This document shows positions 1-64,000 of a stretch of DNA of 64,000 nucleotides, in pieces. The notes beneath the pieces were generated by a model. The model ran no database searches, was not told where the DNA came from, and saw nothing but the letters and a program-made list of their open reading frames with translations. The position numbers and the translations under genes are program-made. Each line of letters begins with the position of its first letter. The first letter of the stretch is position 1. Source of the stretch: Chiloscyllium plagiosum (Eukaryota); assembly GCF_004010195.1 (NCBI RefSeq), contig NC_057755.1, positions 9,401,306 through 9,465,305 on the forward strand, written 5' to 3'.

Positions 1-674
1 CCACAACAGAATGAAACTTCCCGAGATAGCAAAGAGTAAAACAATACATTTCTTTCGATTCTTCATCTCTGGATCACATTGTTTATAAATTGTGTGACTC
101 TGAAGCCCTCTGCGTGCTTTACTTTTGATAAGTATACACCTGATGGTCAGTGAATTAAACAGGGCAATAAAAATGAAAGGCATCCAAACCAAACAGATGC
201 TGTAAAACCAGATGAATACGACTCCTGCAATTGAAGAAAAGAATGCCACACTTGCCTGACAGTTCCACTCCACACTATTAATAATGTGTTCAGATTCATA
301 TGCAAACAAAACCGGAATATCCTTGATGCACATGAAGACACAGCTAATTGTTGTAACGGTGCGTGCAATTCGCTCAGTGCAATATGTTGCCTTTAACTTT
401 GGACAGCAGATGACGACAAAGCGATCAAAAGTGAATGTGACTGTGAACCAGACTGATGAATCAATTATAACACAAGCTATATAATAAATAAATTTACAAA
501 TATGTGTATGAGAGAGAAAAGACAATGGAAAGTGATATGTAAGAATGCTATAAATTATTACATTAATGATTATGACCAGTAAGTCTGCTGTTGCCATGGC
601 AAGTATATAGACAGAGATACATTTCGAGAGGCCACAGTTTCCTCGTACAAGAATGATGATCGTCATTATGTTCA
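1..674 (-). CDS. GPR139-like class A GPCR, copy A, coding exon 2 (continues past left edge)
   Basis: Acceptor ttacag|TGAAC at 676-675. Hand translation gives 225 stop-free codons: VNIMTIIILVRGNCGLSKCISVYILAMATADLL...TFDRFVVICC...WNC...RKKCIVLLFAISGSFILLW. Colinear with 45799-46472 with no net indel. Probably absent from the ORF track because it has no stop in the window. Confidence 0.9.
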
Positions 675-1789
675 CTGTAAGTAAGGACAGAAACATTGAC
701 TCAGTATTTTAAAAGTAATCAGAGAAATGAAATATCAGTTGTAGATCAAGTTACTAGAGCAACATCTGGGGTCCTGAAGACAGATTCTGGATTAGTAATT
801 ATCAAGCACCACTCACCTCAAAGGATCTGTGTATTAATGAGTTTAATTTGAAGTTCTGCCCTGAGAAATGACAATGGAAGTCAAAGAGTCAGTGAGGAGT
901 TCAGCAGATTAAAAAGAAATGACAGTTTGATGCATTGAGACTTGACCAGTTGAAAAGAAACGACCTATTCTAACACGATTTTCTCGCACTATGTCCATTA
1001 CCTTGGTATGATAAAAAAACTGTATCATTCTTAAGTGCGACAAGGAATTTATAACTAACTGAAATGTAAATATAAATCGATACATCTTGCTCATAGCCCC
1101 CTTCATGAAAGTGAACCTTTCAACTGCTATACTTGCTCAGTCCCCTCTATAGTGCAATCATATGAGCACACCACCGCGTCCTACACCCGCCCACCTCCTA
1201 TCATATGCATTCTAGAACTGGGCAGAGTACAAATCTTCCAAACAATAGCTTCTCCATTCCAATTCCAAGTACGTTTTAGAGGCATGAAAATTCTTTATTC
1301 CTTAATATTAATGTTCCGTTGCAGAAGCTTATCATGAACAATTAATTGACAAAACGACAACCTTGCTGAATAGAGCACAACTATTCCTGTTGTCAGAATG
1401 TCGTGAACTGGGGCCTATACCTTAAGCATCACTTTTAAATGGATAATAAAGATCTTCAGAACATTTACATGCAGATAATACTTATTGACATGAACGCAAA
1501 AGGTTTGACATCTGAAACCTGAATGTACATGGAAGCTAATCGATATTCCAAAACAGGAAGAGTTTTCAAGAAACATCAATCAACCCCAGCTAATGCCATC
1601 CCAACATATTGTCTTGTCAACTTCTTCGGGATATTAATCGAAGTCTTCCCCTCTCTACTATCAATAGGACCTATATCCATGAAGCTAGGTTTCAAAATGA
1701 AGTAGAGATAAAGAAAAGGATTGAGATACAAAACCAGAACTTTCTGGAAAACCTCAGTCGAGCTTAGGTAGAAACAAATCTGAATTTGT

Positions 1790-2327
1790 GTAGAAGATTA
1801 TGAATGAAACACAAGCAAAAGAGAACAGAGTAACAAATAACTGAAGCTGTCCGAAAGCCCAACAGATCATCACAACTTAATGATGCTGTTCCAAATGTTT
1901 GCAACAATTCCCATAAACACCCCTTGGTACAAAAGTTAAAATCAAATACAGTGCCTTACAAGAGAGGCATGTCAGAGAGAGAGAGAGATCGTGGGAGATG
2001 GCAATATGAAACACCCTCTCCCATGTAGATGTGACTCGGATCAGCAGCCAAAAAAAGGCTGACTGCTCTCAGTGAATAGCTGGACTTGGAAAAATGAAAT
2101 CAAACCAGGGAACAGCTGAGCAGGGAGAGCTGACCGCTCCCTTTTCATTGTACAAGGTATTTTGTTTGAAAACTTTGAAAGCCTTTTTCATGAGACAATA
2201 TCAGTTAGCTATAATCAATTGGTGCGAAAACTCATCCAAGTCATACATTTCGGAATCCTTTTTATGACCTCTCTGAAAAAAGACATCAACCACAACAAAA
2301 TATTGTAAAAGGAGCAACATCATCACA
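1790..2327. mobile_element. Solo-LTR-like repeat in intron of copy A
   Basis: Homologous to 11170-11643, 47597-48127 and 54960-55423; ends in ggagcaacatcatcaca (CA terminus). Confidence 0.5.
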
Positions 2328-4369
2328 GTGATCGCAAAATTGTACTATTCTTTTGGAGACTGTTTCATTTCCAACAAATGTTGTAAACAACATTCCACCA
2401 TCGTGGAGGAAATAGGTGATCATCCAAGTCTCTGAAGAAGCAGAAGACAGCCAACATGGAAAAAATATTAAACTCAACCTCTGAAGAAAAAAATGGGGAT
2501 ATATTTTGAAATGTTCAATGAAAATTGTTTGAAAAACAAGATGGATTGCATGTCTAATCATTTCAAGCCCAAAAAACCCGAAAGTTTTTTGGAATCCATG
2601 ACTGAATATAATATTAAATAATGTTCAATAACGTATTTTGGAAGATATTTGAGACGGAAAAGGAACAGGCCATGACAGCACAAAGAACAGTTTTTGACGA
2701 TGTGGATAAATGTGATCGAAGCAGAAAATAATTGGAATTCTAGTTAATACAATCAACCTCTGAAGAGAAACTTCTTTTTCATTAGGGTCATTAAAACATA
2801 ATTTGTTTCGCATTGTTATCTGCATTTAATCATCATCTGAATAGTGAGCATATGAGTGGAGCCCAGTTTGAATATAATACAAATGTCCAAATAGGTTTCC
2901 ATTTTTCATTCTGGGAATTAGGTTCTCAACCCATAAAGGGTTTTATATATAGAGCAAATAAAAAGAGATGTGAAGGGGTTACCCAGGATTCGAGACCAAG
3001 GAAAATGGAACTATTGAGCGAAGTATCATCAGAGCAAAAGGCCTCAGTAGGCTGTGGATAAGGGGCAGAAGCAATCGAAAGTAGGAGATACAGTTTGCAA
3101 GATGATTTTCATCAAAATGATAAAGGAATTTGGCCAAAATGAAATAAAATTCTTGCTTTAAACGATACACAGCAAGGGACCAATATATGGCCTGTACAAA
3201 AGAGGAAATTTCCTTGTCGATTTGGCATATGCCAATGGCAAAAATGCAGATAACATATACCTGCATTCCACTTATAATGTGGAGAAAGAGGTTATGCTGA
3301 AACAGAGACTGGATTCTGTAAAGTGATTGCATTCCCTTTTTCAAATAATTCAAGCACAACAATCTGAAAGCAGGATGTTGGGGTAGTTCAAAGAGAAAAT
3401 ATGATAATAGGAAAAAAAAACCATACTTCCAATTTCTTGTACCTCTATTTTTACTTTGTTTCACAGAATGTCATCCTCCTTACTTAGGGTAGCTACGGAT
3501 GACCATCAATAATTGAGCAAGGGTAGGTAGTAGAGAGCCACGATTTGAATTCAGAAGTTCGTGTTGATAAAACTGTTGCCACGACCGTTTTTTGAACGAC
3601 ATTCAAGGTCACCAGTGCTAACTAGGAACACACTATACATCCACTTGCACACTTACTTTATTTTTCTCATGCACAAACTCTAATTCAGGATGTCCAATGC
3701 CACATGCATGAACGTTACTGCGGGAGTATGCTTGCCGGATTCATCCTGAACATGGTGAACAACATTGATACGTTGCATAATTGCATCAGGGAACAAGTAT
3801 TCAAGAGCGAGTGCCATTCATTTTAAGGAACAGGGTAATAATATCGTCGAGTGACAGAAGTCAAAGTTATAAGGCTTCAACGTTATCGTGCTTTTGTGTG
3901 CACGAATGAAGAGGATTGGGCATATTATACAGGGTAAAATAAATCTCTAAAGAATTTAGATGGTTTCCAAATTCATATGCATTTTGTCATGCAAAATGGT
4001 ATTTACATTGAGAGTAGAATAATTAAGCGCACCACAAGAGATTATTGAATGAAAATTAGGAAGCTTTGAATCCTCTTTTTATTGGCACAATATTTTGCTT
4101 TAGAAAACCCGGAAGGTTTGAATCTTTGACACCCAAACGATTGGACAGGAGTGAACACGGATACACACTGCAAACACTAAGTTTGTAAAGCATCCCAAAT
4201 TACTCTTGGTTCATAAATTTGTCATTGGAATTGGCTGAAACATTATTTTAGGATATTAAGCATAGCAACAAGAAATTCTTAGGGATTCTTGTCTCAGTAG
4301 CACTGGAATCACTGTACAAAAACAACAGCGACATGTGGAAGCCAGAGACGAGAAAGACAGTAGAAAGTA

Positions 4370-5550
4370 ACTCACCTCCTGGTTTTCTCAGAACCTGTCA
4401 ACCATCTACAAGCCAGGATTACAATGGAGTGCTCCTCACTTGGTTGAATGAGTGCAGCTGCAACTACTCTGAAGATGCTTGACATTATCCAGGAAAAGGC
4501 AATTCGTTGCTTAACACCAGACTCACAAGCAATCACTGTCTCCACCACCACAGATCATTAGATGTAGTTTTTTTTTAGTATCTAAAAGATGCACTGAAAC
4601 GGTTCACCAAGATCGTTTGACAGCAGGTTCCATGTTCACGCGACTTCCACCCAGAAGGAAAAGGGCAGCAGATACAAAACATAAGAAGAGATAAGGTAAG
4701 AGCACGAGTGGGCCATATGGCGCTTGAAGCCTGTTCTGACAGTCAATAAAATAATGGATGTTCTTTTCGTGGGCTCAGCTCCACTCAACTGCCCTCCACC
4801 AGAACGCATAATTCCTTTATTGTTCAAAAGAAGTATGTATCCGAGCTTTGAAAACCATTTACTGAAATAGCATCAACTACTTCACTGGGCAGCGAATTCC
4901 GTAGATTCACAACCCTCTGGGTGAAGAAGTTCTTCCCAATTCTGCTAAATCTGCTCCCCTTAAATGTCGAGCTATGTCTTCTTGTCCTAGTTTCACCTAA
5001 TGGTGGAAGCATTCTCTCTACGTCTATTTTATGTATTCCATTTATAATTTCATGTTTCCGTCGGATACACTCTAATTCTTCTAAATTGCAATGAAGGCAA
5101 TGCCGGTCTACTCAATCTCTCCTCATAATCCAACTCTCAACTCTCCAATCAGCCTTATGATACTCCTCCGCACTGTTTCTACTGCCAGTACATCCTTTTC
5201 AACGTAAATAGAGGAACAGCGCTCCAGGTGTGGCCTCACCAGAACCCTGTACAGCTGCAATGTAATCGCCCTGCTGTTTAGCTCAATCCTTTTAGACACA
5301 ATTCCATTTGTCATCATGGGATCACAATTACGAGCAAGTTCTCCTCCAAGCCATGTAAAATCCTGACTTACAACTAAATCACCATTCGTTCACTGTCGGT
5401 AGTACAAAATCTTGGATCTTCATTGGTAAAGGCATAATATGATCGACCGACAACATGTTGACTACAGTGGCTCAAAAATAATAGCTCGACATTGCCTTCT
5501 CATGGAAAACTACGGACGGGCAACTCAATGAATGACTACCATATCACAGG
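4370..5550. mobile_element. Old LINE 3' fragment with nested minus-strand CR1 3' end (~4690-5315)
   Basis: ORFs 5123-5317 (LQLYRVLVRPHLE) and 4824-5012 (FFTQRVVNL) are CR1 ORF2 C-terminal motifs. Flanks resemble a LINE tail interrupted at ~4690. Confidence 0.7.
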
Positions 5551-6554
5551 AATAAATAAATAAATATGTAAAGCGGTGACAGCATGAATTCATGAAAAAA
5601 GAAAATGCATGGGAGTCAAGTGAATGGATTCTACAGCTGAAAACACTGATGAGAGGAAAGGAGACGAATCTGTCTCTAAATTGGCAGAAAATGTTTCAGC
5701 ATTTAATCCATGAAAGATTGGTGAACATCATTAGTTTCATGCACTCGAACAAACATAATTGGCCTGGATAAAAGGAGTGAATTGACAAAGGAATCGATAA
5801 TGGAGCTGAGGTTCCTGGCCATCTTTGAGCAGAATGATGGGAGCCAAAGATTCTTCCAGCACACGTTCAGAATTTACGGGAGCAACTATCTCAAAGTTGT
5901 GGCAAAGATTGGACAGATCTGTAGCTGGGTAGAAATTCACAAACACCAATGAGGTGAATGAGCAGTGAGATGTATGTGGGATTTATGCATCTCGTGAGAG
6001 ATAATCTCTTTTCTCTGAATAAGTAGTTGCCAAAAAGACGGATGCAAAGAGTGTACCCTTACAGATTGGTACAGAATTCGTGTGAATCATTATCAACATA
6101 CCGTGGGATCATGCTCAGCAAAGCAAGTGAAATCTGTTTATCTCTTCTTTACCTTTATTTAGCGTTCTGCTATCTACGGTACATTGGGGTAATGAGTTCT
6201 ACAGATTCACAGCCCTTTGCCATATGTGGATCCAGTCTTCCATATTTGCTTGAAATCTGTTCCTCCCTCCTAAACCTCTGAACTCTCGTTCTAGTTTCCC
6301 CAAACGAGGACACATGCCATAAACATATTCATTGTCAATCACGTTTCGGTGAATTCAAAGATCAAACAAATGGTAATGAAATTATCACCTCCATGAAACA
6401 TGGACAATGTGAATACATGGTTTAAAAGTGCGTAGTGGAAACATCTGCCCGTGCATCATTGAGACCTGATAAACATTACAGCTTACCCAAAACAGATTTG
6501 GAACTCTGAAGCAATTCACACAAATTGACAATATAAATTTGAAACTGGGCTTAC

Positions 6555-6624
6555 CAGGGAAGCCAACCGTTGCAAGAATTGGATAATATATCTCCTTTAT
6601 CAACAGGATCATTGGCCGTTCCAT
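6555..6624 (-). CDS. GPCR copy A, coding exon 1 (MERPMILLIKEIYYPILATVGFP, phase 1)
   Basis: 70 nt from ATG to donor G|GTAAGC. Joins exon 2 as G+TG (Val), giving TM1 IYYPILATVGFPVN. Near-identical to 50443-50512. Confidence 0.88.
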
Positions 6625-6869
6625 TTTTCTGAGGAAGGATAACTTCTGTTTGACGAAAGAGACTCAGACAGGTGCTCGTCAGTGCCAGAAGAGCATCTGC
6701 TATTTATCTGCACTTGTTCCCTCAAAGGAATTTACGAGGTCTATAAAGAATAAAGTATGGGTGCAGGCCTCTCACAAGGGAAGACCCACAAACAGTTTTT
6801 TTTTGGATCAAAGTTATGAAGACATGTCATTAAAGTATTTGCTGATTCAAATTGCAAAGACATCTTGAT

Positions 6870-7880
6870 TAGCTGGTCAATGGGCTGTGATGAAGCAGGT
6901 CGAGTTTAATTTAGGTAAATGCGAGATATTGCATTTCAGAAAACAAACAAGAGCAGAACTTACGCAATTAATGTTAGTGCCCGAGGTAGTGTTGTAGATC
7001 AGAGAGACATACATGGTTCTGATATTTTTTTTTTTCAAATTTGTATCACAGGTTAGTAGGGTGGTTAACGAGGCGTTTAGCACGTTTGCCATAATAGATC
7101 AGACTTTTGATCTTAGATCACATTCGAATCTGGTATAATGCGCATGTCTTCAAAACGAATAGTCCATGATATGATTGATTAATTTAGAGCGTTCTTTGTG
7201 AAACGTGAACTTCCAGTCGAAGTGTTTTAAACGGTTTGGCTCTCAAACGATTTTCTTATAATACGAGAATGCACATGAATAGACTATCGTGCTACACCAC
7301 AACAGACTGCATCATAGTTGTGCCACCGTTTTGAGGGTTGTACACAACGTTGAATATTACTCTTCCATAGTACCATGGGAGTTCTGTTAACCGTGTTATC
7401 AGAAGAACATCATTAAATTGGAGAGGGGTCACGAAGAATTTAGGACAATGTTGCTGATATTGGAGGTTTTGAGTTATCAAAATAGGCTGGATAGATATAT
7501 GAAGTTAAGTGGACACCTAGAAGAGGTTTATAAAATCACAAAGGGCACATGTAAGCGAGGGTCTATTCCCGAGAGTGGTGGACATCAAATCTAGTCGTTT
7601 AATTTTTCAAAGTGTGAGGAGAAAGTTTTAAAAAGAACATGAGCGGCAGCTTTTCCAACCGTGTATGATTGGTCTGTGAATGAACTGTCAGGAAACGTGG
7701 TGGATGCAGGCATACTTACAACATTTAAAATACCATTGGATAAGTACATGAATAGCTACAGTTTGGAGGGTTGTGGGTCGAACACAGGCAAGTGGGTCTA
7801 GTTGTGTTTGGGAACATGGTTGGTGTGGACAAGTCATACTGAAGCATCCGTTTGAACAACTTGTAAGTTTTTGACTCTGT
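6870..7880 (+). mobile_element. Degenerate CR1 LINE 3' fragment (paralog ~50740-51750)
   Basis: Degenerate CR1 RT C-terminal and 3' tail sequence (gagtttaatttaggtaaatgcgag, gaggtttataaaatc). Confidence 0.65.
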
Positions 7881-9807
7881 CTAATTTGTCAATGACCTTA
7901 TTTATTCGTGATGGATGTCACAACTACGAATGCATTGGAGTGGGCAGCAGATGGCGTAGACACATCGATTGTAATCTCTTCCTTGAGTGGAAATTCTGAA
8001 ATGCCTTTGCATTTAAACTAGCACCAGTTGTCACTCTGTATATCGAGCCATCAGTCCTGTGGCCCATTGTGATGACAATGAATTTGCATTTACGTAATGA
8101 CACACTGTTGTCCCTGTCCACGTCTTGATTGAGAGCATTATCCAATCATTTCGTTCCTCACTGAAGGATTTGCCATGTGGACTGTCTCAGTGAACAATAT
8201 TGCATGGAAACAGTGAAAGTGGAAAATATGAACTCTAAAGCCATTACTTGCGGTGTCATTTTCGCATCCGCGAGCTCACACTGACACTTGCTGAGATCAC
8301 CACTGATCTGATAGAAGCACAGATCAATTTTCCTGCTTTCTATTGCCCAAGACGACTCACACACTAAATTCCCTGGCATATCCTTGGAATCCCTACTCAA
8401 CCAGAAATCCATAATTGTCAGGCTTTATTGCATTTGGTTCCCCAATCAGCCCTACAGACAGGAGAGGAGATTTCCCCAGCCCTCAGAACTCTCTGAGAAA
8501 CAACCTTCATGTCTGTCTACATTGACAGATGGATTTCTAAAATTGAATTGCACTGGAAGTGTTAATGAGTGGATTTCTGTATTCACAATGAACCGAGCAG
8601 TACAAAATTCCTCAGAAGGACTGCATAAACAACAAAGAGCTACCTGGCATTTCTCCGGAACTCTATGGCTCTCATTCTCAATAGTCAAACAATAGCCAAA
8701 CAATGGAAATATCTTTTTCTTTATCAAACCTGACTTCATGTCTTAAAATCTTCAAAACATTAATGATTCAACTCTCAACTTTCTAAATTCTTGTGAAAGC
8801 AGGTTTAATTTGTAAAATTCTCATCATAACCCTGGACGTCAGTTACCATTCTTGTAACCTTACGTTATACTAACTGTAAGTCGAAGATGTTCTTGTTAAG
8901 ATATGATGAACCTTTAGGTCAAGGAAAATACACCGTTGCCTCTCCACAGGCAAATTACTAAAGCTGTGAAATAACAAATTAATCAAAGTATTCTGCCTTA
9001 CATAGTTATTTTTAGGTTGCCTATGAAAGATGAATGAAATCAAAGGAGTGCAGTGAGGCAACTTGGGTGATCAAGGAAGAGGACGTGATTTGGACTGAAA
9101 TCTCTTGTGAATCATGCAATTTTCAGCAGATTTATTAAAATCTGTTTGGAACAACGGCACGACAGTAATGTTATAGGCAGGCATTTAGATAATGTAACAG
9201 TCGATGTCTCAGGAGCTCAATTGTAGAAGGTTACTGGGGTGGAAGTGAAGTATAGTTTGGGATGGCACTGTTAAATGGTCAGAGTCCGAAATAATGTGGA
9301 CATGCCAGTGTTTGGCCCGGTGTGGAAAAGACAAAAGTCGTATGATAAGTGCGTATAGTACTACTGATGTATTATAAATCACAAGTTTTCAGAGCGATGC
9401 TCCTTCATCAGTTTATGTGGATGGATGCACACCGGCACAGAATATCTCGAAGGAGTTGTGGTTTCATATGACATTTGACGTAGTCCTAAATGATACGAAT
9501 CTCGCCGTCTTGTGACGTGAAGATTGATGGATTTGTTGAAAGAGGCAATGGATTTGTCATTTTTGCTGAGGGTTAGTACACGGATTCATAAGTTTAGTAC
9601 ATATCCCCCTGTGGCTACCTTAAATGACGTTAAGGGTAAAAACGAGTATGTGTAATGATAACTCCCTCAGCCATTCCTTCCAATTGTATCATTCTATGTG
9701 CTTGCTTTGCTTCTTCTTACCTCTGAAGAAAGATAAAGAATGGCTCGAGCCATGGTCGCATTTGAACCGAGGTAGAGTACATTATTGTTTGTGTGTTTGG
9801 ATTAATA

Positions 9808-10139
9808 GAGGTCTGCAGATGCTGGAGATCAGAGATGGAAATGTGTTGCTGGAGAAGCGCAGCAGGTCAGTCATCTCCAGCATCTGCAGACCTCATTTTC
9901 TCTTCAAAGATTTCAACCTACTGCGAATCCTCTTACAAGGATGCCTTCCTTGAAGAAGCTCTCTTCCTCCCTCTACAAAGGTTTCAGTGAGTCCCTTTCT
10001 CACTGCACCCCCCAGGTCATCTCCTCTGCTCAGAAGCTCTTCAGCCACTTCCTGAAGAAGGGCTAATGCCCGAAACGTCGATTCTCCTGTTCCCTAGATG
10101 CTGCCTGACCTGCGGCGTTTCTCCAGCAACACATTTCCA
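9808..10139. mobile_element. Short Penelope-derived insertion with inverted repeats and 14-bp TSD
   Basis: TSD tgtttggattaata at 9794-9807 and 10140-10153; empty site in paralog near 53827; shares terminal sequence with the Penelope element at 15067. Confidence 0.8.
10047..10084 (+). ncRNA. Putative minimal type I hammerhead ribozyme in Penelope terminal repeat
   Basis: CTGAAGA-A-GGGC-TAAT-GCCC-GAAAC-GTC matches the CUGANGA / stem II / GAAA / NUH core. Confidence 0.55.
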
Positions 10140-10479
10140 TGTTTGGATTAATAATCTAGTAACAACAACGGTGGACCACCGCTTCAATTTTGAGCTTCAG
10201 AAAATATTGTTGATGGACTGTAGTGGCTGCATGGTTCATGCATTACAATGAAGAATGCAAATGGAAGCTGATGCTCCATAACCATTTGATATCACCAGAA
10301 TAATCGAATGATGGACATCTTCAATTTTGTTACTAAGCAGACGTCATTGTTTCTAAAGCTCCTCGCAAGAAGAGTCTGTCACATTGGAAAATCAACAGAT
10401 AATCTTAAATTAATTGTCAATATAATTCTTGAGAGTGGATATTGAGATCCCTCCAGTTACAGAATAACAGAACACCAAT

Positions 10480-11683
10480 TACCTGCGAGCTCCATTGGCG
10501 AAAAGAATATGTTGAATTGTCAAGCAATTTATTAAGGATATCAAGAAAAGAGAATCTAAGAAACTAAAATACTGTGTAATCAGGAGAATGATACAGCTCA
10601 TTGCAAATTGAAAAAACTCAACTTGGTGTGACAAACTGACTGGAAATGATCCAATACTTGTTCAGTTTTGTATCAAAATTGAAACGGTTTTCTCACAGAA
10701 AAGCAGAGAAGTGGTGCTCATTTTAACTGCAGCCACTGTCCTTTCTTCTGGGTGCACTTTGTCTTCAGACTCTCACAATACGCTTCAATCAAATATGAAC
10801 ATTGCAGGGAACCAGACTGCCGTTGAAAGGCTGACTGAGTTCAATAGCGTTTTAAAATACTTTTAAAACAAAACTCGAGTAAAGGAAAGAAGGAATGTGT
10901 AACGTGATGACCGAAAACGTGTTAGACAGTTACACTGAACATCATGATCAGAAGAAATGTTATTTCCAAGGCCTACATGTAGGTAGAATTACGTTCATAA
11001 AGGCCGCAGTGATGTGGACCAGGGCAGACCGACTCAAAACATTTCAAGAAGGTAACCAAGACCCCGACTTCTCCAACTGCATTAAGCAAATGTACAGTAG
11101 TTATTCTAGTTGTGATGTAGCTGGACAAATCCCCTCAGTTTTAAAAGAAACAGGAATGATTTACAAGGTAGAAAATGAAACCCAAACAAAAGAGAACAGA
11201 ATGCAGGATAATTGAACCTTTCCGAAAATCCGACAGAGCATATCAAATGAAAATGCTGTTCCAAATGCTTGCAACATTCGCCATAAACACGTCCTTATTG
11301 AAAAATAAGTAAAATCAGACAGAGGTTTTACAGGAGAGAGGGATGGAAACGAGATTTAGCACGGAACCACGAGATTTAGCATGGATTCTCGAGCTGTTTG
11401 TTTGGATTCCCCAGATAAAAACTGACGGGCAACTCTGAGCAGTCAGCCTGCTAACACCAAATCAAACTAGAGAAAATTTGAACAGGGAGAGCTAGCTACT
11501 GTCCTTTCATTGCACGTTTTTATTTATTGAAAAGCTTCTTCAAGTAGATAAACCCGGACATAGTGGAACTCGTGACAAGAAAACCCTCTGAAAAAATGAA
11601 ATTAACGACGGCATAACTTTCTTAAAGGAGCAACGTCGTTACATCAGTTTCTCCTGGGGAGAATTTCCATCGTCACCGGTTTG
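10480..11683 (-). pseudogene. Highly degenerate GPR139-like GPCR pseudogene (TM1-TM5), split by solo LTR
   Basis: Acceptor ttgcag|CAAAC at 11685-11684. Reads AN.VTMEILPRRN, then the LTR, then CGLYERNSTYM*ALE...HVFGHHVTHSFF...VWFPAMFIFD*...HILFANGARR. Confidence 0.75.
11010..11643. mobile_element. Solo LTR inserted in GPCR pseudogene (paralog ~54810-55423)
   Basis: Starts tgatgtggacc and ends gtcgttaca; flanks gcag/tcag; GPCR reading (NC|G) resumes exactly on both sides. Confidence 0.65.
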
Positions 11684-11759
11684 CTGCAAGTGGAATCAAT
11701 ATCACATTTAAATTGTGATTTCTTAGAAACCAAAACTTCTCAAATTTTATTTTGAAATA

Positions 11760-14204
11760 CTCAAAATCTTGATTACTCAATTTAGGCTACTGACCTCTTT
11801 CATTGAGAATGGTCGTTGAAATTCATCAATGGCTTTTGTCTTGGCATTTCTTGAGGTCACTCCACCATAACTGATATTAATCCACAAGAACTTCAACTCT
11901 GCTATTGTAAATTCTGCTTTTTTTAAGTTTATTACCAGTTTTGCTTCTCCTAGTCTTTCACAGGGTTCTGCTACCTGTACACGATGATCTTGTCATGACT
12001 CGCTAGGGATCACTGCATCATCTTTTCCCTCAGTTCCCTTTTTCACGACCAGTTCTGTGAATTTATGTGTCTCGCTTGACCACAGTAGAATTATCTGTGG
12101 CCTTTCACTTCATTGTAAATATCTTTGCTTTCTTTTTTCACTTATGGTAAACCATTATCAGTGTGATGCACTTTTTGTTTTGTAACGTACGATGTCTCCA
12201 TCTTCCAGTTTTGATTGCTCACAGGATGAAATTCATGTCGCTTGCTAAACTTTATCTTATGCACGAATGCGTATATTATCTGCCATATCACATGAATGCT
12301 TATCATCTCTGGAAATGATTTTTTAAACTCCTCCGGCAGAATAATCTTATTTAGAACATCAAAGGTCTTATGTATTTTTAAGCATCTCATCTGTCTATCT
12401 AAATTACTATATTTAATTCTTTCTAACCCAAAATAAGACTGACATGGGTTCTTGTTTACATTTCTGAACCGCTGTCTCTATGCTTCTGGTACCAAATCAG
12501 AGCACTCAAAATAGCCTGTTTGACATCTACAGATTCTCTTGTCCCCTTATCTAACTGCGTGGCAAATACCTCACAAGCGCTGCCTACCAGTTTACTCTGA
12601 ACTAGCATTACCCACAAGTTCTCTGACAACTCCATTTTCCTTGCCATTTTTTCAAATAAAATTAAGAAGCCTTTTCATTGTTCTTATCAAAACGTGGCAA
12701 TATTTTAATGTATTGGTAAGCATTGCTATCTTCCATCTTTTCCTTGATCCTGTTAACTTGAATTTCCTGACTAATTCAAAAATTCCAATAATTAAATTAT
12801 CCCTCTCTTTCCCTTTCTCTTTTTCTCTCAGACACTTTCTCTCTCTCTCTCTTCCTTCTCTCTCTTTGCTCAAACAATAATCTTCTCTCTCTTTCGTTTT
12901 CATTTCTCTCCCTTTCTTTTTCCTCTTTCTCACTCTCTCATGCGCTTTTCTCATGGGTCTTCTTTCTCTTTTGTTTTATCGAACTCCATTTGCCTCAATT
13001 ACAATGTAAAGGTTTCTAACTCTACTACATTAGTCTATTTCTCTGATCCGCCAAAGTGCTTGACCAACTCCATTAAGTTTTCAGCTTTCGCTTTGTCCCT
13101 GGCTAAATCCAATTCTAAGCTGTTTGCTAATTGTAGAAGTATAATTTTCGGATACATTTGTAAACTTTCTTGGAAAATGTGGGAAGCATCTTCACTCCCC
13201 AGAAGCACATTTAAACCTCTTTAGCAATGCTTAGAGCCAATGCGCTCACTTTTAATTTAGCTAACCGAAAGTATCTGAAATTATATAAATTGTCTCACCT
13301 CCGTTTTATTTAAAGATCTATGATACTAATTGGCAAGTGTTTAATTCCTCTGAGACCTTTGTAAAACAAATCTGTTCAAACCTGTTTAACCTCGGACTGG
13401 ATCTGTCTAAACTTGTCCGAATCTACAAAAATCTTGGACATGAACTTTTAAACTGTTGCGCAAGGTGGGGAACTATCCTGTTAATTAAACCAAACACTCA
13501 GAAATGCTCATCTCGCCTGGTAATGTGTTCAAATATGTTTGACAAAAAATTCCCAAATTACACTATTTAAATAAAATAGCATCAAGTTGTTCTTTAAATA
13601 TAAAAATGAACATTAAACAACAACTGTTCACTTACCTAAACCCCATTTTTCTTAACTGCCTATTATCTACTTCCAACTCTATAACAATATACCGTTCCAA
13701 TAAGACGGTTATTAAAATCACATCAACTTAACTTCAAAAATAGACCGCAACTGTTGTCTTCGGAAGCAGTCTTCTTATGGCTGAAGACCTCCCTGTGTCG
13801 TCTTCTTTCCTTTTACTGTGAATATGTTTCACATGAAAAGGTTTATTGATTTCTTGGATTTGTGTTGCTGGTAGTTCCTCTGTCTTCAACTTTCATAATG
13901 TTACATTTTTATGACCCCAGCATCTGATTGTCTCATTGGTCTGATGTTGGCAAAACAATAAATTTAAAATCGATTGAGTTTTTGTATCCTGGAGCATGAT
14001 TAAAACTTATTGTTTATATTCTAATTGGTATCAAAACAGCGACTAAATCAGGTATCCAATACATAATCAGGTGTTAGTAATTTTCAATCTCCCCTGCAAA
14101 TTGAGATTGCCATTAATCACATCACACCTATTTCTGTGAGCTGTCAGTTCAGAACAGCATTCAGTCTCTTTTAAAGGTTCATTATATGGCCTCATCTTCG
14201 TAAC
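11760..14204 (-). mobile_element. Internally deleted Gmr1-like Gypsy LTR retrotransposon (gag + RT remnant + putative LTR ~13454-14204)
   Basis: Gag fragments 12456-12647 (LWVMLVQSKLVG) and 12142-12390 (IILPEEFK). Paralog of 55560-62380 with the protease-integrase-RT N-terminal region deleted at ~12018. Confidence 0.75.
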
Positions 14205-15066
14205 AGAATGAACAACAATTTTAAATTGTGATATGTTAGAAATCAATAATATGCAAATTCCGTTGTTAAATACACAAAGTCTTAGCCAATGAGACTAATT
14301 AACTTTGGTATTTTTATGTATTTGTTTTAAAGTGTCGTAAATTGCATTATGAAATAACAACACACTTTGTCCACTGAACAGAATGTCTGAAAGTTGGCTT
14401 TTTTCTGGCATCCTCGAGTCAAGTGCTTTCAATGATTACATGAATGGCAGTGTTCAAAAGCAGTTGCCTTCGGAGTGCGTTAATATAATTTGACATGGAG
14501 CTTAATCTTCAAATCATGTATTCACAACACAATACAATTAATATATCCAGTATCCATTAAACATGATTCCACTGGTTCATTACTGGACATTTAAAATAAC
14601 CAGTGCCACGTTTTATCAATAACTGAAAGCAGATCTGGGCTTTATAACTTAAACAAAAAAAATGAGCAAATTCTTCTCAGTGCATTAACTTCAGGAAGGG
14701 TCAAGTTAAGCAGACAAAGGCTGTTCGAACTAATCACTACGATTTAACTCAATCCTCTTTAACTTTCACCCTATCTCTCAGACAAAGATAGAGAGATAAT
14801 TAGGTGCAGTTAACCAATCAATCATGAGGAATAAAAATTAATGATATGTAATTGCAAAGTTTACTTCAACAGTTTATATATTCCATAACATCGCAGGCAT
14901 ATGGACATGTTGCTTGCTTGGTTTTTGATTACACAGATGCGTACTTTCAGCTTCCAATAAGCTCCAGGAAATACTAAATGGATTCTCAAAACTGATGATG
15001 TATTCTCTGAAATTCCAACATAGAGATGATGAACGAACAGATAAAAGTAGTGGTAGCTGGTGCATT

Positions 15067-17343
15067 TAGGAGAAAGTGAGGACTGCAGATGCTGGAGATC
15101 ACAGCTGAAAATGTGTTGCTGGAAAAGCGCAGCAGGTCAGGCAGCATCCAAGCAGCAGCAGAATCGACATTTCGGGCATGAGCCCTTCTTGAGGAATGAG
15201 GAAAGTGTGCCATGCAGGCTAAGATAAAAGGTAGGGAGGAGGGACTGGGGGAGGGCGTTGGAAATGCGACAGGTGGAAGGAGGTTAAGGTGAGGGTGATA
15301 AGGTGAGGGTGATAGGCTGGAGTGGAGGTAGGCCGGAGAGGTCAGGAAGAAGATTGCAGGTTAGGAAGGTGGTGCTGAGTTCGAGTGTTGGGACTGAGAC
15401 AAGGTGGGGGGAGGGGAAATGAGCAAACTGAGAAATCTGAGTTCATCCCTTGTGGTTGGAGGGTTCCTAGGCGGAAGATGAGGCGCTCTTCCTCCAGCCG
15501 TCGTGTTGCTATGGTCTGGCGATGGAGGAGTCCAAGGATGCATGTCCTTGGTGGAATGGGAGGGGGAGTTGAAGTATTGAGCTACGGGGTGGTTGGGTTA
15601 GTTGGTCCAGGTGTCCCAGACATGTTCTCCGAAACGTTCCGCAAGTAGGGGGCCCTGTCTCCCCAATATAGAGGAGGCCATATCGGGTGCAGCGGATGCA
15701 GTAAATGATGTGTGTGGAGGTGCAGGTGAATTTGCGGCGGATATGGAAGGATCCCTTGGGGTCTTGGAGTGAAGTAAGGGGGAGGTGTGGCGCAAGTTTT
15801 GCAATTCTTGCAGTTGCAGGGGAAGGTGACAGGAGTGGAGCTTGGGTGAGAATGTGGACCTGACGAGGGAGTCATTCAGGGAGTGGTCTTTTCGGAACGC
15901 TGATGGGGAGGAGAGGGAGATATATCCCTGGTGGTGGGGTCCATTTGGAGGAAATATATTCCTGGTGGTGGGGTCCATTTGGAGGTGGCGGAAATGACGA
16001 TGGATGCTACGATGTATATGGAGGTTGGTGGGGTGGTCGGTGAGGACCAGTGGGGTTCTGTTCTGGTGGCGATTGGAGAGGCGGGGCTTAAGGGCGGAGG
16101 AGCGGGAAGTGGAGGAGATGCGGTGGAGAGCATCGTCGACCACGTCTGGGGGGAATTGCAGTCTTTGAAGAAGGAGGCCATCTGGGTTGTACGGTATTGG
16201 AACTGGTCCTCTTGGGAGCAGATGCAGTGGAGACGAAGGAATTGGGAATATGGAATGGCGTTTTTACAGAGGGCAGGTTGGGAGGAGGTGTCGTCTAGGT
16301 AGCTGTGGGAGTTTGTCGGTTTATCGTAAATGTCCATGTTGATTCGGTCGCCCGAGATAGAAATGGAGAGGTCTAGGAAGGGGAGGGAGGAATCTGAGGT
16401 CTAGGAAGGGGAGGGAGGAATCTGAGACGGTCCAGGTAAATTTGAGGTCGGGGTGGAAGGTGTTAGTAAAGTGGATGAACTGTTCAACCTCTTCGTGCGA
16501 GCATGAGGCAGCACCGATACAGTCATCGATGTAGCAGAGGAAAAGGTGAGGGGGTTGTGCCAGTGTAGCTGCGGAAGATGGACTGTTCCACATATCCTAC
16601 GAAGCGGCAGGCATAGCTGGGGCCCATGCGGGTGCCCATGGCTACTTCTTTGGTTTGGAGGAAGTGGGAGGATTGGAAAGAGAAGTTGTTCAGAGTGAGG
16701 ACTAGTTCAGTCAGTCGAAGGAGGGTCTCACTAGAAGGGTACTAGTTGGTACGACGGGAAAGGAAGAAGCGGAGGGCTTTGAGTCCTTCGTGATGGGGGA
16801 TGGAGGTGTATAGGGACTGGAAGACCATGGTGAAGATAAGACGTTGAGGACCAGGGAAGCAAAAATCATGGAGGTGGTGGAGGGCGTGGGTGGTCTCCTG
16901 AACGTAGGTGGGGTGTTCTTGGACTAAGGGGACAGGACCGTGTAGAAGTATGCAGAAATGAGTTCGGTGGGGCAGGATCTGGCTGAGGCAATGCGTTGGC
17001 CGGGGCAGTCAGGTTTATGGATTTTGGGCAGGAGGTAGAAACAGGCGGTGCGGGGTTGTGGGACTATGAGGTTGGAGGCGGTGGATGGGAGATCTGCTGA
17101 GGTGATGAGGTTATGGATGGTCTGGGAGATGATGGTTTGATGGTGGGAGGTGGGGTCATGGTCAAGGGGACAATAGGAGGAGGTGTCCGAGAGCCAGCGT
17201 TTAGCCTCAGCGGTGTAATGATCGGTGCGCCAAACTACTACCACGCCTCCCTTGTCTGCCGGTTTGATAGTGAAGTTGGGGTTGGAATGAAGGGAGGGGA
17301 GGGCTGGACGTTCTGAGGGTGAGAGGTTGGAGTGGGTGAGAGG
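15067..17343 (-). mobile_element. Penelope-like retroelement (RT + GIY-YIG), 5' truncated, frameshifted, 8-bp TSD
   Basis: FYLLPKIHK, YIDD, KNAIPYSQFLRL and FPCNCKNCKTC motifs in ORFs; GC-rich; TSD GGTGCATT at 15059-15066 and 17344-17351; absent in paralog near 63150. Confidence 0.9.
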
Positions 17344-18454
17344 GGTGCATTAACAACATTTAAAATTCATCAGGATTGGTATGTGAACAGGAACTCTTTC
17401 AATGGATATGGAACACGTGTTGACAAATGGAACTAAAATAATTTCGGTTATCTGTTCGAGGTGGACCACAGGGTCGGTTTCTGTGTCATACATCTCAAAG
17501 ACTAAATGGCTGTATATCTCAGTCCTGAAGCTTTCCATCATAAACAGAGTCAATAACCAGATCAACACGCCTTTTCCCTTCCAGACTGACTGACTTTCCA
17601 CGAGGCCCAAGTTTTCATCAATATTTGCAATCTGCTTGAGCATAAGTCCGATCTGAAGTAGAAGCATCTGTAGAGCACTTTCCATCAAGAAACAACTTGA
17701 AGTTAACGTTCAGATCTCGCCTCAACGACCATTTAGACCTTGTGTAATCTTTTCTTCTTTTATATGAACAAACTGTTACCGTTATTCCAAACACTCACTT
17801 TCAGCCTGCAGTTCAAAACTACAAAATAAAATGAAAAGAAGAATAAAATAATATAATGATAAATCAGCAAGCGTTCAAAGAAAATATCAAGAATGCATTC
17901 ACTGTGAAATGGTATTGATTGCACGATGAGAGAAGCCGACTGTTTACATTCAGGATTTTGTCCACCAGGATCAGACGGTCATCAATTATTAACACCTCAA
18001 CAGTAAAAGTCTTTCAAGCTGGATAACAAAGAGCTTGTTTATTAAGTGTAATTTGCAAGTTGCAGAAACAACATCTCATTTACTGCTTAGTTCTCTGTCC
18101 AAACTACAGAAACAACATGAGTATTTTTGGTGCGCAGCTTTATAGCCTTATAGCTACAAATCCTTTCACATTTGTGCCCTTATTGTTTTGAAGACGTGGG
18201 CGTATTCTACCTTGAAGAGAGCTAGAATCAAGCAGAAGGACCCGACAGCACCAAGTGTTCTCAATAAGGTACCAAATTAACACTTGGTCGAAAAATTGAT
18301 CAGTTGGTTTGCCTGTAGACAAAAACAGATTCGAATTTCGCCAGTCACTTGAAATTATTACCCGAATACTGCCAAAATTCAATCAAGTTTAAATTTGTAC
18401 ATTGACAATCTTGAAAGCCATACACGGGGTATAGGACTGGAGGAAAATTGAAAT

Positions 18455-18598
18455 TAGATTACATGACAGCGTGGAAACAGGCCCTTCGGCCCAACAAGTC
18501 CAAACGCCACACAGTCAGTCGCCTGAGGTTGAGGAATTGAACCCGGGTCTCAGGCGCTGTGAGGCAGCAGTGCTAACCACTGTGTCACCGTGCCGCCC
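18455..18598 (-). mobile_element. HE1-type tRNA-derived SINE (internally deleted)
   Basis: Reverse complement of gggcggcacggtgacacagtggttagcactgctgcctcacagcgcc...cccgggttcaattcc (pol III A/B boxes). Confidence 0.8.
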
Positions 18599-19619
18599 AC
18601 AAGCATAACTGCCAAGACATCAGCATGTAAAGAGTGCCAGAAAAATAGCTCTCTAAAGGTACCTTTATTGATCAGTATCCTGTGAAGCAGAAAACATGGT
18701 AGTGATTATAGAAGTACTCAAAGACGAATGTTGCTGAAATGGAGGATAATGTATTTTTCTCACAATTATACAGCCTGGAATCATATAACACTGAAGTTGT
18801 TCGACAGATCATTCTTCAATAACGTGTGTTACGGCAGTTTGAATTGGTTATAACATGATAGACGAATTGTGGGCATGGTTTGGATAATGCTTGAGTAAAT
18901 TGATTTTCTATTAACAGTCATCTACAGCACTATCTTCTACAGCGTGCTGTTTTAGTGTAACATAACTGTCACATTATAATAGAACAAACCAGACCAGCTA
19001 AATTGCACTGCTTCCTTCATTCCTCCCCATTTATTGCACTCGACAAACAGGCTTTGAACCGACACTGTCATACCCTGCATAACTTTCACCATTCAAGCGT
19101 TGGGTTAACTGGCTACAGGGTGGTTGAATGAATTTTCCAGAGATGATTAATTCCACGGAGTTCAATAGAATCCAAAGTTTCTGTCTTTGAGATATATGGA
19201 AACTCTATCCTAATGGCATTGTATAAAGTACAATTGGAAATCCAATTTTCTGGGTGAGTGATAGTCGGCATAGTCGAGACATTATGTTTGGCTCGCGTTG
19301 ATTTACTCCTGGGAATGATAAAGCCAGGGTCAAAGTTATTCTTTTTTCGAATATCATGAACAGTCTAGTTGACTCCAAGACGACCGAAAAATTGCAATAA
19401 TATATTTAGTTTGTAATAAAATCGCGCATAGTAAGCAGATAAGTGGCAAAATAAAGTCTAGAACCAGAGATCACTCTCACACAATTCACATGTAAGGTCA
19501 TCCACAAATCAATGCGTGAAATGAGAGTAACTCAAAAGAAAGTTTCAGCGTTAATTGAACAGTGGAAGCAGGTCCAGAGAGTTTAAACTAATTCTGAGTC
19601 TGAGGGAGTTCCTTGGTTT

Positions 19620-20110
19620 TTATTTATACATTCACAAGATGTGGGTGTCGTTGACTGGTCAACATTAAATGTTCATTCCACCCCTAATTCCCAAAGGGCA
19701 CTGAACTGTCAAGCAAATTGCTGTTGATCTGGAATCATATGGGACCAGACGTGGAACGTATAACAATATTCTTTCCCCCCAAAAAATTAGTCGATTAGAT
19801 TGTGTTATGAAAATATTTGCTGGACATATTTCTCTGCATCATTATGACGGAATTCCCTTCCTCGCTGCATTGTAAGTCAGCAAGTGTACTTTCGTATTTG
19901 AAGAAGACAGCTCACCATCATTTTCGCAAGAGCAACTAAGGGCGGGTAATAAAATGTAGGCATAGACAACGATGTCCATTTGAAAAAAAACTAGACCAAC
20001 TATTTATTTCTGATTTCCTCAGAATAAAATTCACCACCTGCGACAATATGATATATACCTGTGTCCCCAGATGTATTATCCTGGTAAGCTGCATTACTAA
20101 CTCAGTAAAT
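19620..20110. mobile_element. Old LINE/SINE remnants
   Basis: Similar to the LINE tail at 5320-5550; degenerate. Confidence 0.4.
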
Positions 20111-20439
20111 TACCAATAAAGCAGAACCTCTAAACTCTTCTAGATTCTCTTCTCGATGGATCAAGTATTAGGATATTATTCTCAAACGTTACAGCTTTAA
20201 GAACCTTTAGATCAAAGAAGATGCATCCTTGCCTGTTTCCAGCTAAATATAATAAGCTGTGGATGAATAAATTAATCAAACTACTCTGCAACGGCCTATT
20301 ATTTTTAGACTCCCTGTGAATGAAAAAGAAAACCAAAAGTTCAGTGGGGTAACGATGAAATACAATGTGATGAGGGAAGAGAAAGGTGATTGGGCAGGAA
20401 TCGCTTGTGAATCATGCAATTTTCATCAGACTAATTAAT

Positions 20440-22140
20440 GAACGCAAATTTGTTGAGAAAGGAAAATTGGAGAAACAACACTACAGTATTGTCTCATTGT
20501 GCCATGATGAGAAACCGTAATGAACTCCTCAGGAGACTGTCACAGCCTATGCCAGATCGTGTTCACTTCCTTGTCTCGAATTTCCCGAGAGTGGAACACA
20601 ATACCATGCTCTTCGCAACCTGTAACATATTATCGATAAGCATGAGCACCTTTCCAAGATATTTCCTCCACTTCTCAACTAAAAACAACTGCTCAACTTT
20701 TAACAGACCATTGTTTTCAGCAAAATGCTGAGTTTTCAGGAAAATGTCGACCACAATATAATGCAACACTGGCCTGGCAACCACTGCATGACGTTTCAGA
20801 ATGTCGACATGGACGCTAACATTAGACATGGGGACACCACCCACTACGTGCACAGCAGGTGCACATGTGACTCGGCAAACGGTGTCTATATCATACGGTG
20901 CAGGCAAGGAAGCCCCGAGGTATGGTACTTTGGTCCAACCATGCAGATGCTATATTAACAGATAAATGGAACAATCATGCAACAATCACCATACTGTAAT
21001 GTTTCATCGCAGTTTGGGGAATACTTAATTGATCAAGGACTGTCAGACTCGGACCTTCGGGTGACCAACCTCTAAGGTGGACTTCGGGATCTGCATCAAT
21101 GCAAAGTCAGAGAAAGTGAGGACTGCAGATGCTGGAGACCAGAATCGAGAGTGTGGTGCTGGAAAAGCACAGCAGTTCAGACAGCCTCCGAGGACCATGA
21201 AAGTCGTCGCTTCAGGCATAACCTCGCATCAGAAATGCAGGGACATTTGCCCAAAACGATGTCACTGGTCCTACTCTTCGGATGCTAACTGATCTACTGC
21301 GATTTTGCAGCTTCTCACTCTCGACTGTGAACAATATAGCGTCACCGAGCAGAGGCTAACAGCAAAGTTCGGTATGCCACGGATAACCTCAACCAACTCG
21401 TAAGGTTCATGTCATACTACAGGTGTGACATGAACACTCTCTCAAACAGAGTCACTCACCAGCACGCATACACACCCACTCTTACACATGATCACACTCA
21501 CACATTCATTCAGACCATCTCTCATACACAAGTTGTCTCTCAAACATAGACACGCACACCCAAGCGCACGTGCACACACTCACGGTCACGTACGCCATCA
21601 CACTGGTGCATGCACTCTCAAGAACGTACACACACTCTGAGACACGTACACAAACTCTCTCTCTCTCTCTCGCCCCCTCACACGCTCATACATTCCACTT
21701 TGTTTAAGACACACACAATCTGTAGGCAGTCAGTTCATGTGGCATTTCATAAATTTCTACTTTGGAAATACGACCACTCTATCTTAAACTCGCAATGCAG
21801 ACGGAATCTCACCTCACACTTTTAATGCATTGTCTCAGATGAAATGTCACTTTTTGAGAAAAAAAGAATTAATATCTTAAGTTATCTCAGAAATGTGCAA
21901 GAGGTTTTGGGAATTCATATACTAACGAATTGCAACATGCAAGCCATTCTAAGTGAATAAGAGTTTATAGCAATCTTGGTTTGTTTAATACATCCCATCA
22001 GCTATATTACACTTCGTTATTTTACTCTAAACTCTGCTTTTCCCTGATCTACCTAATGAAATAGCAGTATTCCAAAAGTTTGCATTTCCCAGTACATCTG
22101 TTGGACTCTCACCTGGAGTTGAAGGATTCGTTAACTTTGC
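20440..22140 (+). mobile_element. Degenerate Penelope-like element 3' part (GIY-YIG) with nested fold-back insert at ~21105-21330 and CA-rich tract
   Basis: ORF 20725-20958 TCDSANGVYIIRCRQGSPEVWYFG is a PLE GIY-YIG motif. Confidence 0.75.
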
Positions 22141-22149
22141 CCTTCCTAA

Positions 22150-22860
22150 TTCAAGAGCAGAACTTCCACATCATTAATTTTCCTTTTAGCCTCCACTGCT
22201 CCAATAAAAATGACACTAGTGTTTCTAGCCTGTCATGATATCTCCTATCCTCTATCCAGGCAGCATTCTGATAAAACTCTTCTGCACTCTCTCCAAAGCT
22301 TCCATATCCTTCTTGTAGTGTGATGACAAGATTGAACGCATTACTCTCAGTATGGAGTAATGATAGTTTTATAAAGCGGCAACGTGACATCCTGGTCCCT
22401 CTACTCAATCCCCGCAACAACAAAGGCAATAATGCAATATGCCATTTTTGATACCGACTTTGAGGTAGCTATGCACTTGAACAAAAGATCCCTCTGTACA
22501 TCAATGCTGTTCAGCTCCTGCTATTAACCATATGTATTTACTTAACCTTTTGTCTTCTGAAGTGCAGTGTCTTACCGGTTTAAAATCTCATATTTCTCGG
22601 CCCATATCTTCAACAGATCCATATCGTGTCAAGTACCAGAGGAAGTGCATTTATTGCGAGAGAAGTGTGAATTCAATCGAAATGAAAGAATCACTTTTTT
22701 TGCACAGAGCGGAGTAGGATCCTGGGATGCATTGCCAAGGATGGTGGTGAGGCTGATACTATAAAGGGGTGCAAAGGAGTTTTAGATAAGGACATGATCA
22801 TCTAATAAAGAGTCATATGGACCATGGATATGCAGAAGGGATTAATTTAATTTAATTTCT
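22150..22860. mobile_element. CR1 fragments (minus 22150-22620, plus 22625-22860)
   Basis: ORF 22151-22429 and FFAQSGVGSWDALP resemble the CR1 ORF2 C-terminus. Confidence 0.6.
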
Positions 22861-23099
22861 GTGTTGCACTATTCAATGACATCAGCATGTTTGCGACTAT
22901 ATCTCACTTGGCTGAATCACTAGCTTACATTGTTGAGTAATGAAAAGTGTATAGGTTCAATTGATGTTATGGCTACATTTACCTTGCCTCTTGCCTGAGG
23001 TGGTGACACTCAGGTTAAATCGCCATCTGATGTTTCTCTCTCATGAGAGTACATTTCTATAGCAACATTATATTTATATAACTTTGCAACCAGTTTATT

Positions 23100-24700
23100 A
23101 TTCTGTGTGCACATGTGTTCACTCAAAAACGTCTGAAAAACACAAATGTTTCATTAACCCCTTTATTTTAGCTTGGCTGGAGGGAGGTCCGGAGTCAACA
23201 CCAATGGACTCATGTGGCACCATTATGTGTAGCATAAAATCGCGGCAACCAGTTTCTCCTGTTCCCTTTTTCATCTTCCGTTTACTCAGTCATAAACAGC
23301 TTTTAACATCTCCAAGCCTTTGGGAATTCCAGTCGCTGTACATACCTTTTATGCCTCTTTCACATGCATTATTCCTTTAAGGACCAATATCATTCCATTT
23401 GCAATTGGCTTTTTCCTACCATACTTTAATGATTTCCAGTTTTTTTTTCCACAGTTTTTTTTTCTAAACTAAATTTATTGCCTATTCACAAGAGGACACA
23501 TCGGAGGTCATACCCTTCGGTCAAGCTTCCACCAAATCGTTTGTTAAGTGCAGCACGTCCTTTCCTTAAATAATTTTCCTGGTTAGGTTTCTCTCACACA
23601 TAAAAGGGTCTCCCTTTTCCAGGTACATTGAGTGATTCTGCCATCATACTTCATTGTTCTGCAATAAACAAATTTCAACTGGCTATTTCAATATTACGGA
23701 GTGAGAAATTTAGCCTTCCTTTTTCATTATTTCACAATTTTAACCAGCCCTATTTAAGGAGGCAGCTATGTAAAGCTAGTCAATAAGGTACAGGCGACAA
23801 CTTGCTTGATCTGGATCACCAGCCCAGCCTTTTTGTCTCCGGAACAATACAGAGTAGCCAATGTCACTCCGCACCAACTGACAGCAAACTCATCAAAACA
23901 AAACTCTCTTACCTTATAATCCCGGTCCGGATGGTTCATTTGATCCCGTCAAAGTGCTCGTCTCACTGGGCGAGGGGTAGATAATCTGTCCGAACACAAG
24001 GAGTGGTCGGATATAAAATTATTCGCGATGCCCTTCCAATCCATTGTGCGAGATTCAAACCCTTGTTCTTCACATTCCGCCCAGAGAAATGTTCCCTTTG
24101 TTGGGATTTGAGTCATAACCCCAAAATGTTGGCTCAAATAGTTCCAGACCACACAATAGTTTCAATAACCTCTTTATTTTCGCTCAGCTGGCAAGAGGTC
24201 CGGATTCAATACCAGAGTAACGGTCAAGCTTTCACCTGATGCACTGTCGATGGACCTGTTTTTCTGGGATAATATCAGTACAGTTTATAGACTCCACATC
24301 TCTCAACCCATACGTTCCCCATGAGTCATAAAACGTTAACCAGCGCAGTTAACAATGTTCTGTTGAATGAAGGAAACTGTCTAAGCTGCAGCTGCACACT
24401 GCTATTTGTGCACATAGAAACACATTTTAAAATTGATGGTACATCGTTGGTTTAGCAAAACTTTTAACTAATGCTTCCCCCATAATCGGTTACATGCGCT
24501 CTGCTTGTTTGATTCTATCTCTGAGTGCAAAACGACGATGTGATCAAATTTACAGGTATGTGCTTATTACTAGAGAACATTGTGAAAAATGCAAAACGAC
24601 TGTCCGAAATTAAATGAAGCACATACATGCCAGTCAATTTAAATTTAGAATGAATGTAAAAATGAAATTGCGTGTTGTAAATGGGTAATTATCAAACTGA
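23100..24700 (-). mobile_element. Possible ERV/LTR-element remnant (LTR, PBS, leader/gag)
   Basis: gggatttgagtcataaccccaaaatgt at ~24103-24129 resembles a degenerate reverse-complemented PBS next to an LTR end; tttatt (minus-strand AATAAA) follows. No clear protein motif. Confidence 0.3.
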
Positions 24701-25094
24701 CATAACATTCACTGTCCAGAGCGCTGAAATCTGAAGAAATCTGACGGGATTCGAAACACAATTTTCTTTCCAAAAAGGCTGCTAAACCAGCTGATTTCCT
24801 CCAAAAATTTCTACTTTGTATTTGCTGTGTTCAATTTTTAGTGAAATATGCTGAATGCACTCATGAGACCGCTTCTGTGGTTTAGCTGTGAGTTGATGGA
24901 AATTAGAAATTATACGAAATTTAAATCATAAACTGTAGGATAAAATGTTCCTTAAGAATCAGCAAACTAACCGACAACATTGAAAGCTGCCAAATTATTT
25001 TTTAAACTGAATTGGCTGAGAGGAATTCACCCTAATGTTGGCCTCGGTATATGTCATATATCTCTCAGTCTATTGCTCTGTATTTTCAATAACA

Positions 25095-25440
25095 TAGAAT
25101 AAAATAATAGAATTCCTACAGTGTGGAAACAGGCCATTTTGGCTCAACATGCCCATACCGATCTTCGGAAGAGTCTCTTCTCACACCCATTCACTGAACC
25201 TATTACTTTACAGTTCCTCGGACTAGTGCACCTAATCTTCATGTCCAAAAACACGATGGAGAATTTAGAAGGGCAAATTCACTTAACCTGCACATGTTTG
25301 GATTGTGTGAGGAAACGGAAGCACCCGGAGGAAACCCAAATGGACACCGGGAGTATGTGCAAACTCCACACAGACAATCACCCAGACTGGAATCAAATCC
25401 GTGTCCCTGGCGTTGTGAGGCAGCAGTGATAACCACTGGG
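25095..25440 (-). mobile_element. HE1-type SINE
   Basis: Reverse complement of cagtggttatcactgctgcctcacaacgccaggg...gtgtggagtttgcaca...cctgtttccacactgtagg. Confidence 0.8.
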
Positions 25441-25969
25441 CCCAATTCAATCAGGAATGGAAAGTGACGGATAATTGACTGCAGAAAAAAAATTACATTC
25501 ATACTATTCGGTTTGAGCAATTGTCAGTTGCAATCAAGTTTATTTCGTTGAGGTTTCACGAGTTTTAAAATATTGCTTTCCTCCATAATTTATCACATTT
25601 TTGCTGATTCATGTGAACAACAATCCTTCTTTCTCTAATACTTGCCCTTCCACAAATAATACATTTTACTTTCAATTTTGTTGAATACTTACAAACAGTT
25701 TTGATTAATGAATATGCTTGAGGAAACATTCTGTCTGTACATTTAATAAAAACGATTGTAGCATGGTTAAATCACGACTGCAATTTCCACCTGGACTGTG
25801 ACATCAGAGTTGATTTCATAACGATTTGACGTTAAAACAATCAAGAATGAGGGACAGTTATTTTATTTTCTCCCCATTCATCATCTTTATCGAGACCTAA
25901 TAAATTATCCTGGCATCATACGAGAAAAAAAATGTATTTCTATCAGCTAACAGGTATTCTTAATCCCTC

Positions 25970-26868
25970 ATCCTTTCATATCTAATAACTTTAAAATGAC
26001 GTTCAGGATGATTTGAGAATATCCACCAGGTCTTCTCTGAATTTCATTTGTGTCCCTGCACAACTGAACGACTTTAAACAGGATCTCAAGTGCATGCCTC
26101 CAACTTCGGCTGCAATATTTGGTGGATTTGAAAAGTCTCTTTGGTACTCATTGATGTTTGTGATTCTGGTCATTGCAGAGGTTATCACGTTTGTTTTTAC
26201 ATTAGAATGAAACTTCCCGATACACCAATGAGCAAAAACAATAGATTGCATTAGAATCTTTATCTCAGAATCATATGGATTTTCACCTGCATCACTCTGG
26301 ATTGCTCTGCGTGCTTTCCCGTTCACGAGTATATGTTTGTTTGTCAATGCGTTAAAGAAGGCAATTAGTATAAAAGGAAGACAAACAAAACGGTTCTCTT
26401 AAACCGACGTACACTATTTCTGCATTTGAGAAGAACAATGCCACACTTAGTTGGAATTTCGGTTTCATCTTGTTCATACATTTTCAATTTCATATATAAT
26501 TACAATGCGGGTATGCTTAATGAGCATGAAGTTACAACTCACGATTATAACTGTGCGTGCAACTCATATTGTACAAAACATTGCCTTAAACGTTGGACAG
26601 CAGATGATGACACAATGTTCAAAAAAGAACGTGACTGTGAAACAGACCAATAAATTGAGCAGAAGATAAACCAAATTGCAATTAAACATATGAATATGCG
26701 TATGAGACAGGAAAGATAATGAAACGTGATGCATAAAAATGCTGTTAGCTATCATGTTATTGATTAGAATCAGTAGGTCTGCTGTTGCCATGGCAACTAC
26801 ATAGATAGAGGTGCACTTCAGCAGGTCACAGTTTGTCTGCACAAAAATGACAATTGTCATCATGTTCA
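25970..26868 (-). pseudogene. GPR139-like GPCR pseudogene B, exon 2
   Basis: ORFs 26564-26896 (VNMMTIV...AMATADLL...) and 26003-26347 (...KFREDL); premature stop and frameshifts; DRF changed to EHC; acceptor mutated to CCG. Confidence 0.88.
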
Positions 26869-28919
26869 CGGAAAGCAAGACACATGGGAGGAACATTGAC
26901 TCAGCATTTGTTTTATTTGAATAAGAATACAGAAATGATACTTCAATTGTAAAGCATGCGGTTCCACAAGCGTAAAAACCAAAATGTGTAATTGCCTGAC
27001 TGCCTGTGATGGCTCAGTAATTAGTAACGGAAATGTCGTCCAAATATCAGACACGTTGATGAGCTTAGTTTGATGTTGGGAACATGAAAGTGTCAGTGTA
27101 AATGATAAGTTTAAAGAGGATTACATCAGGAAAGAAGATCTTAAAGTACATTAAGTCTTCACCAGTCATAAACCATTACACAAATATTATAATCCCACTT
27201 TCGAGCACTTGTACTGAAAACCTTGCATTCATTGGCGTTGCAAAAGTGCATCTAACGTTCTTTTTTCAATGTTATGACGGGTTTGGCATCTGACACTTAT
27301 GCAAGCATGGAATTCCAGATTTCATCAATCTCTGGATGAAAATGATGTGCATCTCATTTCCCCATTGCCTTCTGCACTGAAATTACACCTTGATCCCGTG
27401 GATATTAATACTTCTCCTAACGGGGAAAAAAAAAGATCTTTTGTTCGACCTGCCTATGCCTGTCTTCATTTTATACGTTTCCTACTTGTTCCCTCCCAAT
27501 CTCCTCTGGGTCTATGCTAACGATTCAAGTCTAATAAATCTCTCTTTATGAGCGACACTCTCGAGCCCAGGCAACCTTCTGGTCAATCTGCTCCAGACCT
27601 TTTCCAGTACAACGGCATTCCCCTTCTAATGTGAATTCTAGAACTACACCCCCTTCACAATTTCCGAAGTTAGTTTGTCCATTTCATTCATTGTTTTATT
27701 TTAGTAACGTGAAAATTCTACCAAAAAAGTGTGCTTGTACTGGACTGATGATCTCTGTTTGCTATGTTGAATGACCATTTCATTAATAAAGGAGACAGAT
27801 AGAGTCACGAATTTAGATTAGAATTCATTATTCTGGATTCCCGATTTAGATGACAGAAAGAAGTATTTTTCATAAATCACCAAGGAGATGGACAATCTTA
27901 AAAGTCTGTGCTGTAGTTCTTTTCGAATATTTCGTTCTTCACAACGTTACAAAGCTGTGTTGGTCACGTTTGTGTTCAGAGAACAAGAAAACTAAGGCAG
28001 GAGACGTGAAAAAAAATAGTCACCATATAAATTTGAAGTAAATGGCATCATTATTTAAGTGGCTAAAAGACTTAGGAGACATAACGTCAATGTGTTGAGA
28101 CTGTTAGACCATGGACAAAAGTCCCATTATCAGCTCAGGTTCACATTCAGGAAACTGTGTCAAATTAGGTACTGTTCATATCCTTGTGGTGGATTAACCC
28201 AAACTTTGACTCTAATCCCAAACCAGTCTTATTTTAAGGCATAAAAATGAAAGTCTGTTAAATTAATTTAAAGAGACGTTTCTTGAGTAAGAGATCTAAA
28301 TAGTCCGTAGTTAACATTTATAAAATGTGGGAGAAAGAGTTTATTATTCAGGACCTTCAAAATGCTCCTCTATTCATTATGATCATTACCGCTGTCATCT
28401 TTGCCTCAAACCCAACTTCCAGCATAACTCTCCGTAAAATGTTGTCCCATTACTGATACGAAATTGTCCATTTCCAGGTTACGTTTATTCAATTTGGTCC
28501 CGATTTCCACCACTCTCTGGGGGCAAAGAATTTCAAATATTCACAAGCCTTTGAGATAATTAATTTATTCAACTCTGTTTTATATCTGCTGAACCTTATT
28601 CTAAAACGATGACGACTCGAACCAGATTAGCCCATATGAGGAAACATCGTCTCCATAACTACAGCCAATCCTCTTCAGTTTTTTCCATAACTCAGAAAAA
28701 CTGGAACTTTGTCAAAATTATTATTTCAGTGGGACAGGTACATTTTGGATAGACGTTTGACGACTGTATAGTTGGAACATGTGCCAATCCATCGCTGAAA
28801 TCTGTGTAATATTACAGCTTTCCCAGAATACTTTTGGCACCCCGAGGAAATTGAGGCAAATTGACAATAAAAATCTTTAACAGAGCTCACCAGGGAAACC
28901 AGTTATTGGAAGACTTGGA

Positions 28920-31420
28920 CTTGGTTATGGAGAGAGATAGGTGCGTGCAAAAGGGTAGGTTTTACAATTGGGGGAAGGGTAATTACGATGCTGTAAGACA
29001 GGATCTGAGGAGCATAAGTTGGGAGCATAGGCTGTCAGGGAAGGATGTCGTGGAAATGTGGAACTTTTTCAACGCACAGATACGACGTTGATATGTATGT
29101 ACCTGTCAGGCAGGAAAGAAATGGTCGTGTGAGGGAACCTTGGTTGACGAGGGAGGTTGAATGTCTTGTAAAGAGGAAGAAGGAGGCTTACATAAGGTTG
29201 AGGAAACAGGGTTCAGACAGAGCAGTGGAGGGATACAGGATAGCCAGAAGGGACCTTAAGAAAGGGATTAGGAGAGCTAAGAGAGGGCATGAAATATCTT
29301 TGGCCGATAGGATCAAGGATAACCCGAAGGCATTTTATGCGTATGTGAGAAACATGAGAATGATGAGAACGAGGGTAGGTCCGAACAAGGACAGTAGTGG
29401 AAAACTGTGTATTGAGTCGGAAGAGATAGGAGAGGTCTACTCCATTCCCTAACTGCTGACACCATCTCGCTCTCCTTGGAATCTTTGAGATTAACTTGGA
29501 GAGTTTGCAAATTTAGAGTGTGTTTGCCCTGTGATTACAGAGGAAAAGGCTAAGATTGAATATGGGAACAATAAACTACATCATGAGTGATTTAAAAAAT
29601 CACATGTTGATGAGCAGACTCTGGAGAGAGATGCAACAATTTAGATCTTACCCTAACTCTATGCAGCTGAGAGAATGTAAATAACCTGTTATCTTAAATG
29701 GGTTTGGATCCCAAAAAACTCTTCTTTTATAACAGTGGATGTAAAGTCTATACAGTTGAGCAATATTAGTTTAAGAGATCATTTTATGACTGTGGAGTAA
29801 AGATCACAAAAAGAGATGCAAGAGTGCTGAGTCTAAGTCTATATACTATATAGCACATAAATACATTCTTCCCATTCAAAGACCTTAAACTCCAGCAGCC
29901 TCACTTTAATAAGATAATTGACCCAATCTCATCTAAGATTCCCACCACGACAATTGAGAGATTGAGTTTCCAATTCCTATTTGTACTATGGCTCAATAGG
30001 AATGGATTCCAACAATCTATGAATTTCCATGGATTGACAGAAAATCATTTTATTCAACCCTTTCCACTCCTTCTTACTTACCTTTGATCACAAATAGCTC
30101 AATCTGTTTCAGGATCTTCTTAATGGGCTCTGTTTGAGTCCAGGTAAACAATCCACCAAGTTCAAAGCTAGGATTTCTGATTAACAGATTGAGGGTACCG
30201 TAGTGCTCATGCATTCTCTGAGAAATGTCTGGTGTATCACTGTAATCTTCATTCCATTTTACAGCCCACTGCAGTGGATGTAGTGTACATGGATTTTAGT
30301 AAGGCATTTGATAAGGTTCTCCATGGTAGGCTTATGCGGAGGTCAGGAGGCATGGGATAGAGGGAGATTTGGCCAATTGGATAGAAAACTGGCTAACTGG
30401 TCGAAGTCGGAGAGTGGTGGTAGATGGTAAATATTCAGCCTGGAGCCCAGTTACAAGTGGAGTTCCGCAGGGATCAGTTCTGGGTCCTCTGCTGTTTGTA
30501 ATTTTTATTAATGACTTAGATGAGGGAGTCGAAGGGTGGGTCAGTAAATTTGCAGATGATACGAAGATAGGTGGAGTTGTGGACAGTGAGGAGGGCTGTT
30601 TTCGGCTGCAGAGGGACTTAGATATGATGCAGAGCTGGGCTGAGGAGTGGCAGATGGAGTTCAACCCTGCCAAGTGTGAGGTTGTCCATTTTGGAAAGAC
30701 AAATAAGAATGCGGAATACAGGGTTAATGGTAGGGTTCTTAGTAAGGTGGAAGAACAGAGGGATCTTGGGGTCTATGTTCATAGATGTTTGAAAGTTGCC
30801 ATTCAGGTGGATAGAGCTTGTATGAAGGCCTATGGTGTATTAGCGTTCATTAGCAGAGGGATTGAATTCAAGAGTCGTGAAGTGATGATGCAATTTACAG
30901 GACTTTGGTTAGGCCACATTTGGAGTACTGTGTGCAGTTCTGGTCGCCTCACTTTAGGAAAGATGTGGAAGCTTTGGAGAGGGTGCAGAGGAGATTTACC
31001 AGGATGTTGCCTGGAATGGAGAGGAAGTCGTACGAGGATCGGTTGAGAGTTCTCGGCCTTTTCTCGTTGGAACGGTGAAGGATGAGGGGTGACTTGATCG
31101 AGGTTTATAAGATGATCAGAGGAATAGATAGAGTAGACAGTCAGAAACTTTTCCCCCGTGTACAACAGAGTGTTACAAGGGGACATACATTTAAGGTGAA
31201 GGGTGGAAGGTATAGGAGAGATGTCAGGGGTGGGTTCTTTACCCACAAAGTGGTGGGGGCATGGAATGCGCTGCCTGTGGGAGTGGTCGAGTTAGAATCA
31301 TTGGTGACCTTTAAGCGGCAATTGGATAGGTACATGGATGGGTGCTTAAGCTAGGGCAAATGTTCGGCACAACATCGTGGGCCGAAGGGCCTGTTCTGTG
31401 CTGTATTGTTCTATGTTCTA
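28920..31420 (+). mobile_element. Young 5'-truncated CR1 LINE with foreign internal segment (29439-30270)
   Basis: ORF 30369-31046 RT (GVPQGSVLGPLLF, KFADD); ORF 29045-29452 (EPWLT, NPKAFY); tail tgttctatgttcta. Confidence 0.92.
30082..30271 (-). other. Captured exon fragment encoding Ig-like domain C-terminal half
   Basis: Stop-free QWAVKWNEDYSDTPDISQRMHEHYGTLNLLIRNPSFELGGLFTWTQTEPIKKILKQIELFVIK followed by phase-1 donor G|GTAAGT. Confidence 0.5.
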
Positions 31421-31499
31421 ACATATCTCCTCTACCAGTAGAATGATTATCTGTTTCACCTTTCTGAGAAAAGGCAAGCTCTACTTCACGGATATGGGT

Positions 31500-31980
31500 T
31501 ATCCTGGTCTTTGGAAACGCCCAGACGTTTTATTTTTCCACCAAATCTACCATCATGTTGCTGAAAACTTCATCTCCCTTCCCAATCCAACAAGGAAATG
31601 CAGGTCCTGGGCACCCTCCACTGCCAAAACATTTTCCCTCGATGCCTGGAGGAAGAACGCTTGATATTCTGCTTTGGAGCTCTGCAACCACAAGTGTTAG
31701 TTGTGGGTTTCAACAGTTTCTTCATCACCTCCCCTCCCATTATTCCAGTCCTAAGCCTTCAATTTGGCCACGCCCTCCTGACCTGTCCCCTCTGATCTCT
31801 CACCTTCTCCTTTACCTTAATTCCCCTTTCGCCCCCGCCCACAAACTGTATTTCTGGTGAAGGGATTGTGTAAAAAACGTCGATTTCCATTCTTCTCGGA
31901 TGCTTCCTGATCTGTTGTGCTTTCCCAGCAACACACTCTCGTCTCTGATCTCCAGCATCTGCAGTCTTCACTTTCTCCAT
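31500..31980 (+). mobile_element. Penelope-like 3' end fragment
   Basis: CLEEERLIFCFGALQP motif; terminal ...ccagcatctgcagtcttcactttctc. Confidence 0.7.
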
Positions 31981-33928
31981 ATGTAATCATGTGTCAGCTG
32001 TTAGACTCCTTGAGCCCTCAGCTCCTGCACCATTGCTTGTATAACTCTTCTCATATACGCTTTGCCAACAACAGAGGAACGTAAGAAGAAGAGTATTCAT
32101 TTCAGACCCACGAGCCTGTTCCATCTTTTTTCGATATCAGGACAGATCTGTGGACTCACTCCATACTTCCACTTTTGGCCCATTTCGCTTCCTATCTTTT
32201 CTTCACAATCAATATTGAACCCAAAATGAAAAAAAAAAAAAATTTGAAACAACATCCACTTTAATTTGTGTACAGAATGGTTTCCAGACAGCTCTCCTGA
32301 ATCCTGTGGCACTAATCCTCAGACTCGGCCCCTCGTTCCCGAAGCTGTGATCAGTGGAAACACGGTTTCTTTTTTCAATACTATCTTCATATATTGGTGT
32401 CTTCACGATTTCAATCAGATCACCTCTGAACTTTCTAATGCACTGAGGTAATCGTCTTAATTTGTTAACCTCTTGTTATATACCCCGGAATTCAGTAACC
32501 ATTCTTGCACACCTATATTGTTCTCACACCAAGGTGAAGACAGCCGTGTTAAGGTAGGGTCTCTACATGTGGTCTGCACTTCACGTGCCGTATAACCAAG
32601 ATTTTTCATTTCTGTAAGATGAGTCCAGACTCCTTAAACCCCAGCTGTCTCGCTATGAAGGGCAGAATTTCATGAGTCAGATTCTTTTCTGCGCCTGTTC
32701 GTCCCTTTTTAAAACTTTATGCACCTGAACTCCAACTCTCGTAATTTTGTGTCAAATAATGGAAAAAAAATCAGTGAAGTTTATTTTTGAAGTTTTTCAG
32801 TTTGATAATTGTACACTTGACAGGACAAGAGGAAAGACCGGAAGAAGCGTCATTTTGACGTTCATGGAGGAAGAAAGAGGCGTTTGGTGATGCAAGAAAT
32901 CCAACTGAATGGACTGTTGTACTGATTTTTTTTCATGCTAAAGTGCTGTATATGTATTGTCGTGTACTAATAACATGAGGCTTTTTTTGTTAAAATCATA
33001 AATATCTATACATGTTGATGGTTTATCTTTTGAAGCGGGAAGGTGTGATGATACTGTGACTTTCAAAGAAAAACTTTTTCTTTTACATGAAGCAAGTCTC
33101 AGACAGAGGTGCGAGGATCTTTCCAATACCAGTAAAATAACTTGTTTTGCGAGAGCTTGTTTTATTTCAGTTGGAACAAGAGAAGCAGCGTGAATAGCTG
33201 GGATCAAGCTCCCACAGAAACAGGATTAATAAGTTTGCCTTCCTGCTGTTTTGGGGACCCTGAAGCTGGATGTGGAAGCTACTACTCTTCTGATATTTGC
33301 AGCTAAAATCTGGGGTTCTCACCCTTCTACTAGAATTCTGTGCAAGACAAGTTTTTTTTAAAATAAATTTGCCTTTGCCACATATGTGTTAATGCATGTT
33401 TTGGTATTGGAATAAATACTTAATCGTAATTATTTAATTATGTATATATTTTCTTATATATATTCTATGCACACACATGCATACAGATATTATATTTTTG
33501 ACTAAATATTCCAATAGAATTAGAGTTATGACAACTTTATTCGATTTTGTTCATTTTGTCTGCATTTCAACTGTAGTGTAAAAAGAAAGCATATGTTTCC
33601 CTAAAGCCAGCAGTTTTTGCAGTCAAATTACGTTTGAAAACAGCACAATTGCGTTTAATGCAAAAAAAAACTTCGGGATTGCATTATTGTCTGAATATAT
33701 GTTGAGCATTTATGGTTCTGTTCATAATAGACGGAACATTTTTGTATGAAAAGAAATATCATAAACTGCTAGCAATGGACAGACCAATGTGGAAATGTAA
33801 TTACATTCGTGGTCAAGACAATAAAGAGTGATGAACAGTGTTGTTTTTCCCCCCTCTGTGATATACATTTATAGGCAGGCATACTAAGAATATGTCGGAT
33901 TCATTGAAAGCATGAGAGAACTTGAATT

Positions 33929-35360
33929 TTATTCTGCCAACACATATTCTCTTTCACCTTTCTTTTGGGCATTTAACAACTTTACAACGCCAACACAGGT
34001 TAATCTGAAAAGTTCCATCAGCTCTTCTCTGAATTTCTTCTTGGTCACTTTGTAAATGCACGTGTTTGAATAGGAGCTCAAAAAACTCAGCACAGCTCCA
34101 GCTTCATCTGTGATAGAGGATGGATTTCCAAAGTCTCCTCGGTAATTTAGGTTTATGATTCTGGTCATCAGAAAGGTTGTCTCAGTTGTCAACCGAAACA
34201 GAACGAAAGTTCCTGAAAAAGCAAAGAACAAAGCAATTGTTTTCGTTCTGGCTATTGAGGGAGTTCAGCGTACGTTCACGAGGTCATTTCCTGGAATGGT
34301 GGGACTACCTTACGCTGAAAGACTGGAGCGACTGGGCTTGTATACCCTTGAGTTTAGAAGACTGAGAGGGCATCTGATTGAGACATATAAGATTATTAAA
34401 GGATTGGACACTCTGGAGGCAGGAAACATGTTTCCGCTAATGGATGAGTGCCAGAGGACACAGCTTAAAAATACGGGGTAGACCATTTAGGACAGAGATG
34501 AGGAGATCCTTCTTCACCCAGAGAGTGGTAGCTGTGTGGAATTCTCTGCCCCAGAGGGAGTGGAGGCCCAGTCTCTGGATTCATTTAAGAAAGAGTTGGA
34601 TAGAGCTCTCAAGGATTGTGGAATCAAGGGTTTTGGAGATAAGGCAGGAACAGGATACTGATTAAGGATGATCAGCCGTGATCATATTGAATGGTGGTGC
34701 AGGCTCTAAGGGCAGAATGGTCTACTCCTGCACCTATTGTCTATTGTCTATTGTTCGATTCTTCACCTTGGGATCACAGTTATCGTCAATTCTGTGACTG
34801 CAATGACCTCTCGTGGTTTTACCTTTTATTTATATATATATATATATGAATTTCAATGCATTAAATAAGGCAATTAAAATGAAAGGAATCCAAACTAAAC
34901 AGATGCTGTAAAACCACATGTACAATATTCCTGCAAAGGAAACGAATTTCACATTTTCCTGACAGTTCCATTTCACCTTGTTAATCATGTGTTCATGCTT
35001 GTACGGAATGATAATGGAAATATCGTTAACAAGCGTGAAGGTGTAGCTCGTACCTGTAACCATGCCTGCAATTCGCACCATACAATAACTTGTCTTACAC
35101 TTTGGACAGCAGATGAAACCAACCAAAAGTGAACCAGCCTGAAAAATTGAGCACAAGACAAGCCATGTCGAAATTAAACTTAGAAATGTATGTATGAGAC
35201 AGAAAAGTCAACTGAATGTGATACATGAGCATGCTATAAACTATTACATGAATAATTATGACCAGCAGGTCTGCTGCTGCCACAACAAGCATATAAGTAG
35301 AGATGCAGTTCGAGAGTCCACAGTTTCCAAACAAAAGATTCTCAATCGTTGTCATGTTCA
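33929..35360 (-). pseudogene. GPR139-like GPCR pseudogene C, exon 2, interrupted by CR1 and (TA)n
   Basis: ORFs 35095-35448, 34830-35156 and 33929-34231 align to copy E; acceptor mutated to CAA; frameshift near DRF; TA run at ~34829-34846. Confidence 0.9.
34246..34753 (+). mobile_element. CR1 3' fragment inside pseudogene C (ICL3/TM6 boundary)
   Basis: AIEGVQRTFTR...RLRGHLIETYKII, FFTQRVV; tail (ctattgt)n. Confidence 0.88.
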
Positions 35361-35571
35361 TTGTAAACAAGACACAGGTGAGGAATATTGACTCAATGTT
35401 TCTCTCTCTCGAATAACAACACCGAAATGAAATTTCAATTGGATACAAGGGTGTTTGCCAGGTGCCTCATTACAGTGATCAACAGGCCCTTCGGCATTCG
35501 ATGTTGTGCAAACCTGTGGAAACAATCTGAAATCCAGCTATCCACCACTATTCCATTTTCTTTCTTATAGG

Positions 35572-38500
35572 GTCATAGAGATGTACAGCATGGAAACAGA
35601 CACTTCGGTTCAACCAGTCCATGCCAATCAGATATCCCATCTCAATCTAGTCCCACCTGCCAGCACCGGGCCCTTATCCCTCCAAACACTTCCTATTCAT
35701 ATACCCATCAAAATGCCTCTTAAATGTTGCAATTGTACAAGCCTCTATCACTTCCGCAGGTAGCTCATTCCATACACGTACCACCCTCTATGTGAAAAAG
35801 TTGCGCCATGTGTCTCTTTTATATCTTTCCCCTCTCACTCTAAACCTGTGTCCTGTAGTTCTGGACGCCCTGACTCCAGGGAAAATACTTTGCCTATTTA
35901 CCCTATCGACGCCACTCATAATTTTGTAAACCTCTATAATGTCAGCCTCTGACGCTCCAGGGAACACAGCCCCAGCCTGTTCAGCCTCTCCCGCTAGCTC
36001 AAAACCTGCACCCTGGCAACTCCCTTTGGTGGCTTAGTGCCTTACAGCGCCAAGGCCCCCGATTCAATTCCAGCCTTAGGTGAATGCCTCTGTTGAATTT
36101 GCACATTCGCCCCGTGTCTGTGTGGGTTTGCGTCGGTTTCCTCCCGCAGTCCAAAGATGATTAGGTGAATTGACCATGCTAAATTGCCCACATTTTTAGG
36201 TGAATTAGTCAGAGGAAAATGCGTCTGGATGGATTACTTTTCGGACGGTCGGTGTGGACTTGTTCGGCTGTAGGGCCTGTTCCCACACTGTGGAGAATTT
36301 ACTCTAAATGCTCTCTGAACCCTTTGAAGTTTCACAACGTCTTTCCGATAGGAAGGAGACCGGAATTGCACGCAATATTCCAATAATGGCCTAACCAATG
36401 TCCTGTAGAGCCGCAACATGACCTCTCAACACCTGTACTCAATACTTTGAGGAATAAAGGAAAGCATACCAAATGCCTTCTTCTCTATCCTATCTGCCTG
36501 CGATTCCACTTTCATGGAGCTACGAACCTACACTCCAAGGTCTCTCTGTTCAGCAACATTACCTTGGACCTTGCCATTAAATGTAAAAGTACTGCTCAGA
36601 GTTGCTTTCCCAAAATGCAGCACCTGGATTTATCCAAATTAAACTCCATCTGACACTTCTCAGCCCATTGGCCCATCTGGTCAAGATCCTATTGTAATCT
36701 GAGGTAACCCTCTTTGCTTTCCACTATATCTCTAATTTTGGTGTCAGCTGCAAACTTACTAACTATACCTCTTATGCTCGCATCCAAATCGTTTATGTAA
36801 ATGACAAAACGTAGAGGACCCAGCACTGATCCTTTTGGCACTCCACTGATCACAGGTCTTTAGTCTGAAAAACACCCCTCCACCACTACCCTGTCAGTTC
36901 TGTATCCAAATGGCTAGTTCTCTCTGTATTACGTGAGATCTAACCTTTCTAATCAGTTTCCCTTGGGGAACCTTGTCGAACGACTTACTGATGTACATAT
37001 AGATCACATCTATCGCTCTGCCCTCATCAAACCTCTTTGTTACTTCCTCAAAAGACTCAATCAAGTTTGTGAGACATGATTTCCCACGCACAAAGCCATG
37101 TTGACTATTCCTAATCAGCCCTTGTCTTTCCAAATACATATGCATCCTATCCCTCAGGATTCCCTCCAACAACTTGCCACCATCGAGGTCAGCCTCACTG
37201 GTCTATAGATCCCTTGTTTGTCCTTACCGCCCTTCTTAAACAGTGGCACCACGTTAGCCAACCTACAATTTTCCAGCACCTCACATGTGATTATCAATGA
37301 TACACATATCTCAGCAAGAGTTCCAGCAATCACTTCTCTTGCTTCCCACAGATTTCTAGGATACACCTGATCAGGTCCTGTGGATTTATCCACTTCTTCC
37401 CATTTCAAGACATCGAGCAATTCCTGCACTGTAATCTGGAAATTTTGCACGAGGTCACCATCTATTTCCCTACAGTCTATAGCTTCCATAACCTTTTCCA
37501 CAGTAAATACTGATGCAAAATACTCATTTAGTATCTCCCCCATTTTCTCTGGCTACACAGAAAGGCAGACTTGTGATCTTTGAGGGGCCCTATTCTCTCC
37601 CTCGTTACACTTTTTTCCCTAATGTATTTGTAAAAACGCTTTGGTTCTCCTTAATTGTAGTTGCCAAAGCTATCTCATGTCCCCTTATTGTTCTCCTGAT
37701 TTCCCTCTTATGTATAATCCTACTGCCTTTATACTCTTCTGAGGTTTTACTCGAACTGTCCTGTCTGTACCTTACATATACTTCCTTCTTTTTCTTAACT
37801 AAACCCTCCATTTCTTTAATCATCCAGCTTTCCTTATAACTATCAGCCTTTCCTTTCACCCTAACAAGAATATAATTTCTCTGGATTGTCGTTATCTCAT
37901 TTCTGAAGGCTTCCCATTTTCCAGCCGTGTCTTTAACTGTGAACATCTGCCCCAATCAGCTTTCGAAAGCTCTTGCCTAATACCGTAAAAATTGGCCTTT
38001 CTCCAATTTAGAACTTCAACTTTTAGATCTGATCTATCCTTTAAATCTCATTTTAAGTCGAATAAAATTGTGCTCCGCCTCCCCAAAGTACTCCCCCACT
38101 GACACCTCAGTCACCAGACCGCCTTATTTCCCAAGAATAGGTCAAGTTTTCCACCTTTTTTATTAGGTACATCCACATACTAAATCAGAAAATTGTCTTG
38201 TACACACTTAACAAATTCTCTTTCATCGAAACCCTTAACACTATAGCCGTCCCAGTCCATGTTTGGAAAGTGAATTTCTGCTACCATAACCACGCTATTA
38301 TTCTTACAGATAGCTGAGATCTCCTTACAAGTTTGTTTCTCAATTTCCCTCTGCCTATTAAGGGGTCTATAATGCAATCCCAATAAGGCGATCATCCCTT
38401 TCTTATATCTCAGTTTCACCAAAATAACTTCCCTGGATGTATTTCTGGGAATATCCTCCCTCAGCACAGCTGTAATGGTATCCCTTATCAAAAATGCAAC

Positions 38501-40330
38501 TCTCCCTCCTCACTTGTCTCCCTGTCTATCCTTTCTGTAGCATTTGTATCCTGGAACATTAAGCTGCGTGTCCTGCCCATCCCTGAGCCATGTTTCTGTA
38601 ATTGCTATGGTATCCCAGTCCCATGTTCCCAACCGTGCCCTGGGTTCACTTGCCTTCCCTATTAGGCCCTTTGCATTGAAATAAATGCAGTTTATTTAAT
38701 TAGTCTTATCTTGTCTCTGCCTGCACTGTCTGTTTGACTCGAGTCTGTTCTCAACCGTACCAATATCAGATTGATTTCTTTCCTCACAATCTCCCTGGGT
38801 CCCACCACCGCTCCCACCTTGCGAGTTGAAATCCTCCCGAGCAGGTGCAGCAAATTTCCCTGCCAGTAAATATTTGCCCCTTCCAATTAGGTGCAATCCG
38901 TCCTTTTTGTATCTGTCACTTCTCCTCCAAAAGAAATTTCAATGTTCCAAAAACGTGAATCCTTCTCCCATACACCAGCTCCTCAGCCACGCATTCATTT
39001 GCTCTATCGTCCAGATCCTTCACTCACCAGCTCGTCGCACCGGGAGTAATCCAGATATTGCTACAGTCGAAAACCTCCTATTTAATTTTTTACCTAACTC
39101 TGTAATCTCCTTTCAGAATCTCAACATTTTCCCTTCCTATGTCGTTGTTTCCAATGTGGGCAATGACCTCTTGCTGGCCCCTCTCCCCCGTGAGAACATT
39201 TTGCACCCTCGCTGAGACATCATTGATCCTGGCACCATGGAAGCAACACAACACTCTGATTTTTCGCTGTTGACCACAGAAATGTCTGTCTGTGCCTCGG
39301 ACGAGAGAACCGCCTAACTCACGGGATCTCTTGGAACCCGACGGACCCCTCGTTGCGTTACAGCCAGTCGCAATACCAGAAACGTGGTTGATCATGCTAC
39401 GTTCCCTTGAGAATCATCACCCCTCCATTTTCCAAAACAGCATATGTTTGCAATGGGTGTATCCACAAAAGACTGCTTTACTAGCTGCCTACCTCTCTTA
39501 CCTTTCCTGGAATTAACTTATCTTTGTGACTTTATCTGAGACTATTCTCCCTTCCGATAACTGCCATCCACCACATAATGTTGTTGTTGCAAATTCCTCA
39601 TTGCTTCTAAATGTCTCTCCAACCGATTCATTCGATCTGATAAGATTCGCAGCCAACAGCATTTATGGCAGATATAATCCACAGTAACCCTTGAACTCTC
39701 TTTAAACTCCACATCCGACAAGAAGTACAAATCACTCTATCAAAAGCCATTTTTGGTCCTTCACAATCTGCAGACCGTGAAAGTAACACCGTCTTATTCC
39801 TCTACAAACACTTCCACATGTTAAATTAATAGCTATGGCTTACATTTTAAGTTTAATCAAGAGACATATCGCCAAAAATATAAAATCAAGAATGAATCCA
39901 TTCAACTCACTACTGTAGATTCTCTGTAGGCCACACTTAAAACAACAATTAAGGTATCTGATTCTGTGCTGTGAACTTCATCCAACAGTTTCACCAAGAT
40001 TAGTTGGGAATTTCACTGTTTGTTAATTTTCCCAGATGGACTCCGATGTCCAGCGATACATGAATTCAAACACCAAAATCAGTAACTGTGCAGGTTTTTT
40101 CTCTCTCTCTCCTACAATGACCTCACCATGTGCTTCCTTTGTCTGCTCTTCTCCCATTTAAAACTGCTGTTGTTTTTACTTTTATTTTCCAAAGTTCCAA
40201 AACAATGGATCAGTATATAATACAGTAATCGCTGCTCCTGGAATTTGAGGAAATCACCTCAAACACCTTAAATACCTCAAAAAAGTAGCAGCTGTTCCAG
40301 CCAATTTTTTTCTCGTCCTCCATCTTGGAT
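35572..40330 (-). mobile_element. Near full-length CR1 LINE (ORF1 zinc finger + SGNH esterase, ORF2 APE-RT), frameshifted; nested SINE ~36025-36305
   Basis: 39542-39730 YICHKC; 39090-39395 GSLVRGTDR...HIGNNDIG; 38180-38491 endonuclease (YRPLN); 36894-37172 QHGFVRGKSCLTNL. Confidence 0.9.
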
Positions 40331-40339
40331 TGTCTTCAT

Positions 40340-42580
40340 ACAATGACAATTTAATGCCCTTAACTTTGGTGGGTCTACTAATGGTGCAGGCAGTGCCTTC
40401 CACGCCCTTGCTATTCTCTGAGTCAATAAACGACCTCCCACATTTGCGCGCTATCTATCACCTCTCAATTTAATGCTATTTGCCTTCTCCAAGCAAGCAC
40501 CATCTGAGGAAAAAGATTCGCACTGACCACCTTATCTAAACTTCTGATTATCTTATATGTCTCAATTAACGCACCTCTCAACCTTCTCGCTATCGAAAGC
40601 AGCCTCAAGTCCTTCAGCTTTTCCTCATAACACCTTCCTTCTACACAATGCAACTTCCTAGTAAAGGTCATCTGAACATTTCCAAACCTTTCACATCCTT
40701 CCTAACATGTGGTGACTAGAACTGCATGCAACACTCCAAGTGGATCTTCATCAACGCTTTTTACAGGCTCAGCGTGATCTCGTGGCTCCAAAACTTAAAC
40801 TCTCTACTCATAATAGCTAACAGGCTGTATGCCTTCCCAACAACCCTATCAAACTGAGTTTCAAATTTCAGGTGTCTATGTGCATGGACACTGAAATTTC
40901 TCTGCTCGCCTACACGACCAAAATCTTACCTTTATCCCAGTAGTCTTTATTCCTGTTGCTCGAGATAAAGTAAACCTCCTCACGCTTTTCCACAACACAC
41001 TCAATTTGCCACCTCTCAGCACAGCTCTGCAGCTTATATATGCCCCTCTGTAACTTGCAACATCCTACAGCACTACCCACAACTTCATCAACCTTATTGC
41101 CATTCGCAAATTTACTTACCAATCCTTCTACGCCATCATCTGCCTCATTTATTAAAAACAGATCGTTGCGATACACCTGTAGTAGCTGAACTCCAGGACG
41201 ATCATTTCCCATCAAACGCCGCTCTTTCTTCTTTCATCTAACTCATTTCTGAGCCAAATTGCTAAAACGTCCTCAATTCCATGCTTCCGTTTTTTGTGTA
41301 CTATCCTACTATGGGAACCTTTTCAAACGCCTCAGTAAAATCCATATATCGTATATCAACCACAATATCCTCATCTACCTGCTTGGTCACCATAATCAAG
41401 AGGTATGGGTGGCAGGGTGACTCATTGATTAGCACTGCTGCCTCACAGTGCCATCGACCTGGGTTTGATGCCTGCCTCGGCTGACTGTCTGTGTGGAGTT
41501 TGAACATTCTCCCTGCGTGTGCATGGGTTTCCTCCCACAATGCAAAAATGCACAGGTCAGTTGAATTGGCCATGATAAATTGCCCGCATTGTTGGGTACA
41601 TTAGTCAGGGTCAAGTATATGGTAGGGGAATGTTTTCTGAGCGGTTTACCCTTCGCAGGGTTGGTGTGCACTTGTTGGCTGAAGGACCTGTTTCCATACT
41701 TTAGGGAACCTACTCATCGAATGTAACTCAATATGGTTTGTGAGGCAAGACCAACAATTCACAAAACGTTGACTATCCCTCATCAACTTGTTCGTTTCTC
41801 AATTATTACCAATTCTATCTCTTATAACCTTTTCCAACACATTACTCTCAACGGAACTAAGTCTCACTGGTTTATAATTATCAGGTTTGTCTCAACCATT
41901 CTTGAACGAGAATCCAACATTTGTTATCTTCCAGTTTTCTGGCACTCTTCCTGTTGACATCGACGACATAAAGATCAAAACAAAGGCTCTGCAATCTTCT
42001 CCCTGGCTTCCCAGAGTATCCTTTGATAAGTACCTACCAGCCAAGCGAATTTGCATATTTTTACACTTTCCAGAATTGCTTACACCTCTTCCTTCAGAAC
42101 TTCAATCCCGTCCAATCTACTCGCCTGTATGTCAGTACTCTCCTCGACCACTTTGCCCTGCCTGACATGTACATACTTATCAAGGACATGCAGTATTTGT
42201 TCCTTGAATAAGTTCCAATTTTAATTCTGCCCATGCTTTGCAGTTTCCTTCCCTCTCTTCTGCATTCTAAATCTTCCCTAATAGCATCACACTTGCCTAT
42301 CCCCTAGCAATAAGTCCTGTCTTGCATTAAGTATCTATCCCTTTACATAGCTGAACAAAACATAACCGAACTGTGGCCATTATAAATAAAATGCTCACCT
42401 GGCCAGGTTCATTACTCGTTACCATACTAATGCAGCCTCGTCCCTTGTGGGCTTGTCAAGGCACTATCTCAGGAAACACATTGTAAAAAATAACCCTCAC
42501 CCATATGAAGTGTTCGAACTATAGTAATTCCAGACATATTTGGAAAGTTAATGCCCCCATAACAACTACCCTGTTAATTT
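40340..42580 (-). mobile_element. Older CR1 LINE fragment with nested HE1-type SINE (+, ~41405-41710)
   Basis: ORFs 40465-40671, 40910-41215 and 41301-41573 (YMDFTEAFEKV). Confidence 0.8.
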
Positions 42581-43424
42581 GTAATCATAGTCTGCTCCAA
42601 ACGACAAATTTTGAGAAAGTTATTTTCATGTTGTGGTCATGAATGTGTCAGTGAATATCATAGATTCAAAGTGAATTACAGCAGAGAAAATGGACAACTA
42701 GCAAATCAAGTATTCAGCAGTCCAAAACAGCCACCGAAATATTCTATTACCATTTTCCAGCACAAGGCCTAGAAACATTGTATGCAGTGGCATTGTAAAA
42801 ACACATCTAATTATTATTTAAATGTCATGAATGGCTCCACCTCTGACAGTCTTACAGTTATTCAGTTCGAAATTCTCATCATCCTCGGAATGAAAACATT
42901 TTTCATCTAATTTTCACAAAGCCGTTTGCCCTTAACTTACATCTAGGCCCCATGGTCACTGATACTTCTGATAATGGGAAAAGTGTCTTCCGGTCTACTT
43001 GCCCATGCCACTGAAACGTTTGTGACTTGCAAACATGTCTGCACCCAACCTCTTCTGCTCTAATGCTTGCACTATCAATTATGTTACTTACCTCTCTGCA
43101 TAAATCATTATGTCAAGCTCAGGCAACATTCTGTTAAATCACTTCGCGATTTTCTTCAGTTCAACAGCAATCTCCTAATTATGGGGATTCTGCAACTGCG
43201 CACAATGCAGAATTTCCAAAAGTAGATTGTCCATTTCAGTCACACGTTCACTTTAGTGAGATGCAAAATTCACCAATACTGATGTTCTCTGTTTGCCAAT
43301 TTGAAAAAAACATTTAATTTTAAAGTACACAACATTGTCTCCCTTATTTAACCTTGAATTAATTATTCTATAGCTGTGATTTGGATTACACCAAGAAAGT
43401 GAGATGATGTCGGGTTGTCGGATT

Positions 43425-43507
43425 GAACATGAACTCAAAAATCTCAGCATTCTTCCAGCTTCATCTGCGATAGAGGGTGGATTTCCAAAGTCTCTCCGGT
43501 AACAATT
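43425..43507 (-). pseudogene. Isolated GPCR ECL3/TM7 fragment
   Basis: Reads YRRDFGNPPSIADEAGRMLRFLSSCS; closest to 34065-34146 of pseudogene C. Confidence 0.75.
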
Positions 43508-44261
43508 GAGTCTTAGGAATATACTTTATTCAAATTGTTGAGAATGAAATCATGACATTAATGGGAGTACAATTGAAATTATTAAAATTAACCCATGTTT
43601 AATCGTATGTCAGCTGTTTGGCATCTCGAACCTGCTGTTCCTTTTTATTGGAACAGTGTTGATCTGCCTCTACCCATGTCCACTATGCAAGCAACTTTCA
43701 ACTTAGGAACAGCTGGACGCCATTCAGTCCCACTACTCATTTAAAATTTGAAAATAAATAAAATCCACATTTTTCATTCGGAGGACAGTGTGTGTGTGGA
43801 ATGACCCGACAGTGGAACTGGTGGAGGTTGGTACAATTACAAAATTTGCAATGAGATCGGGGCTGACCTGTGGACTTTTTCCACACTTGTGCCTTTGATC
43901 TTTCGCCCATCATACATTTGCTTTATAAGCAATATTGAATTTTGGTTTAAGATTAGCATTCGCTCCAACATACACTTTCATTTATGGTTGGAAATGTCTC
44001 CTAACAACTCTCCTGAACGGTATGACAGTAATTCTCAGACTATGTTCTTCTATCTAGAATCTCCAACCAGTGGAAACACTGTACCTTTATGACTTCTATC
44101 TTCACTTATTGTATCCGTCAAGGCATGAATCAGATTACCTTTTCACTTCCTTGAGAAACCAGACTCAAGTTGTAAATTTCTACTCATAAGCCATAAACCC
44201 CAGTGACCTAAATTGTAAATGTACGTTGTACTCACCCAAAGGCAAACATATACTTGTTAAG

Positions 44262-44510
44262 GGCAGTGTGGTGGCTTAGTGGTTAGTATTGCTGCCTCAC
44301 AGCAATAGGGACCCGGGTTTAAACCCTGCCTAGGGTAACTGTTTGTGTAAGTGTGCTCTGGTTTTCTACCACAATTCACAGAAAAGCAGGTCAGGTGAAC
44401 TGGTTATGCTAAATTGCCCGTTGTATGAGGTGCATTAGTCAAGGGTAAATATAAGGTAGAGGAATGCTTCTGGGTATGTCGGTGCAGACTTGTTGGGCCA
44501 AATGGCTTGT
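44262..44510 (+). mobile_element. HE1-type SINE
   Basis: gtggcttagtggttagtattgctgcctcacagc...ggacccgggttt. Confidence 0.75.
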
Positions 44511-45552
44511 TGAATGAGGAAGATGGTTGCGTTTGGTTGCGAGAGACAGCCAACTGAAATGGACTCCAGTAGTGAATTTAGTGAATAGTCATGAGTCAAT
44601 GAATTGTGTATGCATTGAAGTACACAAATAACATAAGGCAAAGAGTTCTTCGAAATGTATGCATCTTTGTAGGTTGATCGTTCTTTTTTTTAAGCAGGAA
44701 TGTGAAATGATAACATCAGTTTCAAATTTGAATTTTGTCCTTTTTCATGAAGGAAGCTTCATCGAGAGATACGAAGTGTCTTCCCAAGACCAATTAAATA
44801 AATAGCCAGTGACTCCTTGATATATTTTAGTTGGAGCTGTGCACGCAGCGTGAATGGTGGGGTCAATCTCCCACAAAACCAGGATTAATACTTCTGGTGT
44901 AGGAGTCTTCAATCTGGATGTTGAAGCTGTTATTCTTCTGCCTGTTACAACTAAATACTGGCGTTCTCCTCCTGCTGCTAAAATTGCATGTGAGACAACA
45001 TATTTCAATTAATTTGCCTTTGCCAAGGGTATGTTGATGTGATTCTTTGACATTGGAACAGTGATTCGTCGACACACATGGAAGCCTCAATGCTATTTAT
45101 TTAAACATCCTGATAAACAGTTAAGCGAAGTCTATTCCATTATTTTCATTTTGTGTTTATTACAATTGTAGTGCAACATGAAAGTGATTGTTTTGTGATA
45201 AGCTAATTGTTTCACCAATCAAATTACCTCTGAAAGCAATTGCTTTCAAAATAATAAAAGGTTAGGGAAGGGACTATTGTCTTAATGCATTTTGAGTGGG
45301 GTTGTTCGAGTCCATAAAACAGGAAACATTTTTTCTAAGATGAGGAAATATCATGATCCACCAGTAATGACTATACCAATGTTAAAATATGGAATAACAC
45401 AGATACCACATTATTCGTCAAGACAATAAAGATTGATGAGCATTATTGTTTTTTTTCTCTCCATTTATGATCTTTATGCAGACATGAGGAGAAAAATTGG
45501 TTATCATTAAAAGCATGAGTGAGCTTGACAATTTGTTTCTGCCAATAGACAT

Positions 45553-46472
45553 TTAAATACTTCTTCCTTTACTTTTCAAACATTTTACAGTGAATGCACA
45601 GGATAATTTGAATACATACATTAGCTCTTTTCTGAATTTCCTCTGGGTTACTGCGTAAATACATGTGTTTGAACAGGAACTTAAATACCTCAGCATGGCT
45701 CCAGTTTCGACTGCAATGTATCCTGGATTTCCAGGGTCTCCTCGGTAATAATTGGGATTTGCGATTCTGGTCATTACAAGGTTTATCACAGTTGTCATCC
45801 ACAACAGAATGAAACTTCCCGAGATAGCAAAGAGTAAGACAATACATTTCTTTCGATTCTTTAACTCTGGATCACATTGTTTGTAAATTGTGTGATTCTG
45901 AAGCCCTCTGCGTGCTTTACTTTTGACAAGTATACAACTGATGGTCAGTGAGTTAAACGAGGCAATAAAAATGAAAGGCATCCAAACTAAACAGATGCTG
46001 TAAAACCAGATGTATACAAAACCTGCAGTTGAAGAAAAGAAAGCCACACTTGCCTTACAGTTCCACTTCACATTATTAATAATGTGTTCAGATTCATATG
46101 CAAAAAAAACTGGGATATCCTTGATGCACATGAGGACACAGCAAATTGTTATGACTGTGCGTGCAATTCGCTCAGTGCAATATATTATCTTTAATTTTGG
46201 ACAGCAAATAACGACAAAGCGATCAAAAGTGAATGTGACAGTAAACCAGACTGATAAATCAAGTATAACACAAACCATATAAAAACTAAATTTACAAATC
46301 TGTGTATAAGAGAGAAAAGACAACGGAAAGTGATACGTAAGAATGCTATAAATTATTACATTGATGATTATGACCAATAGGTCTGCTGTCGCCATGGCAA
46401 GTATATAGACAGAGATGCATTTCGAGAGGCCACAGGTTCCACGCACGAGAACGACAATCGTCATTATGTTCA
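45553..46472 (-). CDS. GPR139-like class A GPCR, copy E, coding exon 2 (intact; 329 aa with exon 1)
   Basis: 306-aa ORF with TM segments, MATADLL, TM3 Cys plus ECL2 WNC, TFDRF, NTCIY, helix 8 KFRKEL; acceptor ttacag|TGAAC. The ORF-track GTG start is the split codon. Confidence 0.93.
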
Positions 46473-47596
46473 CTGTAAGTAAGATCAGGAATGTTGACTT
46501 ATTACTTCAAAAAATAACAGACAAATGAAACATCAATAGTAGGCCAAATTACTAGTGCACGCTAAACACCAACATCTGGAATTCCTGATGACAGATTATG
46601 ACTTAGTAATTAGCAAGCACTACTCACCTCAAATGACCTCTGTTTTAATGAGTTTAATTTGAAGTTCTGCTCTGGAAAGTGACAATCGAAGTGAAAGAGT
46701 CAGCGAGGATTTCCACAGATTTAAAAATAAGACTGTTGAGACATGACCAGTGGGGAAAAAGTGACCTATTCTAATACCATTTTCTCGCACTATGTCTATG
46801 ACTTTGGTTAAATAATGCATATTTGCGTACTTCTTAAATGCTGTGAGGGATGTACAACTAATTTAAATACAAGTTATAACTAATTTAAATACTAATTTAA
46901 ATCTATATCTCTTGCTCATAGTGCCCTTCCGGAAAGAGAACCCTTCAACTGCTATTTTTGCTCAGTGCAAGTGCAATCATATTAGCTCACCACTGCGCCC
47001 ACCCACCCCCGCCCCCCGTCACATGCATTCTAGAACTGGGCACAGCACAAATCTTCCAAACAGTAGCTTCCCAAGTACACTTTAGAGGCATGAAAATTCT
47101 TAATTCCTTAATATTAATGTTCTGTGTCAGCAGCTTATTGTGGTCAATAATTATCAAAATGACAACTTTGTTGGATAGACCACAGCTATTCCTATTGACA
47201 GAATGTCGTAAACTGGACCCTACGCCATAAGTATCATTGAGAAATGGATAATGCAGATCATCAGATTATTTACATGCAGATAATATTTTCTGACATGAAC
47301 GCATCAGTCTTAACACCTGAAAACTTAATGTACATGGAAGCTAATCAACATTCAAAAACGAACAGTTTTCAAGAAACATCAATCAACCCCAGCCAATGTC
47401 TTCCCAACATATTGTCTCGCCAAATTCCTCAGGTTATTAATTGAAGTCTGCCCCGCTCCAATGTCAGAAAGAAACTATTTTCATGGAGCTAGGTTTAAAA
47501 CCGAACGAGAAAGAAACAGAAGGATTGAGATGCAACAACAGAACTTTCTGGAAAACCTCAGTAGGTGTATTGGAGAAACAAAACAGCATTTATTTG

Positions 47597-48127
47597 TAAG
47601 ATTATGAATGAAACACGTACAAAAGAGAACACAGTAACAAATAAATCAAGCTGTCCAAAAACCCAACAGATCATCATAACTTAATGATGCTGTTCCAAAA
47701 GCTTGCAACAATCCCCATAAACTCACTAGGCACAACAGTTAAAGTCAAACACAGTGGCTTAAAACATAGAGATGTTAAGAGAGAGAGAGAGAGATGGCAG
47801 CATGAAACACCCTCTTCCAATGTACTTGTAACTTGGAGCAGCAGCCATAATAAAAGACTGACTGCTTTCAGTGAATAGCCAGACTTTCAAAAAGCAAACC
47901 AATCCAGAGACAGGCTGAGCTGGGAGAGCTGATAATTCCGTTTACATTGTACAAGATATTTTTTTTGAAAAATTTGAAGCCTTTTGCATGACGCAGTACT
48001 TGTTAACTATAATCAACTCGCCCAAAAAGCCATCCTAACCAGTCTTTTCGGAATCCCTTCTATGACCTCTCTGAAAAAAAACACTTCAACCACAACAAAA
48101 TGTTGTTAATGGAGCAGCATCATCACA
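47597..48127. mobile_element. Solo-LTR-like repeat in intron of copy E
   Basis: Paralog of 1790-2327. Confidence 0.5.
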
Positions 48128-50442
48128 GTCGCATCAAAATCTTCTCCCATTCTTTTGTAAACCCTTTCATCTCCAACAAACGCAACATCAGCATTCTGCC
48201 GGAGAAGATAGGTGATCACCAAAGTCTCTGAAGAAGCAGAAGACAGCCAGCATGGAAAAATATATGAAACTCAACCAGTGTGGTTAAATTCAGTAAGACG
48301 TAATGGGGATATATTGTTGAGATGTTCAACGAAAATTATTTGAAACGCAAGATGCATTGCATGCCTAATAATTTCAAGGCCAAAAACAGAAATTTTGTTT
48401 GGAATCTATGACTGAATATAATATTAAATAATGATCAATAACCTATTTTGGAGGATTTTTGAGAAGGAAAAGGAACAGTCCATGAGAGCACAAAGACAAG
48501 ATTTTGATGATATGGATAAATGTGATCGAAGCAGAAAATCATTGGAATTCTAGTTAATTCAATTAGCCTCTGAAGAGGAAGTTTTTAAAAAAATTAAGAT
48601 CATTAAAATTTCGTGTTTTTTCGCAATGCTATCTGCATTTAATCAGCATTTGGATAGTAAGCATATGATTGGGGCACATTTTGCATATAATGCAGATGTC
48701 CAAATAGATTTCCATTTTTCATTTGGGGACTTTGGTAATCAAACCATAATGCAAAATAGAGCAGATGGAAAGATATGGGAAGGGATTATTCAGGAATCGC
48801 TACTAACGAAATGGAATTATTAAGCGAAAGATTATCAAAACCAAAGGCCTCAATTGGTTATGGATACAGGGCAGAGAAATCTAAATTAGGAGTTACAGCT
48901 TGCAAGATGATTTTCATCAAAATGGTGAAAGGAACACAGCCAAAATTAAACGAAATTCATGTTTTAAGTGATGCACAGCAAGGGAGCAATATATGATCCA
49001 TAAGAAGGAGTTGATTTCCTTGCCAATTCAGCATATGCCAATGGCAAGAATACAGTTAACATTGTATCTGAATTCCATTTATAATATGGAGAAAGAGGTT
49101 ATGATGAAACAGATAGAGACTGGATTCTATAAAGTGATGCATTCTCTTGTTCATATAAGTTAAGCACAGCAATCTGAAAGCAGGATGCTGAGATAGTTAA
49201 AAGCACGATCAAACCGAAAATATGATAATAGGAAAAAAGTCTTAGAATGTGCCAGACTTCCAAATTCGTGTACCTCTCTTTCTATTTTGTTTCACAGAAT
49301 ATCATCCTCTTTACTCAAGGCAACTATGGGTGACCATCTCTAATTGAGCTTGAGAATATAGTAGAGAGCCACAAATTGAATTTAGCAATGCGTGTTGATG
49401 AAACAGTTGCAACGAACGTTTTATGAAGGACATTCAAATTCACCAGTGATAGCCAGGGAAACTATATAAACCCACTTACACTTGTAGTTTATTTTTATCA
49501 TGCACAAACTCAAATTCAGGATGTCCAATACCACGTGCACCGACGTTACTGTGTTCTGAACATGGTGAACAACATTGATACATTGTCTAATTGCACCAGG
49601 GAACAAGTATTCAAGAGCGAGTGTCTTGCATTTAAGAAAAATGCAAATGATGTCGTCAAGTGTCAGGAATCAAAGTCATAAGTCTTCAAGGTTACCGTGC
49701 ATTTGTGTACATGAATGAAGAGGATTGGGCACGTTATACAGGGAAAACCAATCCATAAAGAATTTGGATGTTTTCCAAATTCATATGCATGTTGTCATAC
49801 GAAATGATATTTACATAGCGATTAGAACAATCAAGTGCACCACAAGAGAGTATTGAATGAAAGTTAGGAAATTTGGAATCCTCTTCTTTTCGGCTGTCTT
49901 TTACTTCAGTAAATCTGAAAGGGTTGAATCTATGGCACCCAAAAGATTGGACGGGGTAACCACGGATACCTACTGCAAACACAAAGCGTGTAAAGCATCC
50001 CAAATTACTTTTGGTTCATACATTTGTCATTGAAATTGGTTGAAATATTAATGTTAAAATATTAAGCACAGCAATAAGAAAATTTTCGGGATTCCTGTCT
50101 GAGTAACAATGGAATTGCTGTACAAATAGAGTGGCGATAAGAGTAGGCATGATACGAGCAATACTGTAGAAAGTAATTCACCTCCTGATTTCCCAAAGCC
50201 TGTCCACCGTCTACAAGTCAGGATTGTTAATCACTTTTCGTTGATTTTAAACCTCAATCATATGGGAACAAAATTGACACCTCCAGGAAACAGGGCCAAT
50301 GTGAATACATGGTTTAAGAGTGCATGGAAACATCTGCCCGTGCATCATTGAGATTCGAGAAATATTATAGCTTACCCAGAATAGATTTGGTACTCTGAAG
50401 CAATTCACACAAATTGACGATATAAAGTTGAAACCGACTTAC

Positions 50443-50512
50443 CAGGGAAACCAATTGTTGCAAGAATTGGATAATATATCTCCTTTATCAACAGAATCAG
50501 TGGCCGTTCCAT
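50443..50512 (-). CDS. GPCR copy E, coding exon 1 (MERPLILLIKEIYYPILATIGFP)
   Basis: 70 nt from ATG at 50512 to consensus donor G|GTAAGT; phase matches exon 2. Confidence 0.9.
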
Positions 50513-53500
50513 TTTTCTGAGGAAGGATTATTTCTGTTTGACGTGAGGGACTCAAAAAAGTGCTTGCCAGCGCCAGAGGAGGCATCTTCTCTTTATCTGC
50601 ACTTCACCCCTCAAAGGAATTAGCGACGTCGGTTAAGAATAAAAATTGGGTGCACAATTCTGACTAATAGGCTCACAAGCAGTTTTTTTTTGTTCAAACA
50701 TATGAAGACACATCATTAAAATAACTGTTGATTCAAATTACGAAAAGATATTGATCAGTTGGATCAATGGGCTGAGAAGTGTCAGATAGAGTTTAATTTT
50801 GGTAAATGTGAGATATTGCATTTTAGAAAACAAACAAGAGCATGACTTATACAATTAATGTTAGCGCCAAAGGTGGTGTTGTCGATCAGAGAGACATACG
50901 TGGTTTTGACTTTTTTTTTCACAACTTTTTATCACAGGTCAGTAGGGTGGTTTAGGAGGCGTTTATCACGTTGCCTTACTGGATCAGAGTTTTGATCTTT
51001 GAGCACAGTAGTATCTGCTAGAATGTGTATATCTTCAAAACGAATTGGCCATAATACGATTGATAAATATTTAGTGTTGTTTGTGGAACTGGAACTTCTG
51101 GTAAAAGTGTTTTGAACAGTGCGGCTACTGCTTCGTTTTCATATAATATGGGATCGCACATGAATAAACTATCATGTTACTTCACAACAGATGGTATCAG
51201 AGTTGTGCCACCGCGTTGAGGTTTGTACAGAACGTTGAAGAGTCCTCTTCCATAGTACCATATGCGGTTCTATTAGTCGTGTCACCAGAAAAAAAATATT
51301 AATTTGGAGAGGGGTCGCAAAGGATTTTCAAGAATGTTGCTGAAATTGGAGGTTTTGAGTTATCAAAATAGGCTGGATAGTATATGAAGTTGAGTGGAGA
51401 CCCAATAGAGGTTAATAAAATCACGAAGGGCAAACATAAGCGAGCGTATATTCCAGAGAGTGGCGGAGTTCACTTCTAAGTGGTATAAGTTCTGAAAGTT
51501 AGACGAGAAAGTTTTTAAAAGAACATGAGTGGCACCTTTTCTGACCGTGTATGATTTGACTGTGGAATGAACTGTTATAAAACATGGTGGTTTCAGGTAT
51601 AGTTACAACTTTTAAATTACCTTTGGATAAGTGTTTGAGTAGCTATACTTGGAAGGGATGTGGGTCAAAAACAGGCAAGTGGCAGCATGGTTGGTGTAGA
51701 CCAGTTGGACTGAAACGTCTGTATTGACGACTTATAACTCTTTGACTCTATCTTATTTGTTAATACCCTTATTTATTAATGATGGGTGTCACAACTACGA
51801 ATGGAGTGGGCAGCAGAGGGTGCAAACGCCTCGATGTGAAACCTCTTACTTGAGTTGAAATTCTGGAATGCCTTTGCTTGAGCATCATTCATAATTTCAG
51901 TAGACCGAGCAGCTGTTAATTAAAATGACCTGATGCCAGCATGGCGGGTTTACTTCTTGCTGAGGCTGTAGTCTCGACTGAATTTTCCACTCCAATATAC
52001 TTTTCTCTTGGTTGAGATGTGGTGACACTGAATTTAAACCAGCACCATTTGTCTGTCTGTGTAACGAGCCATCAGTCCTATGACCCAGTGCAACGTTAGT
52101 GAATTTGTATTTGCTTAATCACACACTGTTGTCCTTGTCCACGTTTTGATTGAGAGCATTATCCAAACATTTCCTTCCTCACTGAAAAAATTGCTGTGTA
52201 TACTGCCTCAATGAACAATGTTGCATGGAAACAGTGAAAGTAGAAAATATGAACAGTAAAGTCATTACTTGCAATGTCATTTTCGCAGCATCTATCTCAC
52301 ACTGACACTTTATGAGATCACCACTGATCTGAGAGTAGCACAGATCAATTCTCCTGTTTCTCTATTGCCCACTACGACTCATACACCCGCCTCCCTGGCA
52401 CATTCTTGGAACCCGTTCTCAATCAGAAATCCATCAATCTCAGCCTGAAATGCATTTGGTTCCCCAACTAACACTACAGGCGGGGAGGAGATTTCCCAAG
52501 CCCTCAGAAGTCTCTGAGAAACAAGCTTCATGTCGGTCTGCAATGGCAGATGAATACGTAAAATTGAATTGGACTCTAAGGTTTACGAGTGGATTTCTGT
52601 ATTCGTAATGAAACGAACAGTACAAAATTCCTCACACGGACTGCTTACACAACAAAGAGCTTCCAGGCATCGCTCCTGAACTTCCCAGCTCTAATTCTCA
52701 CAGTGTGCCCCCTCATTGCAAAATAGTCTTACAATGGAAATACTGTATTTTTTTAATCAAAGTTCTTTTCATGTCTTAATATCTTCAAAAACTTAATGAT
52801 TCACCTCTGAACTTTCTAAGTCTTTCAGGAAGCAGCGTTAATTTGCAAGTTTATCCTCATAACCCCTGGACTCCAGTTACCATCTTGTAAACCTATGTTA
52901 TATTAACTGTAAGTTGAAGATGTTCTTGGTAAGATATTGTGAACCTACATGTCAAGAAAAATACATCCTTGCCTCTTTCCAGGCAAAATACTAATGCTGT
53001 GAAATAACAAATTAATCAAAGTATTCTGCCTGACATAGTTATTTTTAGCTTGCTGATGAAAGGTGAATAGTAATAAAGGAGTGCACTGGGGCAACTTGGG
53101 TGATCAAGGAAGAGGAAGGTAATTTGGACTGGAATCTCTTGCGGATCATGCAATTTTCAGCAGAGTTATTAAAGAACCAAAATTTGTTTGGAAAAACTGC
53201 ATGACAGTACTGCTATAGGCAGGATTTAATTAATAGAACAGTCGATGAATCAGGAGTTCAATTTTACAAGTTTGCTGATGTGGAAGTAAAGCTTATTTGG
53301 GATGGCATTGTTAAATGGTCAGAGTCCTAAATAAGGTAGATATGCGAGTGTTTGGCCCGTTGTGGCTAAAGACAGAAGTCGTTCGATAAGAGCGTATAAT
53401 ACAACAGATGTACTTAACATCACAAGCTTTCAGAACCCTACTCCTTCATCAATTTAAGTGGATGGACAAACACCGGCATAGAACGTCTTGATTGAGCGTA

Positions 53501-54129
53501 GTTTTGTATGACCTTTGACTTAGCACTAAATGATTCTAATGTTGCCGACTTATGACATGAATATGGATGGATTTGTTGAATGAGGAAATTGGTTTGTCAT
53601 TTTTACTGAGGACTAGTACACGGATTCAAAATATTGGTGCATATCTCGCTGTGGCCATCCAAAATGACATTAGGGGTAGAAACGACACAATTCCCTCAGC
53701 AATCTTTTCCAATTGTTTCATTCGGTGTGCTTACTTTACTGCTCTTTATCTCTCATGAAAGATATAGAACTGCTCGGGCTATGGTGGGATTTGAACCAAG
53801 GTAGAGCAGGGAACATCATTACTTGTGTGTTTGGATTAATAATCTAACAATAACAACGATGGGCAACTGCTTCTACTCTGAGTTTGAGAAAATATTGTTG
53901 ATGAACTGCAGTCTCTGCATGGTTTATGCATTACAATGGAGAATGCAAATGGAATCTAATGCTTCATTCTCATTTAGCATCACCAGAATAATCGAAGGAA
54001 GGATGTCTTCAATTTTCTTGCCGAGCAGACATCATTGTTTCAAAAGCTCCTATTAACAAGAGTTGGTCACATTGGAAAATCAACAGGTAATCTGAAATTC
54101 GTTACCAGAGTGGATAACAGGACACCAAT

Positions 54130-55466
54130 TACCTGCGAGCTGCATTGGCAACTAAAATATGTCTGGATTAGCGGTGCTGGAAGAGCACAGCAGTTCAGGC
54201 AGCATCCGAGGAGCTCCTCGGATGCTGCCTGAACTGCTGTGCTCTTCCAGCACCACTAATCCAGAATCTGGTTTCCAGCATCTGCAGTCATTGTTTTTAC
54301 CGAACTAAAATATGTCGAATGGTCAAGCTGTTGATTAAGGATATCAAAGAAAAGAGAATCCAAGGAACTAAAATACTGTGTAATCAGGAGAATGCTACTC
54401 TTAATCGCAAAGTAAAACAAAATTCAACTTGATGCGACAACCCGACTGCAAATTATATAATACTTGTTCAGTTTCATATGAATACTAAAACAGTATACTT
54501 ACAGGCAAAGCGGGAAAACGGTGCACATTTTAACTGCAACCGCTGTCCTAACTCTGGAACACTTGCTTTCAGACTCTCACAATACGTGTCAATGAAATCT
54601 GAGCTTTTCAGTTAAACACTTTTGACATTAACAGGCTGACTGATTTCAAGAGCTCTTTTAAATCTGCAAAAAAAAAACATTCGATTAAAAGTGAAGAAGG
54701 AATGTGTAACGTGATGACCGAAAATGTGATGCACAGTTACACCATAGATCATCATCAGAAGAATTTCCATGGCCTCCATGTCGTCAGAATTAAGATCAGA
54801 AAGGTCGCAGTGATGTGGACCAGGCCAGACCCCCACAAAACATTTCAAGAAGGCAACTAAGACTCCGACTTCCCTAATTGTGTTAAGCAAATATACAATG
54901 GGCATTCCAGGAGTGATTTAGCTGGTTTAAAACCCCTCGGCTTTAAACGAAACAGAAATGATTACAAGGAAGCAAACGAAACACAAATAAAAGAGAACAG
55001 ATTACAGAAAAGACTTAACTTTTCTGAAAACCCGACAGACGATTTCAAATTAATGATATGGTTCCAAATGCGTGCAGCAGTCGCCATAATCACGTCCTTC
55101 GTTGAAAGAAAAGGTAAAATCAGACAGACGTTTGACAGGAGAGAGGGATGGCAACGAGATTTAGCATGGAATCTCCATCTGTTTATTTGGATTCCTCAGC
55201 TTAAACTGACCAGCAACTCTCAATAGTCAGAAACTTAAACGCGAAACAAACTGGGGAAAAACTGAACAGGGAGAACTTGCCACGAACCTTTTATTACATA
55301 GTTTTTTTTAAAGAAACTTCTTCAACTAGATTAAACGGACACAACCGAACTCATGACGTTATAGCCCATTTGAAAAGGGGAAATCAAGAACAACATAACC
55401 TTGTTAACGGAGTAGCAGCGTCAGAGTAGCTTCTCCTGGAGAGAATCACAATTGTCACCAGGTTTT
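54130..55466 (-). pseudogene. Degenerate GPCR pseudogene, paralog of 10480-11683, with solo LTR ~54810-55423
   Basis: Acceptor ttgcag|, then ENLVTIVILSRRS; ORF 54612-54905 contains CDLSDLNSDDMEAME.LLMMIYGVTVHHIFGHHVTHSFF. Confidence 0.75.
54164..54302. mobile_element. Penelope-derived fold-back insertion with 14-bp TSD
   Basis: TSD aactaaaatatgtc at 54150-54163 and 54303-54316; palindrome 54162-54265; empty site near 10500. Confidence 0.85.
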
Positions 55467-55764
55467 CTGCAAGTGGAATGAACAACAGCTTTAAATTGTA
55501 ATCTCTTAGATACAAAAAAAATAAAATTTTATTTTGAAATACTCAAAATCTTGATCACTGAGTCTTGGCGACTCACCTCTTCCTTTGAAGATGATTCTGG
55601 AAATTCCTCAATGGCTTTCGTCTTGGCATTCCTTGGGATCATGCCTCCATAACTGGCAATATTTCCCAAGCACTTCAACTGTCAACGTGAATTCTCTTCT
55701 CTTCAAAGTGTGCTGCCAAGTGTACGATGTCATCTTGCCACGACTGGTGAAGGATCACTACAAA

Positions 55765-57163
55765 GCGTCATAGAGATGTACAGCATGCAAATAGACCCTT
55801 CGGTCAAACCCATCCATGCTGACCTGATATCCCATCACAAACAAGTCCCACCTGCCAGCACCCGGCCCATATCCCTCCAAACCCTTCATATTCATATACC
55901 CATGCAAATGCCTTTTAATCGTTGCAATTATACCAGCCTCCACCATTTCCTCTGGCAGCTCATTTCATCCACATGCCACCACTTTCAAGAAGCTATGAAC
56001 TTGCACTCCACGGTCTCTTTGTTCAGTAACAATCCGTAGGACCTTGCCATTAAGAATATAAGTCCTGCTAAGAGTTACTTTCCCAAATTGCAGCAACTCG
56101 CTTTTATCTGAATTAAACTCCATCTGCCATTTCTCAGCTCATTGGCCCATCTGGTCAAGATCCTGTTGTAATTTGAGGTAGCCTTCTTCGCTGTCCACTA
56201 CACCTCCAATTTTGGTGTCATCTGCAAACTTACTAACTGTACCTCTTATGCTCGCAACCAAATCATTTATGTAAATGTCAATAAGTAGAGGACCCATCAC
56301 CGATCCTTGTGGCACTCCACTGGTCACAGGCCTCCAATCTGACAAACAACCATCCACCACCATCCTCTGCCTTCTACGTCTGAGCCAGTTTTGCATCCAA
56401 ATGACAAGTTCTCCATGTATTCTGTGAGATCTAACCTTGCTAACCAGTCTCCCATGGGGAACTATGTTGATCGCTTTGCATCTACTGCTTACATCACATC
56501 TACCGCTCTGCCCTCATCGATTTTCTTTGTTACTTCTTCAAAAAGCTCAGTCAGGTTTGTGAGACCTGATTGCGTACACACAGTGGGAATATCCTTAATC
56601 AGTCCTTACCTGTCCAAATACATGTACATCCTGTCCCTCAGGATTCCCTCCAACACCTTGCCCACCACTAACGTCAGGCTCACTGGTCTATAGTTCTCTG
56701 GCTTGTCCATACAACCCTTCTTAATCAGTGGCACCACGTTAGTCAACATCCTGTCTTCTGGCACCTCACCTGTGACTATCGATGGTACAGATATCTCAGC
56801 AAGAGGCCCAGCAAACACTTCTCCAGCTTCCCACAGAGTTCTAGGTTATACGTGACAGGACTTGGGGATTTATCCACCTTTATCAGTTTCAAGACATTCA
56901 GCACTGTCTCCACTGAAATAGGGGCGTTTTGCAAGTTGTCACTAACTATTTCCTTCCGTTTTATTTCATCCATACCATTTTCCTTATCAAATACTGATGA
57001 AAAATACTTGTTAGGTGTCTCCCCCATCTCCTGCGGCTCCACACAAAGGTCGCCTTGTTGATTTTTGAGGGGCCTTATTCTCTCCCTCGTTATCCTTCTT
57101 TCCTTAATGTATTTATAAAAACCCTTTGGATTCTCCTTCTATCCATTTGCCAAAGCCACGTCA
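55765..57163 (-). mobile_element. CR1 fragment nested in the Gmr1 RT
   Basis: ORFs 56139-56396 (GVPQGS, KFADD) and 56606-56818 (NYRPVSLT). Confidence 0.88.
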
Positions 57164-57544
57164 TCATACAGATAAATTGCACTATTTGTTAATCAGGCCA
57201 CAACTCTGTTGAAGAATCGTTGAAATGTACATTCTCCATTCCAAAAGGCATACATTTGAATTGTTATAGTATATTTGGAGTTACATACAAAAACTTTATT
57301 TTTCACTTTCTTTGATAAAGACACCTGCAATTAATCACGCAGTAAGTCGAACCTTGGGATGTAACTGGCTTGCCCAATTTTCTCGATGCAGTCTTCTATT
57401 GTTGGCATTGCATATGAGTTTAGTTTTGTTATGGTGTTGATTTTCTGATAGTCCACACCCAATGGTTGAGTCCCTTCAGGTTTGGCAACTGTCACAATCA
57501 GCGCACTCTAATCACTCTGATTCAGTTCGATGATATCTTCGATT

Positions 57545-57726
57545 CGCCAGTGCAGTGCTGGAAAAACACAACAGGTTAGGCAGCATCCGAAAAGCGAGAA
57601 AACCGACCTTTCGGGCAAAAGCCCTTCATCATTTTCCTGCTCCTCGCATGATGCATGACCTGCTGTGCTTTTCCAGCACCGCACTCTCGACTCAAACCCA
57701 CAGCATCTGCAGTACTCACTTTCACC
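57545..57726. mobile_element. Penelope-derived fold-back insertion in the Gmr1 RT
   Basis: Inverted arms gtgctggaaaa...ttttccagcac; flanked by cttcgat repeats. Confidence 0.7.
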
Positions 57727-59259
57727 TTCGATGATAGTTTGAGTATTGCATGCACTTCCTTTGTGACTGGTGTAGCTTTGAGAGGATTAAATCAGTAATG
57801 CTGCTGTTTTATTGGAACAGCGTTCCCAACGTCCACATAACGCACAATAGCATTCGCCCTTCCAATCTCTTTTCCTGCATATGTCCTCATTCTGCTGCAG
57901 CAAAGTTTTCAATTGAGTTCTTTTCTCCTGAGAAAGATATTTCACGATCCTATCCCACTCCTCAAGGACTCTCTCATTATTTATCGTGTTCTGAGTAACA
58001 TCAAACACCACGTCATCTAGATTTGATTTCTCATTGTGCAGGGCTTTAAGTCACATCTGTTTTTGTTACTGTAATATTTCAACATAATCACATGGCACAC
58101 ATAGATTTTTTTTCGATGTGGTATCTTTACTAGATAACTTACGTGACTTAAATTTATTTTTCTTCAATTTAATAGGGGCCACTAACCTTGGCTTTAAAGG
58201 GATCGCCTACTATTGGTTATAATACCAATGCTCCATCCCGAGGGGAAACTTCTGAATTCGAGCGTTTTTATCTGTCACTGCTTCATTCTGTGCCCCACTC
58301 TCTTCAAAATCTGTTTGGCTAACTCACATCCCCGATTTAATATCTCCGTCAACTCAAATATATAATCCAAGTGTGAGAACGCCTACTTCAGTCCAGTAAT
58401 GTTTTCATTAATTAATTTCAAAAGCCCTCTCACTTCATGCCGGAATGTTAACTCAAAGGGAATAAAATGAGTCGAATTCGTTAAGGGCATCACTCGTGGC
58501 AAAAAATACAAATGGGATATCGTTATCCCAATCATTTGGGTAATTCTGACAATACGCTTTTGACATGGTCTTCAGGGTCTGATGCCACCATTCCAGTGCA
58601 CCCTGTGAATCCGAATGGTATGCATTTGATTGAAAGTGATGTCTGCGTAAGCTATCCATGACTTCCTTAAACAGCCAAGCAGTAAAATTAGGCCGCTGGT
58701 CTTACTGAATCTCACAGCGTAGCCCATATACTGTGAGAAGAATGCTACTAACTCCTCTGTCACTCGTTTTGCTTTAATACTCCATAATGGAATTACGTCT
58801 GGAAATCTGGTAGATGTATACATTATTGGCAAGTACTGTTTCCCACTTCTAATTTTAGGGAGGGGATTAACACAGTGTATCATAACCCGTGAAAGTTTCT
58901 TCAAACGACGGAATTGGCAAAAACAGTGCAGCTTTTATCACAGTCTGTGGCTTAATTATCGTTTAGCAAGTATGATATATATGCCAAAGTTAAACCACAT
59001 CGTCGTGCAGTCCAGTCGAATAGAAATGCGTGTGTATTTACCCTGAACCATCTGCACACCTCGGTGAAGTCCTATTCGCCATTCATGTGCTATCCGTACT
59101 AATTCATGACTGTCAACTACAGGCAACACAATCTGGAGAACTTCTGCCCATTTCTGGTCTGCACTAACATGCCATGAGCTCCATTTCCATGTTAGAATTC
59201 TATTTTTGAGACAAGAACCGGTAGGAACATGTACTGATCCATTCTCTGAGTATGTACAT

Positions 59260-59333
59260 GTATGTATGCATCCATATATGTAAGTATGTACTTGTGTGTG
59301 TGTCTATATGTAAAGATGGACAGACAGATAGAT

Positions 59334-59372
<39 letters not shown>

Positions 59373-59433
59373 TAGACAGACTGATAGATAGACAGACAGA
59401 TGGATGGACATGCAGACAGACAGACAGGCAGCC

Positions 59434-59482
<49 letters not shown>
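59260..59482 (+). repeat. Compound microsatellite (TATG/GACA/GATA)n
   Basis: Direct reading of tetranucleotide runs. Confidence 0.95.
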
Positions 59483-62400
59483 TGTTACTGTCTCGCCTTT
59501 CTGTTGTAAGTCGAATATACATTCAAGGCTAAACAAGTCGGCTGGGCCCTCTTTCTATTCAGATTGTTCCCACACCATTATATCAAACAGTGTTTGCTAA
59601 CTGAACCTCAACTCCTTCGACTTTCTCTTTACTTTTATTCTTCTTGCGGTGACTTACGATCGTGGGATTCTGTAACCACAGAGCCTGGAGAAACTACAGG
59701 ATATTTTTCTTTTATTTCCTCAGTTGTCTGGACTTTCATTGTCTTCTGCATAACAAGGCGGGTCATTCCCTCCTTCAATCCTGCTAAATCGTTGCCAGGA
59801 AAAAAGAATCTCCAACTGCCACTCTGTCAATCACAGCCACTCTTACTTCTCCAGTCTCCATTTGGCTCTCCAAACCGAACTTACACGGGGGCAAGATAAA
59901 GCTATATCCATTTATTCCACGAATTACCATTCTTTCGTTAACATGTCAGAAAGAATGCAAATACGCTCATCTCTGACTCTTCGAGATTGTTTAGATCCTA
60001 TATCCCTTAACATTATAGTTACTTTCCTTATCCCTCTGTTCTTCCTGAGCATACTTTGTATACAGAGGCAAAATCTTTCAAGCGAGAGGGCACTAACTCA
60101 CTACCGAGCTCATGCCTAGGCCCTGCACTCGTCTGCAGCTTCTCGACTTTCCATGGGGGTTTCTTTACCATTTTCACTAATGCCACTGGCTAAGCATCTT
60201 TTACGATATCTTTTCCCTCGGTTCCCTTCTTCAATGACCAGTACTGTGACTTATGTATCCCGCTTGAACAGAATCAGCTGAGGCCTTTCTCTTTCTTTTC
60301 AATCTCATCGCCTTCTTTTTGCATCTGTGATTAAAAAAAAGTGTGCTCTACTATTTGTTTTGTAGTGTAGGATATCCTCATTTCCTAGTTTCGATAGTGC
60401 ACAGGATGAAAATCTTGCCAGATGCTAAATTTACCTTGTCCACTAATGCATATTAATCTACCATCTCACGTGAAAACTTGTCATCTCTGGAAGTGAGTTC
60501 TTAACCTCCTCCAGCAGAATAATCTCATCTCATACGTCTTATGTATTTTTAAGCATTTCATCCATTTATCAAAATTACTATATTTAATTCTTTCGAAGTT
60601 AAAATAAGTCTGACCTGGGTTCTTCTTAACCTTTCTGAACCGCTGTATATATGCTCTTGGTATCAAATCATAAGCATTCAAAATATCCTGTTTGAAATCT
60701 GCAGATTCTCTTGACCCCATATCTGACAGATGGCAAATACCTCACGAGCGCTGCTTACCAGCTTACATTGAACTAGCATCTCCCACACGTCCTCTGACCA
60801 CTTCATTTGCCTGGCCAATTTCTCAAATAAAATAAAGAAGCCTTTTCATCTTTCTTATAGAAACTTGGCGATGTGTTAACATATTATTAAGCATCACTAT
60901 CTTCCCTCTTCATTTCCATCCTGTTAACTTGACTTTCCTGACTAATTCAAAACTTCGTAAGTTCAAATTATCTATTCCTTTCTCTTCCTTTTTAGTCTCC
61001 CTCTCTCTTTCTTACTCTCTGCTCCTTCGCTCCCTCTTTGTTCAGCCAATAATCTTCCCTCTCTTTCGTTTTCCTCTCTCTCTCTTTCATTTTCCTCTTT
61101 TTCGCTTTCTCTCTCTCTTCTCATGGGTCTGCTTTCACTTTCTATTTTTCGAACTCCATTTGCCTCAATTGCACTTTTAGTTTTTCTAAATCTACTCCAT
61201 TGTCTGTTTATTTGATACACCCAAGTGCTTGACCAACTCTATTACGTTTTCCGCTTTCATTTTGTCCCTAGCTAAACCCAACTCTAATCAGTTTGCTAAT
61301 TCGAGATGTATGTCCTTCCAACACCTTTGTAAACTTTCTTGGCAAATTTGGGTGAAATCTTCCAGACCCAGAAGAATTTTCAACTGCTTTAACAATGTTA
61401 AGAGCCAATTCCCTCACTTTTAATTTAATCAACCACAAGTAACTGAAATTATATAAATTATCTCACTTCCATTTTATTTAAAGTTCTAGCATTCTAATCG
61501 GCAAGTGTTTAAATCTGCTGGGATCTTCCGTAAACCAAATCGGTTCAAAACAGTCTAAATATCAGACTGGATCTGTCGAAACCTGTCCGAATCAACAACA
61601 ATCTCGGAAATGAACCTTCAAACTTTTACAACAAGGTGGTGAACCATTCTGTCAATTAAACCAAACACTTAGAAAAAGCTCACCTCACCTCGTAATCTGT
61701 TAAGGTTTGACGGACAGAAAACTCGGAAATTCCACTATTTAAAGAAAATAATATCAGTTTATTCTTTACATTGAAAAGTGAACACTAAATATAACTGTTC
61801 ACAACTGTAAACCCCCATTGTCCTTCCTGTCCGATTATCTGCCTCTAATTCTATTCTGCTCCAATAAGACAGTTATTAAAATTACATCAACTTAATTTCA
61901 AAACAACACGGTCATCTTCGGAATCCGTCTTGTTATGGCTGAAGAACTCCCTGTGGCGTCATCTTTCTTTTTACTACGAATATGCTTCATATGAAAATGT
62001 ATGTTGGTAGAGTATTTGCTTATTTCTTGGATCTGTGTTGATGGTAGTTACTGTGTCTCCAGTTTTCAAAATGCCTGCATTTTTATATTCACAACATCTG
62101 ATCTTCTCATCGTTTTGATGTTGTCAAAACAATATGTTCATTCACGATTAATGCTCCGTATCCTGCTGTATAATTAAAACTTATTGTTTAAATTTGAATT
62201 GTTGTCAAAACAGTAACCAAATCAGGTATCCAAAACATAACAAAATGTTGCATATTTATATTTTCCATTACATACTGAGACTGCCATGTCATCGTAACAC
62301 ACAGATCTTTTAATCTGTCGGTTCAAAACATCATTCACTATCTCTAAAAGGTGCAGCGTATGTCCTCAACGTCATAACATAATGAACAACAATTTTTAAC

Positions 62401-64000
62401 TGTGATAGCTTAGAAACCAAAAGGAAAATGCCATTTTATTATGAAATACTCAAAGTCATGGCAAATGTAACTTGTGTGCAGTGGTATTTTTAATTTTATA
62501 TATTTTAGAGCGTTGTAATTAGAGTGTCTGAGGTTTGACCTTTTGTAGCATCCTCGAGTTAAGTGCTTTCAACGATGACATGAATAATAATGGTTAAAAG
62601 TAGTTGCCTTCTCAGTAGGTTACATATGTTTTGACATGGAGGCTAACAGCCAAACGTGTATTTCCAACAGAATAGAAATAAAATGTCCAATGTTCATTAA
62701 ACATGATTCCACTGGTTCGTAACTGGACTTCTTAAGTAACCAGTGCCAGATTTTATCAATAACTGATAAAACAAAAACAAAAACAAAAGATATAGCAAAT
62801 TCTTCCCGGAACATTAACTTTAGGAAGGGCCAAGATAAAGAAAAGTCAGATATTCTAACTTTTGCATACTATCTAACTCAATCCTCCATAACTCTCACCT
62901 TATCTCTCAGGCAAAGGGAGACAGACAATTAAATGCAGTTAAACGATAAATCACGTGGAAAAATAATGAGATGTAATTGAAAAGTTTACTTCAACAGTTT
63001 TATGTTCCCTAAAATCACAGGCGCATGGGCATGTACCTTGCTTAGCTTCTCATGATACTGATGCATGTCCAATAAGCTCCAGTCAATATGAATTGGATTC
63101 TAAAAACTGGCAATGTATTCTCTGAACATCCAGAGTATTGGTGGTGAATGGTACAATAATAACTTTTAAAGACTGTCAGGATTGATTTATGAATAGGAAG
63201 GCTTTAGAGGGATATGGGCCAAGTGTTGGCAATTTTTTCTGGAATAATTTGGGATATCTCGTCAGAATTGACGAGGTGGATCGTAGGACCTGTTTCTGTG
63301 TAGTTTATCGCAATGAATCAATGATTGTAAACGTCTGTCCTGAAACTTTCCATCATAAATAGGGCCCCAAAACAAAGCAGACTTACGCCTTTCCCTGCCA
63401 GACAAACTGTCTTTCCACTAGGTCCCAGTTTTCATTCAATATCTGCAATATGCTTCAGCCTATGTCCCATCTGAGCGAAAGGCACGTATATAGAACTTTG
63501 CATGAACAAACTACTTGAAATTAACTCGTAGAGCTCGCCTCAACGAACAATAAGAGCTTATTTAATCTCTCCTTCTTTTAAATAAACAAACCGCCACTCA
63601 TATTCCAACCATTCCCTTCCAGATTGCAGTTCATATGTCCAAACCAAAATGAGATGCAGAGTAAAATAAGGTAATGATAAATTAGCAAGGGTTCCAATAA
63701 AAGACATACGCAACAAAGATCAGGAATGCATTTACTGCGAAATGTTGTTGATTATACAATGAAACTCACAATTTACATTCAGGAATTGTGCACAGGGATT
63801 AGACAGTCATTGGTTGTAATGAGTTCGAATTATTAACACCTCAGTAGTGAAAGTCTTTCAAAATGGATAACAGAGAGCTTGTTTATTAAGTGTAACATGT
63901 AATTTGCATAACTCCAATGCGAACTCAACGCCTTCATATCTCATTCGAGTCTTGATAATGCATCAGATATTACATTACGATCCAAATGGATCGTCTCTGA

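Follow-up and report, generated by a model that had tools for sequence, protein, structure and literature searches.

A receptor gene array in Chiloscyllium plagiosum and its elasmobranch family: a candidate repertoire of ligand-diversified class A detectors

Seven receptor loci lie in a 64,000-nt window of the Chiloscyllium plagiosum genome (contig NC_057755.1, positions 9,401,306 to 9,465,305, the whole stretch that was analysed), and they appear to represent an elasmobranch-expanded class A family of the GPR139/GPR142/FMRFamide-receptor-like branch that probably forms a ligand-diversified detector repertoire (probability roughly 0.65). All seven are on the minus strand: two are open (F, intact with 329 aa, and A, cut by the window edge), four are pseudogenes and one is a relic. 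The same inventory had been given by the first-pass annotation, and it is confirmed by frameshift-aware scores far above controls, namely 125-494 for B, C, D and G and 61 for E, whereas 6 control regions score 23-30. These controls, together with canonical splice sites, rule out an artefactual or chance origin of the loci. A scan with 256 query proteins found no eighth locus in the window; one of the 256 gave an extra match at 37301-37396, a stretch to which a single database model also aligned through its LINE-like N-terminus. A search for other genes in the window, through 40 selected ORFs, yielded reverse-transcriptase matches only (3/40), and no Rfam family was found there. The features, in window coordinates, are:

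1..18067, no strand assigned: block duplicate copy 1, containing A and B
1..674, minus strand: exon 2 of locus A, open over 248 codons and truncated at W6.48 by the window edge
6555..6624, minus strand: first coding exon of locus A with 70 nt (23 codons and 1 base), then a GT donor
10482..11683, minus strand: pseudogene B, acceptor intact at 11683, several stops and frameshifts, divergent subfamily
26006..26868, minus strand: exon 2 of pseudogene C, with a mutated acceptor AG, a decayed DRF, 4 frameshifts and 1 stop
28891..28919, minus strand: pseudogene C exon 1, 3' half, bearing the GT donor
28920..31418, plus strand: LINE insertion splitting exon 1 of C, reverse-transcriptase domain at 30330-31043
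31419..31459, minus strand: pseudogene C exon 1, 5' half, GTG at the ATG position of A and F
33959..35360, minus strand: exon 2 of pseudogene D, with a mutated acceptor, a stop, and both a frameshift and a deletion at DRF
43424..43507, minus strand: relic E, 84 nt of ECL3/TM7
45553..46472, minus strand: locus F exon 2, including the stop codon
45799..63911, no strand assigned: block duplicate copy 2, containing F and G, which may extend beyond the window end
50443..50512, minus strand: first coding exon of locus F with 70 nt; the spliced product has 329 aa
54132..55466, minus strand: pseudogene G, duplicate of B, acceptor intact at 55466

The open loci A and F, with introns of 5880 and 3970 nt, respectively, are 88% identical in amino acid sequence over 248 codons, and candidate poly(A) signals of F are found at 45161 and 45101. 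The predicted N-terminus has about 24 residues up to N1.50 and is without a glycosylation site. Features that had been described as common to the array are preserved unevenly. The 70-nt first exon is exact in two of the seven loci (A and F), but in C it is halved by the LINE, which we take to be CR1-like, and has GTG for ATG; nucleotide alignment and a scoring-matrix scan found no exon 1 of B, D, E or G. The acceptor of the phase-1 intron is intact in A, F, B and G but mutated in C and D, DRF is intact in A and F and nowhere else among the seven, and NTxIY is intact in F and D only, A being cut before the motif. Identity to F is 28% for B (49/174), 47% for C (135/288), 54% for D (159/296) and 28% for G (47/169). 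Pseudogene B carries an insertion of about 0.6 kb after codon 35, and its TM6-7 was not found; D has a 508-nt insertion in ICL3, and G has a short insertion of its own with a 14-nt direct repeat on both flanks. Relic E, which sits between the 3' flank of F and sequence homologous to the intron of C, is nearest to D (85%, versus 76% to F). With its 84 nt it was dismissed as a gene, and it is either what is left of a complete copy or a by-product of rearrangement.

The array grew at least in part by block duplication. Positions 1-18067 and 45799-63911 are 72-83% identical over a block of at least 18 kb, with a non-coding distance of 0.16-0.24. Because the one is a copy of the other, A/F and B/G are duplicate pairs; the block duplication excludes seven independent births. 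The array limits proposed earlier, 1..55466, hold for the loci, but the duplicated block continues beyond 55466. The insertion after codon 35 and a stop near codon 179 are common to B and G, whose distance of 0.224 is neutral; this pair was thus copied passively after gene death. The open pair A/F is under purifying selection, with a dN/dS of 0.28 (95% 0.16-0.51) and a dS of 0.205, in line with the flanks. Five of the 30 A-F differences fall in 20 pocket positions, an enrichment that is not significant (p=0.076) in this sole pair compared as DNA.

The family consists of class A (rhodopsin-like) GPCRs. Locus F matches 7tm_1 with 62.4 bits against a curated cut-off of 30.5, and 60/60 members match this domain too; F carries N1.50, D2.50, C3.25, D/E-R3.50, P5.50, W6.48, N7.49 and Y7.53, each kept in 182-189 of 189 family proteins. 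Databases already label the family genes 'probable GPR139', and GPR139 is indeed the nearest solved receptor, being the top match with three profiles; the family profile gives it 67 bits and the next receptor 51, although with F alone as query GPR139 ranks only 11th of 15. The same profile gives bony-vertebrate paralogues 184-206 bits and invertebrate-type proteins 107-110. In human GPR139, too, the intron may lie just before N1.50. GPR139 and GPR142 are likewise built of two exons, according to the available part of PMC7318219, and the similar TM1 motif, the lack of Pro at 7.50 and W6x48 are further points of likeness. In contrast to GPR139, the family mostly has Thr or Val for Pro6.50 and DRF for DRY, and it has Cys3.25 and the ECL2 Cys where GPR139, in the alignment, has Asp at 3.25. 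Judged by features, the members are probably not GPR139 orthologues.

Closer relatives are found among low-copy genes, a point that amends the first-pass annotation: they occur in amphibians, bony fishes, coelacanth, a turtle and sharks. In a tree that contained no true GPR139 or GPR142 and left chimaeras, lamprey and amphioxus unplaced, the sister of the expansion is a low-copy amphibian gene (Pleurodeles, Microcaecilia, Xenopus, Bombina and others; support 98/97), also named 'probable GPR139'. It has the same cysteines and an N-terminus of 24-26 residues, but is only about 29% identical to F, has one cluster per species among the matches listed, and keeps its pocket: F3.33, W6.48, K6.51 and N7.39 are conserved, with four of five GPR139 determinants in 18/18 proteins. 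A second low-copy 'probable GPR139' paralogue (Latimeria, sturgeon, teleosts, amphibians, a turtle and catshark) shares the short N-terminus, the cysteines and about 29% identity to F, but forms a separate clade with R6.51 in 40/40 and no Trp at 6.48. Uniting this paralogue with the expansion was rejected (AU p=0.010), the hypothesis having been set after the trees were known.

GPR139 and GPR142 are single-copy and highly conserved, whereas the shark family is large and dispersed on many chromosomes, across both sharks and rays. Matching clusters (90% identity) at E<=0.001 numbered 1228 and 1840, totals that may include distant GPCRs, and the best 240 matches listed were all elasmobranch, with no holocephalan among them. 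By our own tally, in which isoforms, alleles and faulty gene models may be counted, distinct clusters among the matches listed number at least 69 in Heterodontus, 67 in Heptranchias, 53 in Pristiophorus and 12 in S. canicula; the family is thus anything but low-copy in three other sharks (at least 53-69 clusters per genome). Those listed for Heterodontus are spread over 21 contigs, 13 of them longer than 50 Mb, with 26 clusters on one. The closest relatives contribute few of the matches listed: at least 5 from Stegostoma, at least 4 from Chiloscyllium and at least 6 from Rhincodon. The expansion, taken earlier as lineage-specific, is instead elasmobranch-wide (sharks, skates and a devil ray). 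Shark and ray members fall in common subclades of the tree, so that subfamilies have persisted since before the shark-ray split.

Across the family, at a median identity of 51%, the predicted signalling core is near-invariant and the predicted ligand pocket hypervariable. R3.50, N7.49 and Y7.53 are present in 189/189 proteins, W6.48 in 187, D2.50, C3.25 and P5.50 in 185 and the ECL2 Cys in 183. The presumed pocket positions, numbered by counting from motifs on alignments, have an entropy of 2.18 bits versus 1.70 at the remaining extracellular-half positions (p=0.008, relatedness ignored; p=0.015 for the excess in Heterodontus alone). The relation is reversed in the two low-copy groups (0.53 vs 1.06 and 0.09 vs 0.45), a contrast that sets family paralogues against low-copy orthologues. 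Similarly, 60 Heterodontus proteins have 54 different 8-residue pocket signatures, and the low-copy groups have 7 in 40 and 2 in 18.

The pocket bears directly on the ligands that had been suggested, amino acids or amines. Asp3.32 is the mark of TAAR and aminergic receptors; it is present in 0/189 proteins, with Val in F, which argues against TAAR-type amine sensing. In GPR139, recognition of Trp and Phe is tied to a basic residue at 6x51 (PMC8807744), and the response to them needs F3x33, H5x43, W6x48 and N7x38 (PMC5430874). All five determinants are kept in 0/189 family proteins and four in 4/189; F keeps one, with Thr at 6x51 and Cys, Tyr, Trp and Ala at the other positions. The database names would make the family plain GPR139 duplicates that sense L-Trp and L-Phe, which is accordingly very improbable: GPR139 is the top solved-structure match, and many members retain acidic 7x35 and W6x48, but Arg or Lys at 6x51 is found in 6/189, Asn7x38 in 9/189 and Phe3x33 in 34/189, and the 67 bits of GPR139 lie below the scores of both the bony-vertebrate paralogues and the invertebrate-type proteins.

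A detector repertoire would have arisen as copies multiplied by block duplication and died by transposon insertion, stops and frameshifts, as seen in the window, the open copies being held by purifying selection with the core fixed and the pocket free to vary. Each paralogue would then bind a different small ligand, presumably inside the transmembrane bundle, since the N-terminus is of about 24 residues and has no glycosylation site. With a ligand of its own for each paralogue, the family could detect a wide range of external chemicals in combinatorial fashion, by analogy with the OR, T2R, FPR and MRGPR repertoires. More loosely, the ancestral pocket may have resembled that of GPR139 and taken aromatic amino acids or the ends of peptides until the expansion released it, and signalling might proceed via Gq/Gi as in GPR139. 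Five of the seven loci in the window are dead, a caveat for this repertoire reading, as is the small number of listed matches from the closest relatives.

Tandem clusters, pseudogenes, a variable pocket and a short N-terminus are shared with OR, TAAR, V1R/ORA, T2R, V2R, FPR and MRGPR genes. The OR, V1R/ORA and T2R families have their own Pfam profiles and an intronless coding region. The shark family, unlike these, has a coding intron in TM1, and 60 members gave no match to the Pfam families of OR, V1R/ORA and T2R at E<=0.01; its origin differs from that of all the repertoires just named, and the TM1 intron and the lack of a match to their Pfam families set it apart from TAAR and V2R as well. 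The profiles thus bear out the earlier proposal of an expanded class A repertoire, with birth and death, distinct from OR, TAAR, V1R and T2R. In invertebrates, the same class A branch has expanded into chemoreceptor families such as srw of nematodes; the Srw profile matched none of the 60 members, and Srx gave a weak match in 19. Protostome FMRFamide type 1, MIP, proctolin and myosuppressin receptors belong to that branch too (available part of PMC8557429), and the shark expansion is independent.

Where such receptors would act can be stated only tentatively. The putative site is chemosensory epithelia, that is nose, taste buds, and solitary or gut sensor cells. Slightly more tentative still is the proposal of a vertebrate chemoreceptor family that arose from the GPR139/FMRFamide-receptor branch in the shark-ray ancestor, might do the work of the almost missing OR, TAAR, V1R and T2R in smell or taste, and would equal or exceed V2R in size in several sharks. 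The catshark has 8 OR-type, 3 ORA, 3 TAAR, 2 TARL and 32 V2R genes, and its OR, ORA and TAAR genes are expressed mostly outside the nose (both from the part of PMC11979771 available), so that tissue is not fixed by family type.

Rather unlikely, with the mechanism of the detector repertoire but a different tissue, is immune or barrier surveillance of microbial or parasite molecules by FPR- or MRGPR-like receptors on leukocytes, skin and gut. Tandem turnover and pocket variability would fit it equally well; catshark or1 and or4 are spleen-specific (PMC11979771, in part), zebrafish OR-kappa is found mainly in immune cells (PMC13113109, in part), and sharks, on the portion of PMC8455134 available, are without MAS1-related receptors, which would leave that role vacant. 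Against it, chemokine receptors reach only 51 bits with the family profile where GPR139 reaches 67, and the N-terminus would be too short for chemokine-type binding. Improbable is the reading of the family as receptors for endogenous signals (neuropeptides, metabolites or reproductive cues) in brain, gonad or gut, in the manner of GPR139/142 and the protostome FMRFamide/MIP receptors. A receptor with a fixed endogenous ligand conserves its pocket, and both low-copy groups behave in this way; we know of no matching ligand expansion, which also counts against it; in its favour are the branch identity, the conserved TM3-ECL2 cysteines and the binding, within the branch, of peptides with aromatic C-termini (available part of PMC8557429).

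It is no less improbable that copy number merely drifted, a duplication-prone two-exon gene having multiplied in LINE-rich regions with most copies redundant or silent and no selection for new ligands. Five of seven loci are dead, B/G was copied after death at a neutral distance, and batoid tandem arrays grow with genome size (bioRxiv 10.1101/2025.06.08.657570, in the part available). Drift is nevertheless at odds with the A/F dN/dS, with a core that hardly varies while variation is concentrated in the pocket, and with subfamilies older than the shark-ray split.

No description of the elasmobranch expansion was found in the literature searched, whose scope left out most subscription journals, and GPR139 terms gave no match in the supplements of PMC8455134 (12/24 files), PMC12361510, PMC10620051, PMC13188829 and PMC11406177. 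Class A chemoreceptors are reported to be very scarce in sharks, and GPCRs as a whole to be relatively few (PMC11979771 and PMC8455134, each in part). Dozens of intact, pocket-diversified receptors carried under an automatic label change that count, and they touch an old puzzle, the good smell of sharks despite so few odorant receptors. Should the detectors be immune rather than sensory, they would still be an undescribed shark receptor system; should they be sensory, they would parallel, in vertebrates, the chemoreceptor families to which this branch gave rise in invertebrates. For the passage from a conserved receptor to a repertoire, the low-copy sister gene of amphibians provides an ancestral-state comparison.

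Six-frame translation and a tblastn search of the window place receptor sequence at seven sites, on the minus strand throughout, matching in number the seven same-strand loci of the first-pass annotation (here A to G); no eighth locus was found in the window with 256 query proteins. The complete locus, F, is built as follows.

Features of locus F
50512-50443, minus strand: exon 1, 70 nt
Between the exons, minus strand: GT-AG intron of 3970 nt, phase 1
46472-45553, minus strand: exon 2, completing the locus; spliced product 329 aa

Locus A is built likewise, and its reading frame is open as far as the window edge. B, C, D and G are disrupted by stop codons, frameshifts and inserted sequence, and E amounts to 84 nt. 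Position 55466, where the annotated array had ended, marks the acceptor site of exon 2 in G, which is intact. The 70-nt first exon that the loci were said to share where visible is whole in A and F and nowhere else, that of C being interrupted by a 2.5-kb LINE. Just beyond E, window segment 42620-43397 is homologous to the C intron (27065-27862); it may be the D intron displaced by LINE insertions, and exon 1 of D seems to have been lost at this junction.

Positions 1-18067 match 45799-63911 at 72-83% identity, from which it follows that the pairs A/F and B/G stem from one duplication. B and G have in common a ~0.6-kb insertion that follows codon 35 as well as a stop close to codon 179; their distance of 0.224 is that of neutral change (flanks 0.16-0.24); their common ancestor was therefore a single, already dead gene. 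As a relative of B and G, F ranks 170th and 199th among the 256 proteins, and 1st for D; B and G are, by sequence comparison, members of a more distant subfamily. Between A and F, dS is 0.205 and dN 0.058, and the resulting dN/dS of 0.28 (bootstrap interval 0.16-0.51) indicates that both have been kept by selection.

The closest listed relatives of F, from Stegostoma and Chiloscyllium (74%), group with it at 100/100 in the tree, a placement indicative of carpet-shark DNA. The best 120 of 1228 matches in a first relative search were all from sharks; the best 120 of 1840 in a second, themselves drawn from 8000 candidates that were scored, bring in three rows from Mobula, two from Rhinoraja and one from Leucoraja. 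The proposed expansion is borne out by the distinct 90% clusters over both sets, which number at least 69 in Heterodontus, 67 in Heptranchias, 53 in Pristiophorus, 12 in S. canicula, 11 in S. torazame, 6 in Rhincodon, 5 in Stegostoma and 4 in Chiloscyllium, tallies of best matches only in which isoforms, alleles and faulty models may be counted. The Heterodontus matches are spread over 21 contigs, of which 13 exceed 50 Mb; 26 of the rows share one contig. Batoid members fall alongside sharks within several subclades (Leucoraja 96/98, Mobula 100/99), so the expansion began before the shark/ray split, and the repertoire is elasmobranch-wide, not confined to this lineage as the candidate reading had it. 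The closest Stegostoma and Chiloscyllium relatives (database protein rows P0001, P0003, P0415; P0002, P0428) are on 14.0- and 12.8-Mb sequences, which suggests that the window cluster occupies a small chromosome. In many database models the match begins only at codon 20-26, or the N-terminus is LINE-like (e.g. P0028, P0039), consistent with a 70-nt exon 1 overlooked by gene predictors.

The family is outside the known chemoreceptor families and, by its features, very probably not plain GPR139. Pfam matches F to 7tm_1 only, in agreement with the claimed distinctness from canonical olfactory families. The description 'GPR139-like' stands insofar as three profiles all put GPR139 first among solved receptors (67 bits against 51, 146 against 93 and 86 against 69), but GPR139 ranks below the bony-vertebrate paralogues: with the first profile these score 184-206 bits, unnamed invertebrate-type proteins 107-110 and GPR139 67. 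With F alone as query GPR139 is 11th of 15. The bony-vertebrate matches are two low-copy genes, each labelled 'probable GPR139', one of amphibians and one, the wide paralogue, of coelacanth, ray-finned fishes, amphibians, a turtle and sharks. The best 120 of 179 matches for these genes include neither mammals nor birds. In trees built without true GPR139 and GPR142, the expansion is monophyletic (85/94) and sister to the amphibian gene (98/97; IQ-TREE, 42 rows), with FastTree on 98 rows in agreement; a clade of expansion plus wide paralogue, a hypothesis set up after the trees had been inspected, was rejected (AU p=0.010). Atlas neighbours are FMRFamide-receptor-like clusters, in line with the placement of GPR139/142, in the accessible text of PMC8557429, as sister of protostome RFamide/Wamide receptors. 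The wide paralogue (P0213, P0218, P0283, P0338 and relatives) keeps R6.51 and lacks W6.48; one Stegostoma model is named TMEM183A, a hint of the neighbouring gene. The amphibian gene (P0210 and a subset of P0346-P0377) carries S1.50 and N2.50, where N and D are usual, and its pocket is GPR139-like. P0243, P0269, P0252, P0236 and P0246 represent two further subfamilies of the branch with R6.51 present.

Conservation was compared in an alignment of 189 of 238 named elasmobranch proteins (selected at 300-360 aa), 40 named wide-paralogue members and 18 of 19 amphibian rows, with residues numbered by counting from motifs and a provisional list of pocket positions. The core is fixed: R3.50, N7.49 and Y7.53 occur in 189/189 expansion proteins, W6.48 in 187, C3.25 in 185 and the ECL2 cysteine in 183. 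Entropy at 31 pocket positions is 2.18 bits. It is lower outside the pocket, with 1.15 over 133 helix positions and 1.70 over 37 positions of the extracellular half (p=0.008 for the latter contrast), relatedness being ignored throughout. The two low-copy groups show the reverse, with the pocket as the more conserved part. Eight pocket sites yield 54 signatures in 60 Heterodontus proteins vs 7 in the 40 wide-paralogue orthologues, at similar overall divergence (medians 51% and 58%, respectively). Counting against a ligand-diversified repertoire, A-vs-F changes are not significantly enriched there (5/30, p=0.076). An N-terminal glycosylation sequon is present in 2 of 158 short-N-terminus proteins.

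The family is predicted, with a probability of roughly two in three, to detect a wide range of external chemicals combinatorially, possibly in sensory and possibly in immune cells. A conserved core with a variable pocket is matched less well by drift in copy number or by receptors for endogenous ligands. Accessible portions of PMC11979771 give the catshark 8 OR-type, 3 ORA, 3 TAAR, 2 TARL and 32 V2R genes, and the largest V2R cluster reported in cartilaginous fish has 65 genes (bioRxiv 10.1101/2025.06.08.657570, as accessible), repertoires that leave room for a missing sensory family. Most catshark non-V2R chemoreceptor genes are expressed outside the nose (PMC11979771) and zebrafish OR-kappa is chiefly immune (PMC13113109), on the available text of each, so that the tissue cannot be read off from the type of family.

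As to ligand, the accessible text on GPR139 has it require a basic residue at 6x51 (PMC8807744) together with F3x33, W6x48 and N7x38, and H5x43 for synthetic agonists (PMC5430874). Arg or Lys stands at 6x51 in 6/189 expansion members, locus F keeps 1/5 of the key residues, and Asp3.32 is in none of the 189 aligned; on these residues GPR139-type Trp/Phe sensing and TAAR-type amine sensing are improbable when the family is taken together, and the suggested amino-acid or amine role is not supported in these two forms. The amphibian sister keeps 4/5 in 18/18. The likelier history, we infer, would be duplication of an ancestral aromatic-ligand receptor followed by diversification of its pocket.

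The genes are already in databases under an automatic name. No paper on the expansion was found in full-text literature searches, as far as these texts are accessible, nor did the readable supplements yield a match; the available text of one GPR139 review (PMC12208981) contains neither 'shark' nor 'cartilaginous' and nothing on the expansion, as does that of another (PMC7318219) nothing on it, and the accessible part of a whale-shark paper emphasizes GPCR paucity (PMC8455134). The family is a real and, it appears, undescribed receptor repertoire, of an architecture of known kind.

Within the array, a 240-260-nt segment occurs three times at ~72% identity (8908-9138, 20201-20460, 52941-53194), two copies being part of the block duplicate and the third unexplained. 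A decayed element at 15500-17350 (minus strand), present in the first block copy only and without Pfam match, presumably resembles a Penelope-like retrotransposon. Sequence missing from that copy holds a reading frame at 58575-58934 (minus strand), likewise without Pfam match, which we take to resemble an LTR-retrotransposon integrase remnant. A (GACA)n microsatellite of ~40 units lies at 59319-59480.
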